Source: a bacterium (lineage in GTDB: Bacteria > SAR324 > JACQKK01). Taken from it: 64,000 nucleotides of DNA. A program made the translations under genes and the position numbers. How positions within the stretch are numbered: position 1 is the stretch's first letter; each line of letters begins with the position of its first letter. The notes under the pieces were generated by a model that did no database searches, was not told the origin of the DNA, and saw only the letters and a program-made list of their open reading frames with translations. Of this stretch, positions 1 to 64,000 are shown piece after piece. The stretch lies in contig OZ252237.1 in NCBI GenBank assembly GCA_965249525.1, forward strand, positions 1,156,443-1,220,442, written 5' to 3'.

Positions 1-1204
1 CCACCACCACCTTCAGCATGCCGTGTTGGATGCCGTCACAAACGGCGCGGTCAATATCTTTAAGCTCAATGGTAAAGGTGCGGTGGGGGATGTTCTCTGC
101 CTTCGCTCGGGTTTCACTAAGACCAGCACTGGCAATTTCAGGCTCTGTGAACACGCACCAAGGAACCGCATGGTATTCCATCCGTGCCTTAAAGGGAAGC
201 AGGGCATTTTGAATCACAATGCGCGCTTGTTGTCCTGCCATGTGGGTAAACAGATAGGGTCCGCAGACATCGCCACAGGCAAAGATATTGCTGATGTTGG
301 TTTGCATGCGGTCGTTGACGCTAATAAAGCCCCTTTGGGTCTCAATGCCCAGTTCTGCTAGTCCTAGGTCTTCGGTATTGGGTTTGCGTCCTACGGCCAG
401 CAGGATTTCATCCACCATCAGCTGGCGGGATTGACCACTGGAGGATTGCAGCTGAACACTTTTTTGCGATGCTTGTTTTGCCACAGCGGTAACCGAATTG
501 TTGGTGTATAGTTGAACACCTTCGTTTTGCAGCACTTGCTGAATGATGGCAGTGATATCTTCATCTTCTGCAGGCAGCAGACGGGGGGCCGCTTCTACCA
601 GATGGACTTCACTGCCCAAACGCCCCAAACTTTGTCCCAGTTCTACGCCGATAGCACCTCCGCCCAGCACCAAGATGGAACGCGGCTGTTGGGGATGAGA
701 AAAAATGGTCTCATTGGTGAGGAAGCCTGCCTCTTTTAAGCCTGGGATGGGTGGTACCGCAGGACGGCCGCCAGTGGAGATTAAAATAGCACGGGCACGC
801 AAAGTGAGCTTGCCATCGTCGCTGGCAACAGTGACCTCAGAACGGGATTTCAGCTTGGCCTTTCCCAGAAAAACATCTACGCCCAGAGAACGGAAGCGCT
901 CCACCGAATCATGCGGGGCGATGGCAGCTATGGAAGCTTGGACATGTGCAATCACATCTTTCCAACTGACCTGGGGCTTAACGGCTGCCACCCCATAGCC
1001 GCCGCTGCGGGCAGCATGGGCTTGCTTGCCGCAGCGAATGAAAGCCTTGGACGGCACGCAGCCATAATTGAGACAGTCGCCTCCCATAGGCCCTGCCTGT
1101 ACCAACGCCACTCTCGCTCCCAAGCCCGCAGCACCTGCAGCTGCCAGCAACCCTCCTGAACCACCACCAATCACGATGAGATTATAAGCCTGTTGATGAT
1201 TCAT
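1..1204 (-). CDS. Class I pyridine nucleotide-disulfide oxidoreductase (dihydrolipoamide dehydrogenase / mercuric reductase-like); 5' end complete, 3' end runs off the window
   Basis: Absent from the ORF track because it is edge-truncated. My reverse-complement translation from ATG 1204..1202 gives MNHQQAYNLIVIGGGSGGLLAAAGAAGLGARVALVQAGPMGGDCLNYGCVPSKAFIRCGKQ... It has a GxGxxG FAD fold, the redox-active disulfide GGDCLNYGCVPSK and a second Rossmann ILVLGGGAIGVELGQ. ATGA overlap with the rsmG stop. Confidence 0.85.
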   Translation of the reverse strand, partial: MNHQQAYNLIVIGGGSGGLLAAAGAAGLGARVALVQAGPMGGDCLNYGCVPSKAFIRCGKQAHAARSGGYGVAAVKPQVSWKDVIAHVQASIAAIAPHDSVERFRSLGVDVFLGKAKLKSRSEVTVASDDGKLTLRARAILISTGGRPAVPPIPGLKEAGFLTNETIFSHPQQPRSILVLGGGAIGVELGQSLGRLGSEVHLVEAAPRLLPAEDEDITAIIQQVLQNEGVQLYTNNSVTAVAKQASQKSVQLQSSSGQSRQLMVDEILLAVGRKPNTEDLGLAELGIETQRGFISVNDRMQTNISNIFACGDVCGPYLFTHMAGQQARIVIQNALLPFKARMEYHAVPWCVFTEPEIASAGLSETRAKAENIPHRTFTIELKDIDRAVCDGIQHGMLKVVV

Positions 1205-1980
1205 GGTGCAGCCTCCTGAGAAGAAAGACGGGTAAAAACCTTGACCACTGCTTGGGGAGAGTTTGCCTGCCCAGGCAGGATGGGGTATGGGTAAGTTGCT
1301 ATCTGTGCCTGAAAGCCGTATTGTGCCAGTTTTTGCTGCATGTTTGCTCCTTGCATATTTTCTCCTTGCATGTTTGCTCCCTGCATGTTTGCTCCTTGCA
1401 TATTTTCTCCTTGCATGTTTGCTCCCTGCATGGAAAACAGACGACCTGCAGGTGCCAAGAAACCCTGTGCCAATCGCAGCTGTACAGACACACTGCCAAA
1501 AGCACGACAGATAAGACCGTCAAAAGCCTGGTGCCAATTGGGCTGACGGGCTAATTGATAAGCATTGTCCACCATAATGCTGACATTGTCCAATGCTAAT
1601 AAGCGGCAAACTTCGGTTTGGAAAGCCGTTTTCTTGGTGGAACTTTCCAGACTGGTGACATGCTGCTGGGGCTGACAAACAGCAATCAGCAGCCCCGGCA
1701 AGCCCGCCCCGCTGCCAAGATCCAGCCAAGCTTTTGTTTGGGCAAAGCCAGGGACGGTTTGCACCACCAGGCAGTCATAGATGTGCCTTTGCCACAGCCG
1801 TTCTAAATGGAGATCTCTTTTAGAGACCAGATTGATACGACTGCCCCAGTGCAGCAGCAAGTGACAATAGCTTTGCAGCTGTTCCAGGGTGTGGGCATCC
1901 AAGCACATCCCCCGTTGTTTCAGGGCAGCACAGACAGCATCCAGACTACCCCTATCCCTGCCCACTGGCTGCTGCATCAT
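1201..1980 (-). CDS. rsmG: 16S rRNA (guanine527-N7)-methyltransferase RsmG/GidB, with an internal repeat insertion
   Basis: 259-aa ORF with a GidB-like N-terminus (LLLHWGSRINLVS) and SAM motif LDLGSGAGLPGLLIAV. Carries an in-frame MQGAN/MQGEN repeat. Confidence 0.9.
   Translation of the reverse strand: MMQQPVGRDRGSLDAVCAALKQRGMCLDAHTLEQLQSYCHLLLHWGSRINLVSKRDLHLERLWQRHIYDCLVVQTVPGFAQTKAWLDLGSGAGLPGLLIAVCQPQQHVTSLESSTKKTAFQTEVCRLLALDNVSIMVDNAYQLARQPNWHQAFDGLICRAFGSVSVQLRLAQGFLAPAGRLFSMQGANMQGENMQGANMQGANMQGENMQGANMQQKLAQYGFQAQIATYPYPILPGQANSPQAVVKVFTRLSSQEAAP
1336..1425. repeat. 15-bp tandem repeat x6 inside rsmG (YTGCATRTTTKCTCC)
   Basis: Direct reading of 1336-1425. In frame, encoding (MQGAN/MQGEN)x6. 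Confidence 0.9.
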
Positions 1981-2026
1981 AGCAGGTATATCGTCAAAAG
2001 TGATGATTGGAGTTCAGCAAGCCCAA

Positions 2027-3406
2027 TTAAAAGCCCCCTTGCAGCCCCACAGAATTGATGTTTCGTTCATAAGGTCTTGAGTTGGAGTCGTTATTGCTGG
2101 CAGTACTTTCCAGCAGGATATTCAAGCCACTGATCAAGCCCAGCAGCAGTCTGCCCTTGATGTGGGTGAGGGTGTCTTCACGCACTTCTAAGTCGCCGTC
2201 AGCTTTTTGGTAGCTGCGTTTTTGCTGCTGGTAGCTAAAGCTAAGGATGTAACGTGACCCAGAGATACGGGAATCAACAGCGATACCGTTATATTCATAT
2301 TCGCTGGCAACGCTGCCTTCAGAAGAATTTCCCAACAATATGTTGGTGCGCAACGATACTGCCTGCGATTGATCCCCCCAGCGAAAAGCCAATTTGCTGT
2401 CGTAATTGGTAACCCCATCTAGATCTTCATCAGCGAATTCTTTTAGCGTTAGCTTTAACTCAAGACCCAGACCACTAGCCCCCAGCAGATATTGACCAGA
2501 ACCGCCAGAAAAGCTAACAGATTGATAAAGCGCATAGTCATCCGTACCGCTTGTTTGGTTACCGGTATTGAGATGATTAAAGCTGTAATTCACTCGCAGC
2601 TGTTTGTCGTTATTGAAGCTCCATAAACGATTGAAGCCGAACACACCCGCACCTGTGTTGTATATATTCAAGTCTTCATCGTCATATTCAATTTGCTGCA
2701 CAGCCAGGTAGAGCTGGGTGCTGGCCTGGTTTAAGCCGACGATCAGGCTGGTAGCGGTACGATCTGCCTCTTGAATATTATCAGAGGAGATGGTGACGTT
2801 GTTATTGAAGGTTACTGTTTCGCTCAGGTCATTCCTGGGGTTGGAGTCTGAATCTGAGCGGTAGGCGTAAGAAACAAACCATTCTAGGGGAGGGCGCACC
2901 TTTTTTTCAGCTGATGATAAAGCTGCTTTTCGCTTTGTTGATGTGGTAGTGGATGTTGTCGGTTGCTTGGCAGCTTGGGCAAACGAGCCCCTCAGCGGTG
3001 AAACCGGCTTAACCACCCGCACTATAAAGATTCTCCTGCTGACATTACCATTTTCATCGGTGGCTTTTACACGAATTCTGTGTTGACGTCTTTGAAAGTG
3101 GTAGAGCTTGTTGATAGTAATAATGCGCCCGGGATTAATTTGCTGGTCTTTGCCATCAATTTGCACACGCACCACCCTATCGGTGTCCGTCACCACAAAG
3201 TCCACCAGTCTTTCACCACTGAGTACTTCTGTGGTCTGTGCCAATTCGGATGAGAGTACCCGAGGAGGCTGCTCTTCAAAGGGCAGCTGTGTCTGCTGTG
3301 CCCAGATCTGTGGCGTAAGCGCGAAAACATACACCAGCAATGCCCATACTGGCATCCCCGCTACAACTCTTTTGCTACAGCATATTGGCTGCCGCCTGGC
3401 TTTCAT
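2027..3406 (-). CDS. Secreted protein with a C-terminal outer-membrane beta-barrel-like domain
   Basis: 459-aa ORF with signal peptide (...FALTPQIWAQQ) and a T/S-rich linker (TTSTTTSTKRK). The C-terminal ~280 aa have alternating-hydrophobic strands and end ...GLQGGF, the aromatic C-terminus typical of OMPs. Directly downstream of the FecR-domain gene. Confidence 0.55.
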   Translation of the reverse strand: MKARRQPICCSKRVVAGMPVWALLVYVFALTPQIWAQQTQLPFEEQPPRVLSSELAQTTEVLSGERLVDFVVTDTDRVVRVQIDGKDQQINPGRIITINKLYHFQRRQHRIRVKATDENGNVSRRIFIVRVVKPVSPLRGSFAQAAKQPTTSTTTSTKRKAALSSAEKKVRPPLEWFVSYAYRSDSDSNPRNDLSETVTFNNNVTISSDNIQEADRTATSLIVGLNQASTQLYLAVQQIEYDDEDLNIYNTGAGVFGFNRLWSFNNDKQLRVNYSFNHLNTGNQTSGTDDYALYQSVSFSGGSGQYLLGASGLGLELKLTLKEFADEDLDGVTNYDSKLAFRWGDQSQAVSLRTNILLGNSSEGSVASEYEYNGIAVDSRISGSRYILSFSYQQQKRSYQKADGDLEVREDTLTHIKGRLLLGLISGLNILLESTASNNDSNSRPYERNINSVGLQGGF

Positions 3407-3564
3407 GGAATTTACTTATTAGAAGCGAAAAAGAACGGGGTGAGGTGCGGTTACTACCCACACATAAATAACAAAACACACCCTGATAATTACTCTTCCT
3501 TTTTAATACAGATGGTTATGCCTCCTTTTTAATACATCCGTCTTAACTCCCAAGTTCCGATGTA

Positions 3565-4587
3565 TTATCTCCCAAAAAATCCCGTTGCTAACTCCCCTCC
3601 TGGTGGCAGCGGCGACCGCAGCGACGGCGGCATGACCGTATCCAAATCAATCAAATCTGATGAAAAGCTTTCCAAAGGATTTTCTACACCACCCAGTTCT
3701 GCATTTACTTCAATACCAGCAAGATTTGCCCCTGAGTCGGATGGAGGCGCTGCAAGTCTCTCGTTGCTTCCTGTCCCTCCTGCAACTCCGGCAACTCCCG
3801 CCGCCGTAGCTTGCGCCAGACTCAGACCATCCCCTCCCTCGTTGGCAGCAGCATAGAAATTTTCGGGGTCTTCAAAATCTGAAGCATCCGCATTTTCAAA
3901 ATTCACTATATCTAATAAAGATTTCCCCCCAGCCTCTCCCTGCCTTGCTACCAGTGCTTGTTCGCCTGAAAGCTGTTGTACTAAATATTGCGGGGCATCC
4001 AAGGGACGCGCCAGATGCCCTTCAATTGTCCCACCAATTTTACCAGCATCTACTATCACTGATTGATTCAAGGGATTCTGCAACTGCACCTGGCTTTCTG
4101 TTACCAATAGCAGTGAGTCGCCTGTCTCATTCACATCCACCGTGTATTCCGTCCCCTTCACCCCCACGATAACACTAGGAATTTTGACCGCAAACCGCTT
4201 GGCCTCCTGGCTATCAGCAATACTCCTTAAACGAAAACGACCAAACAACATCCGCAATTTCCCCTCTAAATTGTTCTGGGAAAAATCCCGCACCATAAAT
4301 ACCGAATTGGCACTCAGTAAAATCTCTACCTCCCGTTCAGGAAGCGTTTGCATCCTGACCATACCTTGCCTTCCAACTTGCAGTATATCCCTGTCCCGTA
4401 TAAAAACTTCTCTGGGCGCCTCCAACAACAATTCTCTGCCACCACGTTTGATAAGTGCCGTCCCTTTTTCCACCTTCAAAACGGCATACTGCGCATGCAC
4501 TGTGCCTGACCACAACATAACCACCACAGCCCCCAACAACAAACCCTGTAATATAGGGAAAAAACTTTTCTGGATATGGTATTGCAT
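3565..4587 (-). CDS. FecR-domain secreted protein
   Basis: The track ORF extends to 4620. ATG at 4587 is preferred because GGTGGGG lies 8 nt upstream and it gives a signal peptide MQYHIQKSFFPILQGLLLGAVVVMLWSGTVHAQ. FecR-like core ...ILLSANSVFMV...FAVKIPSVIVGVKGTEYTV. Confidence 0.55.
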   Translation of the reverse strand: MQYHIQKSFFPILQGLLLGAVVVMLWSGTVHAQYAVLKVEKGTALIKRGGRELLLEAPREVFIRDRDILQVGRQGMVRMQTLPEREVEILLSANSVFMVRDFSQNNLEGKLRMLFGRFRLRSIADSQEAKRFAVKIPSVIVGVKGTEYTVDVNETGDSLLLVTESQVQLQNPLNQSVIVDAGKIGGTIEGHLARPLDAPQYLVQQLSGEQALVARQGEAGGKSLLDIVNFENADASDFEDPENFYAAANEGGDGLSLAQATAAGVAGVAGGTGSNERLAAPPSDSGANLAGIEVNAELGGVENPLESFSSDLIDLDTVMPPSLRSPLPPGGELATGFFGR

Positions 4588-4875
4588 GTATAATCCCCAC
4601 CTTTCTTGAATAATCTTCATAATTGAACTGCTGTGGTGATTTTCATCACAAAAATTTCACTAAAAAAGTATCACACCACAGATTTCATCTAATTTATCGC
4701 ATGAATTATCGCATGAATTGTCTTATCAATTATTGCCTGAAATATCGTATATATTATCGCATCAAGCCCCCCAACCTGCTTGCCAGACAACCCATCTGAA
4801 CATAGCCTGTTATTCATTATCTAATGAAATCACAATTTTTTCAAAGTTTTTCTGAAAACAAGGTAAAAACAATGT

Positions 4876-4947
4876 GAGAACACATTGAGAACACATTGAG
4901 AACACATTGAGAACAACTTGAAAAAAACTTGAAAAAAACTTGAAAAA
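4876..4947. repeat. Two adjacent 11-bp tandem repeats (GAGAACACATT x3.7, CTTGAAAAAAA x3) upstream of atpC
   Basis: Direct reading. Ends 73 bp before the atpC ATG. Confidence 0.9.
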
Positions 4948-5020
4948 TTCCTGCTTGCCTTCCTGCCCCCATAAGGGCATCTATAAGGCCTGTTGTGATA
5001 TTTTGATTGATGTGTTTGTC

Positions 5021-5443
5021 ATGCCTGCTGAAACCCTGCAATTGGAAGTGCTTACCCGCGAGAAAGTCCTCTTGCGCACCCACACCGCTTGGGTCACCCT
5101 GCCCGCTGAGGCCGGCGAAATGGGAATCTTGCCCCAGCACGCCCCCTTGGTCTCCACCCTGGACTCCGGTGTGCTGCGTTGTGAACAGCAGGGCAAAACC
5201 CTCTCTGTTGCCATTCACTACGGCTATGCCCGTGTGGATGGAGAAAAAGTGGTTGTCATGTGCAAACTGGGAGAATTGGCTTCAGAAATAGATCTGCAGC
5301 GCGCACAAACTGCTGAAAAGAAAGCCCAACAAGCCCTGCAGCAAATCAGCAGCCCCGCCGATACTCCCCAGGCTGCCCTTCAACAGCAGCAGCTGTACAC
5401 CTCCAAACTCAAACGCGCAGCCACTAGACAACAAGCCTTTTGA
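5021..5443 (+). CDS. atpC: F1 ATP synthase epsilon subunit
   Basis: From the internal ATG of track ORF 4940..5443: MPAETLQLEVLTREKVLLRTHTAWVTLPAEAGEMGILPQHAPLVSTLDSGVLR..., the typical epsilon beta-sandwich followed by a helical tail. Confidence 0.85.
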   Translation: MPAETLQLEVLTREKVLLRTHTAWVTLPAEAGEMGILPQHAPLVSTLDSGVLRCEQQGKTLSVAIHYGYARVDGEKVVVMCKLGELASEIDLQRAQTAEKKAQQALQQISSPADTPQAALQQQQLYTSKLKRAATRQQAF

Positions 5444-5661
5444 ATAAACTCCGCCTGCCCAGCCAGGCTTGCAAAACCTGCTATACCTTTATTTTAGTAA
5501 GCAAAAAGCATCTCTCAGCCACTCATGGACTAGAAAAAAGGATTGCATTCCCTGCTAGGAATACTCCACACTCAAAGTGTGTTAGTAAAATGGATGTGGC
5601 AGCCAATATTTGCAGCAGATTAGATATGCTGGCAAATTTGCACGCCATAGAGCATCGCCCA

Positions 5662-5706
5662 GGTGAGTGATAAAATGGTGAGCGATAAAATGGTGAGCGA
5701 TAAAAT
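5662..5706. repeat. 15-bp tandem repeat x3 (GGTGAGYGATAAAAT) upstream of the PBP gene
   Basis: Direct reading. Ends 26 bp before ATG 5732. Confidence 0.9.
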
Positions 5707-5731
5707 TTTGTAGCTATCCAAGGGAGGCGTT

Positions 5732-8365
5732 ATGAGAACCAAAGGAACCAAGCTGTTGAAGCTGTTGAAATCGCGGTTATTGGTGCAAGTTGTCCTAGGA
5801 TTGGGCGGCTTGGCATTGCTGTCTTTGCTGTGGTTAAACATCTCTTTGCCCTCCATCAGCACTTTGGAGGACCCCGAATTCAGTCTGCCCACCATCATCT
5901 ATGACCGCCACGGCAATCGTGTGGACGAGTTGTACATCAAAAGGCGTAAATTGGTGCAGTATCAAGAGCTGCCCAGCCACCTGATCAATGCCTTGCTAGC
6001 CAAAGAAGATGCCCGCTTTACCGAACACCACGGTATTGATCCTATCCGCATCATGAAGGCCGCTTGGATTAACCTGCTGGCACTAGATACCTTGCAGGGT
6101 GCCAGTACCTTAACCCAGCAGACGGCGCGTCAGTTCTTTTTGACTCTGGAGAAAACCTGGCTGCGAAAAGTACGCGAGATACTGCTGGCACTAAAGATAG
6201 AGCGTCAGTTTAGCAAGTCGCAGATTATTACCCTTTATCTCAACAAGGTCAATTTTGGGGATGCCTGGGGGGTGTCTGCAGCAGCGGAGCATTATTTTGA
6301 CAAAGAGGTGCAGGATCTTTCCTTAGAGGAAGCAGCCACCTTGGTGGGACTGCTTCCTGCGCCTAATCGTTACAAGCCCACACGCAATCCGCATTTGGCT
6401 TTGCAGCAGCGGAATATTGTGCTCAAACGCATGGAGGAAGAGAAAGCCATCAGCCAGTTGGAGTATTTGTCTGCTGTGGGGCGTCCCTTGACGCTTTCAC
6501 TGCAGGGGAGGCCAGATTCAAGGGCTGCGGCATACTATGTGGAACTGGTAAGGCGACAGCTGCAAGAAAAATTTGGCTCCAAGAAACTGTACGAGGGAGG
6601 GCTGCATATATACACCGCTATGTCCTTAAACTTTCAGCAGGCAGCGCATGCGGCCTTGCTAAAAGGAATAACAAGTCTAACGCTGCGACAAGGATACCGC
6701 CCCCCAGAAGCATTGGCACCATTGAACGCTGAGGGCAAACCCCGCAAAGAGCTGCTAGCGAGTTTGAATCCCCTGCTGTCTTCTCCCAATCCCCAACAAC
6801 GGCTGGGGAATTTGAAAGCCAATGATATCCTGCACGCAGTGGTGGTAAAGGTAAACAGCCGTCAAGCCACCTTGCAGCTGTCACCCCGTCAACAAGGTCT
6901 GCTGTTACTCAGCGACGCTCGGCAGCTTTGGAAGGCTGTGCTGCGCTACCCTAAACCCAAATATAAGATGCAGCAAAGGGCATTTTTCAATCTCACCCAA
7001 GCTCTCCAGCCAGGCAGCATCATTCAGGTAACCCCCTTGAATGCCAGGCAAGGCGAACTGCAGCGCTTTCAACTGCACCAAGAACCCTTGAGCAATGGAG
7101 GCCTGTACGCAGCCAATCCACACACTGGAGAAGTATTGGCTATGGTAGGGGGCATTCGCTTTGGCCGCTCCCAGGGAGAAAGCGAATTCATTCGCGCCAC
7201 CCAAGCAGAAAGACAACCAGGTTCCGCCTTTAAACCCATCATCTACGCAGCTGCCCTAGATGAAGGCTTCAACCCTGCTACCATCCTGGATGACAGCCCC
7301 CGCACCTTCGTACTCCAAACTGGAAAAAAACACACCCCCAACAACTATGACCAACGCTTCTTAGGAAATATCAGCTTCCGCAACTCCCTGGTACGCAGCC
7401 GCAATGTACCCACCGTCCAGCTGGTACATTCTCTGGGGGCTACACGCATCATTGAATACGCCAAGAATTTAGGCATCTCTACCTACATCCCCAATGAAGG
7501 ACTCATCGCACTGGGAACACACTCGGTCAAATTATCCGAACTCACCCGCGCCTACGGAGTCTTTGCTACGGGAGGACAACTCGCCCAACCCATCTACATC
7601 CTGCGGGTAGAAGACAGCAACGGCAATATCCTGCTGGAAAACACCCCCCAAAAACAAGAAGTCATGTCACCTGACACCGCCTACCTCATCACCGATATCC
7701 TGCGCGATGTCGTCCGCAGACCCGGGGGTACCGCTTATGGAGTCATGCATTCCATTAAGCATCCCGCAGCAGGCAAAACCGGCACCACCCAAGATTATAC
7801 CGATGCCTGGTACATAGGCTTCCTTCCCCAACTCACCGCAGGCATCTATGTGGGAATTGATGATCAACGCAAATCCCTTGGACCCTATGAAACAGGCTCG
7901 CGCACAGCCGCCCCCATCTGGAGAGACTTCGTCAACACCATCTCTCCCCGACTAACCCTCCAATCCTTCCACCAACCCAACTCCGTAGTGGCACACCGCG
8001 TAGGAAAAGACGGACAAATACTTTCAAGCTGCCAAACACAAGAAGGCGGACGCTACGAACTATTTAAGCGAGACTCCGTCCCCCACGGAATCAGAGACAG
8101 CAATTGCGGCAATGTCTTCACCCAAAACATCGCAGCCCCCCTCAACGACTTCAACCAACAAGACCCAGAAACCTCCGCAAGCCTAGACCCCGCCCCCCTG
8201 GAAGACTTTGACATCCCTGCGGATGAAATCACCAGCACCGAGATCGAGCTAGAAGACCTGCCAGAAGACCTGCCCGCAGACCTGCCCGCAGACCTGCCCG
8301 CAGACCTGCCCGCAGACCTGCCGCAAGAAAAAGTATTTAGTACAGAAGAAGATTTTGAACTCTAG
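5732..8365 (+). CDS. mrcA: Class A penicillin-binding protein (PBP1A: glycosyltransferase + transpeptidase)
   Basis: 877 aa, GGGAGG SD. GT51 motifs EDARFTEHHGID and GASTLTQQ. Transpeptidase motifs SAFKP, SRN and KTGT. Acidic C-terminal tail with (DLPA) repeats. Confidence 0.9.
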   Translation: MRTKGTKLLKLLKSRLLVQVVLGLGGLALLSLLWLNISLPSISTLEDPEFSLPTIIYDRHGNRVDELYIKRRKLVQYQELPSHLINALLAKEDARFTEHHGIDPIRIMKAAWINLLALDTLQGASTLTQQTARQFFLTLEKTWLRKVREILLALKIERQFSKSQIITLYLNKVNFGDAWGVSAAAEHYFDKEVQDLSLEEAATLVGLLPAPNRYKPTRNPHLALQQRNIVLKRMEEEKAISQLEYLSAVGRPLTLSLQGRPDSRAAAYYVELVRRQLQEKFGSKKLYEGGLHIYTAMSLNFQQAAHAALLKGITSLTLRQGYRPPEALAPLNAEGKPRKELLASLNPLLSSPNPQQRLGNLKANDILHAVVVKVNSRQATLQLSPRQQGLLLLSDARQLWKAVLRYPKPKYKMQQRAFFNLTQALQPGSIIQVTPLNARQGELQRFQLHQEPLSNGGLYAANPHTGEVLAMVGGIRFGRSQGESEFIRATQAERQPGSAFKPIIYAAALDEGFNPATILDDSPRTFVLQTGKKHTPNNYDQRFLGNISFRNSLVRSRNVPTVQLVHSLGATRIIEYAKNLGISTYIPNEGLIALGTHSVKLSELTRAYGVFATGGQLAQPIYILRVEDSNGNILLENTPQKQEVMSPDTAYLITDILRDVVRRPGGTAYGVMHSIKHPAAGKTGTTQDYTDAWYIGFLPQLTAGIYVGIDDQRKSLGPYETGSRTAAPIWRDFVNTISPRLTLQSFHQPNSVVAHRVGKDGQILSSCQTQEGGRYELFKRDSVPHGIRDSNCGNVFTQNIAAPLNDFNQQDPETSASLDPAPLEDFDIPADEITSTEIELEDLPEDLPADLPADLPADLPADLPQEKVFSTEEDFEL
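8255..8326. repeat. 12-bp tandem repeat x6 (GACCTGCCCGCA) in the PBP C-terminal tail
   Basis: Direct reading. In frame, encoding (DLPA)n. Confidence 0.9.
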
Positions 8366-8448
8366 CAGGCCCGCCAATTAGGAAACATCGCCTCGGCGCA
8401 GCTGCTGGGGGGGCTTTATTTAGGCGCGGCGTGGCGAGCCTCCAGGCA

Positions 8449-9093
8449 CTAACAGCTGATGCATAAAAGAGAATGCATCCCGTTACAAGAAGATGCTGAG
8501 CCGCCACCTATTCTATTGACATCGTCACTTCCACTCAGACCAGCAGCTCCAATGCTAGCTGTGGTGGACCAATTAGTGCAGGTAAAGCTAACAGCCTCTC
8601 TTGTAAGACCTGTCCAGTAAGACTGAGAGGAGGCACTATCTGTAACCGCATGCATTACTGTGGGGTTTTCATTAACCTCATAGAATTGCTGATAGCTGTC
8701 GGCAATTATGGTGGTGTCATCAGGGCGGTAGACCTTGCGGGTATCATCATCTTTTATAATCATATCGGGAGTAAATGCATCGTCTGCTATCACTGCCTGG
8801 TGGGTATAGCCCACGCTGTCGGCATGGGGCAGCACACTAGAATCGCTGTCCCCTTCCCTCTGGCATACGGCATCAGCAGCAGCTACTCCACTCAAGTCTC
8901 CCACACTGAAATCTCCGTCAGAGGTCGCAACGCTAACCCATAGATAAATCCTTTGGGGTGCAGGCAGGGTGGGCGTACCACCACCGCCTCCGCCGCCTCC
9001 GCAGGAGGCAAGCAGGCTGCCCAGCAGCATCACTGCCAGTCCGCTTGTCGGCAGCAGCTTCCAAGCTGTTTTGGTTGAAAGTTGAGAAAACAT
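8449..9093 (-). CDS. Secreted lipoprotein of the YLWVS...YRPDD...YWTG...LLC(V/I)S family (DUF1554-like); paralogue of the 32.2-35.0 kb genes
   Basis: ATG at 9093 with AAGGAG 7 nt upstream (the track ORF runs to 9195). Lipobox LLASC followed by a Gly run. Shared motifs IYLWVSVATS, AADAVCQREG, GYTHQAVI, VYRPDDTT, YWTGL, CTNWS, LLCISC. The family name is from memory of Pfam DUF1554 and was not searched. Confidence 0.7.
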   Translation of the reverse strand: MFSQLSTKTAWKLLPTSGLAVMLLGSLLASCGGGGGGGGTPTLPAPQRIYLWVSVATSDGDFSVGDLSGVAAADAVCQREGDSDSSVLPHADSVGYTHQAVIADDAFTPDMIIKDDDTRKVYRPDDTTIIADSYQQFYEVNENPTVMHAVTDSASSQSYWTGLTREAVSFTCTNWSTTASIGAAGLSGSDDVNRIGGGSASSCNGMHSLLCISC

Positions 9094-9139
9094 GATAATA
9101 CTCCTTAAAAAATTCCAAAAAAGCCGTGCTAAAAAATAT

Positions 9140-9230
9140 GCATGGTTCTTGTGCATGGTTCTTGCACATGGTTCTTGTGCATGGTTCTTGCACATGGTTC
9201 TTGTGCATGGTTCTTGTGCATGGTTTTTGC
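9140..9230. repeat. 13-bp tandem repeat x7 (RCATGGTTCTTGY) between divergent lipoprotein and rlpA genes
   Basis: Direct reading. Starts 47 bp upstream of the lipoprotein ATG (9093) and ends 68 bp before rlpA ATG 9298. Confidence 0.9.
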
Positions 9231-9297
9231 ACCCGCATAGATTTGATGCGTGTGTGGAAGGGAATTTGAGCAGTTTTTATTAAGAGGCTTTGCGTGC

Positions 9298-9954
9298 ATG
9301 CGGTTTGTGTGGTTGTTGATTTTATGTGTATGGGGCAGTGGGGAATTGGCTGCGGAGACCGCTTGCAGGGGGGTGAAGGGGGAGGATGGGTTATCGCCGT
9401 GGTTGAGGGGGATAGCTTCTTGGTATGGGCCTGGATTTCACGGCAAGCGCACCGCCAACGGTGAGATTTATGATCAGCATGCCTTAACCGCAGCGCATCC
9501 CAATTTGCCGATGGGAACGCGCATTGAGGTTAAGAATCTGCACAATGGTCACAAGATTAAGCTGCGGGTTAATGATCGTGGGCCTTATTCCCGTGGGCGT
9601 GTTTTGGATGTATCGCGCACGGCTGCCATTCAGCTGCAAATGCTGCGAGTCGGGGTTGCTACGGTGCAGATTCAGGTCTTGTGCTGGCCAACAGATATAG
9701 ATCAGCACTTGGGGCTGATTGCCTATAGACAGTATGTGGTGCAGGTGGGGGTGTTTGACACCCAACTCGAGGCACAGGCAGCCTTGAATCAGCTGGAGAC
9801 GCAGGTGCAGATGCCCCTGCTTTTGGATCTGCGCCCCCATAAGGCTTACGCCCTGGTGGCGGGACCTTATTACTCAATCAGAAAAGCCCGACAGACAGCC
9901 ACCCTGCTGCAAAAAAAGGGTTGGAGTACCTTCATCCGACAGCGGCGAAAATAA
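9298..9954 (+). CDS. rlpA: Septal ring lytic transglycosylase RlpA-like protein (DPBB domain + C-terminal SPOR domain)
   Basis: GIASWYGPGFHGKRTANGEIYDQHALTAAHPNLPMGTRIEVKNL...KIKLRVNDRGPY. The C-terminal YVVQVGVFDTQLEAQAAL...ALVAGPY is SPOR-like. Start taken at the internal ATG that gives signal peptide MRFVWLLILCVWG. Confidence 0.85.
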   Translation: MRFVWLLILCVWGSGELAAETACRGVKGEDGLSPWLRGIASWYGPGFHGKRTANGEIYDQHALTAAHPNLPMGTRIEVKNLHNGHKIKLRVNDRGPYSRGRVLDVSRTAAIQLQMLRVGVATVQIQVLCWPTDIDQHLGLIAYRQYVVQVGVFDTQLEAQAALNQLETQVQMPLLLDLRPHKAYALVAGPYYSIRKARQTATLLQKKGWSTFIRQRRK

Positions 9955-9974
9955 GCCAAATGCCACTCTCCTGC

Positions 9975-11415
<1,441 letters not shown>

Positions 11416-11432
11416 TCCTTTTGTTAGGCATT

Positions 11433-11474
11433 GCGTATTGGTGTTTGCGTATTGGTGTTTGCGTATTGGTGTTT
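11433..11474. repeat. 14-bp tandem repeat x3 (GCGTATTGGTGTTT) in the atpG-atpD spacer
   Basis: Direct reading. Confidence 0.9.
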
Positions 11475-11676
11475 TGCTGCTGGAGGCTGCTGGAAGCTGC
11501 GCTTTGCTGCCAGCTGGAAAAAGGGGATGATGCAGCATCTGCTGTCATCACCATACTGCTGAATCACAGCCTGTGCCAGTACCTGATTTGCCTTTTGTGC
11601 ATGATAATGGCTTGCCCGCAAAGACCAGACCTGAGTGCCTGGCTGCCTGTGTGACTGCCTGGCTGGCTGTCTGCTT

Positions 11677-11740
11677 GGCTGGCTACCTGCATGGCTGGCT
11701 ACCTGCATGGCTGGCTACCTGCATGGCTGGCTACCTGCCT
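11677..11740. repeat. 16-bp tandem repeat x4 (GGCTGGCTACCTGCAT) in the atpG-atpD spacer
   Basis: Direct reading. Embedded in a longer degenerate GGCTG/CCTG-rich stretch, ~11634-11780. Confidence 0.9.
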
Positions 11741-11789
11741 GGCTAGCTGGCTGCCTGCTTGGCTGCTTGGCTGCCTGGCTGCTGGGTCA

Positions 11790-12713
11790 TCATAGTGCCT
11801 GCGCTCCGTTGATGATTTCTATCAGTTCGCGGGTAATCATAGACTGGCGCAGACGGTTGTATTGCAGGGTGAGGGAATCTATCATCTCGCCAGCGTTCTT
11901 GGTGGCAGCTTCCATAGCTACCATGCGGGCACCGTGTTCGCCCGCTTCGGTTTCCAGCAGGGCGGTATAGGCTTGGTTGTGCAGATAATCTGTCAGCAGC
12001 CTTTCCAGCAGCAGCCTCGGTGAGGGTTCCAGCAGTATTTGGCGGGGCAGTTCGGCGGGCGGGGTGGTTGCGGGTCCTGCTGCGGTGGTTGGGGCTGTGG
12101 CTGGGGTGGTGGAATCTGCCTCTGCGGTCTCTGCTGCCAGGGCAGCCAGCGGCAGCAGCTGTGTCAGCACTGGGGTCTGCTTGATAGGGTTGTAAAAGCG
12201 ATTGTGCGCCAGCCACAACTGACCGGTTTCACCCCGCAGGAAGATTTGGGCTAATTCTTCCATCAGGGCATCCATCTGGCTGAAGCGCTCAACTTCTGGC
12301 TGTTGAACAATGGAGCGCTCCAGCTTGTGGTCGCCACTCAGACGCATACGGAAAAACTCCTGCCCCTTGCGACCAAACACATACAGCGCACAGGCGGGCT
12401 GCTGCTGCAAAAAACCCAGCACCTCCTTGTTCAATTGCGAATTAAAAGCCCCCGCCAAGCCTCTGTCAGAAGTCAAGATAATCAAGGACACATGCTGATT
12501 TTGATTGGACTCAAAGAAGGCGTGTCCCGCATCTGCCTGTTCTGCCAGCCAGGCAAGGGTTTTAGAGAGCTCATGGGCATAAGGCTGTGCCTGCTGGGCG
12601 CGCATTTGGGCGCGGTTGAGCTTAACCGCAGAGACCATGCGCATGGCGCTGGTAATCTGTCGGGTGTTGGTGACGCTGTCTATGCGTCTTTTAAGCTCGC
12701 GGGGGGTGGGCAT
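11790..12713 (-). CDS. atpG: F1 ATP synthase gamma subunit
   Basis: 307 aa. N-terminal RIDSVTNTRQITSAMRMVSAVKL and C-terminal ITRELIEIINGAQAL. Contains a low-complexity insert (AAETAEADSTTPATAPTTAAGPATTPP). Confidence 0.9.
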   Translation of the reverse strand: MPTPRELKRRIDSVTNTRQITSAMRMVSAVKLNRAQMRAQQAQPYAHELSKTLAWLAEQADAGHAFFESNQNQHVSLIILTSDRGLAGAFNSQLNKEVLGFLQQQPACALYVFGRKGQEFFRMRLSGDHKLERSIVQQPEVERFSQMDALMEELAQIFLRGETGQLWLAHNRFYNPIKQTPVLTQLLPLAALAAETAEADSTTPATAPTTAAGPATTPPAELPRQILLEPSPRLLLERLLTDYLHNQAYTALLETEAGEHGARMVAMEAATKNAGEMIDSLTLQYNRLRQSMITRELIEIINGAQAL

Positions 12714-12764
12714 AAAAAAGTGCTGACTTTAAGAACCTGACTTAGAACTAGGAAGCATGATCTT

Positions 12765-12824
12765 GCTGCGCGAAGCCTGGTCTGGCTGCGCGAAGCCTGG
12801 TCTGGCTGCGCGAAGCCTGGTCTT
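12765..12824. repeat. 20-bp tandem repeat x3 (GCTGCGCGAAGCCTGGTCTG) in the atpA-atpG spacer
   Basis: Direct reading. The last unit runs into the atpA stop codon (12823-12825). Confidence 0.9.
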
Positions 12825-14334
12825 ACTGCGCTTGGAAGGTCTGCTTGAATTGCTGGATGGCAGCTTCCAGCTGTTGTGCCAGCTCATCAGAAATATCCTG
12901 TTGGGTGGCTAATTGTTCACGCAGTGAGGCGTGGCTGCTGCTGATAAATGCCAAAAACTCGCTTTCAAATTTCTTTACCGCAGCTATGGGAACATCATCC
13001 AAGCCGCCGTGGGTGCCCACAAAAAGACTCAGCACCTGATCCACCACATCCATGGGCTGGTACTGATCCTGCTTCAACAACTCCGTCAAGCGTGCTCCGC
13101 GTGCCAGCTGGGCTTGGGTAGCCTTGTCCAAATCGCTGCCGAATTGGGCAAAGGCAGCCTTCTCACGATACTGCGCCAACTCCAATCGCAGGGTTCCTGC
13201 CACCTTCTTCATGGATTTCACCTGCGCCGCCCCTCCCACACGAGAAACCGACAGCCCCACATTAATGGCAGGACGCAGACCGGCATTAAACAAGTCGGTG
13301 CTGAGGAATATCTGACCGTCGGTGATGGAAATCACATTGGTAGGAATGTAGGCAGAAATGTCTCCCGCTTGGGTTTCAATGATAGGCAGGGCGGTGAGCG
13401 AACCTCCTCCTTGGGAGGGGTTCAACTTGGCAGCCCGTTCCAGCAGACGGCTGTGCAGATAAAAGACATCGCCAGGGTAGGCTTCGCGCCCAGGAGGACG
13501 CCGCAGCAGCAGCGACAGCTGACGATAAGCCACCGCCTGCTTGGAGAGATCATCATACAGGCACAGCACATGTTTGCCCTGATGCATGAAGTACTCCCCG
13601 ATGCTGCACCCCGCCATGGGTGCGATGTACTGCAAAGGGGCGGGGTCTGCGGCACTGGCAGACACCACGATGGTATAATCCATAGCGTTTTCTTCTTCCA
13701 GCCGTTGGACAACATTGACCACACTGGAATTCTTTTGACCGATAGCCACATAAATGCAAATCACATCTGTATGGCGTTGGTTGATGATGGTATCCACGGC
13801 AATGGCGGTTTTGCCCGTTTGACGGTCGCCGATAATCAGTTCGCGCTGCCCACGTCCGATGGGTATCATGCCGTCTATGGCTTTAATGCCAGTTTGCAGG
13901 GGCTGCCTCACCGGTTCTCGGGCGATGATGCCTGGTGCCACAATATCTATCAGACGACTGTCTTGAGCTTTAATGGGCCCCTTGCCGTCTATGGGCTGCC
14001 CCAGGGGGTTGACCACGCGTCCCAGCAAGGCGTCTCCTACGGGGACCGCAGCGATTTTTTGGGTGCGATGGACGGTATCCCCTTCTTTGAGGTGCTGCTG
14101 GTCTCCCATAAGCACAGCACCCACATTGTCTTCTTCTAGGTTTAAGGCAATGCCACTGAGGTTTTGCGGGAAGCTGAGGAGTTCGCCCATTTGCACCTGT
14201 TCCAGTCCGTGAATGCGGGCGATGCCATCACCGACGGTGAGTACGGTGCCTATTTCTTCGCCCTTGGTTTTAAGGTCAACAGCAGCCAGTTCTTTTTGCA
14301 GGATAGTGCTGATTTCTTCGGCACGCAGTTTCAT
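12823..14334 (-). CDS. atpA: F1 ATP synthase alpha subunit
   Basis: 503 aa. Walker A GDRQTGKT, and [27 protein letters not shown]. Confidence 0.97.
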
Positions 14335-14353
14335 GGAGATTTCCTTTTACTAG

Positions 14354-14421
14354 GTTTTTTAGAACAATGGGTTTTTTGGAACAATGGGTTTTTTAGAACA
14401 ATTAGTTTTTTGGAACAATTT
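14354..14421. repeat. 17-bp tandem repeat x4 (GTTTTTTRGAACAATGG) in the atpH-atpA spacer
   Basis: Direct reading. Confidence 0.9.
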
Positions 14422-14444
14422 GGAAGGGACTTATGAGACCTTGG

Positions 14445-14981
14445 CTAGCTGGGGTTCAGCTGCTGCTGGATAGACTGTAATTTGCCACGCAGGCTGCCGT
14501 CCCAGCTGCGGCTGCCAGCGGTGACGGTAACTCCCCCCAGCAATTGGGGGTCGGTTTCCAGCTGCAGGATGACTTTTTTGTGGAGCATGCGTTCTAGTTG
14601 ATGCTGGAGCTGCTGTTGATGCTCTTGCGAGAGAGGAGAAGCCGAGCATACCACAGCTTGGATGCGTCCTGCGGCTTCATCAGCGATGGCAGCGAATGCC
14701 TGTGCCAAGGGAACAAGCAGCCCCAGGCGGCGTTTTCTGCCCAACACAGCGGGGAGATTTTTTAGTACTGTGGGAGCTTGGACTCGCTGAAACAGGGCTT
14801 GGGTGATGCCAATGCCAGCCTCATAAGCGGGACTCTCCAAGGCATGACGCAAGGGGGCGGACTCTTGCAGGGCTTGGGCTACCGCCTGGAGACTGCCAGC
14901 AGTCTGTTCTACCTGATTGTGTTCTTCCGCCAAATGAAACACTGCCAAAGCATAGCGTTTTGCCACCACAGCTGCACTCAT
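14445..14981 (-). CDS. atpH: F1 ATP synthase delta (OSCP) subunit
   Basis: 178 aa, VAKRYALAVFHLAEE... OSCP-like. ATGA overlap with the atpF stop. Confidence 0.85.
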   Translation of the reverse strand: MSAAVVAKRYALAVFHLAEEHNQVEQTAGSLQAVAQALQESAPLRHALESPAYEAGIGITQALFQRVQAPTVLKNLPAVLGRKRRLGLLVPLAQAFAAIADEAAGRIQAVVCSASPLSQEHQQQLQHQLERMLHKKVILQLETDPQLLGGVTVTAGSRSWDGSLRGKLQSIQQQLNPS

Positions 14982-15730
14982 GCGGACTCTCCTTTGCTGG
15001 TCGCCAGATCTTCATTGCCCAGGTTTTTATTGCCCAGCTGCGTCACAAACTGCGCCACAAACTGCTGGTGCTGCCCCTCGTTCAAGCCTGCCTGCAGCTG
15101 CTGCTCCGCCAAACGCACCGCTTCATTCACCAACCGACCCCGCAGCACCCCCAGGGCATGCGCCATCTCTTGCGACGCCTGCTGCTTCATCTGCTCGCCC
15201 AAGCGCCTGGCTCGCAGCTCCGCCTTGGCTATTAACTCCGCCTGCTCCACCTCCAATCTTTGCTTCACCTCTCGCATGCGAACCTCCAACTCCGCCTCCA
15301 TAGCCTCCACCCGTTCACCACGCTCCCGCAGCCGCCCCCTCGCCTCCTCAGCATCATGTTTCAAGCGCTCATATCCCGCACGCTCCTCCTCAACCCCACG
15401 GCGCAGCATCCCCGCCACCAACTTGCGAGCCCCCAAAAACCCCACCCCCAGCAATATCAATAAATTGATGCTCTTCCACAATAACGGCAGCCAAGGACTG
15501 CCCCCCTCTGCATGCACCGCCACCCCCTCCGCACCCCACACCCACAACGGCATCACCCACAACACCCCTAATATCCCCAATATCCCCAACCATCTGCCCC
15601 CTGCCAACACTCTGCCCATGCTAAAAACCAGGCCAAAAACCAGGCTAAAAACCATGCCAAAAACCAGGCCAAAAACCACGCTAAAAACCATGCCAAAACC
15701 TGCGCTAAAACCTGTACTAAAAAATTCCAT
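14978..15730 (-). CDS. atpF: Fo ATP synthase subunit b, with a repeat-derived hydrophobic N-terminal extension
   Basis: Start taken at ATG 15730 (TAATG overlap with the b' stop). One TM segment then a long charged coiled coil (...EEARGRLRERGERVEAMEAELEVRMREVKQRLEVEQAELIAKAE...). Confidence 0.75.
   Translation of the reverse strand: MEFFSTGFSAGFGMVFSVVFGLVFGMVFSLVFGLVFSMGRVLAGGRWLGILGILGVLWVMPLWVWGAEGVAVHAEGGSPWLPLLWKSINLLILLGVGFLGARKLVAGMLRRGVEEERAGYERLKHDAEEARGRLRERGERVEAMEAELEVRMREVKQRLEVEQAELIAKAELRARRLGEQMKQQASQEMAHALGVLRGRLVNEAVRLAEQQLQAGLNEGQHQQFVAQFVTQLGNKNLGNEDLATSKGESA
15620..15715. repeat. 12-bp tandem repeat x~8 (GCYAAAAACCAK) in the 5' end of atpF
   Basis: Direct reading. In frame, encoding (GLVF/GMVF/SLVF)n. 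Confidence 0.85.
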
Positions 15731-16218
15731 TAAGACAGCAAGCGCTTGCTCACTTGCTCCGACAACCACTGCGCCTGCTGAGACAGCACCCGTTCCGCCT
15801 CCGCAACCTGCTGCTTCACCTCAGCCCTGGCCTCCGCCAACTCTCGCTGCGCAGCCTCCCGAGCCTTGGCTACCACCTGCTCCGCCATTTGCTCCGCTGC
15901 CCGCAAACCCTCCCCACGCATGGCATCCAACTGCTGCTTAACCTCTGACAACCTGCGTTCATAATCCGCCAGCATCTTTTCTGACTCCGCAGTGTCCCGC
16001 TCGGCAGACTCTCCCCATCCCTTCAACAATAAACCCCGCGCATCCAAACTGCGCAGCACAGGAGCAAACCACCAACGATTCAACAACCACAACACCACCA
16101 CCACCAACAGCGTCATAAACAAGGGGGTGTTTAACTGCAAATGCAGCAAATCAAAATCAAATATTTCTATTAAATAAGGAGATTCCCGATAATCCATGGC
16201 GCTTTTATCTGACTCCAA
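15730..16218 (-). CDS. Fo ATP synthase subunit b' (second b-type subunit)
   Basis: 162-aa track ORF (TTG at 16218; alternative ATG at 16197). TM LFMTLLVVVVLWLLNRWWFAPV then a coiled coil (AESEKMLADYERRLSEVKQQLDAMR...). Position is immediately upstream of atpF. Confidence 0.7.
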   Translation of the reverse strand: MESDKSAMDYRESPYLIEIFDFDLLHLQLNTPLFMTLLVVVVLWLLNRWWFAPVLRSLDARGLLLKGWGESAERDTAESEKMLADYERRLSEVKQQLDAMRGEGLRAAEQMAEQVVAKAREAAQRELAEARAEVKQQVAEAERVLSQQAQWLSEQVSKRLLS

Positions 16219-16375
16219 CTCTGCGGGTTCTCAGTGTCCCAGCTGCGCTATTTCCATCTCACGAGTACTCGCTCATCAAACCCCTTCACCTAGACCCTCT
16301 CACCTAGACCCCTTCACCACAACTCCAACAACCCAGTATGTGACCTCTGCTGGGCTGCTGTCAATCCATATAAAC

Positions 16376-17803
16376 TCACAAGACATTGGCAGCCAGTTCT
16401 GCCAACGGTGAGCGTTCCCCCTTGCTAAGGGTAACATGCCCCGCAATGGCATGACTTCTCAAGCGTTCCACCACATGACTCAGCCCATTGGAGACCAGGT
16501 CTAGATAAGGATTGTCTATTTGCTGGGGGTCGCCTGTGAGTACGATTTTGGTACCTTTGCCCACCCTGGTGATGATGGTTTTGATTTCATGCGGGGTCAG
16601 GTTTTGCGCTTCATCCACCACCAGGAATTGGTTGGGGATGCTGCGGCCGCGGATGTAAGTGAGGGGTTCAATGGAGATGAGTCCTTGTTCAATGAGGGGT
16701 TGGTAGCCTTGGGGATGGTGGGAGGCAGGGTTTTGGATGAGCAGGCTGAGGTTGTCAAAGATGGGCTGCATCCAGGGTTCCAGCTTTTCTTGTACGTTGC
16801 CTGGGAGGTAGCCGATGTCTTTTCCCATAGGGAAGATGGGTCTGGAGATCAGCATTTTGCGATAGGTTTTGTCATCCATCATTTGCTGGAGGCCTGCGGC
16901 CAGTGCCAGCAGCGTTTTACCGGTGCCGGCTTTTCCCAGCAGGGTAACGATGGAGAGTTTTGCATCTAGCAGCATATCCAGGGCAAGGGCTTGGGCGGGG
17001 TTGCAGGGTTGGAGTCCCCAGACGCCGCCGCAGAAATTTTTCAGCGGCAGGAAGGTTTTTTTATCGGCGTGATAACGCAGCAGGAGAGGAGGTTTTCCAT
17101 TGGAGGAGGTGGTGATGACTCCTTGATTGGGAAAGGGGTTGGAGATGCCGAGGCTGCTGGAGGTGAGATGTTGTTGGCTGGCGAGGAATTGGAGTTTCTG
17201 GGCTGATACCTGCTGAGAGATGCAGCCAGAGTATATTTTTCCATTAGAGAGGGCGGAGGAGGTTTCATAGGCGGCGGCTTCCAGCCCCAGTACATGGGCT
17301 TTAACCCGTGTGTTGACATCTTGGCTGATAAGGATGACTTTTCTTTGCGCCTGGGCGTGGATATCCAGGGCGCAGGCCAGGGTTTGGTTGCCTGGACGGC
17401 GTGCTTCTAATTGGGGAGAAAGGGCTTGGGGAGAAGAACGCCAGACATGAACCCGCAGCCGACCTTGGTTATCCAGAGGGACACCCTTGGCCAATGAGCC
17501 TCGGGCTCGTAAACCATCTAGGGCGATAGAGACCAGGCGGGCGTTGCGTCCTTTTTCGGACATTTCTGCCTTAAAGCGGTCTATCTCTTCTATAACGCTG
17601 ATGGGTGCCACCACCTCTGCATCGGCAAATGCGTACAAGGCATCGGGATCATGCAGCAAGACGTTGGTATCCAACACATAGCAGGACGGGAGACCTCCGT
17701 TTTTTGCTCCGTTTTTTGCTCCGTTTTTTGCTCTGTTTTTTGCTCTGTTTTTTGCTCTGTTTTTTGCTCTGTTTTTTACTCTGTTTTTTACTTGCACAAC
17801 CAA
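16376..17803 (-). CDS. PhoH2-type protein (N-terminal PIN domain + PhoH-like ATPase)
   Basis: YVLDTNVLLHDPDAL (PIN), Walker A GKAGTGKT, LVVDEAQNLTPHE. Non-ATG start (TTG 17803 or GTG 17797). N-terminal (KNRA/KNGA) repeat. Confidence 0.85.
   Translation of the reverse strand: MVVQVKNRVKNRAKNRAKNRAKNRAKNGAKNGAKNGGLPSCYVLDTNVLLHDPDALYAFADAEVVAPISVIEEIDRFKAEMSEKGRNARLVSIALDGLRARGSLAKGVPLDNQGRLRVHVWRSSPQALSPQLEARRPGNQTLACALDIHAQAQRKVILISQDVNTRVKAHVLGLEAAAYETSSALSNGKIYSGCISQQVSAQKLQFLASQQHLTSSSLGISNPFPNQGVITTSSNGKPPLLLRYHADKKTFLPLKNFCGGVWGLQPCNPAQALALDMLLDAKLSIVTLLGKAGTGKTLLALAAGLQQMMDDKTYRKMLISRPIFPMGKDIGYLPGNVQEKLEPWMQPIFDNLSLLIQNPASHHPQGYQPLIEQGLISIEPLTYIRGRSIPNQFLVVDEAQNLTPHEIKTIITRVGKGTKIVLTGDPQQIDNPYLDLVSNGLSHVVERLRSHAIAGHVTLSKGERSPLAELAANVL
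17697..17792. repeat. 12-bp tandem repeat x8 (CYGTTTTTTRCT) at the 5' end of the PhoH2 gene
   Basis: Direct reading. In frame, encoding VKNRVKNRAKNRAKNRAKNRAKNGAKNGAKNG. Confidence 0.9.
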
Positions 17804-17877
17804 GAAGCACTTCCTTTACAAGCTATCCGCCCCGACTAGGCTTGATGGCAAAACCGAATAAAGCCTCGCTGCCAGCA

Positions 17878-18768
17878 TTATATGCTGAGTTCTTGCAGTG
17901 CCTTGATGCGATTTTCCAGCGGTGGGTGGGTAGCAAATAAAGCCATCATACCCTTGGGACGGGAAGAAATCTTCAAAGTATTCAAAGAAGCATGTTCTTT
18001 GCCAGCAGAAGCCATGGCAATGGTGCTTTGCAAGCCCTGCAGCGCCGCAACCATCTTGCCCTTGCCTGCCAAACGCGCCCCTCCTGCATCCGCATGATAC
18101 TCCCGCCAGCGAGAAAACCAACACACCACAATCATGCCTAAGAAACTCAAACCTATCTGCAAAACAATCACCACCATAAACTGCATAAACACCCGCCCCT
18201 CTTCTCGCGCATTGGCGGTAATGGCATATGCAATCACCCGCGCCAAGAACATCACAATGGCGTTTATCACCCCTTGCAACAAGGTCATGGTCACCATGTC
18301 CCCGTTGGTGATATGGGCAACCTCGTGTGCCAGCACCCCTTCTACCTGGTCGTTGTTCATGCGCGACAGCAGCCCACTGGACACCGCCACCAGCGACCTG
18401 TTGCGAGAAGGCCCGGTGGCAAATGCATTCACCTCGGGGCTGTCATAAATCCCCACCTGCGGCATCACCTTCATCTCCGCCTTGTTACAAATGGCATGCA
18501 CCCTCTCCATCAACGCCCGTTCGGAACCCCTGGCTTTATCGGGGGTTATCACCCGCACCCGCATCATCTTCTTTGCCATCCAGCGGGAAATCTGCAGCGA
18601 AATAAACGCCCCTCCCATACCCCACACCAAACAGATCAAAGCCAAAGAACCGTAGTTCAGCCCATACTCGGTTACATAAGAACCTATGCCCAAGAAGCTC
18701 ATCACCACAGTCAAGGTGGTGATAATTAATACATTGACCATCATGAAAAACATCATTCGTCTGAACAT
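17878..18768 (-). CDS. htpX: Membrane zinc metalloprotease HtpX
   Basis: 296 aa. HEVAH (HExxH) motif, 4 TM segments, GGAG SD 6 nt upstream. Confidence 0.9.
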   Translation of the reverse strand: MFRRMMFFMMVNVLIITTLTVVMSFLGIGSYVTEYGLNYGSLALICLVWGMGGAFISLQISRWMAKKMMRVRVITPDKARGSERALMERVHAICNKAEMKVMPQVGIYDSPEVNAFATGPSRNRSLVAVSSGLLSRMNNDQVEGVLAHEVAHITNGDMVTMTLLQGVINAIVMFLARVIAYAITANAREEGRVFMQFMVVIVLQIGLSFLGMIVVCWFSRWREYHADAGGARLAGKGKMVAALQGLQSTIAMASAGKEHASLNTLKISSRPKGMMALFATHPPLENRIKALQELSI

Positions 18769-18822
18769 TTGTTACTCCAATTCTTAAAAAAATGAATGCC
18801 TGTAAAACACCAAAACCGCATG

Positions 18823-18942
18823 CCTAGCGACCTTATACCTAGCGACCTTATACCTAGCGACCTTATACCTAGCGACCTTATACCTAGCGACCTTATACCT
18901 AGCGACCTTATACCTAGCGACCTTATACCTAGCGACCTTAAC
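18823..18942. repeat. 15-bp tandem repeat x8 (CCTAGCGACCTTATA) upstream of htpX
   Basis: Direct reading; seven perfect units and one variant. No spacers, so this is not a CRISPR array. Confidence 0.95.
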
Positions 18943-19197
18943 CACTCTTGCTAGTTGTTATACCATAAAAATCTACCTTCATCACCCTATCAGGACAACA
19001 GCAGGGTTGCAAATGGCTAAAATAGAAAAACCCCAGCTAGAAAAATCCCAGATAGCAACCATCTCCATGCTGCTTTTGAAAATGTACCCACAAATACCGC
19101 TGCTGCAAAATATACCAGAATTTAATCTTGCTGTTTGGGATTTATTTTTTTAGAATGGCGATGGTTGCTTTGCCCCGCCCCGCCAAAAATGTGATAA

Positions 19198-19274
19198 GAA
19201 GGCAGTGAGAAGGGAGAGAGGGGTAGTGAGGAAGGTAGTGAGAAGGCAGTGAGAAGGCAGTGAGAAGGCAGTGA
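19198..19274. repeat. 11-bp tandem repeat x~7 (GAAGGCAGTGA, partly degenerate)
   Basis: Direct reading. Confidence 0.8.
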
Positions 19275-19329
19275 GAGGGCAAAGAGGACACATAAGAGAA
19301 TACGCTGAAAGGGCGTAACAAAGTAAAAA

Positions 19330-19434
19330 CCAAGCAGAAAACCCAGCAGAAAACCCAGCAGAAAACCAAACAGAAAACCCAGCAGAAAACCCAGCAGAAA
19401 ACCCAGCAGAAAACCAAACAGAAAACCCAGCAGA
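19330..19434. repeat. 12-bp tandem repeat x~9 (CAGCAGAAAACC / CAAACAGAAAAC)
   Basis: Direct reading. Ends 12 bp before the AGGAGG of the 19457 ORF. Confidence 0.9.
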
Positions 19435-19456
19435 AGAAGCACGCCAGGAGGACAGC

Positions 19457-19768
19457 ATGCAAAATATCTTATCTGAAAGCCATCAAGAAAATATCAATCG
19501 CGGCATTGTATTGCTCATCTCCGGAGGGGCAACTGTACTATTAAAATGGGTGCTGCCAGCCGTAGCACCTTTGGCAGTAGTAGCATACGGCATTTATCGT
19601 TTATATACACGCAATTTTCGGGAAGGGGGCATTGCCATTATGATTGCCTTGCTGCTGTGGCTGCTGCGACATCAAGTTGGCTGGCTGCTGTGGGCAGTGG
19701 CTGCCTTAATGACAGGTCTCGGTCTGTTCCTGCTGATAGCTGGTCTGCGAGACCAACTCTCCAAATAA
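19457..19768 (+). CDS. Small integral membrane protein (hypothetical)
   Basis: 103 aa. AGGAGG-N5-ATG and three hydrophobic helices. Confidence 0.5.
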   Translation: MQNILSESHQENINRGIVLLISGGATVLLKWVLPAVAPLAVVAYGIYRLYTRNFREGGIAIMIALLLWLLRHQVGWLLWAVAALMTGLGLFLLIAGLRDQLSK

Positions 19769-19809
19769 CCCCCGCCAGCCTTGGAAAAACCTCCCGAGAC
19801 ATACCCGCC

Positions 19810-20505
19810 ATGAAATCTCTCGCTGTACCCATTTGCTTTATATGGCTGCCCCTGGCAGCCCTGCTGCTGCCCCCAACCGCAGCTGCCCAGTCTTCCATTC
19901 GCCTGGATGATTTCTCCTCACACTACCCCGCACAAACCGCCCCAGAAAACTGGGAGAAAAAAACCGTAAAACCCTTTGCCACCAGTAAAGGCGAACAATT
20001 TCAATTCGTCCACCGAGACAACGATCATTACATCCGCATGGCTACAGGACCCAAAAATTTCTTCAGCCTGGGACCCAAATCCACCTTCCAGCCCGCCCAA
20101 TTCCCCCTCATCCGATGGGAATGGCTGGTCAGATCCTTCCCAGGAGACACCGAAGCCTACCAAAGCCAGCGCCGCGACAAAGCTGCTTCACTCTGCCTGT
20201 TTGACAACCCCAAAAGTCGCAAAGCATACCGCGCTGTCTGCTATGTGTGGGAACTGGACGGTCCCAAAAACACCCCCTCCATACCCCCCTACAATAAACG
20301 CACCGCCTTCATCAGCCTGCGCACCCGCAAAGATGACAAGCCCCAGCAATGGAACACAGAACAACGCAACCTGCTGCAAGACTTCCAACGCATCTGGGGC
20401 AAAGCCCCCACCAAGGGACAAATTACCATCTTCGTTGACTCTGACACCTCCAAATCCCGCGCCGAAGCCCTCTTCCGCAATATCATCCTCTTCAAAGCAT
20501 CCTAA
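19810..20505 (+). CDS. Secreted protein, DUF3047-like
   Basis: Internal ATG of track ORF 19546..20505 gives signal peptide MKSLAVPICFIWLPLAALLLPPTAAAQ. IRWEWLV, VCYVWEL and IFVDSDTS...EALFRNIILF match my recollection of DUF3047 (not searched). Confidence 0.55.
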   Translation: MKSLAVPICFIWLPLAALLLPPTAAAQSSIRLDDFSSHYPAQTAPENWEKKTVKPFATSKGEQFQFVHRDNDHYIRMATGPKNFFSLGPKSTFQPAQFPLIRWEWLVRSFPGDTEAYQSQRRDKAASLCLFDNPKSRKAYRAVCYVWELDGPKNTPSIPPYNKRTAFISLRTRKDDKPQQWNTEQRNLLQDFQRIWGKAPTKGQITIFVDSDTSKSRAEALFRNIILFKAS

Positions 20506-20680
20506 GTCTTTCATTAAACCTCGGTTTGCCCGCAAGGCAGGCTGATTGACCATATCCCCCAGCAAACCACCCTCTGCCTGATGAGGAATCCCTGCTGGCA
20601 GCACCCCCCACTCTCGCAAAGAACTTTTGCTGGAAAAAGGGGGGCAAAGGGTATGATTTTTCCATAACCTTTGGCAGTAG

Positions 20681-20740
20681 CCTGGGCAATCTCCTGGGCA
20701 ATCTCCTGGGCAACCGCCTGGGCAACCGCCTGGGTGACAG
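20681..20740. repeat. 12-bp tandem repeat x5 (CCTGGGCAAYCK) upstream of mgtE
   Basis: Direct reading. Ends 45 bp before the mgtE ATG. Confidence 0.9.
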
Positions 20741-20784
20741 TCCTCTGGCAAACAGCAGGGGGGTGATTCCTTTGAGGGTTTCGC

Positions 20785-22149
20785 ATGAATCAAAGCAGCC
20801 AACAAGTTAAGAGGTTGTCGCCGTTGGAGGAACAGCTGCGACTGCTGTTTGCCCAGGGTCGGCGACGGCAGGTGATGAAATTGCTCAGCCAGGCTGCAGC
20901 CCAGGATGTGGCAGATGCGCTGATGGTGCTGGAACACCATGAACGTCAACAAGCGGTAAAGCTGCTGGTGGAAGAGCAATTGCCGCTGGTGGTGAAATCA
21001 TTACCGCATCATGGGCGTGCCCGTGTGCTGGAGGTGTTGTCGGAACGGCGGGTGAAGAAGCTGCTGCCCCAACTGGAATTAGATGATGCAGCCGATGTGC
21101 TGGAATTGCTGCCAGAGGGCTTGCAGCAGCGTATTTTAAGGGGGATGCCACACCGCAAGCGGCGCATGCTGGGGCAGCTGCTGCATTATCCCCAAGACCG
21201 AGCCGGGGGGATTATGAATCCCCATGTGTTGCGCATCAATCAACGTCACACAGTACAGCAGGCTGTGGCCACCATACGTGCCTATCTGCGTTTCACCAAT
21301 ATGGAAGGATTTTACAATGTATTCGTGGTGGATGCAGAAGGTCGCTTGAAGGGGCAGATTCCCGCCTGGCGCCTGATACTGGCATCGCAGCAAGCCCCAG
21401 TGACCGAATTGATGCGCCCCTGTCTGGTGAGTGTACATCCCTATGTGCATCAGCAGGAGGTGGCGCGCTTGGCAGTGCGGCACCGCTTGGTCAGTGTACC
21501 AGTGCTCAATCAGGAGGGGCAGTTGATTGGGCGGGTGACCATTGACGACATTGTGGATGTGATTCAACGCGAGCATCATGAAGATGTGGGTCATTTGAGT
21601 GGTACGGGCAGGGAACAGGTGCATGCTTTATCCTTATGGGAGACCTTGCGTACGCGCATGCCTTGGTTGTGGGTGGCTTTGGCGGGGGAGTTTGCCTTGG
21701 CGATGTTCATGCAGCGCAACGGAGTGGTGCTGGAACGGACACCACAGCTGGCGTTTTTTATTCCCTTGGTGATGGCCATGGGGGGCAATGCTGGGGTGCA
21801 GTCAGCCAGCTTGGTGCTGCGGGGTTTAGCCAGTGGGGAAATTCGTTTGCGGGATTTTTGGCGTCGGATGCAGCGGGAGCTGCTGGTGGCAGGCAGCCTA
21901 GGCACGGTGCTGGCCCTCATGATTGCCCTGGCTGCTGGCGGTTTGACCGCAGGCATCCGCCTGGGGGCAGCGGTGGGACTGGCTGCCTGGGTCAACATCT
22001 TTTTCTCTACCTTGTTTGGTACAGCCATCCCGCTGCTTTTGCAAAAGCTGGGCAAAGACCCCGCCCTGGCCACAGGACCGTTTATTACCACCCTGAATGA
22101 CATCCTGGGCGTTGCCATCTACTTGGGCATTGCGCTATGGTTGCTGTGA
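20785..22149 (+). CDS. mgtE: Magnesium transporter MgtE
   Basis: 454 aa. MgtE N-domain, a CBS pair (...FVVDAEGRLKGQI..., ...PVLNQEGQLIGRVTIDDIVDVI), and a 5-TM C-terminus with GGNAGVQS. Confidence 0.92.
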   Translation: MNQSSQQVKRLSPLEEQLRLLFAQGRRRQVMKLLSQAAAQDVADALMVLEHHERQQAVKLLVEEQLPLVVKSLPHHGRARVLEVLSERRVKKLLPQLELDDAADVLELLPEGLQQRILRGMPHRKRRMLGQLLHYPQDRAGGIMNPHVLRINQRHTVQQAVATIRAYLRFTNMEGFYNVFVVDAEGRLKGQIPAWRLILASQQAPVTELMRPCLVSVHPYVHQQEVARLAVRHRLVSVPVLNQEGQLIGRVTIDDIVDVIQREHHEDVGHLSGTGREQVHALSLWETLRTRMPWLWVALAGEFALAMFMQRNGVVLERTPQLAFFIPLVMAMGGNAGVQSASLVLRGLASGEIRLRDFWRRMQRELLVAGSLGTVLALMIALAAGGLTAGIRLGAAVGLAAWVNIFFSTLFGTAIPLLLQKLGKDPALATGPFITTLNDILGVAIYLGIALWLL

Positions 22150-22185
22150 CCTGCACCGTCACACCCAACCATCTAGGAGGCAGTC

Positions 22186-23079
22186 ATGGTGGAACCCACC
22201 AAAAGCAAAAAGATTGAACTGTTTCTAATAGATGGCACTGCCAACGGAACTATAATTGCTCTTGGAGAAAAATGCCAATTCATCACTGCCCCAAGAGACA
22301 CTCTTCCCTGGTCGTCAGAAGACGAAACTTACCAGCCATACATAAACAAAGGAGTTTATATTATCAAAGGCGAAGAAAAACTGTATGTAGGACAGAGTAA
22401 GAATATCCACACCCGAATTCTCCAACATAGAAGAGAAAAAGATTGGGAGTGGCAGCGTTGCTGTGCTCTCACTTGCAATCACGATTGGTTTGGAGCTGAA
22501 GAGATAGATTACTTGGAAGAACGCCTTATTAAATTGGCTCAAATAGATCCCGATGGAAGAAAACTAGAAACAGATATGCGTCATACACCCGCTTCTGTCC
22601 ATCTTAAGAATAAAGACAAAAAATTTGCAGATGAAATTTTACAGGAAGCCTTGCTGGTATTTCCCTTGCTGGGGTTTGACTTTTTCTATGACAGCAGCAA
22701 TGCTGCCAAAGATGTCAGCATTCCCATTTTTAAGATAGAACAAGGGAAAATAACCGCAAGCGTCCGACTGCAAGACGACAAATGGGTGGTGCTAAAAGAT
22801 TCTCTCGGCAGACTTGAATTCACCCCCTCTTGGAAAACGCACTCTCTGGGCTACTATAAACAGAGAGAACGTTTGAAAGAAAATGGCATCTTGCAGCCAC
22901 AAGGAGACATGTTGGTATTTACCCAAGACACCCCCTTTGACAGTTCCTCCGCAGCAGCATCGGTTATTTATGGAATAGCGCAGAATGGCTACAAAATATG
23001 GAGAGTCCCAGAGGAAGGCAAACGTTACTCCCAGTGGCAGACTTATGGCGAGTGGGAAGACAGCCGACCAGAATCATGA
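22186..23079 (+). CDS. GIY-YIG nuclease-domain protein with C-terminal DUF4357-like module (array copy 1)
   Basis: 297 aa. AGGAGG-N5-ATG, 36 nt after the mgtE stop. KGVYIIKGEEKLYVGQSKNIHTRILQH...YLEERL fits the GIY/YIG/Arg/Glu pattern. C-terminal FDSSSAAASVIYGIAQNGYKIW fits the SxSAA...NG..W signature recalled for DUF4357. Visibly more AT-rich than copies 2, 3 and 5. Confidence 0.8.
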   Translation: MVEPTKSKKIELFLIDGTANGTIIALGEKCQFITAPRDTLPWSSEDETYQPYINKGVYIIKGEEKLYVGQSKNIHTRILQHRREKDWEWQRCCALTCNHDWFGAEEIDYLEERLIKLAQIDPDGRKLETDMRHTPASVHLKNKDKKFADEILQEALLVFPLLGFDFFYDSSNAAKDVSIPIFKIEQGKITASVRLQDDKWVVLKDSLGRLEFTPSWKTHSLGYYKQRERLKENGILQPQGDMLVFTQDTPFDSSSAAASVIYGIAQNGYKIWRVPEEGKRYSQWQTYGEWEDSRPES

Positions 23080-23128
23080 TCATAGTTCTTGATCTTATGC
23101 TACGGTGCAGCAGCAGTAAAATCGCAGG

Positions 23129-23185
23129 ATGACGCATAGCCTGGGCGTTGCCATCTACTTGGGCATTGCGCTATGGTTGCTGTGA
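23129..23185 (+). other. mgtE 3'-tail relic recast as an 18-codon mini-ORF (MTHSLGVAIYLGIALWLL*)
   Basis: 23140-23185 is identical to mgtE 22104-22149. An in-frame ATG lies at 23129. It is followed by GTGAC-N7-GTCAC and AGGAGG. Confidence 0.6.
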
Positions 23186-23221
23186 CTTGCACCGTCACAC
23201 CCAACCATCTAGGAGGCAGTC

Positions 23222-24115
23222 ATGATGGAACCCACCAAAAGCAAGACAGTTCAACTGACTTTTGAGGAGGGCACGCCCCACGGGATTGTCAATGTCAAGA
23301 GCCTCACCTCCCCCTACAATATTATGGCTGCCCCCCGCAACAGCCTGAACCAGCTGCCAGGCGAAAAAACCTACCAAAAACCAGGGAATTATTTGCTTAA
23401 AGGCGAAACAGAGGAGGGTTTAACCTTGTATGTGGGTCAAAGCGATAAGGTGCTCAAGCGCATCAAGCAACATAAGCGTGAAAGAGAATGGTGGACACAC
23501 TGCTGCCTGTTGACCTGCAAAAGCGACTGGCTCAATATTTCTCATGCACGCTACCTGGAACACCGCTTGTACCAACTTGCCCAAAACAACGGTGGTGTAA
23601 AGCTGGATAATGATATTGTGCCCACCCCTTCCTCTCTCTCCGAAGGACAGGCAACCGCCGCAGAAAATTTTCTGCAGGCTGCCTTGCTGGTATTGCCCTT
23701 GCTGGGGTTTGACTTTTTCTATGACAGCAGCAATGCTGCCCAAGATGCCCGCATTCCTATTTTTAAGCTAGAAATAGGCAATTCAAATGCAAGCGCCCGA
23801 CTGCAAGACGACAAATGGGTTGTACTAAAAGGATCTATTGCCAGAGGTGAAGAAGCCGATACTTTGAAAACATACGCTCCAGGATACTCTAAACAGAGAG
23901 AACGTTTGATAGAAAATAAAATTTTGCAGCCACAAGGAGAAGACATGTTGAAATTTATCCAAGACACCCCATTTACCAGCTCTTCCGCAGCAGCATCGGT
24001 TGTTTATGGACAACTGCTGAATGGACGCCAAACATGGAAAGTCCCAGAGGAAGGCAAACCTTACTCTCAGTGCCAGACTTATGGCGAGTGGGAAGACAGC
24101 CGACCAGAATCATGA
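23222..24115 (+). CDS. GIY-YIG nuclease-domain protein with C-terminal DUF4357-like module (array copy 2)
   Basis: 297 aa. GNYLLKGETEEGLTLYVGQSDKVLKRIKQH...YLEHRL, and C-terminal FTSSSAAASVVYGQLLNGRQTW. Confidence 0.8.
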   Translation: MMEPTKSKTVQLTFEEGTPHGIVNVKSLTSPYNIMAAPRNSLNQLPGEKTYQKPGNYLLKGETEEGLTLYVGQSDKVLKRIKQHKREREWWTHCCLLTCKSDWLNISHARYLEHRLYQLAQNNGGVKLDNDIVPTPSSLSEGQATAAENFLQAALLVLPLLGFDFFYDSSNAAQDARIPIFKLEIGNSNASARLQDDKWVVLKGSIARGEEADTLKTYAPGYSKQRERLIENKILQPQGEDMLKFIQDTPFTSSSAAASVVYGQLLNGRQTWKVPEEGKPYSQCQTYGEWEDSRPES

Positions 24116-24164
24116 TCATGGTTCTTGATCTTATGCTACGAGGCAGCAGCAGTAAAATCGCAGG

Positions 24165-24221
24165 ATGACGCATAGCCTGGGCGTTGCCATCTACTTGGGC
24201 ATTGCGCTATGGTTGCTGTGA
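24165..24221 (+). other. mgtE 3'-tail relic / 18-codon mini-ORF
   Basis: Same sequence and geometry as 23129-23185. Confidence 0.6.
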
Positions 24222-24257
24222 CTTGCACCGTCACACCCAACCATCTAGGAGGCAATC

Positions 24258-25148
24258 ATGAAGCAAAACCCGCAATCCAAGACAATTACACTATTTTTGG
24301 AAACTGGCACCCCCAACGGGGTGGTAAAGGCTGATGACCCCTCCTCCAACTGCCAAATTGCCGCTGCCCCCCGCAACCAGTTGCGCCAGCTGCTAGGCCA
24401 GAAAAAGTACCAAAAACCAGGGGCTTATCTGCTGAAAGGCGAACCAGAGGAGGATTTAACCCTGTATGTGGGTAAAACCAATAATTTCTCTGATCGCATT
24501 AAGAACCATGATTCCAAAAAAGACTGGTGGACACACTGCTGCCTGATAAACTCCAAAGATAAATGGCTAAATTCTGCTGATGCAGGCTACCTGGAACACC
24601 ACTTGTACCAACTTGCCAAAAGCAACGGGCAAGTAAGGCTGACTAACGAAAACGAGCCCTCTTCTCCTGATATCGCCGAAGACCGGGCAGTCGTCGCAGA
24701 AAATTTTCTGCAGGCTGCCTTGCTGATTTTCCCTTTGCTGGAGTTTAACTTTTTCTATGACAGTACCAGCACCCCCAAAGATGCCAGCATTCCCATTTTT
24801 AAGCTAGAAACCAAGAAAGTAGAGGCAACTGCCCGACTGCAAGGCGACAAATGGATTGTGCTAAAAGGTTCTTTTGCCGATCTTACAGCTGCCAGCTATT
24901 TAGAAAAGGACTATCCAGGCTACTATAAACGGAGAGAACGTTTGATAGAAAATGACATCTTGAAGAAACAAGGAGACATGTTGGTATTTACCCAAGATGC
25001 CCCATTTAACAGCCCTTCCACAGCAGCATCAATTATTATTGGAAAACCTTCTAATGGACGCCAAACATGGAAAGCACAAGAGAAGGGTAAAGCTTACTCC
25101 CAGTGGCAGACTTATGGCGAGTGGGAAGACAGCCGACCAGAATCATGA
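24258..25148 (+). CDS. GIY-YIG nuclease-domain protein with C-terminal DUF4357-like module (array copy 3)
   Basis: 296 aa. GAYLLKGEPEEDLTLYVGKTNNFSDRIKNH...YLEHHL, and C-terminal FNSPSTAASIIIGKPSNGRQTW. Confidence 0.8.
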   Translation: MKQNPQSKTITLFLETGTPNGVVKADDPSSNCQIAAAPRNQLRQLLGQKKYQKPGAYLLKGEPEEDLTLYVGKTNNFSDRIKNHDSKKDWWTHCCLINSKDKWLNSADAGYLEHHLYQLAKSNGQVRLTNENEPSSPDIAEDRAVVAENFLQAALLIFPLLEFNFFYDSTSTPKDASIPIFKLETKKVEATARLQGDKWIVLKGSFADLTAASYLEKDYPGYYKRRERLIENDILKKQGDMLVFTQDAPFNSPSTAASIIIGKPSNGRQTWKAQEKGKAYSQWQTYGEWEDSRPES

Positions 25149-25197
25149 TCATGGTTCTTGATCTTATGCTACGAGGCAGCAGCAGTAAAATCGCAGG

Positions 25198-25290
25198 ATG
25201 ACGCATAGCCTGGGCGTTGCCATCTGCCTGGGCGTTGCCATCTGCCTGGGCGTTGCCATCTACTTGGGCATTGCGCTATGGTTGCTGTAA
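25198..25290 (+). other. mgtE 3'-tail relic / 30-codon mini-ORF, extended by two in-frame 18-bp repeats
   Basis: CCTGGGCGTTGCCATCTG x3 at 25209-25262. The ORF stays open and ends at TAA 25288-25290. Confidence 0.6.
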
Positions 25291-25326
25291 CCTGCACCGT
25301 CACACCCAACCATCTAGGAGGCAATC

Positions 25327-26220
25327 ATGATGGAACCCACCAAAAGCAAAAAGATTGAACTGTTTCTAATAGATGGCACTGCCAACGGAACTATAATTGC
25401 TCTTGGAGAAAAATGCCAATTCATCACTGCCCCAAGAGACACTCTTCCCTGGTCGTCAGAAGACGAAACTTACCAGCCATACATAAACAAAGGAGTTTAT
25501 ATTATCAAAGGCGAAGAAAAACTGTATGTAGGACAGAGTAAGAATATCCACACCCGAATTCTCCAACATAGAAGAGAAAAAGATTGGGAGTGGCAGCGTT
25601 GCTGTGCTCTCACTTGCAATCACGATTGGTTTGGAGCTGAAGAGATAGATTACTTGGAAGAACGCCTTATTAAATTGGCTCAAATAGATCCCGATGGAAG
25701 AAAACTAGAAACAGATATGCGTCATACACCCGCTTCTGTCCATCTTAAGAATAAAGACAAAAAATTTGCAGATGAAATTTTACAGGAAGCCTTGCTGGTA
25801 TTTCCCTTGCTGGGGTTTGACTTTTTCTATGACAGCAGCAATGCTGCCAAAGATGTCAGCATTCCCATTTTTAAGATAGAACAAGGCAAAATAACCGCAA
25901 GCGTCCGACTGCAAGACGACAAATGGGTGGTGCTAAAAGATTCTCTCGGCAGACTTGAATTCACCCCCTCTTGGAAAACGCACTCTCTGGGCTACTATAA
26001 ACAGAGAGAACGTTTGAAAGAAAATGGCATCTTGCAGCCACAAGGAGACATGTTGGTATTTACCCAAGACACCCCCTTTGACAGTTCCTCCGCAGCAGCA
26101 TCGGTTATTTATGGAATAGCGCAGAATGGCTACAAAATATGGAGAGTCCCAGAGGAAGGCAAACGTTACTCCCAGTGGCAGACTTATGGCGAGTGGGAAG
26201 ACAGCCGACCAGAATCATGA
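25327..26220 (+). CDS. GIY-YIG nuclease-domain protein with C-terminal DUF4357-like module (array copy 4, near-identical to copy 1)
   Basis: Line-by-line comparison with 22186-23079 (offset 3141) shows only 2 substitutions: 22189 G/A (V2M) and 22746 G/C (synonymous). Confidence 0.8.
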   Translation: MMEPTKSKKIELFLIDGTANGTIIALGEKCQFITAPRDTLPWSSEDETYQPYINKGVYIIKGEEKLYVGQSKNIHTRILQHRREKDWEWQRCCALTCNHDWFGAEEIDYLEERLIKLAQIDPDGRKLETDMRHTPASVHLKNKDKKFADEILQEALLVFPLLGFDFFYDSSNAAKDVSIPIFKIEQGKITASVRLQDDKWVVLKDSLGRLEFTPSWKTHSLGYYKQRERLKENGILQPQGDMLVFTQDTPFDSSSAAASVIYGIAQNGYKIWRVPEEGKRYSQWQTYGEWEDSRPES

Positions 26221-26269
26221 TCATGGTTCTTGATCTTATGCTACGGTGCAGCAGCAGTAAAATCGCAGG

Positions 26270-26344
26270 ATGACGCATAGCCTGGGCGTTGCCATCTGCC
26301 TGGGCGTTGCCATCTACTTGGGCATTGCGCTATGGTTGCTGTGA
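26270..26344 (+). other. mgtE 3'-tail relic / 24-codon mini-ORF, with one extra in-frame 18-bp repeat
   Basis: CCTGGGCGTTGCCATCTG x2 at 26281-26316. The ORF is open through TGA 26342-26344. Confidence 0.6.
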
Positions 26345-26380
26345 CTTGCACCGTCACACCCAACCATCTAGGAGGCAGTC

Positions 26381-27781
26381 ATGATGGAACCCACCAAAAG
26401 CAAGACAGTTCAACTGACTTTTGAGAATGGCACGCCCCACGGGATTGTCAATGTCAAGAGCCTCACCTCCCCCTACAATATTATGGCTGCCCCCCGCAAC
26501 AGCCTGAGCCAGCTGCCAGGCGAAAAAACCTACCAAAAACCAGGGAATTATTTGCTTAAAGGCGAAACAGAAGAAGATTTAACCCTGTATGTGGGTCAAA
26601 GCGATGATGTCCTCAAACGCATCAAGCAACATTATCAAAAAAAAGAATGGTGGACACACTGCTGCCTGTTGACCAGTAAAGGCGACGAACTCAACATCTC
26701 TCATACACGCTATCTGGAACGCTGCTTGTACGATCTTGCCCAAGACAACGGTTATGTAAAGCTGGACAATGAGAAGGCACCCGACTCTTCCCCTCTCTCC
26801 CAAGAACAGAAAAACGAAGCAGAACATTTTCTTCAGGATGCCTTGCTGGTATTTCCCTCGCTGGGTTTTAACTTTTTCTATGACAGCGCCGGCCGTCCCC
26901 AAGCTGCCAGCCCTGCCATTGCTAAGGATAAGAAAGAATCATCCGACAGCACCCCTGCTGCCAAAGATGTGAGCATTCCCATTTTTAAGATAAAACAAGG
27001 CAAAATAACCGCAACTGTCCAACTGCAAGACGACAAATGGGTGGTGCTAAAAGATTCTCTCGGCAGACTTGAATTCACCCCCTCTTGGAAAACGCACTCT
27101 CTGGGCTACTATAAACAGAGAGAACGTTTGAAAGAAAATGGCATTTTGCAGAAACAAGGAGAAACCTTAATTTTTACCCAAGACACCCCATTTACCAGCC
27201 CTTCCGCAGCAGCATCCATTGTTCTTGCAAGCACCATGAATGGTTACAAAACATGGAGAGTCCCAGAGGAAAACAAACCTTACTCCCAGTGGCAGACTTA
27301 TGGCGAGTGGGAAAAAATCTACCTAGAAGCTACCTCAGATGCCAGCCTTCCCGTTTCCAAGAGTGAAAGAGACCCATCCTATGACGGTGCCAGTGCTGCC
27401 AAAGATGCCAGCCTTCCCATTTTTAAGGTAAAAATAGGCAAAGCAAATGCAAGCGCCCGACTGCAAGGCGACAAATGGGTGGTGCTAAAAGGTTCTCTCG
27501 GCAGACTTGAATTCACCCCCTCTTTGAAAACGCACTTTCTGGGCTACTATAAACAGAGAGAACGTTTGAAAGAAAATGGCATTTTGCAGGAACAAGAAGA
27601 CACCTTAATTTTTACCCAAGACACCCCATTTACCAGCTCTTCCGCAGCAGCATCCATTGTTCTTGCAAGACCCCTGAATGGCTACAAAACATGGAAAGTC
27701 CCAGAAAAAGACAAACCTTACTCCCAGTGGCAGACTTATGGCGAGTGGGAAGCAACCCAGCTAGAAGCCGCCGCCTCATGA
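26381..27781 (+). CDS. GIY-YIG nuclease-domain protein with two tandem C-terminal DUF4357-like modules (array copy 5)
   Basis: 466 aa. The N-terminus is nearly identical to copy 2 for about the first 60 codons. The C-module (AAKD.S.PIFK...QTYGEWE) occurs twice with a 438-bp period (from 26960 and from 27398). Confidence 0.8.
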   Translation: MMEPTKSKTVQLTFENGTPHGIVNVKSLTSPYNIMAAPRNSLSQLPGEKTYQKPGNYLLKGETEEDLTLYVGQSDDVLKRIKQHYQKKEWWTHCCLLTSKGDELNISHTRYLERCLYDLAQDNGYVKLDNEKAPDSSPLSQEQKNEAEHFLQDALLVFPSLGFNFFYDSAGRPQAASPAIAKDKKESSDSTPAAKDVSIPIFKIKQGKITATVQLQDDKWVVLKDSLGRLEFTPSWKTHSLGYYKQRERLKENGILQKQGETLIFTQDTPFTSPSAAASIVLASTMNGYKTWRVPEENKPYSQWQTYGEWEKIYLEATSDASLPVSKSERDPSYDGASAAKDASLPIFKVKIGKANASARLQGDKWVVLKGSLGRLEFTPSLKTHFLGYYKQRERLKENGILQEQEDTLIFTQDTPFTSSSAAASIVLARPLNGYKTWKVPEKDKPYSQWQTYGEWEATQLEAAAS

Positions 27782-27821
27782 TGCTGTGTGCCTGTTTCTC
27801 ATATAGAATGGACAGCTGCCT

Positions 27822-28667
27822 ATGAAAGGTGTGATTCTAGCCGCCGGCTACGGCAGCCGTTTTCTGCCCGCCTCTAAAACCATTCCCAAAGAACTCTTTC
27901 CCCTGCTGGACAAGCCTGCCATTGCCTTCATCGTAGAAGAATTTATCCAGGCAGGCATTGAACAGCTGATTGTGGTCACCTCCCGTCGTAAAAAACCACT
28001 GGATGATTTCTTTGACCGCGAAATAGAACTAGAACAAGCCCTAACTGGCGAAAAAAGAAAGTGCATTATCCCTCCCCAATTGGATGTATGCCTGCTGCAC
28101 CAGCAGCGCATGCTGGGTTCTGGCGACGCCTTAATGCAGCTGGAAGCCTGGGTAGGCAAGGAAGCCTTTGTGGTAGCTTATCCCGATGACATCCATATGG
28201 ATGGACCCTCGCTGACCGCACAGCTGATGGCAGTACACCAGCGCAGCCAGCGCAGTGTGCTTTCTTTGCAGGAAACCCCAGGCGATATCTCACGCTACGG
28301 CGTGGCAGTAGTCAAATCGCAGCATGGCGTACAACTGGTCACCCAACTGGTAGAAAAACCCCCCCAGGGCAAAGAACCCAGTCGCTTGGTCAGTTATGGA
28401 CGCTACCTGTACACCTCAGAAATTTTCAGCGCACTTAAACAAACACGGGCGTATTTCAGTGGCTCGGGTGAATTTACCCAAACCCAAGCCATCCAGCAGC
28501 TGGCCACAGAAGGACGCATGGCAGCGGTAACTTTTGAGGGTCGCATTTTGGATGTGGGAGAACCAGCAGGATACTTAAAATCCATCATAGCGTATGCCCT
28601 CACACGCCCAGATCTTAAAGAAGAACTGCTGCATTTTATCAAAGAGGTCAGTGCCCGCCACAACTAA
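27822..28667 (+). CDS. galU: UTP--glucose-1-phosphate uridylyltransferase
   Basis: MKGVILAAGYGSRFLPASKTIPKELFPLLDKPAIAFIVEE..., the canonical GalU N-terminus. Confidence 0.9.
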   Translation: MKGVILAAGYGSRFLPASKTIPKELFPLLDKPAIAFIVEEFIQAGIEQLIVVTSRRKKPLDDFFDREIELEQALTGEKRKCIIPPQLDVCLLHQQRMLGSGDALMQLEAWVGKEAFVVAYPDDIHMDGPSLTAQLMAVHQRSQRSVLSLQETPGDISRYGVAVVKSQHGVQLVTQLVEKPPQGKEPSRLVSYGRYLYTSEIFSALKQTRAYFSGSGEFTQTQAIQQLATEGRMAAVTFEGRILDVGEPAGYLKSIIAYALTRPDLKEELLHFIKEVSARHN

Positions 28668-28726
28668 GCCCCTGGTAAAAGCAGCGGGCAGGATTTTATG
28701 AAGGCAGGGAGGAGATTTGACACAGC

Positions 28727-30043
28727 ATGGCAGGATTGGTTGTAGTAGGAGCGCAGTGGGGGGATGAAGGCAAGGGCAAATTGGTGGATTTGCTCACGCA
28801 GCACGCAGAAATGGTGGTGCGGTTTCAAGGAGGCAGCAACGCAGGACACACCGTATATGTTGGGAATAAAAGCTTTGTGCTGCATTTAATTCCCTCGGGG
28901 ATTTTTCATGCCAAGACCGTAAGCGTGCTGGGCAACGGGGTGGTGATAGACCCCCAGGCGCTGCTAAAAGAAATCCAACAGCTGCAAGCAGGGGGAGTCA
29001 ATGTAGCCAAGAATTTACGCATCAGCAGAACCGCGCACTTGGTCATGCCTTACCACAAAGCCTTTGACCTGCTGCGAGAAAAACTACGCGGTGCTGGCAA
29101 AATTGGCACCACAGGTCGGGGCATCGGCCCTACCTATGAAGACAAAATGGCACGTCGCGGCATACGCTTTTGCGACCTGGAAGAGTTGTCAGCCGACAAC
29201 CTGCGCCTAAACCTGACACAGATCCTAGCAGAGAAAAATCTGCTGCTGCACCAACTATACGGCAGCCAGCAAGCCCCCCTGCAAGCCGATGCCATTCTGC
29301 AGGAGTACCTGCAATACCATCAACAACTCAAACCCTTCCTGTGTGATGCCTCTCAACTGGTCAACCAAGCCCTGGATGCAGGCAAACTGGTACTATTTGA
29401 AGGCGCTCAAGGCTGCGGACTAGATGTAGACCACGGCAGCTACCCCTATGTCACCTCCTCCAATACAGTGGCAGGCGGTGCCTGCACTGGCAGCGGAGTG
29501 GGACCCACCCGCATCTCGCAGGTACTGGGCATCACCAAGGCCTACACCACCCGCGTGGGAGAAGGACCCTTCCCCACAGAACTGCAGCAAGACCCCGTGG
29601 GAGAACACTTGAGCCAGCAGGGGCAAGAATTCGGTGCCACCACAGGAAGAACAAGACGCTGCGGCTGGTTTGATGCCGTCATCGTCAAACAAGCCATCCG
29701 CCTCAGTTCCATCACAGCCCAAGCCCTCACCAAACTGGATGTACTCAGCGGACTAAAAATACTCAAAATCGCCCACGCCTGGTGCGATGACCAAGGCAAC
29801 CACTTCCAAGACGCTCCCCATCACTTCAGCCAGCGCAGCAACCTGCGCCCCGTCTATGAAGAACTCCCAGGATGGCAAACCTCCCTGCGCAACATCACCC
29901 AATGGCAGCATCTCCCCCAAAATGCCCAACGCTACGTCCAACGTATAGAAACCCTCACCGGCGTCCCCGCAGCCATCATCTCCGTGGGGCCGCATCGCCA
30001 TGAAACCATATGGAGAGAACCCCTGCTGCAACTGATGAAATAA
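28727..30043 (+). CDS. purA: Adenylosuccinate synthetase
   Basis: 438 aa. GAQWGDEGKGK, GTTGRGIGPTYEDK. Confidence 0.97.
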   Translation: MAGLVVVGAQWGDEGKGKLVDLLTQHAEMVVRFQGGSNAGHTVYVGNKSFVLHLIPSGIFHAKTVSVLGNGVVIDPQALLKEIQQLQAGGVNVAKNLRISRTAHLVMPYHKAFDLLREKLRGAGKIGTTGRGIGPTYEDKMARRGIRFCDLEELSADNLRLNLTQILAEKNLLLHQLYGSQQAPLQADAILQEYLQYHQQLKPFLCDASQLVNQALDAGKLVLFEGAQGCGLDVDHGSYPYVTSSNTVAGGACTGSGVGPTRISQVLGITKAYTTRVGEGPFPTELQQDPVGEHLSQQGQEFGATTGRTRRCGWFDAVIVKQAIRLSSITAQALTKLDVLSGLKILKIAHAWCDDQGNHFQDAPHHFSQRSNLRPVYEELPGWQTSLRNITQWQHLPQNAQRYVQRIETLTGVPAAIISVGPHRHETIWREPLLQLMK

Positions 30044-30051
30044 GCCCCGCC

Positions 30052-30936
30052 ATGCACCCCTCCCGCCTCCCACAACAACTGGTAGCCTGGCTGGAAAACC
30101 TCCAGCGAAGCAAAATGCGCTACCTCAGCGGTATTCAACCCCTGTCTGCACTCCCTGTCCCCACAACTCCGCAGCCCACACCGCAGCCCACACCACAGCC
30201 CACACCACAGCCCACACCGCAGCCCACACCACAGCCCACACCACAGCCCACACCACAGCCCACACCACAGCCCACGGCACAGCCCACACCGCAGCCCCCT
30301 GCCACACCCCCCATGACCAACCATCCCAGCTTCCAAGACTCCCTGCTGTTCCATCACAGCCAAGCCGAAAAAATCGCCGCCCAAACCCATACCCTGGAAG
30401 ACCTCCACACCGCCTTTGCCACCTGCACCCGCTGCCGATTGGCGCAAAACCGCATCCAACTAGTCTTCGGCTGCGGCAACCCGCATCCAGGCATCGTCTT
30501 CATCGGTGAAGGTCCAGGGGCAGAAGAAGACCAACAAGGACTCCCCTTCGTGGGAGCCGCAGGACGCCTGCTCACCGACCTCATCTCCGCTATGGGATTA
30601 ACCCGCCAGGATGTCTATATCGCTAATATCGTTAAATGCCGACCCCCAAGCAATCGCAACCCCCAGCCCGATGAAATCCAAGCCTGCATGCCCATCCTCA
30701 ACCACCAACTCCAATTGCTCAACCCCAAACTCATGGTGACACTAGGTGCTGTGCCCCTCAATGCTCTGATACCCAACTCCCCAGGCATTACCCACGCCCG
30801 CGGACACCTGACCCAGTACCGACAATGGCCGCTGCTGCCCACCTACCACCCCTCCTACCTGCTGCGAAAACCCTCAGCACTGGACGAATGCTGGCAGGAT
30901 TTTCACCAGGCCCTCAAACAGGTCTATGCCAGTTAG
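30052..30936 (+). CDS. Family-4 uracil-DNA glycosylase with an N-terminal (PQPT)n extension
   Basis: GNPHPGIVFIGEGPGAEEDQQGLPFVGAAGRLL...IANIVKCRPPSNRNP...HPSYLLR. Start taken at the ATG just after the purA stop. Confidence 0.85.
   Translation: MHPSRLPQQLVAWLENLQRSKMRYLSGIQPLSALPVPTTPQPTPQPTPQPTPQPTPQPTPQPTPQPTPQPTPQPTAQPTPQPPATPPMTNHPSFQDSLLFHHSQAEKIAAQTHTLEDLHTAFATCTRCRLAQNRIQLVFGCGNPHPGIVFIGEGPGAEEDQQGLPFVGAAGRLLTDLISAMGLTRQDVYIANIVKCRPPSNRNPQPDEIQACMPILNHQLQLLNPKLMVTLGAVPLNALIPNSPGITHARGHLTQYRQWPLLPTYHPSYLLRKPSALDECWQDFHQALKQVYAS
30169..30297. repeat. 12-bp tandem repeat x~11 (CCRCAGCCCACA) in the UDG N-terminal extension
   Basis: Direct reading. In frame, encoding (PQPT)n. Confidence 0.9.
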
Positions 30937-30983
30937 ACCTGCTGCTGATGCTGAGTCTCTCCCATAAGCTCAGCCCATCCAAG

Positions 30984-31020
30984 CTGCCCCCTAGAACACT
31001 GCCCCCTAGAACACTGCCCA
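30984..31020. repeat. 15-bp tandem repeat x2.4 (CTGCCCCCTAGAACA)
   Basis: Direct reading. Confidence 0.8.
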
Positions 31021-31054
31021 CAAAGCTCTTGCTTTAAATATCTCCTTAAACGGT

Positions 31055-31083
31055 TTGACAAATCGGGGTTGTGTCGTTAAGGT
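31055..31083 (+). promoter_or_regulatory. Sigma-70-like promoter candidate (TTGACA-17 nt-TAAGGT)
   Basis: Perfect -35 at 31055-31060, a 17-nt spacer, and a TAnnnT -10 at 31078-31083. It faces the ORF-poor region. Sequence match only. Confidence 0.3.
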
Positions 31084-31089
31084 AAGTTA

Positions 31090-31802
31090 TGCCAGCAGGT
31101 TCCTCCCCGTTTGGGGCATGAATTGTGTGTCACCAGGCCAGTGAAGCTCATATGGTTTGCGTGATCTCTGTGATGCGTTAGGGTTGCTTGGGTAACCATA
31201 GCAGCCATAACGTCACCTGGGATATGGTAAGTGAATTATTATCATGTTCTATGTGGTTGATGTCTTGGACGGCTGTGGGTTCATAAGTGAGGAACACTGC
31301 CTGTCGGCATGGGCGTTGGTTAACAGCCAGGCATGCCCTGCAGCTATGGACGCATAGCAGGAGGTATTGCAGCGCCGGTGATGGACAGACAGAGGGTGTT
31401 TGCACCCACCATGTGGATGGGGGTTGAAGGGATTTGGGAGTCTGCCGAGGACTAGATAGAGTCAATGGCAGACAGCACGGACTGTAGCTGATCTTGTTTC
31501 TTCTGCAAACAGAGAGACACAGGTGACAGACAGCCAACTGCCTAAGGCAGGGCTGATGATGGCCTCTTGGGCAGACCGCGGCGGACAGCGGTTGCAGCTT
31601 GGCTGCGTACTTGCTGGCTGTGCGGTTAATGCAATTCCTGCTGAGGTGAACAATCGGCAGGTTCAGCAATGGGAGTCGGAGGCTGCGTCATGCCGCAAGA
31701 TACTTCCAAATCAATATCCACAGCGTCACAGGTGTGGAATGAATGACGCCCGCGAAAACTGAGGCTTATAGGCTGCGCCAGAAAGTTTTTCCTTTAATAT
31801 CC
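31090..31802 (+). ncRNA. Candidate large structured non-coding RNA (unclassified)
   Basis: ~0.7 kb with no credible ORF, average GC, downstream of the promoter-like element. Many local hairpins: 31344-31359 GCTATG-GACG-CATAGC; 31440-31472 GTCTGCC/GGCAGAC; 31393-31406 GGGTG-TTTG-CACCC; 31685-31749 GCGTCAT/ATGACGC enclosing CCACA/TGTGG. No known RNA family was recognised by eye. Confidence 0.25.
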
Positions 31803-31916
31803 GTTGTTCCCTAAACGGAATGAGTCAGCCTGCTGCTGAGAAAAAACAGCACAAGTCAAGCAGTATCCCACACCCTGGCAACCCCCCTTCAACCCCCATC
31901 CATCCACATTTTTTAA

Positions 31917-32090
31917 AACATTGATAAATTTTCTGTGAGGAGGAGATAAGCAGTTTTTTTGGAACATTGATAAATTTTCTGCGAGGAGGAGATAAGCAGT
32001 TCTAAAAAGTTCTAAAAAGTTCTAAAAAAAGCTGCAACTCTGCTGTAAGGAAGAGGCAAGCAGTTCTAAAAAATTCTAAAAAATATTGTG
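31917..32090. repeat. Composite repeat: 46-bp unit x2 (AACATTGATAAATTTTCTGYGAGGAGGAGATAAGCAG...), GTTCTAAAAA x3, and a further core copy
   Basis: Core CTGYGAGGAGGAGATAAGCAG at 31933 and 31979; a variant at 32043. Confidence 0.85.
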
Positions 32091-32183
32091 CTGTACAGCG
32101 ATGGCTGATAGGATTCTGATTATAGCTTTTTATGGTGCGCTGCCACAAAAAGCATTTTTAGAATACACAAGCGGAGTATCGCT

Positions 32184-32922
32184 ATGTTTGCTCAATTCCC
32201 AACCAAAACAGCTTGGAGGCTGCTGCTGGCAGGCGGACTGGCAGTGATGCTGCTGGGTGCCTTGCTTGCCTCCTGCGGCGGGGGTGGTGGAGGCGGCGGC
32301 GGAGAATGATGGTACTCCCATTGCCGACAATGGTGGGACCGACCCCATGCCCGACCCCATCGTCCTGATTCCATCCACAAAGATTTATCTATGGGTTAGC
32401 GTTGCGACCTCTAACGGAAATTTCAGTGTGGGAGATTTCAGTGAGGGAGATTTGAGTGGAGTAGCTGCTGCCCATGCCGTATGCCAGAGGGAAGGGAACG
32501 GCGAGCGCAGTGTCCTGCCCAACACCGATAGCGTGGAATATACCCACCAGGCAGTGATAGGAAGCAAAGACCCTGTAACTCTCAATATCACTTTTCATCC
32601 CAGCACCATTATAGCAACTGGTGATACCCGTGGTGTCTACCGCCCTGACGACAGCACCAAAATTGCCAACAGCTATGCGAATTTTATTAGTGATCCTGAT
32701 GTTTTGGCGGCTGTGGCTTCAGGTTCTGCGAAGAGATACTGGACAGGTCTTGGAGACATGGGAAATATTGGCGACACCTGTCTTAGTTGGAGCTCTTCCT
32801 CTTCTTCAAACAATGGAATTCGTGGTAGAAGTAACAAACTTGCCTTCAACAGAATAGGCGGCTCCACCAACAAATCTTCTTGTAATAACTCGACTTTCCA
32901 TCTTTTATGTGTCAGCCATTAG
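32184..32922 (+). pseudogene. DUF1554-like lipoprotein paralogue, frameshifted just after the lipobox
   Basis: GGAG-N7-ATG 32184 gives [41 protein letters not shown], stopping at 32307-32309. The mature domain ([12 protein letters not shown]...IYLWVSVATS...YRPDDST...YWTG...LLCVSH) continues in the +1 frame to 32922. A G5 run (32280-32284) and an extra A relative to the next paralogue (GAGAATGAT vs GAGATGAT) lie between the two frames. Confidence 0.6.
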
Positions 32923-32996
32923 TGCCTGGAGACCGCCGCAACCCCTATTTCAACCTCCCAAAAAGCATTTTTAGAATACACAAGCGGAGTATCGCT

Positions 32997-33843
32997 ATGT
33001 TTGCTCAATTCCCAACCAAAACAGCTTGGAGGCTGCTGCTGGCAGGCGGACTGGCAGTGATGCTGCTGGGTGCCTTGCTTGCCTCCTGCGGAGGTGGCGG
33101 AGGCGGCGGCGGAGATGATGGTACTCCCATTGCCGACAATGGTGGGACCAACGCCCATGCCTGACACGCCCGACCCCATGCCCGACCCCATGCCCGACAC
33201 CATGCCTGACACCACGCCCGACACCACGCCCGACCCCACGCCCGACCCCACGCCCGACCCCACGCCCGACCCCACGCCCGACACCACGCCCGACCCGCCT
33301 CCGCCGCCACCCCCACCCCCACCTACAAGGGCTTATCTGTGGGTTAGTGCTGCGGACTCTACGCCAGAGAATACCGCTACGACCCTTAAAGGAGATTTTG
33401 GTGGTACAGTTGCTGCCGATGTCGTATGCAGGGGGCGGGCAAGCGGTGCTGGACTGCCCGCTGCTGCTGCTGGCTATACGCACAAGGCAGTGGTAGCAAC
33501 CAATTCATTTAATCCCAGTAACATTCCAGTAAATAATTCCCATAAGGTCTACCGCCCTGACGACAGCACCAAAATTGCCAACAGCTATGCAGACTTTTTT
33601 AATGCTTCTATATCTGTAACCAACTCGGTGGCAAGTACAAGTGGTAAATACTGGACAGGTATTGATGTTGATGATGGTGCTTTTAAGATTTCGGAGAGTA
33701 ATTGCACCGATTGGAGTTCCGATACTGCTAGTAGTAGCTTCGGCGATCCTCGCCAAAAAGATCATAAAAGATTAGGGGAACCAAGCGTCTTCTTATCATG
33801 TACTAGGGCACGCCCTCTGTTATGTGTCAGCTATCAGCCTTAA
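32997..33843 (+). pseudogene. DUF1554-like lipoprotein paralogue with (PDPT)n linker, frameshifted after the lipobox
   Basis: It has the same leader and signal peptide as 32184. The first frame stops at 33162-33164 (...DNGGTNAHA*). The mature part (PMPDTPDP...[10 protein letters not shown]...VYRPDDST...YWTG...LLCVSYQP) lies in another frame, shifted near the CCC at 33154-33156. Confidence 0.6.
33169..33300. repeat. 12-bp tandem repeat x11 (CCCGACMCCAYG) encoding the Pro/Asp/Thr linker
   Basis: Direct reading. In frame with the mature-domain frame. Confidence 0.9.
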
Positions 33844-33960
33844 ATGAGTCAGCCTGCTGCTGGGAAAAACCAGCACAAGTCAAGTAGATGCCACACCCTG
33901 GCAATCCTCTTCAACCCTCATCCATCCACACCATATTTTTTTAGAAGCTTGAGAAATTTC

Positions 33961-34130
33961 CTTTAAGGAAGAGGCAAGCAGTTTTTTTGGAACATTGATA
34001 AATTTCCTGTGAGGAAGAGATAAGCAGTTTTTTTGGAACATTGATAAATTTCCTGTAAGGAGGAGATAAGCAGTTCTAAAAAAAGCAGTTCTAAAAAAAG
34101 CAGTTCTAAAAAAGCAGTTCTAAAAAAATA
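33961..34130. repeat. Composite repeat: 46-bp unit x3 (cores at 33961, 34007, 34053) followed by AGCAGTTCTAAAAAA x4
   Basis: Direct reading. Same unit family as 31917-32090. Confidence 0.85.
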
Positions 34131-34259
34131 TCCTTTTATAAGGAGATAAGTAGCTAAAAATATTGCGCCTTATAGTGCTGACGGGTATGATCTTGTTGCT
34201 AGTTTTTTATGGCACTCTGCCACAAAAGATACTTTTACAAAACACCTGGGGATGTCGCT

Positions 34260-34949
34260 ATGCGCTTTCAATTTCAAATTGGTTCTATACTTTCTTATAA
34301 ACTTGCGTCTCTTAAGACAGCTTTGGTTCTGCTGCTGGCAGTGATGCTGTTGGGCGCCTTGCTTGCCTCCTGTAAAGACAAGGGTCGCAGCAAGAAGGGA
34401 GGATCTGCCAGCTCCGACAGTGAAGATGCTTCCGAAGCCACTACCCTGGATGATTCTGATAAGATTTATCTGTGGCTTAGCAGTGCGAGATCTGGCGGAG
34501 CTTTGGGCGGCGCAGCTGGTGCCCATACCGTATGCCAGGGGGAAGGGAACGGCGAGGACAGTGTCCTGCCCAATACCGATACCGTGGGCTATACCCACCA
34601 GGCAGTGATAGGAGACAGTTTATTTAATCCGGGTGATATTATAGAAGATGGAGATGAGCGTGGGGTCTACCGCCCTGACGACAGCACCCAAATTGCCAAC
34701 AGCTATGCGGACTTCTTTGATGTGTTGGGTGTCGATGCACTGGCTACGGTGGCAGACGGCTCTAATAAATTTTACTGGACAGGTCTTGAGAGTGAGATGG
34801 TTTCCTCAAGCACCTGTTCTAATTGGACCACATCCGACGGCAGTATACGTGGATCTATTGGTTCAAGTGGAGTAGTCAGCTTCTCCAGATTAGGCAACTC
34901 CGAGGTATTTTGTTCCTCGCAGTTGCATCTTTTATGTGTCAGCCATTAG
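34260..34949 (+). CDS. DUF1554-like secreted lipoprotein paralogue (intact)
   Basis: The internal ATG of the track ORF gives MRFQFQIGSILSYKLASLKTALVLLLAVMLLGALLASC (lipobox). Family motifs IYLWLSSARS, AHTVCQGEG, GYTHQAVI, VYRPDDST, YWTGL, CSNWT, LLCVSH. Confidence 0.75.
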   Translation: MRFQFQIGSILSYKLASLKTALVLLLAVMLLGALLASCKDKGRSKKGGSASSDSEDASEATTLDDSDKIYLWLSSARSGGALGGAAGAHTVCQGEGNGEDSVLPNTDTVGYTHQAVIGDSLFNPGDIIEDGDERGVYRPDDSTQIANSYADFFDVLGVDALATVADGSNKFYWTGLESEMVSSSTCSNWTTSDGSIRGSIGSSGVVSFSRLGNSEVFCSSQLHLLCVSH

Positions 34950-35062
34950 TGCCTGCAGGCCGCGCACGCCGCCGCTGCTGCCAAATAAAGCCCCGCCCAG
35001 TAATGCGGTTCTAAAAAAAGCTGCAACTCTGCTGTGAGGAAGGGGTAAGCCGTTCTAAAAAA

Positions 35063-35446
35063 TTAGTCGCGCTGGATGAGTTCAATGGCGTGACCATCAG
35101 GATCGCGCACAAAGGCAATTACCGAACCGCCGAATTTCATAGGACCTGGCTTGCGATAGACATCCGCACCTGCTGCCTCCATGCGCTGGCACATGCCGTG
35201 GATGTCTTTTACTCCTACAGCTAGGTGTCCCCAGGAGTCGCCGTCGGCATAGTCGCTGGCTTGATCCCAGTTATAGGTCAATTCTATTTCTGCCTGCTGG
35301 GGTGAGGCTTCATAGCCCACAAAGGTGAGGGTGAAGCGTCCATTGGGGAATTCTTTTTGCCTCAGTACTTTCATATTCAGTTGTTTGGTATAAAAGGCGA
35401 TGGCTTTATCTTGGTCGCGTACGCGGATCATGGTGTGCAAGTACAT
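35063..35446 (-). CDS. gloA: Lactoylglutathione lyase (glyoxalase I)
   Basis: 127 aa. MYLHTMIRVRDQDKAIAFYTKQL...ELTYNWD...GHLAVGV...FVRDPDGHAIELI. Confidence 0.9.
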   Translation of the reverse strand: MYLHTMIRVRDQDKAIAFYTKQLNMKVLRQKEFPNGRFTLTFVGYEASPQQAEIELTYNWDQASDYADGDSWGHLAVGVKDIHGMCQRMEAAGADVYRKPGPMKFGGSVIAFVRDPDGHAIELIQRD

Positions 35447-35524
35447 GGTTTCCTTAGGTTGAGGGGGAGGGAGGAGGTTGTAACTCTGCTGTGAGGAGGA
35501 GATAAGCAGTTCTAAAAAAGCTGC

Positions 35525-36643
35525 TTAGGTGCTCAGGGCTTTTTCTGGTGGTGTATAGGGAAGTTGCTGTGCTTGGGCTACGGCTTGGTAGGTGAGTTTT
35601 TCTTGGTGGATGTTGAGTCCTGCCAACAGATGGGGGTTTTCCAACATGGCTTTTCGAGGACCTTGGTCAGCCAGGTTGATAATGAAGGGCAGGGTGGCAT
35701 TGCCCAGGGCGTAGGCAGAGGTGCGAGCCACAGCACCAGGCATATTGGTAACGCAGTAGTGAACGATGCCGTCCTCGCTAAAGGTGGGTTTGTCATGGGT
35801 GGTGGGTCTGGAGGTTTCAAAGCAGCCTCCTTGGTCAATGGATACATCTACCAGTGCTGCTGCTGGTTTCATGCTGGAGAGCATGGGTCGTGTAATCAGT
35901 TTGGGGGCTGTAGCCCCAGCGACCAGTACCGCACCGATGATCAGATCTGCTGCAGCGATGGCTTGGTAGAGGTTATCTTGATTGGAGTAAAGGGTGTGTA
36001 TGCGGCCTCCAAATTGGGTGTCAATCCATTCCAGACGAGGCAGGGAGCGATCTAGTACTGTGACCCGTGCCCGCAAGCCCATAGCCATCAGTGCTGAGTT
36101 GATTCCCACCACACCGCCTCCTAGGATGACCACATGGGCGGGAGGGACTCCTGGCACCCCTCCCAGTAGGATGCCAGCACCACCGTGACTTTTTTCTAGG
36201 CAGTATGCGCCAGCTTGAATAGCCATGCGTCCTGCTACTTCGCTCATGGGCGCCAGTAGGGGCAGATTGCCTTGGGGGGAAGTGACGGTTTCATAGGCAA
36301 TGGCGGTGCATCCGCTGCCCAGCAAGCCTTGGGTTTGCTGGGAGTCTGGGGCTAGGTGCAGGTAGGTGAACAGGGTTTGACCCCGCCGCAGCATGGCAAT
36401 TTCTGAAGCTTGTGGTTCTTTGACCTTAATCACCAGCTGTGCCTTTTCAAAGACCTCTTGCGCTGAACCAACAATGCGGGCTCCCACTTGGCGATAGGCA
36501 GCATCATCGCAGCCAATGCCCAGTCCGCAGCCGCTTTCTGCCAGTACTTGGTGTCCGTGATGAGTCAACTCGCGTACAGCAGCGGGGGTTAAGCCCACGC
36601 GGTGTTCTTGCACCTTGATTTCTTTGGGAACGCCTATTTGCAT
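35525..36643 (-). CDS. ald: Alanine dehydrogenase
   Basis: 372 aa. [26 protein letters not shown]..., and NAD fold [14 protein letters not shown]. Confidence 0.93.
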
Positions 36644-36722
36644 CGCTTGCCTAATCGCTTGCCTAATCGCCTGTTTAATTGATTGCCTAATCGCCTGTTT
36701 AATTGATTGCCTAATCGCCTGC
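36644..36722. repeat. 12-bp x2 (CGCTTGCCTAAT) then 24-bp x2 (CGCCTGTTTAATTGATTGCCTAAT), abutting the ald start codon
   Basis: Direct reading. Begins 1 nt upstream of the ald ATG (36643..36641). Confidence 0.9.
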
Positions 36723-36865
36723 TTATTTGGGCACTTATGGCATCCATCAATCTAGCAAAAGACAGTGATGCTTGTAAAGCCTGGTACCCAGGTGGTTGGT
36801 CTGACAAAGTGTTATGCTGGGGCATATTTTGCTGTAAGCAAGCAGTAGATCTAAGGACAAAAGGC

Positions 36866-38260
36866 ATGGCAGCACAGGATTTAACCAAGGGCTCTATTGG
36901 TAAATGGGTGTTGCGTTTGGCTTGGCCTACCTTGGTGGCTTTTTTACTGCAGAATTTGTATACGCTGGCAGATTTGTTTTTTCTGGGCAAGTTAGGGGCC
37001 AAGGTACTGGCAGCATTTGCCATATCCTTTAACTCATTTTTCTTGGTGCTGGCACTGGCATCTATTTTTGGGGTGGGTTCATTGGCACAGATGGCGCAGC
37101 ATTATGGTGCTGGCAATATCAAAGCGGTAAAGCAGGTGTTTCCGCAGACGGTGTTATTGGTGGTGGTGGTGGGAGGGATATGCTGGCTGCTGGCGGCTTT
37201 GGCAGCGCCTTGGTATTTTGATTTTTTTACTGATGACGCTGCGGTAGTAGCCTTGGGGGTGCCATTTTATCGGATTTATAGTTCTGCCTTATTGCTGCAG
37301 GTGCTGTTGTTTTCCCTGGGGCATTGTTGGCGTGCTGTGGGGGATTTTCGCACGCCCATGCGGCTGATGAGTTTCAGTGTGTGCTTAAATTTGCTGTTGG
37401 ATCCGCTGCTGATTTTTGGCTGGGGACCTGTGAGAGGGCTGGGGATGAATGGGGCCGCTTGGGCTACCTTGATTTCACAAGGGGCAGCCAATGCCATCTA
37501 TTTGTGGTTGAGCATACGCCATGATGATTCAGCTGCTGGTGATGACATGCACCCCTTGGGACTGCAGCTGCCCTTGTATCCTGACTGGGCGCAGATGGCA
37601 AATACGCTGCGCATAGGATTTCCTGCGGGGGTGCAGTATTTGTTTGTGGCACTGGGGATGATGGCTACTTATGCTTGGCTGCGTCCCTTGGGGTCGCTGG
37701 CCATAGCTGCGGCGGGGGTGGGTTTTCGTTTATTTGAGACCGGCATTTTACCGATTGTATCGGTGGGCATTGGCGTAGCTAGTTTGGTGGGGCAGAATCG
37801 CGGGGCGGGAGAGATATTGCGGGCGCGGGCAGCTTTTTGGTGGGGACTGCGTTACAGCTTGCTGATGGCATTATTTGGTTGTGTGTTAGCTTGGAGTGCT
37901 CCTTATTTCTGGCTGGGCTTGTTCACAGACAACCCACAGCTGCTGCCCTTGGGGGTGGCTTACCTGAATATTCATGTACTGGCACTGCCTGTTTTTGCTT
38001 GGGTCTTTAGTGTTAATGCTGTATCCATAGGGCTGGGTCGCACCGACCTCTCCCTAGCCAGCGAACTCATGCGCATTGTGATACTATTGAGTTGGTTAAT
38101 CGGCAGCTGGATGCTGTTAGGCAGCAACCTGCTAGCTATCTTTTGGACCAACAATATCGCTGGCTTTTTCCAGGCTTTGTTTGTTTGCTGGGTGCTTTAC
38201 TACTTGTGGAAGGGCCCCTTAAAGCTGCCTGCCAACCCCCTCCCCACCTCATCCCTCTAG
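36866..38260 (+). CDS. MATE family efflux transporter
   Basis: The internal ATG gives MAAQDLTKGSIGKWVLRLAWPTLVAFLLQNLYTLADLFFLGKLG, a typical MATE N-terminus. About 12 TM segments. Confidence 0.85.
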   Translation: MAAQDLTKGSIGKWVLRLAWPTLVAFLLQNLYTLADLFFLGKLGAKVLAAFAISFNSFFLVLALASIFGVGSLAQMAQHYGAGNIKAVKQVFPQTVLLVVVVGGICWLLAALAAPWYFDFFTDDAAVVALGVPFYRIYSSALLLQVLLFSLGHCWRAVGDFRTPMRLMSFSVCLNLLLDPLLIFGWGPVRGLGMNGAAWATLISQGAANAIYLWLSIRHDDSAAGDDMHPLGLQLPLYPDWAQMANTLRIGFPAGVQYLFVALGMMATYAWLRPLGSLAIAAAGVGFRLFETGILPIVSVGIGVASLVGQNRGAGEILRARAAFWWGLRYSLLMALFGCVLAWSAPYFWLGLFTDNPQLLPLGVAYLNIHVLALPVFAWVFSVNAVSIGLGRTDLSLASELMRIVILLSWLIGSWMLLGSNLLAIFWTNNIAGFFQALFVCWVLYYLWKGPLKLPANPLPTSSL

Positions 38261-38276
38261 ATAACAGGAGCTGCTG

Positions 38277-38465
38277 ATGGACACATTCACAGACATTCAA
38301 TTAAGTAGACAATTGGTAATTACAGTATTCTTGGGCTTGGTGGCACTGGCTCTCTTTGGCTTCTTTATGGTGCTGGCTTGGCAAGAAACCCTGCGCGATT
38401 GGCGCAGATGGCGCAGCAAGGATAAAAATTCCAAGCGCAAGCGTCCTCCTCCTGCCTTGTCTTGA
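38277..38465 (+). CDS. Small membrane protein (one TM helix + basic tail)
   Basis: 62 aa. AGGAG 6 nt upstream; TM LVITVFLGLVALALFGFFMVLAW; TGATG overlap with the next gene. Confidence 0.55.
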   Translation: MDTFTDIQLSRQLVITVFLGLVALALFGFFMVLAWQETLRDWRRWRSKDKNSKRKRPPPALS

Positions 38466-39079
38466 TGCCCTCCCCAGATCCGCAGGACGCCAAACAACTG
38501 CTTCGCCGCAAAATCCTGGCGAAAAGACGCTCCCTCTCGCCCCAAGCACTTCAACAAGCCAGCCTGGCCATCGCCCACAGACTCTTTCAGCTGCCAGCTT
38601 GGAAACAGGCCTGCGGCATCCACTGCTTCCTCAGCCTCCCCCATGAACCCAGCACCCTGCCCATCTGGCAGGCAGCCAGCCCTGAAAAAACCTGCTTTGC
38701 CCCGGTGCAGCTGCCCCAGCATCAGCTGGGCGCAGCCCCCTGGAACCCCCGCCAACCCCTGGTTCAAGCAGCATTTGGCGTATTAGAACCTCCCCCCCCG
38801 CCCCAAGGACACCAGCCCCTCTCTCCCTCTCAAGCAGCAGCCATTGACATAGTGATTGTCCCCGGCATCGCCTTTGACCAACAACGCCAGCGCCTAGGCT
38901 ACGGCAAAGGCTTTTATGACCGCTTCATCACCCAGCTGAAAGCCCTGAAAAAATCCCCCCCAACCCTGATCGGCTTAGCCTTGGAACTGCAATGCCTGCC
39001 CACGCTTCCCAGCGAACCCCACGATATCCCCCTGGACATCATCCTCACGCCCTCTTTCTCCATACCCCCAGGCTGCTGA
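38465..39079 (+). CDS. 5-formyltetrahydrofolate cyclo-ligase
   Basis: RRKILAKRRSLSPQ...VIVPGIAFDQQRQRLGYGKGFYDRF. ATG at 38465; the track starts one codon earlier at TTG. Confidence 0.85.
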   Translation: MPSPDPQDAKQLLRRKILAKRRSLSPQALQQASLAIAHRLFQLPAWKQACGIHCFLSLPHEPSTLPIWQAASPEKTCFAPVQLPQHQLGAAPWNPRQPLVQAAFGVLEPPPPPQGHQPLSPSQAAAIDIVIVPGIAFDQQRQRLGYGKGFYDRFITQLKALKKSPPTLIGLALELQCLPTLPSEPHDIPLDIILTPSFSIPPGC

Positions 39080-39179
39080 TGAACACCCGCCGCCAAGCAT
39101 GGGGGCAGCTGCTGGGGCGCATACACCCCCCAGGCTGCGCAAAAGACGGGCTGTTTTTTTGGCATGCAGGCATGCATCA

Positions 39180-39227
39180 GCCAAGAAAAGAGCCAATAAA
39201 AGAGCTAAGAAAAGAGCCAAGAAAAGA
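39180..39227. repeat. 12-bp tandem repeat x4 (GCCAAGAAAAGA)
   Basis: Direct reading. Confidence 0.85.
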
Positions 39228-39352
39228 GCATAGTGTTTCGGGTGCAGCTTTAAGGGTTGCATCTCCATCCATAGAATGCGATACCATAAGCATGATCATT
39301 CCTTAGTGGAATTGTATTTGGATAGTCTATCTCAGTAACCATAACCCGCCCC

Positions 39353-39748
39353 ATGCCCCAGACTGCCAAGTTCAAAAGCAGCGGTATGCAGCACCTGATG
39401 ACCCTAGCAAAGCTGTTGCTCATCAGCGGAGCGGTGGTATTGCAGCTTGCCTGGGTACAGCTTGCCTGGGTACAACCTGCCTGGGCACAGCCTGCCTTTG
39501 CAGATGGCGCTAAGTTGTATATTTCCAAAGGATGTGCTGCCTGTCATGGACAGCAAGGACGCCAGCCCATTGCTGCTAACTATCCCAAGTTGGCGGGACA
39601 AAACGCTGTGTATACCGCAGCCCAGCTCAAAGCTTATAAAGATCGTTCCCGCACCAGTGCTTTGGCGGGAGTGATGTGGCTCTCAGCTGCCAGCCTGAAC
39701 GATGACCAAATACGCCAAATTGCTGACTATTTGCAGTCATTGAAGTAA
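39353..39748 (+). CDS. Monoheme class I cytochrome c (cytochrome c4-half-like)
   Basis: Signal peptide, CAACHG heme site, YPKLAGQNAVYTAAQLKAYK, distal Met (GVMW), and ...DDQIRQIADYLQSL. Confidence 0.8.
   Translation: MPQTAKFKSSGMQHLMTLAKLLLISGAVVLQLAWVQLAWVQPAWAQPAFADGAKLYISKGCAACHGQQGRQPIAANYPKLAGQNAVYTAAQLKAYKDRSRTSALAGVMWLSAASLNDDQIRQIADYLQSLK
39443..39502. repeat. 15-bp tandem repeat x4 (CAGCTTGCCTGGGTA) in the cytochrome c signal peptide
   Basis: Direct reading. In frame (QLAWV QLAWV QPAWA QPAFA). Confidence 0.85.
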
Positions 39749-39760
39749 GCTGGTGTCTTT

Positions 39761-39796
39761 CTCTTCCCTCTCTTCCCCCTCTTCCCCCTCTTCCCC
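39761..39796. repeat. 9-bp tandem repeat x4 (CTCTTCCCC)
   Basis: Direct reading. Lies between the two cytochrome genes. Confidence 0.8.
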
Positions 39797-39804
39797 GCCT
39801 GACG

Positions 39805-40185
39805 ATGCCAGCTTTTGCTTCTTTGCCCCGTCTGTTTGCAGCCCCGAGCGCTTCCCCTAGCCGACGATGCTGCTGGCTGCTGCTGCTCATGCTGGGCTGC
39901 TGGCTGGGCGTTGCCAAGCAGGTGCAGGCACAGCCTGCGGGAGCTAGTGCCTATCAGCGCCAGGCTTGTGCTGCCTGCCACGGAGAGAGGGGACAGCAGC
40001 CCATCGGCAACGGCGTACCCAAATTGGCAGGACAAAACGCTGCCTACCTCAGCGAACAGCTGCTGGCTTTCCGCAACCTCACACGCAACAGTGCAGCCTC
40101 ACAAGCCATGTGGACGCACGCCCGTCGCCTCAGCAATACCGAAATACAACAAATCGCCTCCTGGTTATCTGCACAAAAACCTTAG
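39805..40185 (+). CDS. Monoheme class I cytochrome c (cytochrome c4-half-like), paralogue of 39353..39748
   Basis: CAACHG, VPKLAGQNAAYLSEQLLAFR, AMW, NTEIQQIASWLS. Confidence 0.8.
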   Translation: MPAFASLPRLFAAPSASPSRRCCWLLLLMLGCWLGVAKQVQAQPAGASAYQRQACAACHGERGQQPIGNGVPKLAGQNAAYLSEQLLAFRNLTRNSAASQAMWTHARRLSNTEIQQIASWLSAQKP

Positions 40186-40206
40186 CCCTAGCCGCATCAC
40201 CCCAGC

Positions 40207-40635
40207 ATGTCCGCCTCTTTCCAGCTGGATTTTCAGGTCCGCGACTATGAATTGGACCAATTCGGTGTGGTCAACAATGCGGTCTATCTCAATTACCTAG
40301 AACACACCCGTCATGTCTTCTTGCTGAAAATCGGCATGGATACTGCCCAAATCGCCAGCAATAACCAATCCCTGGCACTCTCAGAAATCCACTTGCAGTT
40401 CCACCAATCCCTGCGTGCGCATCAAACTTTCAGCGTCCATCTCCAAATCAGCAAACTGCGCCGCACCAGCCTGGTTATCAGCCAACAAATCACACGCCCT
40501 GCTGCCACCCCCAGCCAGCCGCCTGAACCCATCCTCAGCGCAGCAGCCACCGCCGTCTTCTTAAACCAACAAGCAAAGCCCACCCGTCTCACCCATGAAC
40601 TCCAACAGCGTCTGCAGCCTTATATCTCCTCATAG
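40207..40635 (+). CDS. Acyl-CoA thioesterase (4HBT/YbgC-like hotdog fold)
   Basis: FQVRDYELDQFGVVNNAVYLNYLEHTRHVFL, a typical 4HBT N-terminus. Confidence 0.7.
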   Translation: MSASFQLDFQVRDYELDQFGVVNNAVYLNYLEHTRHVFLLKIGMDTAQIASNNQSLALSEIHLQFHQSLRAHQTFSVHLQISKLRRTSLVISQQITRPAATPSQPPEPILSAAATAVFLNQQAKPTRLTHELQQRLQPYISS

Positions 40636-40880
40636 TCTACGGCAGCTGTACGGGTCTGCTTAGACTCACAAGCCTCCAACCTGGCAGCCAACAACCCTTT
40701 TATTAAAAAAAACAGGCTGCTGTTTTGATGGATAACTTTTGTGCTATACTGCAAGCAGCAGCAGTTTTTACAAACCCTCACAGCCATTATGAAACCGAAT
40801 CGCCCCTTTTGCTGCTAGGATTTTGTTGCTGGAAACAAATCCCCGCTTCTCTTATTCCCTTATCTTTATATGGAGCAACC

Positions 40881-41366
40881 ATGTACCAACACACCCCTCC
40901 CCTGTTCATGCGCCCGTGGATGCTGGCATTGGCCCTAACTGCCGCCATGGGGCTGCAAGCCTCAGTGTTTTCCTCGCCTGCCTGGGCCTTGGAACCCACA
41001 TTCCAAGCCAATGGCTTGGCTATTAGCGGCTATGACCCCGTGGCCTACTTCACTGAGAAACGCCCCGTCCCTGGCAAGGCAGAATTTGAAACCCAATGGA
41101 AGGGTGCCACCTGGCGCTTTGCCTCTAAGGAAAACCGTCAACGTTTCTTGAAGAACCCCAAAAGTTACGCCCCTCAATACGGGGGTTATTGCGCTTATGC
41201 CGTTTCCAAAAACTCCACCGCTTCTACCGACCCCCAGGCCTGGACAGTGGACAACAACAAGCTGTACCTCAACTACAACGTTCTGGTGAGAACCATTTGG
41301 CAACGCAAGCAAGCAGAAAACATCAAAAAAGGCAATATATTCTGGCCCCAACTGCTGAAGCAGTAG
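40881..41366 (+). CDS. Secreted YHS-domain protein
   Basis: TGGAG-N5-ATG 40881, then a signal peptide. GYDPVAYFTEKRPVPG...WKGATWRFASKENRQRFLKNPKSYAPQYGGYCAY. Confidence 0.7.
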   Translation: MYQHTPPLFMRPWMLALALTAAMGLQASVFSSPAWALEPTFQANGLAISGYDPVAYFTEKRPVPGKAEFETQWKGATWRFASKENRQRFLKNPKSYAPQYGGYCAYAVSKNSTASTDPQAWTVDNNKLYLNYNVLVRTIWQRKQAENIKKGNIFWPQLLKQ

Positions 41367-41388
41367 TGAACCAGAACAGCAGGCAAAG

Positions 41389-42003
41389 CTATTTGCTAGG
41401 CTGGTAGTAGGGGTTGTCGCCTTGGTCGTGGTTTGTAACGTCCACCAGCGCAGTCATATCAGGGAAGACCTCGCGCATGCGTTTTTCTACACCTTGGCGC
41501 AGGGTGACATCCACCATCCCGCAGCCTTGGCAGCCGCCGCCCAGTTCTACATAGACCTTGTTGTCTTTCACATCCACCAATGAAAAGTGGCCTCCGTGGG
41601 ATGCCACAGCAGGATTGATTTCTATATCCAGCAGATTCTGCATGACTTCTTTTTGTATTTCCACCGCATCATCCTTGCTGCAAGAGAGCTTGATATCGTA
41701 GGAAGAGTCTTTAAGGAGGGTTTTCAGGGACTCATGTCCTTCTTCCACGAAGTAATAGTCGCTGAAGCCGTTATCGCAGAGAATGTCTGATGCTTGTTTG
41801 GCGATGCCTTCACCGCCGTCATAAAAGAGGATTTCACCGCTGAAGGGCAAACGATGCAGGTTGGATTCAAAGTGCTGAAATGGAAGGTTGTGAGCCCCTG
41901 CCAGGTGCTCGGTCTCATATTCCTCGGCAGAACGCAGGTCAAACACATAGGCGGGTTGTGCTTCTTTGCGTTTTTTGGCAAATTCTTCAATAGAAAGTTT
42001 CAT
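41389..42003 (-). CDS. Rhodanese-homology domain fused to an Nfu/NifU C-terminal-type Fe-S scaffold domain
   Basis: YVFDLRSAEEYETEHLAGAHNLP...ILFYDGGEGIA is a rhodanese fold with Asp in place of the catalytic Cys. The C-terminal HGGHFSLVDV...VELGGGCQGCGMVDVTL is Nfu-like. Confidence 0.7.
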   Translation of the reverse strand: MKLSIEEFAKKRKEAQPAYVFDLRSAEEYETEHLAGAHNLPFQHFESNLHRLPFSGEILFYDGGEGIAKQASDILCDNGFSDYYFVEEGHESLKTLLKDSSYDIKLSCSKDDAVEIQKEVMQNLLDIEINPAVASHGGHFSLVDVKDNKVYVELGGGCQGCGMVDVTLRQGVEKRMREVFPDMTALVDVTNHDQGDNPYYQPSK

Positions 42004-42105
42004 AGTTTCACCAGGGGGATGAGAGGGGAGCAAAATCTACCTTACCAGAATATCCTAGCTGATTTGACAACTATCTGCAAAGGCAATCGTCATGAGAAAT
42101 AATGG

Positions 42106-44604
42106 TTGATTGCAAACAGCAGTCTGGCTAACGATGGGAGACGGGGTGTGTACGCTGAGAAGCAACGGATTTTTTTGATAGCAAGCTTGAAAAAACAGTG
42201 GAGAGCTGAGTATGCAAGCACCGCTGCTTGGGTGCTGCTGTTGGCGGGTTGTTGTATCTGGTGGCGGATTTTTGTTGACAGACTTCCTGCGGGGTGGGTT
42301 TGGGGTCTAGAAAAGGACCTCATAGAGTCTTTATTTAGTTGGAATTATTTTGGTCGCTGGATAGACTGGCTGCCGTTTCCACAGCTGCTGCCTGGTGGGG
42401 ATGTGCACAGCTATCCTTACCAGGGGGGAGTGCTGGTGCAGCCTTGGGTACTTGAGCTGTATGTGTTCATGTCTCTGGGACAGCAATGGCAGGTGGGTGG
42501 CGGTTGGCTGGTGTACTATGCGGTGTTCAGCGTGTTGGCGGGCTGTTTGGGAAGTTTTTGGCTGCTGCGGGGGGTGTATGGAGAACAGCGCGCTGGTTGG
42601 TTTGCTTTACTGGTTACGGTTTTCAATTTTTATATTGGCTTCAAGCAGAATGTCCATTTGAATATTAGTTTTTACCACTGGCTGCTGTTGGGGGTGGTGG
42701 TGGATTTTCTGTTGTTTCGACAGCTGGTAAGAGAAAGACGGCTGCATTTGCCCTTGGTGATGCTGCGGGGGCTGCTGCTGCTGCTGGGTCTGGGACATGA
42801 CTTGAGCTATATAGCAGCAATGAATGTTACTTCGTTGGTGCTGGTGCTGATATTTGGACTGGGCTGGGTGTGGCGTCAACAATGGCTGGCAGCGGGCAGT
42901 TGGTGGCAGTTGGCGGGGCGAGCCTGGCGGGACGCCTGGAGGCAGTGGCGGGAGATGCCCTGGCGGCATGGTCTCTTGTTGGCGGGCATGCTGCTGGTGG
43001 GTTGGTTGTATGTGCCCTTGGTGCTGCAGTTGCTGCAGGCTATTCCGTCCTCGGATCTGGAAACTGATCATTATCGTATTTTCTGGTTTGCCAACCCGCT
43101 GCGGATACTGCTGCCATATCTGCAGGGGAGTTTCTCTTTGGAATTGCTTGATCTCAGGGAGCATCCCTTCAGTGGCACTGCTGGCTGGAGCTTGTTGTCG
43201 CTGGGGGTGCTGGGGTGGCTGGCAGCCATAAGAAGCCGCAGGCATGCTGGGGTATCTGCACCTGCACCACAAGCCTCTGCCTGGGTCTGGCTGCTTCCTA
43301 GTGCGGTGTTGTTGGGACTGCTGGTATTCAATATCCCGCGGCTGCTGCCCACGCTGCAGATCTTTCCTTGGCATCATTTTTCACGGGTGGGAGGACGGGG
43401 AACCTTGCTTTATCCTGTGCTGCTGCTGCTGCCTGCCTTGGAGATCAAACGCTGGCAGGTTCCCAAGTGGTTTTGGGCTGCCTGGCTGGTGGTGGGCGGT
43501 TTGGAATTGCACACCTTCACCCGCATTCTTCCCCAACCTGCACCGGCAGCAGCCGATGGGCAGAAAGTGCTGGCGTACAGCGCTTTTGTCCAGCAGCAGC
43601 CAGGGGAGGCTATCTTTGAGTGGCCGTTTTGTCTGCGCAGACGCGGCTTTCGTGAATTATGCCCCTTTAATTTCTGGGCAGAGGACATTGGCTTCTTGCG
43701 AATGTACCATGGCAAAAAGGGTCTGGCTGGGGTTTGGAATATATGGCCTGCTGGACATCTGATGGAAGCCTTAAAGATACAGGGCTGGCCGCATCTGCTG
43801 CTGCCAGAAGCCCGTCAATGGGGAGAGTATCAAGAACCACGCCGTCAACAACGCTGCTTGCAAGAACACGAATACCGATTTCTGGAACGCCATTTGGCGC
43901 AGCACGATTTTGCTGGCATTCAAGTGCAAGAAGACTTGCTGGCACCTGGCTGTGCAGCGGGGTTTTACCGTCGTTTTGGACAGCCAACCGCACGCCTGCT
44001 GGCCAATCGCCACAAGCCCACACAGCTGAGTTTTGTGCCTCTGGATGACAGCTGGCGCCAACGGCATCAAAAGGATGCCCAGAGCGACCCTCCTCCGCTG
44101 ATTTTATTTGAAGCCCCCCTGGCAGATTTTGTAGCCTTGGAACGCCCCTACGGGCTTAGCTTCAAAGGACTGAAGCGCCGTTCAAAACGTACAGGTACAT
44201 ACCGCAGCATCGGGCGCGAACGCTACTCCTTGGGGAAAACAACCCAGCTGCGCTGGCATGCAGCACAAGCTGGTCAAGTACAACTGCATGCCGAACTGGA
44301 AAGCCTGTATCAAAACCAGCAGGTGCGCCTGATATGCAACCATACGCCGCTAGGGCAGTGGGGGCCGCTTGCCAAGGGGCAACAGCTGCGCATCCAACAG
44401 ACTTGCCCCACCTCAGCAGGTCTCAACGAATTGCACCTAGAATACACCGTACAGGGAGGAAACAATCTGTGGATAGCTGTCCAGAAGCAGCTGTTTGAGG
44501 AGGGTTTAAGCGGCTTGTCACAAAGCAAATTGCAGCAGGCGCATCAACGTTATCTGGCATCAGCCGTGCGCTTCACCAGACTGCAATTAAAAAACCTCCC
44601 CTAG
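42106..44604 (+). CDS. Large polytopic membrane protein (N-terminal ~480 aa multi-TM, C-terminal ~350 aa soluble), unknown function; copy 1
   Basis: 832-aa track ORF starting at TTG (alternative GTG at 42141; no early ATG). Trp/Leu-rich TM region with no motif I can name. Confidence 0.65.
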   Translation: MIANSSLANDGRRGVYAEKQRIFLIASLKKQWRAEYASTAAWVLLLAGCCIWWRIFVDRLPAGWVWGLEKDLIESLFSWNYFGRWIDWLPFPQLLPGGDVHSYPYQGGVLVQPWVLELYVFMSLGQQWQVGGGWLVYYAVFSVLAGCLGSFWLLRGVYGEQRAGWFALLVTVFNFYIGFKQNVHLNISFYHWLLLGVVVDFLLFRQLVRERRLHLPLVMLRGLLLLLGLGHDLSYIAAMNVTSLVLVLIFGLGWVWRQQWLAAGSWWQLAGRAWRDAWRQWREMPWRHGLLLAGMLLVGWLYVPLVLQLLQAIPSSDLETDHYRIFWFANPLRILLPYLQGSFSLELLDLREHPFSGTAGWSLLSLGVLGWLAAIRSRRHAGVSAPAPQASAWVWLLPSAVLLGLLVFNIPRLLPTLQIFPWHHFSRVGGRGTLLYPVLLLLPALEIKRWQVPKWFWAAWLVVGGLELHTFTRILPQPAPAAADGQKVLAYSAFVQQQPGEAIFEWPFCLRRRGFRELCPFNFWAEDIGFLRMYHGKKGLAGVWNIWPAGHLMEALKIQGWPHLLLPEARQWGEYQEPRRQQRCLQEHEYRFLERHLAQHDFAGIQVQEDLLAPGCAAGFYRRFGQPTARLLANRHKPTQLSFVPLDDSWRQRHQKDAQSDPPPLILFEAPLADFVALERPYGLSFKGLKRRSKRTGTYRSIGRERYSLGKTTQLRWHAAQAGQVQLHAELESLYQNQQVRLICNHTPLGQWGPLAKGQQLRIQQTCPTSAGLNELHLEYTVQGGNNLWIAVQKQLFEEGLSGLSQSKLQQAHQRYLASAVRFTRLQLKNLP

Positions 44605-44695
44605 CACCAGCAGTCTCTGGCTAGGCGCACCCAAACAGTTTGTCCCCTGGCTGATGCTCATGACGGGAATGTCTCCGCTAGTCACAAAATAATGC

Positions 44696-47203
44696 TTGAT
44701 TGCAAACAGCAGTCTGGCTAAGGATGGGAGACGGGATGTGTACGCTGAGAAGCAACGGATTTTTTTGATAGCAAGCTTGAAAAAACAGTGGAGAGCTGAG
44801 TATGCAAGCACCGCTGCTTGGGTGCTGCTGTTGGCGGGTTGTTGTATCTGGTGGCGGATTTTTGTTGACAGACTTCCTGCGGGGTGGGTTTGGGGTCTAG
44901 AAAAGGACCTCATAGAGGCTTTATTCGGTTGGAATTATTTTGGTCGTTGGATAGACTGGCTGCCGTTTCCACAGCTGCTGCCTGGTGGGGATGTGCACAG
45001 CTATCCCTACCAGGGGGGAGGGCTGGTGCAGCCTTGGGTATTTGAACTGTCTTTGTTCATGTCTCTGGCACAGCAATGGCAGGTGGGCGGAGGTTGGCTG
45101 GTGTACTATGCGGTGTTCAGCGTGTTGGCGGGCTGTTTGGGAAGTTTTTGGCTGCTGCGGGGGGCCTATGGAGAACAGCGTGCTGGTTGGTTTGCTTTAC
45201 TGGTTACGGTTTTCAATTTTTATATTGGCTTCAAGCAGAATGTCCATTTGAACACTGGCTTTTACCACTGGCTGCTGTTGGGGGTGGTGGTGGATTTTCT
45301 GTTGTTTCGACAGCTGGTAAGAGAAAGACGGCTGCATTTGCCCTTGGTGATGCTGCGGGGGCTGCTGCTGCTGCTGGGGCTGGGACATGCCCTGGAATAT
45401 GTAGCAGCAATGAATGTTACTTCGTTGGTGCTGGTGCTGATATTTGGACTGGGCTGGGTGTGGCGTCAACAATGGCTGGCAGCGGGCAGTTGGTGGCAGT
45501 TGGCGGGGCGAGCCTGGCGGGACGCCTGGAGGCAGTGGCGGGAGATGCCCTGGAGGCATGGTCTCTTGTTGGCGGGCATGCTGCTGGTGGGTTGGTTGTA
45601 TGTGCCCTTGGTGCTGCAGTTATTGCAGGCTATTCCGTCCTCGGATCTGGAAACTGATCATTATCGTATTTTCTGGTTTGCCAACCCGCTGCGGATACTG
45701 CTGCCATATCTGCAGGGGAGTTTCTCTTTGGAATTGCTTGATCTCAGGGAGCATCCCTTCAGTGGCACTGCTGGCTGGAGCTTGTTGTCGCTGGGGGTGC
45801 TGGGGTGGCTGGCAGCCATAAGAAGCCGCAGGCGGGCGGGGATGTCTGCGCCAGCAGCGATGCCTGCACCACATGCCCCTGCCTGGGTCTGGCTGCTTCC
45901 TAGTGCGGTGTTGTTGGGACTGCTGGTATTCAATATCCCGCGGCTGCTGCCCACGCTGCAGATCTTTCCTTGGCATCATTTTTCACGGGTGGGAGGACGG
46001 GGAACCTTGCTTTATCCTGTGCTGCTGCTGCTGCCTGCCTTGGAGATCAAACGCTGGCAGGTTCCCAAGTGGTTTTGGGCTGCCTGGCTGGTGGTGGGCG
46101 GTTTGGAATTGCACACCTTCACCCGCATTCTTCCTGAGCGTTCACCTGCCGCAGCCGATGGGCAGAAAGTGCTGGCGTACAGTGCTTTTGTCCAGCAGCA
46201 GCCAGGGGAAGCCATCTTTGAGTGGCCGTTTTGTCTGCACAGACGCGGCTTTCGTGAATTATGCCCCCTTGATTTCTGGGCAGAGGACATTGGCTTCTTG
46301 CGAATGTATCATGGCAAGAAGGGTCTGGCTGGGGTTTGGAGTGTATGGCCTAGCATAGATCTGATGGAAGCTTTAAAGATACAGGGCTGGCCGCATCTGC
46401 TACTGCCAGAAGCCCGTCAATGGGGAGAGTATAAAGAACCACGCCGTCAACAACGCTGCTTGCAAGAACACGAATACCGATTTCTGGAACGCCATTTGGC
46501 GCAGCACGATTTTGCTGGCATTCAAGTGCAAGAAGACTTGCTGGCACCTGGCTGTGCAGCGGAGTTTTACCGTCGTTTTGGACAGCCAACCGCACGCCTG
46601 CTGGCCAATCGCCACAAGCCCACACAGCTGAGTTTTGTGCCTCTGGATGACAGCTGGCGCCAACGGCATCAAAAGGATGCCCAGAGCGACCCTCCGCTGA
46701 TTTTATTTGAAGCCCCCCTGGCTGATTTTGTAGCCTTGGAACGCCCCTACGGGCTTAGCTTCAAAGGACTGAAGTTTCGCGCAAAACGTACAGGTACATA
46801 CCGCAGCATCGGGCGCGAACGCTACTCCTTGGGGAAAGTAACCCAGCTGCGCTGGCATGCAGCACAAGCTGGTCAAGTACAACTGCATGCCGAACTGGAA
46901 AGCCTGTATCAAAACCAGCAGGTGCGCCTGATATGCAACCATACGCCGCTAGGGCAGTGGGGGCCGCTTGCCAAGGGGCAACAGCTGCGCATCCAACAGA
47001 CTTGCCCCACCTCAGCAGGTCTCAACGAATTGCACCTAGAATACACCGTACAGGGAGGAAACAATCTGTGGATAGCTGTCCAGAAGCAGCTGTTTGAGGA
47101 GGGTTTAAGCGGCTTGTCACAAAGCAAATTGCAGCAGGCGCATCAACGTTATCTGGCATCAGCCGTGCGCTTCACCAGACTGCAATTAAAAAACCTCCCC
47201 TAG
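44696..47203 (+). CDS. Large polytopic membrane protein, copy 2 (paralogue of 42106..44604)
   Basis: 835 aa, colinear with copy 1. Differences cluster at SAPAPQASAWVW vs SAPAAMPAPHAPAWVW and NIWPAGHLMEAL vs SVWPSIDLMEAL. Confidence 0.65.
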   Translation: MIANSSLAKDGRRDVYAEKQRIFLIASLKKQWRAEYASTAAWVLLLAGCCIWWRIFVDRLPAGWVWGLEKDLIEALFGWNYFGRWIDWLPFPQLLPGGDVHSYPYQGGGLVQPWVFELSLFMSLAQQWQVGGGWLVYYAVFSVLAGCLGSFWLLRGAYGEQRAGWFALLVTVFNFYIGFKQNVHLNTGFYHWLLLGVVVDFLLFRQLVRERRLHLPLVMLRGLLLLLGLGHALEYVAAMNVTSLVLVLIFGLGWVWRQQWLAAGSWWQLAGRAWRDAWRQWREMPWRHGLLLAGMLLVGWLYVPLVLQLLQAIPSSDLETDHYRIFWFANPLRILLPYLQGSFSLELLDLREHPFSGTAGWSLLSLGVLGWLAAIRSRRRAGMSAPAAMPAPHAPAWVWLLPSAVLLGLLVFNIPRLLPTLQIFPWHHFSRVGGRGTLLYPVLLLLPALEIKRWQVPKWFWAAWLVVGGLELHTFTRILPERSPAAADGQKVLAYSAFVQQQPGEAIFEWPFCLHRRGFRELCPLDFWAEDIGFLRMYHGKKGLAGVWSVWPSIDLMEALKIQGWPHLLLPEARQWGEYKEPRRQQRCLQEHEYRFLERHLAQHDFAGIQVQEDLLAPGCAAEFYRRFGQPTARLLANRHKPTQLSFVPLDDSWRQRHQKDAQSDPPLILFEAPLADFVALERPYGLSFKGLKFRAKRTGTYRSIGRERYSLGKVTQLRWHAAQAGQVQLHAELESLYQNQQVRLICNHTPLGQWGPLAKGQQLRIQQTCPTSAGLNELHLEYTVQGGNNLWIAVQKQLFEEGLSGLSQSKLQQAHQRYLASAVRFTRLQLKNLP

Positions 47204-47252
47204 CACACCCTCTATGGCTGGGCATACCAAACAACTCGTCTCCTGATGTGGT

Positions 47253-47960
47253 TCATGAGCAGAGCGTCTCCGCCTTCAACAATCGCAGCACCAGAGACAT
47301 CAAACTGGGCGGGAGTTGACCAACAGCAAAGAAGTCTGTAATGGCAGCCTCAAACGGCAAGATGCAGGCATTCACTGTAAGCCCGCAGCTGTGCACCTGT
47401 TCCAGCAGGGTGTGTTCTGTGGAATGCGGCGGGTATGGGGGTTGAAACTGCTGCAAAGAGACTTGGTTAAACACCACTTGCGCCAAAGGGGCAGCTGGTT
47501 CTCTTTGCTTGAGCTGCCGCTTGACCAAGGCCGCCAGCCAGGTGAGAGTCCACACATCAGGCAGTGCCGCACGACAAGGTATCAGCAGCAGATCTGCCAC
47601 ACCCACAATACTCTCTGTCAGCGCAGAAAGCCCCGGGGGTCCGTCTATCACTACCCAATCCACATCCGTTCTGCTGCCTAGTTCCACATGCATCTCTGGC
47701 AGAGGCAGTGCTGCTAACTCAATCCCTGCAGGCAACCCGTGCATGGCACACCAATCGCTGCTGGTGGCTTGAGGATCCGCATCCACCAACAGCACCCTGG
47801 CATCGTCTTGCTGCAAAGCCATTGCAGTCAGCAAAGACAAGGTACTCTTGCCCACCCCGCCCTTTTGATGTAAAAAACCCACCACCCCCGCCCTGTACTC
47901 AGGACACCAAGAGATTCCCTGCCTCCCCGCACGAACAGCATGCTTACTGATGGGCTTCAT
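47253..47960 (-). CDS. ParA/MinD-family P-loop ATPase (orphan)
   Basis: Deviant Walker A HQKGGVGKST and LLVDADPQAT. Confidence 0.8.
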   Translation of the reverse strand: MKPISKHAVRAGRQGISWCPEYRAGVVGFLHQKGGVGKSTLSLLTAMALQQDDARVLLVDADPQATSSDWCAMHGLPAGIELAALPLPEMHVELGSRTDVDWVVIDGPPGLSALTESIVGVADLLLIPCRAALPDVWTLTWLAALVKRQLKQREPAAPLAQVVFNQVSLQQFQPPYPPHSTEHTLLEQVHSCGLTVNACILPFEAAITDFFAVGQLPPSLMSLVLRLLKAETLCS

Positions 47961-47981
47961 CGCTGATCCCTGCTGCTGCAG

Positions 47982-48308
47982 TTATTCTTGGTCTTTATCG
48001 CTGACAAAAAGATATCTTTGGGCAGCATCCCCGCTGTCCTCACTATGCCCTTCAGCCAGGTGCTCCAACTCTGCAGTCATTTCACCAGCTGGAGTACCCG
48101 CAATAACATAACGATTGTCCGCCCAGTCGCCCAAGTCTATTTGTTTGCAACGTTCTGAACAGAAAGGTTTATGGGGATTGCCACCCCAGATAGACACCTG
48201 ACCACAACGGGGACAAGGAACTTGCAGCAGCGCATCGTCTGATGTTTGCTGCTGGCTACCAGCAACTGGCTTGCCGACTGCTGCTTGGGAAGGTTTGTTC
48301 TGCTTCAT
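47982..48308 (-). CDS. yacG: DNA gyrase inhibitor YacG (zinc finger) with extended termini
   Basis: CPRCGQ...PFCSERCKQIDLGDWA. ATG at 48308 preferred; the track ORF extends to GTG at 48374. Confidence 0.8.
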   Translation of the reverse strand: MKQNKPSQAAVGKPVAGSQQQTSDDALLQVPCPRCGQVSIWGGNPHKPFCSERCKQIDLGDWADNRYVIAGTPAGEMTAELEHLAEGHSEDSGDAAQRYLFVSDKDQE

Positions 48309-48350
48309 GATTGCCCGATGATTGCCCGATGATTGCCTGATGATTGCCTG
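48307..48350. repeat. 11-bp tandem repeat x4 (ATGATTGCCYG) at or upstream of the yacG start
   Basis: Direct reading. Confidence 0.9.
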
Positions 48351-48577
48351 CATATGCTGTAAAGAAATCCGCACTGCCCCTACCAGCAGTGGTGCTTCAT
48401 GATACTAAAAATACCCCATATCACAGGCAAATTCAAAATAGCAATCCAGGTTGAAGTCTGCTGGAGCTTTTTTTTATAAAAAAAATAGTGTTTTGAACAA
48501 ATTTTTTTTGACTTTAGTTTTTTATTGCGATAGATTGAACCTAAGAAACAAGTGGGATGTGCTTATATCCCTTTTTT

Positions 48578-48653
48578 TAGTATCTTTTCAGTACCTTTTT
48601 TCAGTACCTTTTTTCAGTACCTTTTTTCAATACTTTTTTTCAGTACCTTATTT
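48578..48653. repeat. 13-bp tandem repeat x~6 (CAGTACCTTTTTT)
   Basis: Direct reading. Ends 17 bp before ATG 48670. Confidence 0.9.
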
Positions 48654-48669
48654 TCAGCAGAGTTGCAGC

Positions 48670-49173
48670 ATGGAAGCTATCCAAACAAAGCAAATAACCG
48701 CAGACCAGCACAAGAAAACGCCAGCCTCACAGAGCCACAGGCACGGGAAGCAGCAGCTTCCAAGCAAGACAAGTGGTTGCGAACAGAATATAGACCCCTG
48801 GCGCAATCCTGCCCATGTGCTGTCTCCACCGCGGCACTGGATAGAAAATCTGCGCAGCGGTCACTGGCCCTGGATGATGTTTCGTTTTGCCTACAAAAAT
48901 CTGCTGAGCAGTCGCTGGAATGCAGAACCCCAACGCTTTGTCCACTTGCTGCCCCGCCCCAGAAGACCCTTGCCTGCCTTGGTGTGTGGCTGTGGATATC
49001 CCCATCACTGTCATGTTGCTTTGGCTTTAGAATTTCTGCAAGACTTGTTTCAGTCGCAGCAAGCCCTTGAATGCCGTGTGCAAGCTGTCCCTGCGCCCTT
49101 GAATCCCGCACCAGATTTGCATACCATCCTAGCCACGCTTGCCGAATCCCCCACAGCATCCTCTGCAGACTAA
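48670..49173 (+). CDS. Hypothetical protein, possible SWIM-like zinc finger
   Basis: Internal ATG of track ORF 48451..49173. LVCGCGYPHHCHVALALEFL loosely resembles CxCxnCxH. A weak hairpin plus T-rich tract lies downstream. Overlapping ORFs on the other strand make this uncertain. Confidence 0.35.
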   Translation: MEAIQTKQITADQHKKTPASQSHRHGKQQLPSKTSGCEQNIDPWRNPAHVLSPPRHWIENLRSGHWPWMMFRFAYKNLLSSRWNAEPQRFVHLLPRPRRPLPALVCGCGYPHHCHVALALEFLQDLFQSQQALECRVQAVPAPLNPAPDLHTILATLAESPTASSAD

Positions 49174-49224
49174 TTCTTGATAAAGGACTCTGCTGAGAAA
49201 CCCCTAGCGCTTCTGAGCCCAGGG

Positions 49225-49260
49225 GGCGTGTTTTTACATAGGACGCACGCCTTATTTATT
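49225..49260 (+). terminator. Weak intrinsic terminator candidate
   Basis: GGCGTG (49225-49230) pairs with CACGCC (49246-49251) across a 15-nt loop, followed by TTATTTATT. Confidence 0.3.
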
Positions 49261-49446
49261 GAAAAATCCTTACAGCCAGCAAGCCCTGCTGCTTTACTAG
49301 ACACAACCAAACAATAATCAAGAACTGCTTGCCATAAACAATTGTATCCTTTATAGTGTTAAATGATTGTTTATTAACAACACCTTCAAGCGCTGGTAGC
49401 AACGGCGCTGAGCTCATTTTTGAAATCTTGCAGATAAACGGCTTGC

Positions 49447-50769
49447 ATGTGCACTACCCCTGAGACCATAACCAGCGGCAAATTGATGGGAGCCATGCCT
49501 TTCACTGTTTACCGCTTGGCAAATGGGATGGTGGTGGCCTTGCTGCAGAACCACATCAGCTCGGTTGCTTCCTGCTTGCTGCATTATCGCGTGGGAAGTA
49601 CATCTGAGAGGGATGGTAAACGGGGTTTGGCGCATTTTTTTGAACACATGATGTTCCGTGAGACCAACACGCTGGCTGACGGTGATTTTGACCGCATCGT
49701 GTCAGAGTTAGGCGGGGTGGGATTGAATGCCTTTACCAGCTATGACACCACGGCTTATCATGTCAGTGTATCCACGCCCCAACTGGAAAAAATACTGCAT
49801 TTAGAAGCAGAGCGCATGGTGCGTCTGCAGCTGAGTGATGAGCAAATTGAAGCAGAACGGGGTGCGGTGTTGGGGGAAATTCTCATGTACCAAGACATGC
49901 CCTCTGAGCAATTAGCCAATCGCATGATGGCAGAAGCCTTCCAACAGCATGCCTATCAGTATCCGATTATTGGTTACTATGACCAAGTGGCAGCTTTTGG
50001 ACGGAAAGATTTTGAAGATTTTTACCAGCGTCACTATGCACCCAATCAGGCTGTGTTGGTGGTGGCAGGTGGTTTTGATGAACAACAAGTACTCAGATGG
50101 GCAAATGATGCTTTTGGAGCATTGCCTGCGGGCACACAGCAGTCGGAATCCCAGGTGCAGGATGCGCCCTGGGAGAAATCACGGCAGATAGAGTTGCGTC
50201 ATTCCAAAGTACAGACCGAGACCTTGCTCATTAGCTGGCGTTCTTCTGGGGTGCAGCACCCAGATTACCCAACCCTGATACTCATGACTTGCTGGCTAAG
50301 TGTAGGAAGCGCCTCCCCGCTGTATCAAGAATTGGTACGCGGAGGCTTGGCGGCATATTATTCCTTCTCGCTGCAAGAACAAGACCTGCTTTTGTGCGAC
50401 CCCGCCCTGATTATAATGGAAGCAGGACTCAACCCTGGCATCTCTTGTGAACAAGTCGAAGAAGCCTTTCAACAATTGCTGAAGAAACTTGCCCAAAACC
50501 CTCCTCCAGAAGCAGACATGCTGCGAGCACTTAACCAACTGCGACTGGGAATATATTCTGTGCTAGAACACAACATGCACATGGCTAGAATGCTGGGAGG
50601 CGGCTTGATCACCTGCAATGACCCTTTGCACGGGGAAAAAATCTTGCAGCAAGTAGAACGCACCACCGCAGCTGACTTACAACAAATCTTAAACACCTGG
50701 CTGCTGCAAGCTCCCCATTTGTGTCTACGACAACGTCCCGAAACTCCCGCTGCTGCAAGCCCCTCTTAA
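49447..50769 (+). CDS. M16 family zinc peptidase (active subunit)
   Basis: HFFEHMMF (inverted HxxEH zinc motif) with a downstream Glu. Alternative starts at 49486 and 49495. Confidence 0.85.
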   Translation: MCTTPETITSGKLMGAMPFTVYRLANGMVVALLQNHISSVASCLLHYRVGSTSERDGKRGLAHFFEHMMFRETNTLADGDFDRIVSELGGVGLNAFTSYDTTAYHVSVSTPQLEKILHLEAERMVRLQLSDEQIEAERGAVLGEILMYQDMPSEQLANRMMAEAFQQHAYQYPIIGYYDQVAAFGRKDFEDFYQRHYAPNQAVLVVAGGFDEQQVLRWANDAFGALPAGTQQSESQVQDAPWEKSRQIELRHSKVQTETLLISWRSSGVQHPDYPTLILMTCWLSVGSASPLYQELVRGGLAAYYSFSLQEQDLLLCDPALIIMEAGLNPGISCEQVEEAFQQLLKKLAQNPPPEADMLRALNQLRLGIYSVLEHNMHMARMLGGGLITCNDPLHGEKILQQVERTTAADLQQILNTWLLQAPHLCLRQRPETPAAASPS

Positions 50770-50792
50770 AGCCCCTAAGGAAATCCTTACCT

Positions 50793-52109
50793 ATGGACAT
50801 TCTTCATCAGCATATCCCCAGCCGTATTTCCCAAATCTATGTGATCTTGCCACGCACCGGCTACTCCCTTGATCCCGCCTCTCGCTGCGGACTCACCAGA
50901 TTAATGCTGCGCATGCTGGAACAAGGCGCAGCAGGGCTTAGCTCGCAGGCATTCAGCAGCCAATTAGAACAACTGGGGGCCGACATCAGCCATTCTCTGA
51001 CTTGTGACCATATTTCCCTGTGCCTCAGCACGTTGACAGAAAACCTAGAACCTGCTGTAAAGCTGTTCACCCAAGCCCTGCTGCAGCCCAACTTCGCTAA
51101 AGAAAGCCTTGAACAAATCAGACTAGAAATGATGAGTACCTGGATCATAGAACGCCAAGAATCCAAACGGCTGCGCGCCACAGAAATGTTCTTCCAATGC
51201 CTGCACCAAGACCGTCCCCAGGGCAACTCTTCCCACGGAGACCCCCAAGGAATGAAAAATATCTCCATGCAAGATGTCCACAGGCAGTACCAAAAACTGT
51301 TCGCTGCCAAAGGAACCTTCTTTGCTACCATCTCCAGCCTGCCCCAAGAAAAAATCGCAACCCTGCTGCAACCACTGCAAGCCCTGGAATCCTCACAACC
51401 ATTGCCAGAACACCCCTGGGACAACTACCAGCCCCTCACCCCTCCAGGCCGCCGAGTAACCATCGTCCCCGATAACAACACCAACACCGATGAAATCTTG
51501 CTGGGCCGCTTCGGTGCAGTCCAAACCGCATCAAATTGGTACATCCATCAATTAGCCGACCTGGTGCTGGGCGGCGATATGGCCTCACGTTTATTCCATG
51601 AAATCCGCAGCCAGCGCGGCTACTCCTACGGTGCCAGCTGTCGACACGACCACCTCAGCGGAAACACCCCCAAAAACACCCGTCTTCCTTTCTTCATTTA
51701 TACCTTCCCCAGCGGCGAACACACCGCAAACACCCTCTCATTGGCACTCAACCTTTATGAAAACTTCGTAAAAAAAGGCATCACAGAAAAAGAACTGAAC
51801 CGCACCCGCAAATACCTGATCCATTCCTATCCTTTCAAAAAAGACACCCCCAAAAAACAGCTCGGCTGGCGCATTGGGCATAAACTCTACGGCATCCAGC
51901 TGCCATCTGCAGCAGAACACCACCAACGGCTGCAAGACCTCAGCGTTGCAGATGTATTAAAAGCGCTGCAAAGCAGCCACGATGTTTCTGCCATGGAAAT
52001 TGTACTACTGGGAGACCCCAAACGACTGCGCAAAGCCATAGATTGCATCCCCCCACCAGAACACATACGCACCATAGAGTATCCTAAACAGACCACCATT
52101 GCAGCCTAA
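50793..52109 (+). CDS. M16 family peptidase, non-catalytic partner subunit
   Basis: Same fold pattern, ~440 aa, without HxxEH. Immediately downstream of the active subunit. Confidence 0.7.
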   Translation: MDILHQHIPSRISQIYVILPRTGYSLDPASRCGLTRLMLRMLEQGAAGLSSQAFSSQLEQLGADISHSLTCDHISLCLSTLTENLEPAVKLFTQALLQPNFAKESLEQIRLEMMSTWIIERQESKRLRATEMFFQCLHQDRPQGNSSHGDPQGMKNISMQDVHRQYQKLFAAKGTFFATISSLPQEKIATLLQPLQALESSQPLPEHPWDNYQPLTPPGRRVTIVPDNNTNTDEILLGRFGAVQTASNWYIHQLADLVLGGDMASRLFHEIRSQRGYSYGASCRHDHLSGNTPKNTRLPFFIYTFPSGEHTANTLSLALNLYENFVKKGITEKELNRTRKYLIHSYPFKKDTPKKQLGWRIGHKLYGIQLPSAAEHHQRLQDLSVADVLKALQSSHDVSAMEIVLLGDPKRLRKAIDCIPPPEHIRTIEYPKQTTIAA

Positions 52110-52175
52110 ACATTTTTCTGGCAAGCTTAACCAAGCCACAAGCCCTGCAAGCCCTACAAAAATATAGCTAAACTT

Positions 52176-53675
52176 ATGAGCAATGAACTCTATCACTTCG
52201 TTCAAGGCGAACCCCAGCAAGGCATCAGCCAGCGCTTTGGCGAGGTCATGAATCCCACCGAAGGCAGCCTGCGCTTTAAGCTGCCGCTGGCCAACACCAA
52301 AGAAATTGAAGCTGCCATTCAGCTTGCTGACAAGGCTTTTGTAGCCTGGGCGCAATTATCGGTACTCAAACGCTCTCGGGTGTTTTTTCGCTGGCTGCGT
52401 TTGCTGGAAGAACACACCGAAGAACTGGCACAGCTGATTTGCCTGGAACACGGCAAAGTCATCAACGATGCCCGCGGAGAAGTCCAACGCGGGTTAGAAC
52501 ACGTGGAATTTAGCTGCGGCATACCCCATCTGCTCAAGGGCGAGTTTTCTGATGGAGTCAGCACGGCAGTTGACATGTACTCCATGCGCAAACCATTGGG
52601 CGTAGTGGGCTGCATTACCCCTTTCAATTTCCCGGTGATGGTAGCTTTGTGGATGGTAGCCAACGCTTTGGCATGCGGTAATGCGGTATTACTAAAACCT
52701 TCAGAAAAAGACCCCAGCTCATCCATCAAACTGGCAGAGCTGTTTATTGAAGCTGGCGGTCCGCCGGGCGTGTTTAATGTGCTCAACGGAGACAAAGAAG
52801 CCGTGGATGGACTCTTGCAGCATCCTCTGGTGCGAGCCATTAGTTTTGTAGGCTCCACTCCCATTGCGCGCTATGTCTACACTGAAGCCGCCAAGGGCGG
52901 CAAACGCTGCCAAGCCATGGGTGGAGCAAAAAATCACCTGGTGGTCATGCCAGACGCCGATATGGATGCTGTTGCCAAGGCCCTGATGGGGGCAGGATAC
53001 GGTTCCGCAGGCGAACGCTGTATGGCTATCTCTGTAGCCGTGGCTGCGGGAGCCCAGGTGGCTGAACAAATTAGTGAAGCACTTATGCCCAAGCTGCAAG
53101 CCTTAAAAATCGGACCCTCTCTAGAGGAAAGCTCAGAAATGGGACCCTTGGTCACCGCAGCACATCGCCAACGGGTCTCAGGATACCTAGACCTAGCGGA
53201 AAAAGAAGGCGCCCAGCTGCTGATTGACGGACGTGGCTTTTCCCTCCCCAGCCATCCCCACGGCTTCTTCCTGGGAGGCTCTCTGCTGGATAAAGTCACC
53301 CCCAACATGCAAAGCTACCAAGAAGAAATCTTTGGCCCCGTACTGCAAATCACCCGTGCACAGTCTTTTGAGGAAGCCCTTAAACTACCCAACCAACACC
53401 CCTACGGCAACGGCGCCTCCATCTTTACCAAGGACGGCCGCATTGCCAGGGCCTTCGTCAATCAAGTTCAAGCTGGCATGGTGGGAGTCAACATCCCTAT
53501 CCCAGTGCCACTGGCATTCTACAGCTTTGGAGGCTGGAAAGACTCCGCACTGGGAGACCATAACCAACACGGCATGGAAGGTATCCGCTTCTTTACCAAG
53601 AACAAGGTCGTCACCACACGCTGGCAAGACAACTTTCCCAAGGACTCCCAGTTCTCCATGCCCACCCTCAGCTAA
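52176..53675 (+). CDS. mmsA: CoA-acylating methylmalonate-semialdehyde dehydrogenase
   Basis: 499 aa ALDH. ITPFNFPVMV, LKPSEKDP, GERCMA (catalytic Cys), and an MmsA-type N-terminus. Confidence 0.88.
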   Translation: MSNELYHFVQGEPQQGISQRFGEVMNPTEGSLRFKLPLANTKEIEAAIQLADKAFVAWAQLSVLKRSRVFFRWLRLLEEHTEELAQLICLEHGKVINDARGEVQRGLEHVEFSCGIPHLLKGEFSDGVSTAVDMYSMRKPLGVVGCITPFNFPVMVALWMVANALACGNAVLLKPSEKDPSSSIKLAELFIEAGGPPGVFNVLNGDKEAVDGLLQHPLVRAISFVGSTPIARYVYTEAAKGGKRCQAMGGAKNHLVVMPDADMDAVAKALMGAGYGSAGERCMAISVAVAAGAQVAEQISEALMPKLQALKIGPSLEESSEMGPLVTAAHRQRVSGYLDLAEKEGAQLLIDGRGFSLPSHPHGFFLGGSLLDKVTPNMQSYQEEIFGPVLQITRAQSFEEALKLPNQHPYGNGASIFTKDGRIARAFVNQVQAGMVGVNIPIPVPLAFYSFGGWKDSALGDHNQHGMEGIRFFTKNKVVTTRWQDNFPKDSQFSMPTLS

Positions 53676-53723
53676 CCCCAGTGGGGAATAGGGTGCCAGG
53701 CTCAGCTCTGTGGATCCAGAAAA

Positions 53724-53815
53724 TTAACAGCCAGAGGTTAACAGCCAAGGGTTAACAGCCAAGGGTTAACAGCCAGGGTTAACAGCCAGGGGTTAACAGC
53801 GGGGGTTAAAACAGC
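53724..53815. repeat. 13/14-bp tandem repeat x~7 (GGTTAACAGCCARG) between convergent mmsA and ldcA
   Basis: Direct reading. The last units overlap the ldcA stop codon (53806-53808). Confidence 0.9.
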
Positions 53816-54756
53816 AGGGTGCAGTTTTTTTCGCTGAGAGGGTCAGGTGCGTGGAGGGTGGCAGTGCGACCGAAGGGGAGGCTATGGTTGACATCTCCGT
53901 GTCCTGCAGGAATTTGGTGAACGACGGGGAAGGGGGCGTGCTGGAAGAGGTCTTCCCAGAGTTGTCCCAGCAAACCCGGGGGTTGATCACAGCGTTGGAA
54001 ATTCCCCAGCAAGAGGGCGCCAATGTGCTGCAGTGCGCCTGCTTGTTGGAGCTGGGTAAGCAGGCGATCCAGGCGGTAGGGGGGTTCATCGGTATCCTCC
54101 AGGAAGAGAAAGGCTTGCTCGGTGTGGGGCTGCCAAGGGGTGCCCATGCCGCTGGCCAGTACCGAGAGACAACCGCCGATGAGTTCGCCTTCTAGGTGGT
54201 TGGGGGTGTCCTGAGGCCAGTGAATAATTTGGCAGTTGAGGGAGTAGGTTCGCTGTGGATTGAAGAGCATGTGATGCAGGATGGTGAGGTTTTCGTTGCG
54301 TGCGGGGCTGTTCATCAGCTGAGAGGTAGCCAGGCAAGGGGCGTGGAGGGTGGCGAGGTTGGTGTGTCGCCTCAGCCAGCAGAGGAGGGAGGTGATATCG
54401 CTCATACCGATGACATGCTTAGGCGGAGCATTGTTGAGGGCCTGCTTGTCAAGGTGTGGCAGCATGCGTGCGCTGCCCCAGCCTCCGCGGGTGGCGAAAA
54501 GGGCTTTGATGTCGGGCTGCAGGTAGAGTCGCTGGAAGGCTTGGGCGCGGGCCTGGTCTGGTCCTGCCAGATAGAGATGTCGTGTGGATTCAAGAGGCAG
54601 TTCTGCCCTGAGTCCCCAGGACTTCAAGATTTCAAGGGCTTGCTGGAGGCGTTCTGTGGGTTCGCTGCCTTGGTGAGAAGCAGGAGCAAATAGTACCACA
54701 CGGTCTCCTGGAAGCAGTGGCGAAGGAATGCGGATGGGAGAAGCTGCGGGGTTCAT
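53806..54756 (-). CDS. ldcA: LD-carboxypeptidase (peptidase S66, muramoyl-tetrapeptide carboxypeptidase)
   Basis: GDRVVLFAPAS, ATRGGWGSARMLPHLD, GMSDITSLL (Ser nucleophile). Confidence 0.85.
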   Translation of the reverse strand: MNPAASPIRIPSPLLPGDRVVLFAPASHQGSEPTERLQQALEILKSWGLRAELPLESTRHLYLAGPDQARAQAFQRLYLQPDIKALFATRGGWGSARMLPHLDKQALNNAPPKHVIGMSDITSLLCWLRRHTNLATLHAPCLATSQLMNSPARNENLTILHHMLFNPQRTYSLNCQIIHWPQDTPNHLEGELIGGCLSVLASGMGTPWQPHTEQAFLFLEDTDEPPYRLDRLLTQLQQAGALQHIGALLLGNFQRCDQPPGLLGQLWEDLFQHAPFPVVHQIPAGHGDVNHSLPFGRTATLHAPDPLSEKNCTLLF

Positions 54757-56258
54757 GGCTGGCGTTGGGATGGGGTGTGGGTTGCGGAGGGTTTGGGCTG
54801 AGCGAAGACCAGTTCCAAGGGAGAGTCCTTAGCCGCAGCCCATTCCATAGGGGGCATTTGCTGAGGCAGCAGCCAGGCATGATTGGGGGACAGCGAAACA
54901 GCTGGTTGGTTGGCATGCTGCATGCTGCCTTGACCGTGTGCCACAAAAAGCAGCTGGTAACACCCCGCATGAGGAAATTGGGCGCGCTGACCTGGTTCAA
55001 ACAGGCAGCAGTGGGCAGTGAATTGAGGAAAATCGGCAAGCGACTGGCATTGGACACCGTTCACCCGAAACCTGGATTTTGCAGCTGGAGAGATTAGCTG
55101 CATGTTGGCTAATTGCAGGGCAGCTTGGGTATCCCAGTGGGGTTGGGTGAGTACTTTTTGTGAAGACATGGCAATCAAACGCTCATAGGTGGGGGTTTGG
55201 AATTCCAGTACACGGATGCCAGCCCGCAGGGAGTGCAAGGTGGTGGGAGGCAGGGTGACCACATCACCACGCTGAAGCGGAAGGGCTGCCAGCAGACTTT
55301 CAACAGCTTTGCGTCGGTGATGTTCTTCTTCCAGCCATTCAACAGGCAGACAGGCTTGGGCATGCTGGCGGGCGGGTAAATCTGCCTGGGCGATGCCGCC
55401 AACATCGGCAAGGACTTGATCCAACTGTGTATCAATGGTGCGCCGAATACCCTGATAGGCTTGAATGCGATGCTGCAGCTGTTGACGCAGGGCATCGGCA
55501 TCTAATTGCTGCAAAGCCTCCGCCAAAGGACCACACAGCAGCTCACCCCTATTATCAGGCCAGACCGCAGAGTCCACTTCCAGCACCAGATACACTTCCC
55601 ATTTTTCCCGATGCACCTCTAAGTACAAATTGCCCCAACCTTCGACAGCATGGGGTTCCAACACCTTCAAGAGTATGGGAGGCTGTCCCGCAAAGCTGCC
55701 CAGTATGGCTTGGGGCAGCAAATCCAAGGCATGCTGCAGCCAGGGCGCCTGGGCTGTCTCACCCACCCGCGCACTCCCGCGCCGCTCGCTGCCTGTGAAC
55801 CACCTCTCACACCCCCACAGCTTGTCCACCTCACAGGGAGACAAAGGCATCGGGCACAGAGGGGCAATCACTTCGGTTTGCGCGGACTCTGCTGCTGCAT
55901 CCAAGGCACTCTTTGGTGATTCATGCAACCAGGTTTGCAGCTGTTCCCTGCTCCAAGTCCCATCAAGCGCACAGCTGGCACGCAGCTGCCAATTATCGCC
56001 TGCACGGCAGGCTTCCAGCAGTTCTTGCAGCGGCTGTCGCAGGCTGCCTGTCCGCCCATCATCCAACCAAGGCGCAGGCGCATGCCGCTGCCGCAGGCAC
56101 AGTACCAACTGAACCCCCTCCAAAGACACATCTCCCGCAGCCAGCCACGACTCCCAGGCAGCTTCCAAAGAAGCCCCCTCCCACCCTTGCCACTCTGTTA
56201 GCAGCAGCCCCCGCCCCGCAGCTTTTGCACTCACCCTTTTGCCGTTAGCATCTTGCAT
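54753..56258 (-). CDS. Hypothetical protein with a divergent type I phosphomannose isomerase-like cupin region
   Basis: 501 aa, ATGA overlap with ldcA. ILLKVLEP...LEVHREKWEVYLVLE and LQRGDVVTLPPTTLHSLRAGIRVLEFQTPTYERL resemble PMI class I motifs. The assignment is weak. Confidence 0.45.
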   Translation of the reverse strand: MQDANGKRVSAKAAGRGLLLTEWQGWEGASLEAAWESWLAAGDVSLEGVQLVLCLRQRHAPAPWLDDGRTGSLRQPLQELLEACRAGDNWQLRASCALDGTWSREQLQTWLHESPKSALDAAAESAQTEVIAPLCPMPLSPCEVDKLWGCERWFTGSERRGSARVGETAQAPWLQHALDLLPQAILGSFAGQPPILLKVLEPHAVEGWGNLYLEVHREKWEVYLVLEVDSAVWPDNRGELLCGPLAEALQQLDADALRQQLQHRIQAYQGIRRTIDTQLDQVLADVGGIAQADLPARQHAQACLPVEWLEEEHHRRKAVESLLAALPLQRGDVVTLPPTTLHSLRAGIRVLEFQTPTYERLIAMSSQKVLTQPHWDTQAALQLANMQLISPAAKSRFRVNGVQCQSLADFPQFTAHCCLFEPGQRAQFPHAGCYQLLFVAHGQGSMQHANQPAVSLSPNHAWLLPQQMPPMEWAAAKDSPLELVFAQPKPSATHTPSQRQP

Positions 56259-56430
56259 GGAGCTTTACGATGCCTTTCTTGAAACGAATAGACCTACCAG
56301 TACCACCAGGCAAAACGACAACAACTGTCTTCTGCTAAACTTAGTATGCCATTTCATGCCCATAACGGGCAACAGGGCACAAGAGGCCTGCAGCCTGCGT
56401 GCTTTGCATCATAAACTACCCATGCTCTTC

Positions 56431-56491
56431 ATGCGAAAAAACCATCATGCAAAAAACTACCATGCAAAAAACCATCGTCCAAAAAACCAGG
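56431..56491. repeat. 15-bp tandem repeat x~4 (ATGCAAAAAACYAYC) spanning the speA start
   Basis: Direct reading. Encodes MQKTT MQKTI VQKTR. Confidence 0.8.
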
Positions 56492-58486
56492 CAGCAGACC
56501 CCTTGGAGTATTCAAGACGCCCTGGAACTGTACCAGATAGCAGGCTGGGGAGGGGGGTATTTTGGCATCAGCCCTCAGGGCTGTATGACGGTGCGCCCCC
56601 GAGGGGTGGATGGTCCAGAAATAGAACTGCCAGCTTTGTTGAAAGCAGCCCCGCAGCTTTCCCCACCTTTTTTGGTGAGATTTTTAGACATTTTGCAGCA
56701 TCGCACCCACACCCTGCATCAACAGTTTGAAAAGGCCATGCAGTCCAGCAGCTGGCAGGGCGGGTGGAAGGTCTTGTATCCCTTGAAGGTCAATCAGCAG
56801 CATTCTGTGGTGAAGACCTTGCTGCAGGCAGGTACACAGTGGCAGATGGGGCTTGAGGCTGGTTCACGACCAGAGTTGCTGGCTGCCATGGCTATGCTGC
56901 TGCAGCAAGCATCAGGGAAGCTGCTGGTGTGCAACGGATACAAAGATACGGGGATGTTTCGCCTGCTGCTGGAAGCCCAGCGGCTGGGGTTGGAATGCTT
57001 TATGGTGGCAGACCATCTGGATGAATTGACAGCAACGCTCAAACTGGCTAAGGCAGAAGGTTTGGTGATTCGGCTGGGGATACGGGTGCGCTTGGCGACT
57101 TCAGGCGGAGGGCGCTGGGAGGATTCCAGCGGAGACGCCTCCAAGTTTGGCTTGGGGGTGGTGGAATTGATGGAAGCCGTACGCGTCTTGCAACAAGCGG
57201 ATGCTTTGGGATGGCTGCGTATGCTGCATATCCATTTGGGCAGCCAGCTGCCGCGTTTGGACAGTCTGCGACAAGCCTTGCAGGAGGCAGGACGCTTGTA
57301 TGTGGAACTGCGCCGTCTGGGATGCCAGGTGGACTGCCTGAATGTGGGGGGAGGCTTGGGAGTGAACTACAACCCCGCTGGCAGTGAAACCAGCTTTGGC
57401 ATTGGGTACACCGAACTGGAATACGCACAATGTGTTACAGAGACCCTGGCAGAGATTTGCCGTCAGGCGCACCAACCCCATCCACTGCTGCTGAATGAGC
57501 CCGGCCGCGCCCTGACTGCCCACCATGCCATGCTGGTGATGCCCGTGCTGCGAGCAACTTCCCGCAGCGCACACCCCCCGCTGCCACCGCCCGCCAAAGA
57601 CAGCTCTTCCTCCTCAACCGCTGAGGCCTTGACAGAACGCCTGCATGGCGCTCTCGCCGCAACCCATCCAGACAACCTGCACAGCCAGTGGCGCACAGCA
57701 CTGCAAATCCGTGCCGAAGCCCAGCAGCATTTCTCCCTAGGGATGCTCTCATTAAGTGAGAGCGCACAACTGGAACAGGGCTGTTGGCAGCTGGCACACC
57801 ACATCCAAGACTTGGCAGTCCAGACAACCACAGCTTTCCAAGGGACTCCTCTCAAAGACCTGCAGGCTTGGCTGAACCAGCATTACTTCTGCGGATTTTC
57901 TGTGTTCCAATCGCTGCCAGATGCCTGGGGACTGGGGCAGGAATTCCCCCTAGCCCCTCTGCAGCGCCTGCATCAGCGCCCCTCCTGCGCTGCTGTGCTG
58001 CAAGACATCACTTGTGATTCCGATGGACTGCTGCGTCAATATGTGGGACCCCAGGGGCTGCAGCCCTGCCTCCCTCTTCATTCCCTAAAACCCCATGAAC
58101 CCTACTGGCTGGGGGTGTTCCTGCTGGGGGCTTATCAGGAAACCCTAGGAGAACAACACAACCTCCTAGGTCCCACCCAGGTACTCCAGGTTCAACTAGA
58201 TAAAAACAACCGCTGGCAGCAGCAAGTCACATCCTCCAACACAGATGCCTCCAGCATGCTCCAAGGCGTTGGCTACTCCCCCCAGCAGCTGCTGCAAGTG
58301 CTGACGGCCGCTGCCACTAAATCCCTCCAACAAGGACACCTCACCCCAGCGCAGGCAGCCCGTCTGCGAAGCTATTACACCCAAAACCTCAAAGCCAGTC
58401 CCTATCCCCAAAGTCCCTCTCCCCAAAGTCCCTCTCCCCAAAGTCCCCCTCCCCAAACCCCCCCTCCCCAAACCCCCCAGCCATAA
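56447..58486 (+). CDS. speA: Biosynthetic arginine decarboxylase
   Basis: WSIQDALELYQIAGWGGGYFGISPQG..., a PLP-fold type III body. Pro/Gln/Ser repeat tail. Confidence 0.9.
   Translation: MQKTTMQKTIVQKTRQQTPWSIQDALELYQIAGWGGGYFGISPQGCMTVRPRGVDGPEIELPALLKAAPQLSPPFLVRFLDILQHRTHTLHQQFEKAMQSSSWQGGWKVLYPLKVNQQHSVVKTLLQAGTQWQMGLEAGSRPELLAAMAMLLQQASGKLLVCNGYKDTGMFRLLLEAQRLGLECFMVADHLDELTATLKLAKAEGLVIRLGIRVRLATSGGGRWEDSSGDASKFGLGVVELMEAVRVLQQADALGWLRMLHIHLGSQLPRLDSLRQALQEAGRLYVELRRLGCQVDCLNVGGGLGVNYNPAGSETSFGIGYTELEYAQCVTETLAEICRQAHQPHPLLLNEPGRALTAHHAMLVMPVLRATSRSAHPPLPPPAKDSSSSSTAEALTERLHGALAATHPDNLHSQWRTALQIRAEAQQHFSLGMLSLSESAQLEQGCWQLAHHIQDLAVQTTTAFQGTPLKDLQAWLNQHYFCGFSVFQSLPDAWGLGQEFPLAPLQRLHQRPSCAAVLQDITCDSDGLLRQYVGPQGLQPCLPLHSLKPHEPYWLGVFLLGAYQETLGEQHNLLGPTQVLQVQLDKNNRWQQQVTSSNTDASSMLQGVGYSPQQLLQVLTAAATKSLQQGHLTPAQAARLRSYYTQNLKASPYPQSPSPQSPSPQSPPPQTPPPQTPQP
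58406..58480. repeat. 15-bp tandem repeat x5 (CCCCAAAGTCCCTCT) at the speA 3' end
   Basis: Direct reading. In frame (PQSPS)n. Confidence 0.9.
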
Positions 58487-61240
58487 CTACGCCCCAGGTG
58501 ACAGTAATTGACGCAGCACAGTTTGCAAAATGCCCCCATTGCGATAGTAATTGACCTCCACCGGGGTATCCAGTCTCATTTTGACTTGAAAGCGCATCTC
58601 CGTCCCATCAGGTTTGGCTGCCAGCACTTCCAAATGTCCCCCAGCAATGCTGCGGTCTCCCTTAAAGGAGTAGATCTCCTCACCCGTTAGTCCTAGTGAG
58701 GCCGCATTGTGATGCTGCATAAACTCTAAGGGCAGCACCCCCATGCCCAACAGGTTGCTGCGGTGGATGCGCTCAAAGCCTTCTACCAGAACCACCCGCA
58801 AACCCAGCAGCCGCGAGCCCTTGGCTGCCCAGTCTCGTGAACTGCCCGTACCATATTCCTTGCCGCCTATCAGCATCAAGGGCACCCCTTCCTCAGCATA
58901 GCGCCTGGCAGCCTGGTAGATATTCAACTGCTCCCCGCTGGGAAAATGGCGGGTAAAACTGCCTTCTTGGGGGGCAACCAATAGATTCTTCAAACGAATA
59001 TTACCAAAGCTGCCGCGCATCATCACGCGGTGATTGCCACGCCTAGCACCGAATGAGTTAAAGTCGTCTGGTTGTATGTTCAGTTGTTGCAGATATTGTC
59101 CGGCCGCACTGTCTGGCATAATAGTACCTGCAGGCGAGATATGATCGGTGGTGATGGAATCCCCCAAGACAGCCAGCACCCGCAAATTGTTGAGTTGGGG
59201 CAGGGGTGGCACCTCAAGAGAGAAATCTTGAAAAAAGGGCGGCTGCTGGATGTAGCTGGAATGGGCATCCCAGTTGTAGAGCTTGTCCGCAGACACCGGC
59301 ACTTGATTCCAACGCTGATTGCCATCCAACATGGAGGCATAACAGCGCTTAAAACCAGCTGCGGTGACATGCTGCTTGACCAGGGCATCCACCTCTGCTG
59401 GTGCAGGCCAGATATCCCGCAGGAAGACAGATTTGCCTTGGGTATCCTGCCCCAGGGGCTGCTGGGTGAGATCAATATCCACCGTGCCTGCCAAGGCATA
59501 AGCCACCACCAAGGGCGGCGATGCCAAATAATTGGCTTGGGTGTGGGGGTTGACTCTTCCCTCAAAGTTGCGATTGCCACTCAGCACCGATGCCGCCACC
59601 AGCTGGTTGGACTGAACAGCCTGAGAAATCTCTGGCAGCAGCGGTCCACTGTTGCCGATGCAAGTGGTACAGCCATAACCCACGGTGTAAAAGCCCAGAG
59701 CTTCTAGGTCTTTGCTAAAGCCAGCCTGGTTGAGGTAGTCGGTTACCACCCGAGAGCCTGGTGCCAAACTGGTCTTGACAGAGGGGGATACGCGCAGTCC
59801 CCGTTCTCGGGCTTTGCGCGCCAGCAGACCTGCTGTCAGCAGCACGGTGGGATTGGAGGTGTTGGTGCAGCTGGTGATAGCTGCAATGGCTACAGAACCC
59901 TGCTTTATGGTGCATGATTCTCCCTGTACTTGAATTTGCACCTGTTTATTCAGTTCTGTTTCATCCAGCCCAAAGCCCCGCTGACCGATAGGGGTGGTGA
60001 GACTGCGGCGAAATCCTGCCTGCATATCCTGCAAGGGTACGCGGTCTTGGGGGCGTTTGGGACCTGCCAAACAAGCCTCCACTGTGCCCATATCCAAAGA
60101 CAATGACACACTGCATGGGGGTTCTTTGCTGTCGCCGTCAACGAACAGCTGCTGCTGCTTGCAATAGCGTTCCACCAATGCCACCTGTTCTGGCGAGCGT
60201 GCGGTGGTGCGCAAATATTCCAGCGTAACCCCATCCACTGGGAAAAAGCCCACCGTCGCCCCATATTCAGGCGCCATATTAGCCAAAGTAGCCCGATCTG
60301 CCAAACTCAGGCTGGCCATCCCCTCACCATGAAACTCCACAAATTTGCCCACCACTCCCAACTCGCGCAGCATCTGGGTAACATGCAGCACCAAATCCGT
60401 AGCCAGCACACCTGCACACAGCCTGCCCTGCAAATTGACACCCACCACCTCTGGCAGCTGCAAATAGTAGGGCTGACCCAGCATGGCTGCTTCCGCCTCA
60501 ATGCCTCCCACTCCCCAACCCAATACTCCCAGACCATTCACCATGGTGGTGTGTGAATCCATCCCCACCAAGGTATCAGGGAACACCAAGGCACCACCAT
60601 TGGCTCCATGCGCCGCAGCCCTGCTTAAACACACCACCTGAGACAAATATTCCAAATTGACCTGGTGGACAATTCCCATAGAAGGCGGCACCACAGTGAA
60701 ACCATCAAATGCCTGCTGACCCCACTTCAAAAAAGCATAGCGCTCCCGATTGCGCTCAAATTCCCGCTGCTCATTGCTTGCCAAAGCATCCGCCGAACCA
60801 TATGCATCCACCTGCACCGAATGATCCACCACCAATTCTGTGGGAATTAAGGGATTAATCCGCTCCGCATCTCCTCCCATACGCTCCATGGCATTGCGCA
60901 TGGCTGCCAAATCCACCACCGCTGGCACCCCAGTGAAATCCTGCATCAAAACCCGACCCGGCATAAACGGCGCCTCCCGTTCAGGCAGCTGCCCAGGCTT
61001 CCATGACGCTACCGACGCCACATCTTCTTCTGTAACCAATCCCCCCCCCGCATGGCGCAATACCGACTCCAGCATAATACGAATGCTGTACGGCAACTCT
61101 GCTATGCAACACAGTCCCTCTGCTTCCAAAGCCTGCAAGTCAAACCATCCCGCCTCCCCCGCAGAGGTCTGCATGGTACGCCGTGAACCAAACGGATTGC
61201 GCTCGCCACCCCCTTGTACTGTGCCAGCATCTGATTCCAT
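58487..61240 (-). CDS. acnA: Aconitate hydratase A
   Basis: ~917 aa from ATG 61240 (the track GTG start is at 61258). Aconitase/IRP-type sequence throughout (...ITSCTNTSNP..., ...GYGCTTCIGNSG..., ...GSSRDWAAKG...). Confidence 0.95.
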   Translation of the reverse strand: MESDAGTVQGGGERNPFGSRRTMQTSAGEAGWFDLQALEAEGLCCIAELPYSIRIMLESVLRHAGGGLVTEEDVASVASWKPGQLPEREAPFMPGRVLMQDFTGVPAVVDLAAMRNAMERMGGDAERINPLIPTELVVDHSVQVDAYGSADALASNEQREFERNRERYAFLKWGQQAFDGFTVVPPSMGIVHQVNLEYLSQVVCLSRAAAHGANGGALVFPDTLVGMDSHTTMVNGLGVLGWGVGGIEAEAAMLGQPYYLQLPEVVGVNLQGRLCAGVLATDLVLHVTQMLRELGVVGKFVEFHGEGMASLSLADRATLANMAPEYGATVGFFPVDGVTLEYLRTTARSPEQVALVERYCKQQQLFVDGDSKEPPCSVSLSLDMGTVEACLAGPKRPQDRVPLQDMQAGFRRSLTTPIGQRGFGLDETELNKQVQIQVQGESCTIKQGSVAIAAITSCTNTSNPTVLLTAGLLARKARERGLRVSPSVKTSLAPGSRVVTDYLNQAGFSKDLEALGFYTVGYGCTTCIGNSGPLLPEISQAVQSNQLVAASVLSGNRNFEGRVNPHTQANYLASPPLVVAYALAGTVDIDLTQQPLGQDTQGKSVFLRDIWPAPAEVDALVKQHVTAAGFKRCYASMLDGNQRWNQVPVSADKLYNWDAHSSYIQQPPFFQDFSLEVPPLPQLNNLRVLAVLGDSITTDHISPAGTIMPDSAAGQYLQQLNIQPDDFNSFGARRGNHRVMMRGSFGNIRLKNLLVAPQEGSFTRHFPSGEQLNIYQAARRYAEEGVPLMLIGGKEYGTGSSRDWAAKGSRLLGLRVVLVEGFERIHRSNLLGMGVLPLEFMQHHNAASLGLTGEEIYSFKGDRSIAGGHLEVLAAKPDGTEMRFQVKMRLDTPVEVNYYRNGGILQTVLRQLLSPGA

Positions 61241-61375
61241 GGCTATGTTTCTCAGCACCTATGAACTTCCTTATAAAAAACTTCCCGCACTTACCCCAAG
61301 CATACAAACAAATAGCGCAGTCTGGCAACCCCCAGCCTGCCGTGATGCCTGGAACTTGCCCGTACAGCTTTTCTG

Positions 61376-61450
61376 TTTGCCTGGACTTCTTGTCTTGGGA
61401 CTTCTATTTGCCTGGACTTCTTGCCTGGGACTTCTTGCCTGGGACTTCCT
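61376..61450. repeat. 15-bp tandem repeat x5 (CTTGCCTGGGACTTC) straddling the stop codon of the 61404 gene
   Basis: Direct reading. Units lie on both sides of the TAG (61404-61406). Confidence 0.85.
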
Positions 61451-62834
61451 GCAAAGCAGCCAGCGATCGCCAAGCAGCAGGAAACACCGCTGCAGTAATG
61501 CCTGCCAGCCAGGCTGAACCTTGCTGCCTGGCTTTGGGCCTTAGGGCAGCGATGGTGCGGGTGTAGACACCTTCTGCTTGGGCTGCTGCTTCATCCAATG
61601 CCTGTATGAAAGTTGCTGGCGGGGGAGGCAGCTGCTGCTGGACAGCCTGAACCTGGCGCATGAGTGCAGGCCAATGTCGTGCCCAGGCTTCTTGCTGGCT
61701 GCGTGCCTCAGAAGACCTGGCAGCAGTGTCTGCTGACATGGTTGGGATTTTTTGCTCCAGTTTTTTGATAGAAGCAGGCAGACATGCTGCCAAGCGGGTG
61801 CACTCTGTCAAACGATGTTCCAGGTTGCTTTGAACCGCCAGCAGTCCCTGATGATACAGGCTGCTGCGCGCTGGGTTGTTTTTTGCCAAGTGCTTGCGCA
61901 CATACAGATACCAAGCTTCCAGCCCGCACAATTCTGCGATTATGCGCATTTGGCTTTGATAGATATGCTCAACGGCACCATAGACCTGGCTGTCATAGGC
62001 ACGCAGACGCCCAGCAGCTGAAGCAGCCAATGGGGCGGGGAGGTTCAACCCCGCTGACAAATGCCTGCCATAAACTCCCCCTGCTGGTGCCAGTGCGCCA
62101 AAATCAGCCGAAATAGGACCCACCAGGCTGCTGTTGCCACCGATGAAAATGCGTTGGCTGCCAAGAAACACCCCTTGGGTTACATTACCCAAACAGGAAC
62201 CAGTAGCTTTATCGCCCCGAGGGGTATAGTTAAAGTGCACGGTACCGCTGCCGACCTCGCTGAAGCAGCCAGGCTGACTGCTTGTTCCACCGCTGATAAA
62301 CACATCACACCAGTTAATCTGACTGCCCAAGGTAACCCAAGGAAACAGGATGCTCATTTTGGTATCGGTATGCTGGGCACTGCGGGCGTTTTCTTCAAAC
62401 AGTGTCCCGCTGCGGGCGTTAAAGCCCATACCTGTGATACTATGCTCTCCTGCGTCTCCGCCCAAAAATACCGCCCCCTCTGCGCATCCCGCACCCATAA
62501 CACAATGGGGACCCACACAGCTGTCACGCAGCACCACCTGCCCCTGCACCCCCAAACGACAGCCCTCTCCCACCTGGCTGTCCACCAAGGTAACAGCCCC
62601 AGCCTCCCCTATGACAGCAGAGGCCCCCACTTGTGTGCTGCTTCCCTCCATACGAACCCCCGGCATCAAGCAGGCTCCAGGGGCTATGGACTCTAAGCAA
62701 ACATCTTGCGCAATACATACTTGCTGCGGCACAGGTATCTCCACCCCCTGGTCACGCAGCCAGTTGACAGCCGTGCTGTCATAGAAAGCGGTCTTCGCTG
62801 CAATCTTCGCTGCAATCTTCGCTGCAATCTTCAC
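61404..62834 (-). CDS. Left-handed beta-helix (hexapeptide-repeat) protein with a helical C-terminal domain
   Basis: 476 aa, GTG start. Successive [LIV]-G-x-x-x-x turns (VIGEAGAVTLVDSQVGEGCRLGVQGQVVLRDSCVGPHCVMGAG...). Function not assignable. Confidence 0.6.
   Translation of the reverse strand: MKIAAKIAAKIAAKTAFYDSTAVNWLRDQGVEIPVPQQVCIAQDVCLESIAPGACLMPGVRMEGSSTQVGASAVIGEAGAVTLVDSQVGEGCRLGVQGQVVLRDSCVGPHCVMGAGCAEGAVFLGGDAGEHSITGMGFNARSGTLFEENARSAQHTDTKMSILFPWVTLGSQINWCDVFISGGTSSQPGCFSEVGSGTVHFNYTPRGDKATGSCLGNVTQGVFLGSQRIFIGGNSSLVGPISADFGALAPAGGVYGRHLSAGLNLPAPLAASAAGRLRAYDSQVYGAVEHIYQSQMRIIAELCGLEAWYLYVRKHLAKNNPARSSLYHQGLLAVQSNLEHRLTECTRLAACLPASIKKLEQKIPTMSADTAARSSEARSQQEAWARHWPALMRQVQAVQQQLPPPPATFIQALDEAAAQAEGVYTRTIAALRPKARQQGSAWLAGITAAVFPAAWRSLAALQEVPGKKSQARSPGK
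62793..62831. repeat. 12-bp tandem repeat x3 (CTTCGCTGCAAT) at the 5' end of the 61404..62834 gene
   Basis: Direct reading. In frame (KIAA)x3. Confidence 0.9.
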
Positions 62835-62918
62835 TTAAAGAACACCCCAGACCTTCAACAAAAAAAGAACCTCTAGCATACGCATGCCCTGTTCACCTGG
62901 CAGTGTTGTATCACAGCA

Positions 62919-63995
62919 CTAAATAGCTATTTTTGACAAACCAATCCCATCCGTCCCCGGCAGCTGAATGAATCCATCTTGGAACAAACAAGGATCTTTT
63001 GCTAAATCCTCCCGCATCAGCACACCAGAACCCAACCCATGCGCATGAATCGGCAGCTTGGTCTGCTTGCGCATGGCTTCCACCACACAGGCAGCATGCA
63101 CCGCCCCCAAGCGACCCACCACACCATCCAACGCCGTGGTCACCACCACAGGAATTCCAGCCCCTAAGGCCTGCTCCGCCCATGACAATGAACGCAGCAT
63201 CCCCCCCATAAAATGCGGCTTTAATACCAACACATCCATTATCTTTTCTCCAATCACCCGCTTCATCCCTTCATCATCCAAACTGGCATCATCCAATGCC
63301 AACGGTATGGGACTCTGCTCTCGCAGTTCTGGATGCTTTAACCACTCCTCCGTGGCTACTGGCTGCTCTATATACTCCAACCCCCAAGGCATCAGCCGCT
63401 GCAAATAACCAAGCGCATGCGACACCTTCCAAGCACCCCTTGCATCTCCTCGTATAATAGCCGCACTCCCCACAGCCTCACGCAGTCCACGCAACTGCGA
63501 TTCTGCCTGCTTGATGTCAGAACCCAGTTTAACCTTCAAACAACCAAAGCCCTCTTTCAACCGCTCTTGGGCATCCTTGACCAAGTCCGCCACCTCATCA
63601 CGCACCAACACCGCCCCCACGGGCAAACGGGACTCCCCCCCAGGATGCAGCAGCCTCGCCAGCGACACCCCCTCACGGCGCGCACACAAATCCAAGGTTG
63701 CCAACTCTATGGCAAAACGCGCACAAGGTCTGCGCTCTAGGGGTCTCAGCCATTCCTCCCAACGGCTGTCTGCCTTCAATAACCCTTGCTGTGACCGAGA
63801 CAAATCTTGAAACTCCTGCTGCCTGATACATCTCTGCTTGATCTCTAAAGCCAGCTTTGTTTCTTCCAAGGTTTCCACCCCCTGCCCCTTCAAGGGGGCT
63901 GCTTCCCCAAAACCCTGCAAACCCCTCTCATCTTGCAGCACAACCCGCATCCCCTGGCGCAAATGCATTTTCTTCTCCCTAGGTACAATACCCAT
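62919..63995 (-). CDS. Enolase-superfamily enzyme (o-succinylbenzoate synthase / dipeptide epimerase-like)
   Basis: 358 aa. LKVKLG, IRGDARGAW, LEYIEQP, LALDDAS (metal-ligand pattern of the MR/MLE subgroup). Confidence 0.7.
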   Translation of the reverse strand: MGIVPREKKMHLRQGMRVVLQDERGLQGFGEAAPLKGQGVETLEETKLALEIKQRCIRQQEFQDLSRSQQGLLKADSRWEEWLRPLERRPCARFAIELATLDLCARREGVSLARLLHPGGESRLPVGAVLVRDEVADLVKDAQERLKEGFGCLKVKLGSDIKQAESQLRGLREAVGSAAIIRGDARGAWKVSHALGYLQRLMPWGLEYIEQPVATEEWLKHPELREQSPIPLALDDASLDDEGMKRVIGEKIMDVLVLKPHFMGGMLRSLSWAEQALGAGIPVVVTTALDGVVGRLGAVHAACVVEAMRKQTKLPIHAHGLGSGVLMREDLAKDPCLFQDGFIQLPGTDGIGLSKIAI

Positions 63996-64000
63996 GGGGT

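What the first reader, a model, noticed from the sequence alone, without database searches (positions are those of the whole stretch)
1336..62831. Nearly every spacer and many gene ends carry their own 'private' short tandem repeat, and every in-CDS repeat has a unit length divisible by three
I count more than 35 distinct tandem repeats (units 9-24 bp, 2-11 copies) in 64 kb, each with a different sequence. All repeats inside CDSs have units of 12 or 15 bp: rsmG 15, PBP 12, atpF 12, PhoH2 12, UDG 12, lipoprotein linker 12, cytochrome c 15, speA 15 and 15, and the LbH gene 12 and 15. Intergenic units take any length: 11, 11, 15, 13, 14, 14, 16, 20, 17, 15, 11, 12, 12, 18, 15, 12/24, 12, 9, 11, 13, 13/14. 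Many abut or include start or stop codons (atpD, ald, yacG and speA starts; atpA, ldcA and LbH stops). This points to a very active, sequence-independent local duplication process filtered by selection on reading frame. Even core genes of this organism could then vary in terminal length and expression.
Basis: seen in the sequence. Interest (0 to 1): 0.7.

Follow-up and report, generated by a model that had tools for sequence, protein, structure and literature searches.

The report
Hypervariable short tandem repeats saturating spacers
This small-genome bacterium related to SAR324 carries about 25-40 times more short tandem repeats than ordinary bacteria, in its spacers and at gene ends, and close strains differ in copy number at almost every one, so even ATP synthase subunits differ in length between strains.

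Summary
Tandem Repeats Finder finds 42 separate arrays (6% of the window), against 0-1 in shuffled sequence. That is about 12-fold (290-fold on a stricter count) the density in 1.25 Mb of other bacterial DNA. Units are mostly 9-24 bp and private to each site. "Nearly every spacer" is overstated: 22 of 41 spacers of at least 40 bp carry an array, and 22 of 28 of at least 100 bp.

The frame rule also holds. Across this clade, 18 of 20 arrays lying wholly inside genes have a unit divisible by three, against 25 of 54 intergenic arrays (p=5e-4).

Two co-occurring strains, about 95% identical to the window and 98.8% identical to each other, carry the same arrays with different copy numbers and sometimes different periods. 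AtpA is 503, 508 or 536 aa depending on the strain.

A sister genome with a 1.6 Mb contig shows the same density with unrelated units. More distant relatives lack the short arrays.

The best reading is mostly neutral, slippage-driven arrays in a lineage under relaxed selection (dN/dS 0.34). The closest precedent is Ehrlichia ruminantium, but units here are about tenfold shorter and about sixfold more numerous per kb. The molecular cause is untested.

The parts
1336..1432 (-). 15-bp x6.4 array inside rsmG. A perfect 45-bp block is present 2.2 times. It encodes (GANMQ/GENMQ)6.
   Evidence: It is an insertion relative to the L081 ortholog.
4694..4762 (.). 12-bp x5.8 array in the divergent spacer between the FecR-like gene and atpC.
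   Evidence: The L087 ortholog is 25 bp longer.
4868..4943 (.). 11-bp x6.3 array upstream of atpC.
5662..5706 (.). 15-bp x3.0 array in the atpC-PBP1a spacer.
   Evidence: L087 has 4.9 copies.
8254..8322 (+). 12-bp x5.8 array in the C-terminal tail of PBP1a, encoding (DLPA)n.
   Evidence: L081 has 15-bp (ELPKE)n arrays at the homologous site.
9139..9229 (.). 13-bp x7.0 array in the divergent spacer between DUF1554a and rlpA.
11364..11423 (-). 14-bp x3.6 array that repeats the atpD start codon (ATGAGCAAA). The upstream copies form 5-codon uORFs whose TGA overlaps the next ATG.
   Evidence: L087 has 2.4 copies.
11431..11474 (.). 14-bp x3.1 perfect array in the atpG-atpD spacer.
11631..11781 (.). 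16-bp x7.9 array in the atpG-atpD spacer.
   Evidence: L087 has an 8-bp x5.9 array here and is 80 bp shorter.
12752..12831 (-). 20-bp x4.0 array that includes the atpA stop codon. A TAA in the first unit ends the protein at 503 aa.
   Evidence: L086 has a single copy (508 aa). L087 has 3 x 15 bp plus 2 x 20 bp (536 aa).
14353..14419 (.). 17-bp x3.9 array in the atpH-atpA spacer.
   Evidence: The ortholog is 164 bp longer in L086 and 228 bp longer in L087. L088 has an unrelated 14-bp x22.6 array in the same spacer.
15616..15710 (-). 12-bp x6.3 array at the 5' end of atpF (b subunit). It is in frame and each unit carries an ATG or GTG.
   Evidence: L086 is in frame with fewer units. L087 is out of frame and uses an internal ATG.
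16282..16318 (.). 14-bp x2.7 array between atpF' and phoH2.
   Evidence: L087 has 7.9 copies.
17695..17789 (-). 12-bp x7.9 array at the 5' end of PhoH2, encoding (KNRA)n. It lies upstream of the canonical PIN domain start.
   Evidence: The ortholog is 36 bp longer in L086 and 24 bp longer in L087.
18823..18940 (.). 15-bp x7.9 perfect array in the M48/DUF3047 spacer.
   Evidence: L086 has 4.9 copies and L087 has 3.1.
19022..19055 (.). 15-bp x2.3 array in the M48/DUF3047 spacer.
   Evidence: The length is unchanged in L087.
19197..19281 (.). 11-bp x7.7 array in the M48/DUF3047 spacer.
   Evidence: L087 is 153 bp longer.
19326..19435 (.). 12-bp x9.2 array in the M48/DUF3047 spacer.
20680..20734 (.). 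12-bp x4.6 array upstream of mgtE.
   Evidence: L087 has 5.6 copies.
25208..25274 (.). 18-bp x3.7 array between GIY-YIG paralogs.
26280..26328 (.). 18-bp x2.7 array with the same unit as 25208. It was copied along with the gene duplication.
26956..27751 (+). 438-bp x1.8 in-frame duplication of the DUF4357 domain.
30172..30297 (+). 12-bp x10.5 array encoding a (QPTP)n linker in the N-terminal extension of family-4 UDG.
30984..31019 (.). 15-bp x2.4 perfect array downstream of UDG.
31909..32028 (.). 46-bp x2.0 array followed by a 10-bp x3.1 array, upstream of DUF1554b.
32416..32458 (+). 15-bp x2.9 array inside DUF1554b.
33165..33296 (+). 12-bp x11 array encoding the (T/M)PDP linker of lipoprotein DUF1554c.
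33936..34128 (.). 46-bp x3.0 array followed by a 15-bp x4.1 array, upstream of DUF1554d.
36642..36729 (.). 12/24-bp array that abuts the ald start codon, in the divergent spacer with matE.
39179..39229 (.). 12-bp x4.2 array upstream of cytochrome c.
39443..39497 (+). 15-bp x3.7 array that duplicates the end of the cytochrome c signal peptide and its cleavage site (QLAWV QLAWV QPAWA QPAFA).
39761..39796 (.). 9-bp x4.0 array downstream of cytochrome c.
42238..42275 (+). Weak 20-bp x1.9 repeat (83% matches) in the 832-aa gene. The twin copy is at 44828-44865.
   Evidence: It is marginal and is the only period inside a gene that is not divisible by three.
48307..48348 (-). 11-bp x3.8 array that ends in the yacG ATG.
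48570..48657 (.). 13-bp x6.8 array in the spacer beside yacG.
53724..53809 (-). 14-bp x6.3 array. Every unit carries the TAA of the ldcA stop codon.
56429..56489 (+). 15-bp x4.0 array that duplicates the speA start (ATG CAA AAA ACC).
58397..58472 (+). 15-bp x5.1 array encoding (SPSPQ)n. It extends SpeA about 20 aa past the canonical C-terminus.
61371..61452 (-). 14-bp x5.3 array that provides the last 49 nt and the stop codon of the 476-aa ORF.
62792..62832 (-). 12-bp x3.4 perfect array directly after the GTG of the 476-aa ORF, encoding (KIAA)n.

Best explanation
These are true variable-number tandem repeats made from local sequence.

**How an array starts and changes.**
- A 9-24-bp stretch, often a gene's very beginning or end, is duplicated in tandem. 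In the one site where an unexpanded copy could be compared, there was 0-2 nt of flanking microhomology.
- Once two copies exist, out-of-register realignment during replication (slipped-strand mispairing) adds or removes one to many units at a time.
- Point substitutions slowly make the units diverge.

**What selection allows.**
- Inside ORFs, only units divisible by three persist, and only in linkers, signal-peptide ends and N- or C-terminal tails.
- At 5' ends, arrays persist when each unit keeps an in-frame start codon, or when the upstream copies form tiny uORFs.
- At 3' ends, any period is tolerated, because the array only replaces the tail and brings its own stop codon.

**Why this lineage has so many (inferred, not shown).** The likely cause is a raised slippage or duplication rate combined with weak purifying selection. 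The contigs carrying these genomes are about 1.6-1.7 Mb, and the organisms may be host-associated.

**Shown:** the arrays, their hypervariability, the frame filter and the relaxed selection.
**Inferred:** slippage as the mechanism, and a replication or repair defect as the lineage-level cause.
For: - **Density far above chance and background:**
- **Same arrays in relatives, different lengths:** orthologous arrays with related units but different copy number or period are found in strains about 95% identical to the window. Between two strains 98.8% identical to each other, most indels match whole units: 12, 15, 30, 42 and 65 bp, plus one of 246 bp (about 16 units of 15 bp).
- **One site, three states:** at the atpA 3' end one strain has a single copy, one has 15-bp plus 20-bp units, and the window has 20-bp units.
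- **Array births or losses:** a purine-rich array is present in L087 only, and a 246-bp array in L086 only.
- **Multi-unit steps:** a perfect 45-bp block (three units) is duplicated in rsmG.
- **Frame filter:** 18/20 in-gene versus 25/54 intergenic arrays are divisible by three, p=5e-4.
- **No shared sequence or structure:** units are private and not hairpin-prone.
- **Tandem duplication at larger scales in the same window:** 46 bp, 438 bp, about 1 kb genes and 2.6 kb genes.
- **Relaxed selection:** dN/dS is 0.34 at dS 0.064.
- **Lineage trait:** the sister genome shows 0.40 and 0.70 arrays per kb at two distant loci, with unrelated units.
- **Contig sizes:** 1,724,560 bp for the window's genome and 1,599,138 bp for the sister.
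Against: - Slippage itself was not observed. No read-level data and no experiment were available.
- Exact two-copy duplications outside the arrays are at background frequency (0.156 per kb). The excess may therefore come from rapid expansion or long persistence of arrays, not from frequent births.
- Intergenic arrays show a mild excess of periods divisible by three (25/54, p=0.06), which pure neutrality does not predict.
- CCWGG is the most enriched 5-mer in units (9/41 against 2.3 expected, p=3e-4 before correction). Sequence independence is therefore not absolute.
- Arrays recur at the same kinds of site in two genera: the atpD start, the atpH-atpA spacer and the PBP1a C-tail.
- The repair and replication gene complement could not be examined.
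Confidence: 0.75

Rival explanations
1. The arrays are maintained by selection as tuning knobs or contingency loci. Copy-number changes in 5' leaders, start regions and protein termini would adjust the expression or properties of housekeeping proteins across a strain population.
For: - Arrays sit on start codons and 5' leaders of atpD, ald, yacG, speA, atpF and PhoH2.
- Co-occurring strains carry different alleles.
- The atpD array forms a regular ladder of uORFs with ATGA overlaps.
- Arrays recur at the same site types in the sister genus.
Against: - Contact with start or stop codons is not more frequent than random placement gives (7 against 4.6, p=0.16).
- Arrays are as common in convergent 3' spacers and inside operons.
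- In-gene units are all divisible by three, so they cannot switch a gene on and off.
- The affected genes are housekeeping genes, not surface genes.
- Relaxed selection (dN/dS 0.34) favours a neutral accumulation.
Confidence: 0.12
2. The arrays are by-products of a dedicated or lineage-specific molecular lesion. Candidates are defective lagging-strand flap or primer processing, or loss of single-strand exonucleases. The lesion would generate tandem duplications of about primer size (11-15 nt). This is a specific version of the mutational explanation.
For: - The period distribution peaks sharply at 11-15 bp across the clade. Ordinary genomes have mean TRF periods of 64-140 bp (table in PMC3287509).
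- Microhomology is only 0-2 nt at the atpA site.
- The trait is restricted to one clade.
Against: - No repair or replication gene could be examined.
- There is no excess of nascent two-copy duplications.
- A more distant relative shows long-unit repeats (46-295 bp) instead.
Confidence: 0.2
3. The arrays are assembly or polishing artefacts of long-read metagenome assembly.
For: - The source contigs come from metagenome assemblies.
- Two DUF1554 genes carry single-base frameshifts.
Against: - The same arrays appear in three independent contigs of the same species, with unit-level differences.
- A separate genome from another sample shows the same phenomenon.
- Copies carry substitutions.
- In-gene arrays keep the reading frame.
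- Other long-read contigs from relatives lack short arrays.
Confidence: 0.02
4. The arrays are copies of a dispersed mobile or regulatory repeat family (REP, MITE or iteron-like).
For: One element of about 45-50 bp, bounded by GTTCTAAAAAA, occurs at five or more places between 31.9 and 35.5 kb, and its motif is amplified in three arrays.
Against: - Almost all other units are unrelated to one another. Mean pairwise identity equals that of shuffled units.
- The window has no Rfam or tRNA hits.
- The arrays are head-to-tail copies of local gene-end sequence.
Confidence: 0.03

Closest known systems
[quoted passage not shown]
   Same: - A small genome.
- Tandem repeats that are mainly intergenic and locus-specific.
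- Active expansion and contraction between strains.
- A similar share of the sequence: 6.3% there, 5.4-6% here.
   Different: - A different phylum (Alphaproteobacteria there, SAR324-related here).
- Mean unit about 139 bp there, with steps of about 150 bp; median 15 bp here.
- 0.13 TRF rows per kb there; 0.84 here and up to 3.4 in L086.
- Coding density about 64% there; about 87.5% here.
- Here many arrays run into start codons, stop codons and ORF termini.
VNTR/MLVA loci of bacterial pathogens (Yersinia pestis, Bacillus anthracis, Xanthomonas; e.g. PMC4045669)
   Same: Units of 9-20 bp, copy-number polymorphism between close strains, and a slipped-strand mispairing model.
   Different: Those genomes carry tens of such loci per several Mb (from my own knowledge). 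Here there is roughly one every 1.5 kb, including inside core operons.
Phase-variable contingency loci (simple sequence repeats of Haemophilus, Neisseria, Campylobacter; from my own knowledge)
   Same: Hypermutable repeats in or next to coding starts.
   Different: - Those have units of 1-8 nt that shift the reading frame to switch surface genes on and off.
- Here units are 9-24 nt and frame-preserving inside genes, and they sit at housekeeping genes.
Abundant intergenic TAACTGA direct repeats of marine Beggiatoaceae (PMC4679880)
   Same: Very many intergenic direct-repeat sets in one lineage.
   Different: That case has one shared heptamer genome-wide, proposed to be regulatory. Here nearly every array has its own unit.
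Duplication-mutator phenotype of flap-endonuclease mutants (yeast rad27; E. coli polA 5'-exonuclease mutants; from my own knowledge)
   Same: Short tandem duplications of roughly 5-100 bp arise at many loci.
   Different: That is a laboratory mutant phenotype with flanking short direct repeats. No such defect has been shown here.

Membership tests
VNTR / minisatellite-type tandem repeats evolving by slippage | Head-to-tail copies of a unit of about 9 bp or more, beyond chance | tested here: met
   42 arrays against 0-1 in shuffles.
VNTR / minisatellite-type tandem repeats evolving by slippage | Copy-number polymorphism at orthologous loci in close strains | tested here: met
   15 of 18 orthologous arrays differ in length between the window and L087. 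About 8 of the 9-10 arrays shared by L086 and L087 differ, at 98.8% identity (my tally).
VNTR / minisatellite-type tandem repeats evolving by slippage | Length changes in whole-unit steps | tested here: met
   Indels of 12, 15, 30, 42 and 65 bp match the local periods. The 246-bp indel is about 16 units of 15 bp. A few (31, 34 bp) lie in compound arrays and are ambiguous.
VNTR / minisatellite-type tandem repeats evolving by slippage | Generated by replication slippage (RecA-independent) | not testable with these tools
   This needs genetics or read-level population data.
Ehrlichia ruminantium-type variable intergenic tandem repeats | Small genome with locus-specific, mostly non-coding tandem repeats of variable copy number | tested here: met
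   Contigs of 1.72 and 1.60 Mb. 26% of intergenic bases lie in arrays. Variation is shown.
Ehrlichia ruminantium-type variable intergenic tandem repeats | Long units (about 150 bp) and very low coding density (about 64%) | tested here: not met
   Median period 15 bp. About 87.5% of the window is coding.
Phase-variable contingency loci | Units of 1-8 nt whose copy changes shift the reading frame or promoter spacing of surface or host-interaction genes | tested here: not met
   Units are 9-24 nt. All in-gene units with at least 2.5 copies are divisible by three. The genes involved are atp, rsmG, speA, udg and phoH2.
Dispersed repeat families (REP/BIME, MITE, CRISPR) | The same unit at many loci; palindromic, or interleaved with spacers | tested here: not met
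   Units are private, show no hairpin bias and have no Rfam hit. The one exception is the element bounded by GTTCTAAAAAA.
Assembly artefact | Absent or random in independent assemblies | tested here: not met
   Orthologous arrays are present in L086 and L087, and the same phenomenon is present in L081 and L088.

The most novel reading that the evidence does not exclude
This clade is a natural 'duplication mutator'. A lineage-specific change in lagging-strand primer or flap processing, or in single-strand exonucleases, would seed and expand tandem duplications of about primer size (11-15 nt) genome-wide. By extrapolation that gives roughly a thousand arrays per 1.7 Mb genome. The 5' leaders, start codons and termini of core proteins, including ATP synthase subunits, would then evolve as VNTRs. 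Some of these arrays may have been co-opted, for example the ATGA-coupled uORF ladder in front of atpD.
Probability: 0.2. Interest if true: 0.8.

Novelty: new variant of a known kind. Interest (0 to 1): 0.6.

Why it matters
- **A second, independent case.** It would be a second example, from an unrelated phylum, of a small-genome bacterium whose non-coding DNA is dominated by actively varying tandem repeats. Its unit size class and per-kb density are not matched by the few genomes I could compare it with.
- **A natural experiment on selection.** The same mutational process runs through spacers, start codons, stop codons and ORFs, so the frame and position filters can be read directly. At one site, the atpA 3' end, a 15-bp expansion is translated in one strain, while a 20-bp expansion lies behind a new stop codon in another.
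- **A testable link to repair.** Array-rich and array-poor relatives both exist. Comparing their replication and repair genes could show which function normally suppresses short tandem duplication in bacteria.
- **Practical uses and cautions.** The arrays give very high-resolution strain markers. They also mean that gene calls at ORF ends in these genomes are unreliable.

Tried and rejected
- **Exact look-up of the window's AtpA:** not in the contig index. Its sequence equals cluster member P0241, which is recorded on a 1.72 Mb contig.
- **Genome-collection scan with AtpA:** I used those loci as the background set.
- **tRNA and Rfam scans:** nothing found.
- **Shared motif in units:** CCWGG is the top 5-mer (9/41 against 2.3 expected), but p=3e-4 does not survive correction for about 280 tests.
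- **Hairpin-driven slippage:** units fold no better than shuffled units, mean z = 0.
- **Excess of nascent two-copy duplications outside arrays:** none; the frequency equals background.
- **Enrichment of arrays at start and stop codons:** not significant.
- **Literature on SAR324 with tandem repeats or reduced genomes:** no description of this phenomenon.
- **Original Ehrlichia ruminantium papers:** not held in the library. I cite them through PMC10710844 and PMC3287509.
- **The 'LbH' label for the 476-aa ORF:** not supported. Hexapep scores E=0.51.

Full report

Tandem Repeats Finder on the whole window gives 97 rows at score >=30. At score >=50 it gives 58 rows, which merge into 42 separate arrays covering 3826 bp, or 6.0% of the window. 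Thirty dinucleotide-preserving shuffles give 0-1 arrays each.

For a background I used 80 atpA-centred loci from diverse bacteria, 1.25 Mb in total. These hold 0.057 arrays per kb, against 0.66 per kb in the window. On a stricter definition (at least 3 copies, period 9-30, score >=70) the window has 30 arrays (0.47 per kb), and the background has 2 in 1.25 Mb (0.0016 per kb).

I also ran the TRF settings of a published table (2,7,7). The window then gives 0.84 rows per kb and 5.4% coverage, with a median period of 15. The published values are:
- E. coli K-12: 0.019 rows per kb, 0.38% coverage.
- Anaplasma marginale: 0.045 rows per kb, 0.7% coverage.
- Ehrlichia ruminantium, the record holder in that table: 0.13 rows per kb, 6.3% coverage, mean period 139 bp (PMC3287509).

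**2. Gene map and position of the arrays**

- rsmG, PBP1a, atpC and atpD/G/A/H with two atpF-type genes.
- PhoH2, an M48 peptidase, mgtE, purA and a family-4 UDG.
- Four DUF1554 lipoproteins, ald, matE, cytochrome c and yacG.
- Two M16 peptidases, an aldehyde dehydrogenase, ldcA, speA and aconitase.

With homology-adjusted gene ends, about 87.5% of the window is coding. Arrays make up 26% of intergenic bases and 1.6-3% of coding bases. An array is present in 22 of 41 spacers of at least 40 bp, and in 22 of 28 spacers of at least 100 bp. 'Nearly every spacer' therefore holds only for the longer spacers.

Units are private apart from three groups:
- pairs copied by gene-scale duplication;
- the 46-bp units upstream of the DUF1554 genes;
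- a shared GTTCTAAAA motif that belongs to a small dispersed element.

**3. The frame rule**

Arrays that lie securely inside ORFs all have units of 12 or 15 bp:

| Gene | Unit | Encoded repeat or position |
|---|---|---|
| rsmG | 15 bp | (GANMQ)n |
| PBP1a | 12 bp | C-terminal tail, (DLPA)n |
| UDG | 12 bp | linker, (QPTP)n |
| DUF1554c | 12 bp | linker, (TPDP)n |
| DUF1554b | 15 bp | inside the body |
| cytochrome c | 15 bp | end of the signal peptide |
| speA | 15 bp | C-terminal extension, (SPSPQ)n |

The one longer in-gene repeat is a 438-bp domain duplication, which is also divisible by three.

These are the atpF, PhoH2, UDG and speA 5' arrays. They are nonetheless in frame, and each has a plausible route to translation:
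- The only start codon upstream of the PhoH2 PIN domain is a TTG with a good ribosome-binding site before the array.
- The atpF array begins at an ATG that overlaps the stop codon of the preceding gene, and every unit carries an in-frame ATG or GTG.
- The speA array duplicates the start codon itself.

I pooled the window with three loci from the same clade. Of 20 arrays wholly inside called genes, 18 have a period divisible by three, against 25 of 54 intergenic arrays (Fisher p=5e-4). The two exceptions are a single weak 20-bp x1.9 repeat that is present in both copies of a duplicated gene.

There is one real edge case. A 14-bp array provides the last 49 nt and the stop codon of the 476-aa ORF. 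At 3' ends, then, any period can be absorbed.

Seven of 30 spacer arrays touch a start or stop codon: the atpD, ald, yacG and speA starts, and the atpA, ldcA and 476-aa ORF stops. Random placement gives 4.6, so this is not an excess (p=0.16).

**4. Who is this, and do relatives share the trait?**

- **Taxonomy.** The nearest named relatives of PBP1a and AtpA are 'Candidatus Lambdaproteobacteria' and 'SAR324 cluster' MAGs (56-58% and 73-78% identity).
- **Source contig.** The window's AtpA is identical to a database protein recorded on a 1,724,560-bp contig.
- **Sister genome.** A contig named ctg17151_62x_c, 1,599,138 bp, GC 44-45%, has PBP1a at 70% and AtpA at 81% identity. It was sampled at two loci 400 kb apart. 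These show 0.40 and 0.70 arrays per kb, again with 12-23-bp private units. They include two 15-bp arrays in the PBP1a C-terminal tail, a 14-bp x22.6 array in the atpH-atpA spacer and a 15-bp array on the atpD start. The units are unrelated to those in the window. RsmG there lacks the array.
- **More distant relatives.** L082, L083, L085 and L089 have essentially no such arrays. One relative, L084/L090, has near-perfect long-unit tandem repeats of 46-295 bp instead.

The trait is therefore a property of a small clade, not of this window alone.

**5. The decisive test: variation between close strains**

Two contigs from one ENA sample, L086 (7.4 kb) and L087 (21.6 kb), are 91.5-97% identical to the window across collinear matches, and about 95-96% within genes. 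They are 98.8% identical to each other. Their array densities are 1.22 and 1.06 per kb.

- **Window against L087.** I anchored each window array by its flanks. Of the 18 arrays with an orthologous segment in L087, 15 differ in length, by -85 to +228 bp. Most have recognisably related units, and some have a different period.
- **L086 against L087.** There are 81 substitutions and 17 indels in 6.5 kb. Thirteen indels are at least 5 bp long and lie in array regions. Several are exact unit multiples (12, 15, 30 and 42 bp). One is 65 bp (3 x 15 + 20). One is a 246-bp array of about 16 units of 15 bp in the atpF gene, present only in L086.
- **Implied rate.** My own rough calculation from these counts puts array-length changes on the order of 100 times the per-site substitution rate, per array.

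The atpA 3' end shows all three states at one site:
- L086 has a single copy, and AtpA ends ...QAQPDQAS (508 aa).
- L087 has three 15-bp units plus two 20-bp units. The repeats are translated as QPDQA, followed by a frameshifted tail (536 aa).
- The window has four 20-bp units, but a TAA in the first unit ends the protein at 503 aa.

It also shows the frame filter acting at a single site.

**6. Mechanism**

- **No shared sequence.** Units do not share a motif that survives multiple-test correction. CCWGG is the top 5-mer (9/41 against 2.3 expected, p=3e-4 uncorrected).
- **No hairpin bias.** Units are not hairpin-prone (mean z = 0).
- **Multi-unit steps.** Higher-order perfect blocks, such as the 45-bp block (three units) in rsmG, indicate steps of several units at once.
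- **Little microhomology.** At the atpA site, microhomology at the duplication junction is only 0-2 nt.
- **Few new births.** Exact two-copy duplications outside the arrays are at background frequency. The excess therefore reflects fast expansion or long persistence of arrays more than frequent births. Most arrays predate the roughly 5% split between the window and L087.
- **Larger scales.** Tandem duplication also appears at larger scales in the same window. There are four to five GIY-YIG/DUF4357 genes, two of them 99-100% identical over the 300-bp stretches compared. There are two 832-aa genes at 97-98% identity, and three DUF1554 genes in tandem.
- **Relaxed selection.** For 11 genes compared between the window and L087, dS = 0.064, dN = 0.022 and dN/dS = 0.34 (atpA 0.08; PBP1a 0.54).

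The best-supported reading is that these are mostly neutral or slightly deleterious, slippage-driven VNTRs. They are tolerated in spacers and in disordered protein ends, in a small genome under weak selection. Why the rate or persistence is so high here is inference only. The narrow 11-15-bp period peak suggests a replication-linked cause, such as flap, primer or exonuclease processing. The repair gene set could not be reached with these tools.

**7. Comparison with known systems**

The closest precedent is Ehrlichia ruminantium. [quoted passage not shown] What is shared:
- a small genome;
- locus-specific, mostly non-coding arrays;
- variation between strains;
- about 6% of the DNA in repeats.

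What differs:
- the phylum;
- units about tenfold shorter;
- about sixfold more loci per kb;
- normal coding density;
- frequent involvement of start codons, stop codons and ORF termini.

It is not a contingency-locus system, because the units are long, frame-preserving and at housekeeping genes. It is not a dispersed repeat family. It is not an assembly artefact, because three independent contigs of the species and a second genome agree.

**8. Verdict**

Novelty: a new variant of a known kind. Interest is moderate to high. The lineage offers a clean natural system for studying how tandem duplication is generated and filtered. It also offers a testable comparison between array-rich and array-poor relatives.

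Noticed in passing
window 32184-32310 and 32997-33160: Two of the four DUF1554 lipoprotein paralogs have their signal peptide and lipobox (…LLGALLASCGGGG…) out of frame with the body. Each carries one extra A, giving a +1 frameshift. They could be pseudogenes, a programmed shift or a consensus error. Paralogs at 8449-9093 (-) and 34209-34949 are intact.
   Followed up: partly
window 32019-32071, 35008-35060, 35470-35517; related 46-bp tandem units at 31909-32001 and 33936-34075: A small dispersed element of about 45-50 bp is bounded by GTTCTAAAAAA. The 9-mer occurs 13 times against 0.28 expected. Two copies flank the glyoxalase gene. The same motif is amplified in the atpH-atpA array.
   Followed up: partly
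window 22186-27781 and 42106-47203: There are gene-scale tandem duplications. Four GIY-YIG/DUF4357 genes sit beside a fused double-DUF4357 gene, and copies 1 and 4 are 99-100% identical over the 300-bp stretches compared. Two 832-aa genes with no Pfam match are 97-98% identical.
   Followed up: partly
window array units; L087:19086-20081: CCWGG is the most enriched 5-mer in repeat units (9 of 41 against 2.3 expected, p=3e-4 uncorrected). The close strain L087 carries an extra C5 DNA methylase gene plus a 244-aa gene between atpC and PBP1a, both absent from the window.
   Followed up: partly
window 4940-16218; L088:11535-15225; L090:8449-9255: The atp operon is split: atpC lies apart on the other strand, and no atpB or atpE is nearby. 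In relatives it is invaded. L088 has an N6/N4 methyltransferase gene and a SocA_Panacea gene between atpA, atpG and atpD. L090 has an N6/N4 methyltransferase gene between atpH and atpA.
   Followed up: no
window 11364-11423 (minus strand): The 14-bp units in front of atpD each carry ATGAGCAAA. The three upstream copies read as 5-codon uORFs (MSKTL*, MSKKL*, MSKKL*) whose TGA overlaps the next ATG (ATGA). They end at the true atpD start, while the only clear Shine-Dalgarno motif lies before the first copy.
   Followed up: partly
window against L087, 11 orthologous genes: dN/dS is 0.34 at dS 0.064 (atpH 0.45, atpF' 0.52, PBP1a 0.54, atpA 0.08). Purifying selection looks relaxed, which fits a small population or a host-restricted life.
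   Followed up: partly
L084:5230-22132 and L090:3152-18435: A more distant relative (GC 0.50; contigs of 771 and 540 kb from one sample) has near-perfect intergenic tandem repeats with long units (46, 49, 52, 66, 142, 174 and 295 bp), not short ones. This resembles the Ehrlichia ruminantium pattern.
   Followed up: partly
L087:15756-18083 against window 5732-8365: PBP1a is called at 775 aa in L087 and 877 aa in the window. The acidic C-terminal tail that carries the 12-bp array lies downstream of the called stop codon in L087.
   Followed up: no

Follow-up and report, generated by a model that had tools for sequence, protein, structure and literature searches.

How did five co-oriented genes for GIY-YIG plus DUF4357 proteins come to stand between two housekeeping genes, and what might they do there? 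The genes, which we call c1 to c5, are intact and occupy 22186-27781 of the plus strand in the 64-kb stretch of DNA that was analysed (the window); the copy number of five is as assembled. ORF calls and an alignment of the leaders agreed with a previous reading made from the sequence without database searches (the sequence-only reading), which had described a five-gene, same-strand array behind mgtE. The ATG codons at the positions given in Table 1 are spaced by 1036, 1036, 1069 and 1054 bp, and AGGAGG-N5-ATG precedes all five in a leader of the form ...CATCTAGGAGGCA[G/A]TCATG. The same reading was right that the coding sequences of c1 and c4 are exactly 2 nt apart (22189, G/A; 22746, G/C) and that both are AT-rich (GC of 43.5% compared to 46.5-47.9% in the other copies). 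The low GC resides mainly in the N-terminal half, with a GC3 of 34.7% vs 54-58%. Tandem duplicates also occur elsewhere in the window: two 830-aa ORFs that are 95% identical and three adjacent DUF1554 genes.

Table 1. Positions of the array genes, spacers and flanking genes in the window
Feature	Coordinates	Strand	Remarks
mgtE (Mg2+ transporter), upstream housekeeping neighbour	20785..22149	+	Pfam MgtE_N/CBS/MgtE
mgtE tail, last ~46 nt, left end of repeat unit	22104-22149	+	tail motif positions; homology with the c4 unit starts at 22104
Original mgtE tail + 36-nt leader block, with AGGAGG-N5-ATG	22104..22185	+	
Weak sigma70-like site TTGCCA-18-TATGGT inside the original mgtE-tail/leader block	22112-22141	+	
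c1, GIY-YIG + DUF4357 (PDC-S14), 297 aa, AT-rich N-domain	22186..23079	+	
Spacer 1-2: 60-nt post-gene tail, then mgtE tail + leader copy (23140-23221)	23080..23221	+	
c2, GIY-YIG + DUF4357 (PDC-S14), 297 aa	23222..24115	+	
Spacer 2-3: post-gene tail, then mgtE tail + leader copy (24176-24257)	24116..24257	+	
c3, GIY-YIG + DUF4357 (PDC-S14), 296 aa	24258..25148	+	
Spacer 3-4: like other spacers, plus 18-nt unit GCCTGGGCGTTGCCATCT x3.7 (25208-25274)	25149..25326	+	
c4, near-identical to c1, 297 aa	25327..26220	+	2 nt apart in CDS
Spacer 4-5: like other spacers, plus 18-nt unit x2.7 (26280-26328)	26221..26380	+	
c5, 466-aa chimera, two putative reader modules	26381..27781	+	
Recent duplication/conversion tract	25245..26571	+	source 22104-23412 (c1 unit + 5' end of c2)
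Terminal spacer ahead of galU-like gene, homologous to internal post-gene tails	27782..27821	+	
NTP-transferase (galU-like), downstream housekeeping neighbour	27822..28667	+	profile search

All five copies matched the PADLOC HMM of PDC-S14, a candidate single-gene defence system, over nearly full length (E 1e-53 to 1e-101), and share with that family its two-domain architecture, its size of ~290 aa and its conserved catalytic residues. The array is a new organisation of an already catalogued candidate family; this identity, like the mosaic structure described below, was absent from the sequence-only reading. In the Pfam searches, DUF4357 was strong in every copy (E 1.9e-14 to 5.6e-34), with two modules in c5 where one per product had been claimed. 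With respect to the GIY-YIG threshold of 22.6 bits, c1/c4 (23.6) and c3 (23.4) lie just above, and c5 (21.9) and c2 (17.6) fall below. The catalytic set Tyr/Tyr-x-Gly/Arg/His/Glu is kept in 5/5 copies, and the near-invariant residues of the family (Y57/Y70/G72/R80/H84/E113/N130) are the GIY-YIG catalytic set; c1/c4 lack the family-conserved Asn, with Thr in c1. The domain assignment held, and so did the nuclease residues named for every product, although c3 carries YVGKT and SPSTAAS instead of the motifs that had been quoted.

Profile matches in the PDB were to GIY-YIG proteins only (UvrC, I-TevI and SLX1). An AlphaFold2 model of c3 (pLDDT 94.9) predicted an N-terminal alpha/beta nuclease domain (residues ~1-165), a linker helix at 141-161 and a C-terminal module at 172-296. 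The link from DUF4357 to RAMA was sub-threshold, and solved RAMA domains were recovered by neither fold search nor profile search. The closest relatives outside this genome and the sister genome considered below were only ~30-35% identical. Elsewhere in the family, multi-reader architectures with 2-7 DUF4357 modules occur.

The spacers point to the origin of the array. In each of them, the final ~46 nt of mgtE recur together with the 36-nt leader, and the internal post-gene tails align with the spacer directly upstream of the galU-like gene. This terminal spacer is homologous to the internal tails and so corresponds to the right boundary of the segment that was first duplicated. The spacer structure is that of a classical tandem-duplication scar and not of a homing or cassette site. 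In our reconstruction, mgtE and the galU-like gene originally flanked one gene, and a tandem duplication took in everything from ~46 nt inside the mgtE 3' end to the sequence immediately before galU; it put the mgtE tail, the RBS leader and the weak promoter-like site in every spacer.

The main point of interest of the locus is its mosaic, domain-shuffled structure. DNA identity between units is 91-100% at three "joints" (leader, inter-domain linker and 3' end) but only 40-55% in the nuclease domains. At the protein level, nuclease-domain identity is 41% for c1-c2, 34% for c1-c3 and 52% for c2-c3; the impression that these copies are well under half identical was correct for c1 against the others but slightly overstated for c2-c3. 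The N-domain of c5 is 81% identical to that of c2 and 38% to that of c1, with the first ~190 nt nearly the same as in c2, whereas its first C-module is 61% identical to that of c2 and 81% to that of c1. We found a breakpoint in the linker at ~26840 (max chi2 = 115, reached by 0 of 10,000 permutations); c5 is a significant chimera of a c2-type nuclease domain and a c1-type reader module. Its second module belongs to a 438-nt tandem repeat (26956-27751, 91% identical), and its C-terminus is distinct (...EWEATQLEAAAS).

A 1.31-kb tract made of c1 and the start of c2 recurs almost exactly as c4 and the start of c5. The c1 and c4 units, which form its first 1,053 nt, are 5 nt apart, and the rest, up to 23412, has 3 mismatches and one 18-nt indel. 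Together with paralogue dS values of 0.3-0.7, this near-identical tract supports the view of an old array in which duplication continues. Unequal crossing-over and gene conversion have acted through the three joints. They altered the number of copies, kept the joints alike and moved nuclease and reader domains from one paralogue to another. A c2-type nuclease with a c1-type reader and an extra reader, c5 is a product of such exchanges.

The mgtE-galU interval could be compared with that of a sister genome, which has the same synteny and flanks ~95% identical and holds a three-unit array at the same locus. Its units are differently composed and only 72-98% identical in patches. Two of the three contain frameshifts, one -1/+1 pair of which compensates; since every frameshift lies in a homopolymer, they may be read errors.

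For the paralogues, whole-gene dN/dS ranged from 0.53 to 0.94, compared to 0.18-0.38 in the flanking genes. Several 25-codon windows exceeded 1, and catalytic windows stayed at 0.08-0.4. The domains change fast, and selection keeps the genes intact. On the other hand, dN/dS near 1 is also the outcome of relaxed constraint. The copies would then be a by-product or a dosage amplification in a genome prone to tandem duplication, drifting without functional diversification. We consider this rather unlikely. The whole-gene ratios, the Asn missing from c1/c4, the frameshifted sister units, the other tandem duplicates in the window and the housekeeping context all fit it. However, 5/5 ORFs are intact, while in neutral simulation at the c2-c3 divergence an ORF stayed open with a probability of 2.5e-4 (0.025%). 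Also against it are the indels between copies, all in frame, the invariance of catalytic and fold-defining residues among the copies and the windowed dN/dS values, and the sister frameshifts are of a kind typical of long-read error.

We hold it to be somewhat probable that the array is a tandemly duplicated, recombining and diversifying set of single-chain restriction-like nucleases acting against foreign DNA. The "multi-specificity nuclease arsenal" of the sequence-only reading is, we infer, the best-supported interpretation. Each protein has a GIY-YIG nuclease domain at its N-terminus and, beyond a linker helix that is conserved, DUF4357 modules at its C-terminus (one, or two in c5) as RAMA-related putative DNA readers. 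Against phage or other foreign DNA, the paralogues may have differing target or evasion profiles, and cleavage would plausibly depend on DNA modification or be sensitive to it. Divergence peaks in the nuclease domain and not in the presumed reader, contrary to what a simple "new specificity" model predicts.

The family at large is consistent with a defence role. It was single-copy in 54/54 phage and plasmid records and R-M-adjacent in 3/3 inspected contexts, with plasmid members beside hsdRMS or methyltransferase genes; PDC-S14 is a candidate, and the earlier description of a family with no assigned function, usually single and near methylases, was accurate. Among phage records, members were present in only 2 of 50,697. 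PDCs are candidates found within loci of Type I RM, BREX and DISARM systems (10.1101/2024.01.29.577857), and DUF4357 occurs fused to GmrSD and McrB-type enzymes (PMC4619093, PMC11090510). GIY-YIG-RAMA fusions have been proposed as candidate 6mA-reading Type IV enzymes (PMC11037411); in solved RAMA domains, a preference for 6mA is under dispute, and the contacts to DNA lack sequence specificity (PMC9963953). Unlike typical family members, the array has no methyltransferase or other defence gene within the 64-kb window, and its five diverged, recombining copies occupy a housekeeping, operon-like position. The literature on PDC-S14 consists of genome surveys. We came across no earlier account of an array like this one in print, as the sequence-only reading had supposed.

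The absence of defence genes from the 64-kb neighbourhood would also suit a cellular role, such as repairing or processing DNA or a function tied to mgtE and the supply of Mg2+, with the array supplying isoforms or dosage. GIY-YIG enzymes such as UvrC and SLX1 function in repair, and the place behind mgtE is conserved in two genomes, with a gap of 36 nt to c1 and no predicted terminator. Co-transcription with mgtE is possible on this layout; the array may be transcribed with mgtE or, as each unit carries its own weak promoter-like site, just behind it. Still, we give a cellular role a low probability. No mgtE was found near six distant family loci, so the functional tie to the Mg2+ channel that had been proposed did not hold up: the link is positional. 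Plasmid members adjoin R-M systems, and the family was catalogued from its embedding in defence systems. Rapid amino-acid turnover, low GC and a copy number that changes between ~95%-identical genomes are atypical of housekeeping repair genes.

Could the assembly have joined allelic versions of a single hypervariable gene, drawn from strains that live together, or have inflated the copy number? The source is apparently an assembly from an uncultivated organism, and a 1.05-kb repeat with 99.5% identity is difficult to assemble. An artefact is nevertheless very unlikely. A "gene tail to mgtE tail" junction is impossible in a single-copy locus, therefore the repeat does not arise from allelic variants; there are four such junctions, each with individual SNPs and with differing 18-nt repeat counts. 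In the independent sister assembly, three units show this junction type too, with spacer repeat counts that match, and the 1.72-Mb contig implies long reads.

In I-TevI-type homing endonucleases, an N-terminal GIY-YIG domain is followed by a linker and a C-terminal DNA-binding region. A selfish homing cassette that targets the mgtE 3' end and restores mgtE on insertion, as had also been proposed, would account for the mgtE 3'-end copy opening each unit and for the I-TevI-like plan with a putative DNA-binding module, but is hardly credible here, given that the module belongs to a different family (DUF4357), that no sign of mobility was seen, that the other unit end aligns with the native pre-galU spacer as in simple tandem duplication, which explains the unit boundaries, that the locus is fixed at the same place in both genomes, that the 64 kb hold no intron, intein, integrase, transposase or attC-like structure, phage context or further copies, that the spacer RNA fold has z = -0.16, that phage records hardly contain the family and that the spacer sequence was not found in metagenome contigs.

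For a set of diversifying restriction-like nucleases, known systems offer partial parallels. The wH-GIY-YIG enzymes Ahi29725I and Apa233I are modification-dependent (Type IV) reader-nuclease fusions, of which GIY-YIG-RAMA fusions were named as likely analogues (PMC11037411). They likewise join a GIY-YIG nuclease and a small DNA-reading domain (putative here) in a single chain; however, the array reader is DUF4357/RAMA-like and not winged-helix, the domain order is reversed with the nuclease N-terminal, and any modification dependence of the array proteins is putative. In Helicobacter pylori, domains move between R-M specificity paralogues through conserved flanking sequence (PMC3467074). There and in hsdS shufflons, as in the array, diverged domains are exchanged at conserved linkers or flanks into new combinations, but what the array swaps are nuclease and reader domains in their entirety, within single-chain enzymes, and not the target-recognition domains of S/M subunits. 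All copies are direct repeats, and no invertase or inverted repeats were found at the array, which implies duplication, deletion or conversion and not reversible switching.

In evolutionary mode, the array resembles eukaryotic tandem clusters of fast-evolving immune genes, such as plant NLR/R-gene clusters and TRIM5-type arrays. It is an analogy of mode only, between unrelated proteins and with a putative immune function on the side of the array: tandem duplication, unequal crossing-over and gene conversion, raised dN/dS with intact ORFs, and copy numbers that differ between close relatives. If the candidate function is correct, the locus would offer a natural example of how a gene family of immune type diversifies at its own locus.

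As the sequence-only reading had described, five co-oriented intact ORFs with GIY-YIG and DUF4357 domains (c1 to c5) follow mgtE on the same strand, with start-to-start distances of 1036/1036/1069/1054 bp and the pattern AGGAGG-N5-ATG ahead of all five starts. The coding sequences of c1 and c4 differed by 2 nt, also as stated there. The claim that the nuclease domains (the N-terminal GIY-YIG domains) are less than half identical held for c1-c2 (41%) and c1-c3 (34%) and was slightly too strong for c2-c3 (52%). The higher AT content of c1 and c4 was confirmed and was located mostly in the N-terminal half, with GC3 of 34.7% vs 54-58%. For whole genes, the GC content was 43-48% in the array, 57.2% in mgtE and 55.6% in purA, with the window average of 52.8%. 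We rejected an outside donor of the AT-rich c1 nuclease domain, as no relative was closer than the array's own paralogues; therefore, a horizontal origin of this domain would be argued from composition alone.

The window outside the array is housekeeping, with genes for PBP1A, the ATP synthase operon, PhoH, M48 peptidase, UDG, alanine dehydrogenase, MatE, M16 peptidases, aldehyde dehydrogenase, arginine decarboxylase and aconitase. No methyltransferase, R-M or other known defence gene was found within the 64-kb window, and no recombinase, integrase or transposase was found there either. Outside the two genomes that carry the array, homologs of its neighbours were rather distant: mgtE was at most 38% identical to GTDB representatives, and the top aconitase match had 70% identity, with ~64% for the ones after it. 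We also observed 107-aa ORFs on the antisense strand inside the c2-type nuclease domains; they occurred in four units of two genomes at one relative position and with constant length, and are probably a by-product of codon composition.

Positions of the array genes, their neighbours and other features in the window and in L007, the corresponding locus of a sister genome (ENA ERZ25069801 contig_58)
Feature	Coordinates	Strand	Remarks
mgtE	20785-22149	+	upstream neighbour of the array
c1	22186-23079		intact ORF, 297 aa
c2	23222-24115		intact ORF, 297 aa
c3	24258-25148		intact ORF, 296 aa
c4	25327-26220		intact ORF, 297 aa
c5	26381-27781		intact ORF, 466 aa
NTP-transferase (galU-like)	27822-28667		downstream neighbour; purA next
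Antisense ORF	23420-23743	-	107 aa
Antisense ORF	26579-26902	-	107 aa
First ~830-aa ORF	42106-44604	+
Second ~830-aa ORF	44696-47203	+
DUF1554 paralogue	8449-9195	-
DUF1554 paralogue	32257-32922	+
DUF1554 paralogue	33070-33843	+
DUF1554 paralogue	34209-34949	+
Low-complexity repeat	19122-19462		ORFs on the minus strand
Small membrane-protein ORF	19457-19768
UDG-superfamily protein	30010-30936	+	(PTPQ)n repeat at ~30125-30320
L007 unit			c3-like
L007 unit			c5-like, two reader modules
L007 terminal unit			end ...EWEATQLEAASA, like c5
L007 antisense ORF	8644-8967	-	107 aa
L007 antisense ORF	10202-10525	-	107 aa
L007 gap	4228-4385		corresponds to the low-complexity repeat

The array proteins belong to the PDC-S14 / GIY-YIG-DUF4357 family, PDC-S14 being a PADLOC family of single-gene phage defence candidates. 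The profile PDLC04923 was matched with E-values of 1.6e-53 (c1), 3.8e-74 (c2), 1.1e-77 (c3) and 1e-101 (c5), in alignments of near full length (protein residues ~2-286 vs model positions 21-311 of 320). NCBIfam had no model specific to these proteins, and in the literature PDC-S14 appeared in genome surveys only. The PDC systems are 145 candidates predicted from their embedding in Type I RM, BREX or DISARM loci (10.1101/2024.01.29.577857). For PDC-S14 the genomic embedding is a contextual criterion, not needed for family membership; within the 64-kb window, the array had no such locus beside it.

In the Pfam check that had been proposed, all copies matched DUF4357 (PF14267), with E-values from 1.9e-14 to 5.6e-34 and scores of 53.7-116.3 bits (gathering threshold 38.4), and c5 had two such modules; 40 of 40 C-terminal modules (C-modules) from the family matched as well. 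The scores for GIY-YIG (PF01541) were 23.6 bits for c1 and c4, 23.4 for c3, 21.9 for c5 and 17.6 for c2, with the gathering score of 22.6. All five copies had the motif set G-x-Y...LYVG...R-I-x-x-H...YLE. Among 121 aligned family members, the near-invariant residues (c3 numbering) were Y57, Y70, G72, R80, H84, E113 and N130, which match the canonical GIY-YIG catalytic set; positions in the N-terminal extension and the C-module core S-x-S-x-A...G...W were conserved too. The conserved Asn (c3 N130), kept in c2, c3, c5 and in >90% of the family members, is replaced by Thr near residue 128 in c1 and c4, and the active site of these two copies may be altered.

The PDB proteins matched by the family profile were all of the GIY-YIG type (UvrC, I-TevI, SLX1), and the matches were weak, with E-values of 0.2-0.6. 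The AlphaFold2 model of c3 (pLDDT 94.9, pTM 0.87) was a confident two-domain structure, with an N-terminal alpha/beta domain that has a beta-beta-alpha-beta-alpha core (residues 55-123), a long linker helix (141-161) and the C-terminal module. Foldseek searches of the PDB with the whole c3 model and with the isolated C-module gave no significant neighbour; no match of the C-module model (pLDDT 94.9) reached E<0.3, and its top 50 fold matches did not include the solved RAMA domains (CcrM 6PBD, MPND 7YDT). The C-module profile, when compared with the PDB, missed the solved RAMA as well, and its sole match was a spurious one, to a designed-repeat protein. Among Pfam profiles, DUF4357 overlaps the C-terminal half of RAMA (PF18755) below the threshold of 35.2 bits, with best scores of 27 bits for c5 and 32.7 bits for P0012, a family member; matches at E<=0.01 were seen for 13 of the 40 family modules, always at RAMA positions ~45-100. 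The DUF4357 module would thus be related to RAMA at best.

The original definition of RAMA was of a domain that occurs in fusions with adenine methylases and with many restriction nucleases, and a role in reading 6mA was predicted for it (PMC4738411). The solved RAMA domains of CcrM and MPND make non-specific contacts with the DNA backbone, and the 6mA preference was not reproduced (PMC9963953). Fusions of DUF4357 are known in GmrSD enzymes (PMC4619093), DUF4357 serves as 'McrB alias' (PMC11090510), and GIY-YIG-RAMA fusions were named as candidate Type IV enzymes (PMC11037411). Given the evidence from the family, the motifs, the model and the DUF4357 fusions, it is reasonable to consider the array proteins as putative restriction-like enzymes that join a nuclease and a DNA reader in a single chain. 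Indirectly, the lack of a methyltransferase in the window and the fusions of DUF4357 to GmrSD and McrB would fit a Type IV (modification-dependent) restriction enzyme.

Searched exhaustively, c3 matched 4,252 cluster representatives (clusters at 50% identity) at E<=1e-3, of which 1,898 reached E<=1e-10; the majority were 280-310 aa long and aligned end to end. Genes of this family had been expected to occur singly, often near methylases, and both expectations were borne out. The family occupied one place in each of 52 of 52 plasmid records and 2 of 2 phage records, and a protein-pattern scan of metagenomes found five distant loci with one copy each. All three plasmid homologs inspected adjoined R-M genes: the Acinetobacter member was directly downstream of hsdRMS, the Bacteroides member was next to a Type I REase and a methyltransferase, and the Rhodothermus member had genes for a helicase, nucleotidyltransferase and methyltransferase as neighbours. 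A scan of metagenomes with the exact spacer sequence found no match to the same array. A functional link to Mg2+ transport was rejected, since none of six other loci of the family had an mgtE gene nearby; the closeness of the array to mgtE is best put down to position. Other family members combine one nuclease domain with 2-7 DUF4357 modules, so the two-reader architecture of c5 recurs, and multiplication of the reader (the C-module) appears to be a recurrent theme of the family. For example, the homologs P0018, P0019, P0045 and P0062 had one GIY-YIG domain and 3-7 tandem DUF4357 modules, with lengths up to 993 aa.

Each spacer between array genes consisted of a ~60-nt post-gene tail followed by a copy of the mgtE tail (the last ~46 nt of mgtE, stop codon included) and a copy of the leader (the 36 nt before c1). 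Since the spacers carry the 3' end of mgtE, position 22104, within mgtE, is where the repeat unit starts. The post-gene tails inside the array aligned with the terminal spacer, from c5 to the galU-like gene, and the internal junction ...CGCATAGC/CTGGGCG... corresponded to ...CATATAGAATGGACAGCTGCCT just before the galU start. Unit ends of this kind are what an ordinary tandem duplication leaves behind, here one that ran from the mgtE 3' end through the gene to the spacer before galU and was joined at a short microhomology; site-specific insertion would leave a different signature. An 18-nt unit (GCCTGGGCGTTGCCATCT) that derives from the beginning of the mgtE tail was repeated 3.7 times before c4 (25208-25274) and 2.7 times before c5 (26280-26328), and was single in the window's first two spacers. 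The spacers of L007 had 3.7 (8336-8402) and 2.7 (9898-9946) repeats, as the last two spacers of the window, and this equality hints at a positional correspondence between the spacers of the two genomes.

Every tail copy had a weak sigma70-like match, TTGCCA-18-TATGGT, and no spacer had a terminator-like site on the + strand. With promoter-like sites present and terminator-like sites absent, read-through from mgtE and unit-internal initiation are both possible. The mgtE tail of each unit is a scar of the duplication and was possibly kept for the promoter-like site and ribosome-binding site that it provides to the gene.

The mosaic structure of the units was read from a sliding-window DNA comparison. 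Three blocks were 91-100% identical between copies: one spans the tail, the leader and the opening ~20 nt of the CDS; a second codes for the linker (FLQxALLVFPLLGFDFFYDSS); the third covers the final ~60 nt of the CDS and the post-gene tail. Between these blocks the DNA identity was 40-55% in the nuclease domain (c1 vs c2/c3) and 60-90% in the C-module. The near-identity at the joints along with low dS points to gene conversion there, not to purifying selection alone. In c5, the nuclease domain was 81% identical to that of c2 and 38% to that of c1, while the C-module was 61% identical to that of c2 and 81% to that of c1. A maximum-chi-square test on c5 (251 informative sites) found one breakpoint, in the linker, with the sites on the left divided 163:19 in favor of c2 and those on the right 14:55 (chi2 = 115, a value reached in 0 of 10,000 permutations). 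The two reader modules of c5 form a 438-nt tandem repeat with 91% identity.

The sequence-only reading had held that the array is still being duplicated, and we found a near-identical tract of 1.31 kb at two places. The tract 22104-23412, which runs from the c1 unit across the spacer into c2 for ~190 nt, recurs at 25245-26571 with five mismatches in the first 1,053 nt, then three more and one 18-nt indel; it marks a very recent duplication or conversion. We conclude from the sequence comparisons that this is a real tandem array, made by segmental duplication of one gene at its present locus, and that unequal crossing-over and gene conversion are ongoing via the conserved joints, with nuclease and reader domains being shuffled.

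The proposed comparison of the mgtE-galU interval with that of a relative was run and revealed an array at the same locus in L007. The gene order was the same as in the window (PhoH, M48 peptidase, DUF3047, mgtE, array, NTP-transferase, purA), with 94-96% DNA identity in the flanks. The L007 array had three units with the same type of junction, and the c1-type nuclease domain was absent from it. Cut into 120-nt segments, this array had its best matches scattered over different units of the window, with 72-98% identity, and for the closest pair (c5 vs L007 unit B) dS was 0.15, three times the flank value. All the frameshifts seen in L007 were single-base changes in homopolymers (C6->C5, A8->A9), including one compensating -1/+1 pair, and are probably read errors. 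Thus, two genomes with ~95% identity differ in both the copy number and the content of the array. Because L007 holds a differing array at the same locus, the array is older than the split of the two genomes and was remodelled since.

For whole genes, dN/dS (computed by the Nei-Gojobori method) was 0.53-0.94 between the paralogues, at dS of 0.2-0.7; for the flanking genes compared between the two genomes, dN/dS was 0.18-0.38 at dS of ~0.05. Several 25-codon windows had dN/dS >1, and the windows with catalytic motifs had values of 0.08-0.4. The elevated dN/dS of the paralogues could reflect relaxation. In 20,000 neutral simulations, an open frame was kept in 0.025% of cases at the c2-c3 divergence and in none at the c1-c2 divergence, and all the indels between array copies were in frame. 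Since neutral drift rarely keeps ORFs open and the indels are all in frame, selection for intactness is indicated: the pattern argues firmly that the genes are held intact by selection while the amino acid sequence changes fast.

Several other origins of the repeats were considered and rejected. A selfish homing-type cassette, proposed earlier, is contradicted by the right end of the unit, which aligns with the native pre-galU spacer, so that both ends are native locus sequence. A homing endonuclease or mobile cassette also does not fit the occurrence at the same site in the sister genome, the lack of other copies in the window and the absence of the spacer from metagenome contigs. A phase-variable shufflon of the hsdS type was dismissed since all units are direct repeats and the 64 kb have no invertase or recombinase gene; neither inverted copies nor imperfect inverted repeats flank the units, with only palindromes of 16-23 nt found. 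An integron-type cassette array was dismissed on account of no integrase in the 64 kb, an unstructured spacer and no attC-like inverted repeats. An RNA element in the spacers was ruled out by Rfam, which had no match in the whole window, and by a predicted fold no better than shuffled sequence (z = -0.16).

With respect to function, we infer that the array proteins act as metal-dependent DNA endonucleases under the guidance of a DNA-reading module, that they would be directed against foreign DNA, and that the paralogues may have different targets or may not be equally susceptible to phage counter-measures. Two observations weaken a simple model in which a new reader gives a new specificity: the nuclease domain is the most diverged part, and c1 and c4 are without the conserved Asn. 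One may speculate that the high divergence of the nuclease domain comes from an old or foreign allele (c1 GC3 of 35%) or from the pressure of anti-restriction proteins. By analogy, the array might be a bacterial counterpart of an NLR-type immune gene cluster, as a locus dedicated to diversification. The three joints (leader, inter-domain linker and 3' end) would then allow duplication, exchange and multiplication of the nuclease and reader modules in a single-chain restriction enzyme; specificities for new targets or for evasion could arise as fast as strains diverge, and the array would be a main arm of innate defence in an uncultivated lineage with a small genome. We regard this reading as rather unlikely.

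Neither tandem duplication nor gene conversion is unusual as a process, and the protein family is already known as a catalogued candidate. What is new is the organisation: the array is diversified and shuffles its domains, is built from a single-gene nuclease that is restriction-like, lies away from any defence island and varies between close relatives. No description of such a diversified array was found in the literature, in agreement with the sequence-only reading. Birth-and-death evolution with domain shuffling is usually associated with eukaryotic immune gene clusters; the array is analogous to them in evolutionary mode alone and would document this mode in bacteria. It also resembles the movement of domains between R-M specificity genes (PMC3467074). 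The locus is a natural experiment, with five intact variants between which nuclease and reader domains have been exchanged, and with a further array in the sister genome. In this natural panel of chimeras the target-setting domain, the reading of modifications by DUF4357 and the multiplication of readers could be approached side by side, for a family that is large and catalogued as a candidate for defence. The locus also shows that an expansion of defence-type genes can take place within a housekeeping operon, off the islands, where island-based searches would miss them.

Besides the array, the window had other repeated features. Two adjacent ORFs of ~830 aa were 95% identical to each other (796/836 residues), appeared hydrophobic and had no Pfam match; they probably code for membrane proteins. 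This pair looks like a second recent tandem duplication in the window and suggests that the genome is prone to such events. Four DUF1554 paralogues, the last three of them adjacent, formed a small expanded family, with Pfam E-values of 1e-6 to 1e-8, about the gathering score. A low-complexity repeat just upstream of a small membrane-protein ORF had three overlapping ORFs of the FLLGFLLG/CWVFCLVF type and a strong AT skew of 0.40-0.51; the corresponding stretch was a gap in the sister genome. The UDG-superfamily protein had an N-terminal (PTPQ)n region of about a dozen units, with a very strong GC skew of -0.5 in this part of the gene.

Follow-up and report, generated by a model that had tools for sequence, protein, structure and literature searches.

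Organization of the array

In the window, the 64,000-nucleotide stretch of DNA analyzed here, five intact paralogous open reading frames (ORFs) lie head-to-tail as direct repeats between mgtE and galU, with all of the features described below on the forward strand. The Mg2+ transporter gene mgtE (20785–22149), recognized from its ORF and from the MgtE_N/CBS/MgtE annotation in L014, a syntenic metagenome contig, is directly upstream of the array and shares that side with htpX and a DUF3047 gene. On the other side are a galU-like NTP transferase gene (27822–28667, assigned from its ORF and from synteny in relatives), purA and UDG. In 11 of 12 family-level relatives galU directly follows mgtE, and the array is an insertion into this otherwise conserved gene pair. 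Its GC content is 45–49%, against 52–59% in the flanks, and the whole insertion is bounded by a 7-bp direct repeat, TGCTGTG, at its left edge (22142–22148) and directly after the stop codon of the last unit (27782–27788); the same pair is present in L014. No empty mgtE-galU site was found in close relatives, and a genome of the same genus (G001) lacked both mgtE and the nuclease family, with synteny breaking exactly at the right end of the array.

Each unit is a complete ORF with the same SD sequence and leader and a start codon. Unit 1 (22186–23079, 297 aa) combines a divergent, type-A N-domain, which has 54–61% nucleotide identity to the others, with the common allele of the C-terminal module (C-module). 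Unit 4 (25327–26220, 297 aa) is its twin, as in global alignment the two differ at only two nucleotides, one of which results in V2M and the other of which is synonymous. Sliding identity and painting analyses revealed unit 2 (23222–24115, 297 aa) to be a composite: its head (nt 1–191) is that of unit 5 and of the second L014 unit (v2), its body is that of the third L014 unit (v3; 95–100%), the segment at 23660–23733, comprising the end of the N-domain and the linker, is that of unit 1 (98–100%), and its C-module allele is unique. The closest counterpart of unit 3 (24258–25148, 296 aa) by painting was the first L014 unit, v1 (N-domain 81%, C-module 91%). Unit 5 (26381–27781, 466 aa) has the head of unit 2 and a body closest to v2, a 20-aa linker insertion, two C-modules (26963–27313 and 27401–27751, with a period of 438 nt) and a terminal tail, ATQLEAAAS, in common with v3.

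Alignments of the four spacers (23080–23221, 24116–24257, 25149–25326 and 26221–26380) showed a common layout of a 60-nt left part, copies of an 18-mer, a relic of the mgtE tail and a 36-nt leader. The 18-mer is present in 1, 1, 3 and 2 copies in spacers 1 to 4, respectively, and the template of the relic is the last 46 nt of mgtE (22104–22149); the relic is absent after the last unit. The spacers are 95–100% identical between units, whereas the gene bodies have nucleotide identities as low as 54%. No origin could be traced for the 60-nt left part, which resembled the DNA downstream of unit 5 no more than shuffles did (p 0.45). RNA folding of the leader and spacer gave a local hairpin across the mgtE stop codon, with energies not beyond those of shuffles (z −0.4 and 0.0). 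No recombinase ORF was found in 18000–32000 and no inverted repeats were found in the array.

A family of candidate defence nucleases

In each of the five proteins a flexible linker joins an N-terminal GIY-YIG catalytic domain to either one or two DUF4357/RAMA-like modules at the C terminus. All five matched the PADLOC PDC-S14 models PDLC04923 and PDLC04925 over residues ~2–286 (E 1.6e-53 to 1e-101). Matches to DUF4357 were above the Pfam cut-off in all of them (53.7–116 bits versus 38.4), in two stretches in unit 5, and those to Pfam GIY-YIG were at or near threshold (17.6–23.6 bits versus 22.6). The Pfam RAMA match in unit 5 and distant homologues, at 27 bits, was below its cut-off of 35.2, and the curated match is DUF4357. 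Of the GIY-YIG catalytic residues, Y57, Y70, G72, R80, H84 and E113 do not vary in any copy, nor in homologues with 26–33% identity, and the near-invariant Asn130 is Thr only in units 1 and 4. An AF2 model (mean pLDDT 84.9) showed two domains and a disordered linker. Foldseek of this model against the PDB returned nothing at E ≤ 0.001, and hence no structural annotation, and a PDB sequence search only a weak, irrelevant match to RsgI5 (E 0.012).

Proteins with GIY-YIG and DUF4357 are widespread (2199 representative clusters matched). Type I restriction-modification (R-M) subunits adjoined family members in five of seven relatives' loci examined, all of them metagenomic and single-copy. At the array itself there were no R-M, BREX or DISARM neighbours, and no N6_Mtase gene lies within 130 kb. 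None of 80 other family loci had a second copy of the gene, and no further family copies were found elsewhere in the genome of the array; a profile search of genome contigs with the five-protein alignment matched patterns, with no relative confirmed.

The PDC systems were proposed because they lie within BREX, DISARM and Type I R-M systems, and they are candidates by their authors' own account (Payne et al., bioRxiv 10.1101/2024.01.29.577857). The array proteins resemble PDC-S14 in the full-length HMM match, two-domain architecture, length of ~300 aa and relatives beside Type I R-M genes. They differ in that PDC-S14 was described as a single gene embedded in defence systems, whereas here there are five tandem paralogues, one with a doubled C-module, in an mgtE-galU context with no R-M neighbour. 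RAMA has been reported fused to URI (GIY-YIG) nucleases and predicted to be an m6A reader (Iyer, Zhang and Aravind, Bioessays 2016, PMC4738411), and DUF4357 is fused to GmrSD and McrB homologues (PMC4619093, PMC11090510). The array proteins share with the RAMA restriction endonucleases predicted in PMC4738411 the fusion of a URI/GIY-YIG-fold nuclease to a RAMA-type module, although their RAMA score is sub-cut-off and there is no adjacent methylase. Based on these domains and relatives, we consider the five proteins candidate restriction-like defence nucleases, in which the C-module putatively reads DNA, possibly its adenine methylation state.

A near-identical block of 1.31 kb

BLASTN and global alignment showed that 22104–23412 recurs at 25245–26571; the two copies are 99.4% identical over 1309 nt and differ by eight substitutions and an 18-nt indel. 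The substitutions are at 22148, 22183, 22189, 22746, 23084, 23267, 23269 and 23349, and the indel is a change in copy number of the spacer 18-mer CCTGGGCGTTGCCATCTG. The first copy of the block runs from the mgtE tail through the 36-nt leader with AGGAGG, all of unit 1 and spacer 1 into unit 2, of which it covers the first 191 nt; the second has the mgtE-tail relic in place of the tail and continues through the leader, all of unit 4 and spacer 4, which has an additional 18-mer, into the first 191 nt of unit 5. The earlier note had already placed this recurrence at 22150–23395 and 25291–26555, and alignment and max-chi2 analyses extended its edges by 46 nt leftward, reaching the 3' end of mgtE (or the relic of that end), and by 17 nt rightward. 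It had, in addition, called the repeat a 3.1-kb block duplication, which was not upheld: the starts of the two copies are 3141 nt apart, but the repeat is only 1.31 kb and the DNA between the copies (the rest of unit 2, and unit 3) is unrepeated.

The sharp divergence of units 2 and 5 past their shared start was confirmed. The max-chi2 test located a breakpoint after 23412/26571 (permutation p<0.001), with the two units differing at three of 274 nt before it (1.1%) and at 55 of 316 nt after it (17.4%), where their identity falls to ~83%. The block is probably the youngest exchange event in the array: its copies diverge by 0.6%, whereas this genome and the closest relative sampled diverge by ~5%. 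Two routes to it both fit, a single conversion tract or an unequal crossover in the head with a subsequent deletion.

Mosaic structure and recombination tests

Sliding identity and painting resolved the units into tracts of 40–200 nt with sharp breakpoints, rather than showing uniform divergence. One such tract is in the first C-module of unit 5 (26963–27144), which had been noted to resemble units 1 and 4 and not unit 2. This was borne out by painting and max-chi2: the tract is 96.7% identical to 22708–22889 in unit 1 and 25849–26030 in unit 4, with six differences in 182 nt relative to unit 1, including an identical run of 123 nt (22767–22889), versus 60–88% identity to unit 2 in 40-nt windows. 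Beyond 22889 the identity to unit 1 falls to 81%. An identical hypervariable-loop allele is found in four of the six C-modules of the window, and variation is fastest in short patches, namely the C-module loop that follows VLKGS and the strands at the N terminus.

Tests for recombination were highly significant. The PHI-like statistic was 0.395 versus 0.485 ± 0.008 (p<0.0005), 10 of 21 pairs were significant in a GENECONV-like test (p<0.0002), with none of 5000 permutations reaching the observed run, and the max-chi2 breakpoints all had p<0.001; these are permutation tests on site order in which rate variation is not fully modelled. The N-domain and C-module trees conflict. AU tests, for clades named after the data had been seen, rejected the grouping of unit 2 with v3 in the head (p 2e-5) and that of the C-mid clade (units 1 and 5 with v2 and v3) in the N-domain (p 9e-11). 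Together, the sharp and significant breakpoints, the conflict between the N-domain and C-module trees and the rearrangement in L014 support segment exchange between the paralogues by homologous recombination. The earlier proposal that paralogues exchange segments with N-domain and C-module shuffled independently thus held in part: exchange and tree conflict are evident, but the shuffling is not domain-wise only, as the tracts are finer than that reading had them and breakpoints also fall inside domains, such as between the GIY and YIG strands at 23412.

A rearranged array in a relative

An alternative arrangement of the array had been suggested as something to look for in metagenomes, and one was found in L014, whose flanks are 92–96% identical to those here (~5% diverged). 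It has three units that use the same segment alleles in another arrangement, the first u3-like, the second u5-like and the third u2-body-like. It lacks the type-A unit and has the same relic-bearing spacers with different 18-mer counts. Two of its units have apparent frameshifts, in or beside C and A runs, that may be consensus errors. L014 shows that the mosaic pieces are real and independent of the assembly studied here.

Relative to the 50 nearest outside relatives, the members of the array group together as a single clade, with support of 100/98 in the N-domain tree and 100/100 in the C-module tree, indicating that the array diversified in place. Serial acquisition of unrelated cassettes was rejected on this basis. 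The unit 1 N-domain had no closer relative among 5.8 billion proteins.

Discussion

Our overall explanation, which we regard as probable, is the capture of a founder gene, its tandem duplication and ongoing homologous recombination among candidate nuclease genes. One lower-GC founder gene would have been inserted between mgtE and galU, and a unit starting 46 nt inside the mgtE 3' end would then have been tandemly duplicated, a starting point that would account for the mgtE relic in every spacer. Since then the array would have been reshaped repeatedly by ordinary homologous recombination between direct repeats, with unequal crossing-over changing the number of units and modules and gene conversion copying tracts of 40–1300 nt. 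These exchanges would resolve in the stretches that are alike, namely the spacer and leader, the GIY-YIG strand region, the FFYDS linker, the C-module middle and the YGEWE end.

Recombination of this sort is commonplace. That tandem paralogues evolve in concert through unequal crossing-over and gene conversion is well established, with bacterial examples in rRNA operons, tuf genes and surface-protein gene families. The array resembles these in its direct repeats, homogenized junctions, patchwork identity, significant breakpoints and a unit number and order that vary in close relatives. It is unlike the usual case in that strongly diverged bodies (to 54% nucleotide identity) lie beside tracts that are 100% identical, and in that the genes are candidate immune nucleases; no case of concerted evolution of tandem copies in this nuclease family was found in the literature searched.

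The earlier note had considered the pattern that of a locus selected for diversity, a claim that the data do not sustain: units 1 and 4 are duplicates, the same loop allele in four of six C-modules indicates homogenization, and the patches with pN/pS above 1 are all short and noisy, in a genome whose background is already high (0.18–0.65). Much of the exchange homogenizes rather than diversifies, and selection for diversity at the array is only suggested. The exchanges could instead be neutral, reflecting concerted evolution in a small genome where selection is weak and the cluster is decaying or dispensable, with the mosaic having no functional bearing. The dN/dS values between paralogues (0.44–0.94), with even the flanking housekeeping genes at 0.18–0.65 between the two genomes, would fit that, as would the redundancy of units 1 and 4, the spread of the loop allele, the apparent L014 frameshifts and the absence of the family from G001. 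We nevertheless think this improbable because all five ORFs are intact despite up to 45% nucleotide divergence, the catalytic residues are invariant with a core pN/pS of 0.08–0.2, and the L014 frameshifts, in or next to C and A runs, may be consensus errors.

Serial insertion of mobile cassettes (each with a leader, nuclease gene, 60 nt and a target copy) at the mgtE end, in the manner of free-standing GIY-YIG homing endonucleases or integron cassettes, is in our view very unlikely. The conserved junctions would then mark where cassettes end, and unit 1 would owe its deep divergence to a separate donor. Ahead of each unit there is indeed a copy of the end of the target gene, the junctions are 95–100% identical beside bodies down to 54%, a 7-bp direct repeat marks both array edges and the array is inserted into a conserved gene pair. 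However, all the units, unit 1 included, form one clade against the outside relatives, the search for a closer relative of the unit 1 N-domain found none, no relic follows the last unit, repeated insertion was seen in none of the 80 other family loci, and there is no recombinase gene in or beside the array. Unlike free-standing GIY-YIG homing endonucleases, the array proteins have a DUF4357/RAMA DNA-binding part that is not of the homing type, and the NCBIfam group I intron endonuclease model TIGR01453 scored 18 bits versus a cut-off of 56.

Although the 1.3-kb block and the unit order rest on one assembly, apparently of the metagenome type, in which the 142–178 nt shared by each spacer could mislead joining, and although the homopolymer-type frameshifts of L014 are of a kind common as errors in long-read consensus sequences, an artefact of assembly or polishing (haplotypes chained through spacers, or reads mis-assigned between paralogues) is highly improbable, as the block copies differ at eight sites and an indel, several of these differences are states common to other spacers that a duplicated consensus would not yield, the genome is a single 1.72-Mb contig, implying reads longer than the 5.7-kb array, the five ORFs are all intact, and the mosaic is independent of the block, with the same alleles recombined in a separate assembly ~5% diverged.

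Returning to the reading of a captured founder reshaped by recombination, there are parallels with programmed cassette variation, as in the gene conversion of Neisseria pilE/pilS and Borrelia vlsE and the hsdS shufflons of Type I R-M systems. As in those systems, conserved stretches bracket hypervariable segments and recombination of tandem or nearby copies gives new combinations. Unlike those systems, the array lacks a lone expression site accompanied by silent partial cassettes, and it has neither inverted repeats nor a site-specific recombinase. Reshuffling would be expected to alter recognition by each copy. A bolder reading, which we offer as speculation and think unlikely, is that the array is a standing combinatorial library of immune nucleases, in which heads, bodies and DUF4357 reader modules are re-paired into new restriction specificities. 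If so, the homogenized junctions would be retained because they drive shuffling, and a mechanism like antigenic variation would be serving defence and not evasion, in a 1.7-Mb genome and with few segment alleles.

As it stands, the locus appears to represent a single-gene defence candidate that, in a reduced genome, was captured between two housekeeping genes and amplified while staying intact, a situation unmatched in the 80 family loci sampled. Together with L014 it provides a natural set of chimeras, in which heads, bodies, linkers and reader modules are shared but differently combined, with one or two reader modules. These chimeras reveal where swaps are tolerated and which patches vary fastest, and thereby provide hypotheses for mapping specificity in this family of defence candidates.

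Array organization and encoded proteins

Five ORFs (u1–u5) lie head-to-tail on the + strand, flanked by mgtE (20785-22149) on one side and a galU-like gene (27822-28667) on the other, with u1 at 22186-23079, u2 at 23222-24115, u3 at 24258-25148, u4 at 25327-26220 and u5 at 26381-27781. Each protein had a weak-to-borderline match to Pfam GIY-YIG in its N-terminal half and a clear match to DUF4357 (the C-module) in its C-terminal half, u5 having two of the latter. All five were matched over their full length by the PADLOC models for the candidate defense gene PDC-S14 (E 1.6e-53 to 1e-101). The GIY-YIG catalytic set (Y57, Y70, G72, R80, H84 and E113, u3 numbering) did not vary among the copies or in homologues at 26-33% identity. 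Asn130, otherwise near-invariant, was replaced by Thr in u1 and u4 only. The AlphaFold model of u3 (mean pLDDT 84.9) comprised two well-predicted domains and a disordered linker at residues 169-176, and no significant solved structural neighbor of this model was found. RAMA matches, all sub-threshold, were seen in u5 and in distant homologues.

Recombination among array units

The analyses of the five units, together with a related array in a metagenome contig (ENA ERZ25069801 contig_58, locus L014), showed that the units have recombined. The L014 neighborhood is that of the window (htpX, DUF3047, mgtE, array, galU, purA) and its flanks are 92-96% identical, but its array has three units, v1-v3. 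Along each unit, the best match switched every 40-200 nt (painting, 40-nt windows). The N-domain DNA of u1 and u4 was only 54-61% identical to the other N-domains, whereas 22627-22700, the N-domain end and FFYDS linker of u1, was 98-100% identical to u2, with a break after 22626/23659 at which differences went from 38% to 7.6% (max-chi2). The breakpoints in identity were sharp, and divergence was not uniform. Incompatibility of neighboring sites in a PHI-like test of 151 biallelic informative sites was 0.395, compared with 0.485 +/- 0.008 after shuffling, and 0/2000 permutations gave a value as low as 0.395; in 10 of 21 unit pairs a GENECONV-like test found a run of agreeing polymorphic sites unmatched in 5000 permutations.

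Trees of different segments also conflicted. In the head (ORF nt 1-190), u2, u5 and v2 formed a clade (support 100/99) and a u2+v3 grouping was rejected (AU p 2e-5). In the mid-C-module, u1, u5, v2 and v3 grouped together (support 90/92), a grouping that the N-domain rejected (AU p 9e-11); the clades in both AU tests were chosen post hoc, after inspection of the data. Together, these data bear out the proposal of the earlier note that the paralogues exchange segments. Its further claim, that N-domain and C-module are shuffled independently, was correct in that the trees of the two conflict, but the switches are finer than whole domains.

The L014 units carry known segment alleles in other combinations, an alternative arrangement of the array in metagenome data. 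Unit v1 is u3-like, v2 is u5-like with a doubled C-module, and v3 combines a u2 body (95-100% identical) with a v1 head and a u5 terminal tail; the u1-type N-domain was absent from all three. As two independent assemblies contain the same segment alleles, differently combined, we argue that both the segments and their reshuffling reflect biology. In v1 (L014 7377-8276) the frame shifted by -1 within a C run and by +1 within an A run ~130 nt further on, and v2 (L014 9560-9620) had an extra A within a C run of its second C-module. These apparent frameshifts, in or beside C and A runs, may be consensus errors; otherwise they would represent real inactivation.

Possible selection for diversity

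The evidence that the diversity of the units is selected was mixed. In favor, pN/pS exceeded 1 in short patches (alignment codons 15-30, 135-150, 235-245 and 285-300) and was 0.08-0.2 in the catalytic core, all five ORFs are intact, and the loop after VLKGS exists as three very different alleles with conserved DNA on both sides. Against this, u1 and u4 are duplicates, one loop allele fills 4 of 6 modules in the window and 3 of 4 in L014, whole-gene dN/dS was 0.44-0.94 against a genome background of 0.18-0.65, and windowed pN/pS is unreliable on recombining sequences. We consequently take recombination to be demonstrated, and selection for diversity to be a possible reading. The background values are for htpX, mgtE, galU and purA between the window and L014 (pS 0.03-0.07); they are high for such housekeeping genes, which fits weak purifying selection in a reduced 1.7-Mb genome.

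A near-identical 1.31-kb block

Two stretches of the array, 22104-23412 and 25245-26571, differed by 8 substitutions and one 18-nt indel (99.4% identity). Each contains the terminal 46 nt of mgtE (or their relic), a 36-nt leader, the whole of u1 or u4, the spacer that follows and the initial 191 nt of u2 or u5. The earlier note had described a 3.1-kb block duplication; there are indeed two near-identical copies, but the block measures 1.31 kb, the copies are 3.14 kb apart and the intervening sequence is not repeated. The sharp divergence of copies 2 and 5 that it reported past the block was confirmed, with differences rising from 1.1% on the left to 17.4% on the right of a breakpoint after 23412/26571 (max-chi2, permutation p<0.001). 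Likewise, the first C-module of u5 (26963-27144) did resemble u1/u4 (22708-22889; 96.7% identity, 123 identical bases included) and not u2, to which the same stretch was 60-88% identical (40-nt windows).

It is unlikely that the block is an artifact of assembly, as its copies differ at 8 sites plus an indel, the ORFs are intact and the genome is a single 1.72-Mb contig. Divergence within the block was 0.6%, compared with ~5% between the window genome and L014, indicating that the block is younger than their split or has been kept homogenized. It could have arisen by one conversion tract, copying u4, its spacer and the u5 head onto the array start, or the reverse. Alternatively, u5 and an ancestral u2 could have undergone unequal crossing-over in their conserved head region, after which the first units would have been deleted via the mgtE relic. 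Both routes rely on one recombination machinery.

Origin of the array

In 11 of 12 family-level relatives galU directly follows mgtE, 50-200 nt apart on one strand, which makes the array an insertion between two genes whose adjacency is conserved. Array GC content was 45-49%, compared with 52-59% in the flanks, and a 7-bp direct repeat, TGCTGTG, is present at both edges (22142-22148 and 27782-27788) in both genomes. If the flanks are joined at this repeat, MgtE becomes 12 residues longer, with a TGA overlapping the galU ATG (ATGA). The extended frame is open in both genomes, but the extension is not required, as the MgtE of relatives ends at the present position. In a same-genus genome of 1.6 Mb (G001:C1:1140000-1157000, L013) the order galU, purA, UDG is kept, mgtE is absent and upstream of galU there is a 561-aa ORF; the break in synteny coincides exactly with the right end of the array.

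Each spacer contains the leader and a duplicate of the final 46 nt of mgtE, which indicates that the amplified unit started inside mgtE. When compared with the 50 closest outside relatives, all array members of both genomes, u1 included, formed one clade, supported at 100/98 (N-domain) and 100/100 (C-module). The nearest outside proteins were ~35% identical, and no further copy was found in the genome outside the array. These comparisons point to a single founder that would have diversified in place, rather than to unrelated cassettes captured one after another.

The L014 spacers have the identical type of mgtE relic. An 18-mer, originating from an internal near-repeat of the mgtE tail (LGVAIY / LGIALW), occurs 1, 1, 3 and 2 times in the window spacers and in different numbers in L014. 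Every window spacer has one mini-ORF, MTHS-LGVAIYLGIALWLL and a stop, in which ATG ACG CAT AGC is in frame ahead of the relic (23129-23182, 24165-24218, 25198-25287 and 26270-26341), and its length shifts by 6 codons per extra 18-mer. By consensus matching, the mgtE tail contains a promoter-like TTGCCA-18-TATGGT (22112-22141), with relic copies at 23148, 24184, 25253 and 26307, and no terminator-like site was found between units on the + strand. A local hairpin, GGTTGCTGTGAC...GTCACACCCAACC, at 22137-22169 and in every spacer pairs the mgtE end, as left arm, with the inserted leader, as right arm; the energy calculated for folding this region was not beyond that of shuffles.

Other repeats in the window were intergenic tandem arrays between htpX and a small membrane-protein gene (18800-18964, 15-nt x 8; 19302-19459, 12-nt x 10), a 12-nt repeat of ~11 units (30142-30321) encoding (PTPQ)n in the N-terminal part of a uracil-DNA glycosylase-like ORF (30010-30936), and a 46-nt unit that has an SD-like core and is present twice in tandem (31909-32000) upstream of a lipoprotein gene cluster.

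Distribution and predicted function of the family

The GIY-YIG + DUF4357 family comprised 2199 representative clusters (E<=1e-3), mostly of ~300 aa. Some members elsewhere have two to six DUF4357 modules per protein; P0014, P0072 and P0080, with 3, 4 and 6 consecutive modules, show that module number varies family-wide, beyond u5. DUF4357 occurred in 4 of 88 genomes of this small phylum, the present one included, the other three having one gene each above the Pfam cut-off, and G001 had no member of the family. None of 80 metagenome loci with relatives had a second nearby copy, 67 of them with flanking sequence of 1 kb or more on one side. Type I R-M subunits adjoined single-copy relatives in 5 of 7 loci tested, a count biased by the picking of large neighboring ORFs, and no such neighbor was present at the window array.

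PDC systems were proposed from their embedding in BREX, DISARM and Type I R-M loci and are candidates (bioRxiv 10.1101/2024.01.29.577857). RAMA, a predicted reader of adenine methylation, has been reported in fusions with nucleases, URI (GIY-YIG) among them (PMC4738411), and DUF4357 fusions are also known with GmrSD and McrB homologues (PMC4619093, PMC11090510). Based on these analyses, each unit is most likely a one-chain restriction-like nuclease in which the C-module would bind DNA.
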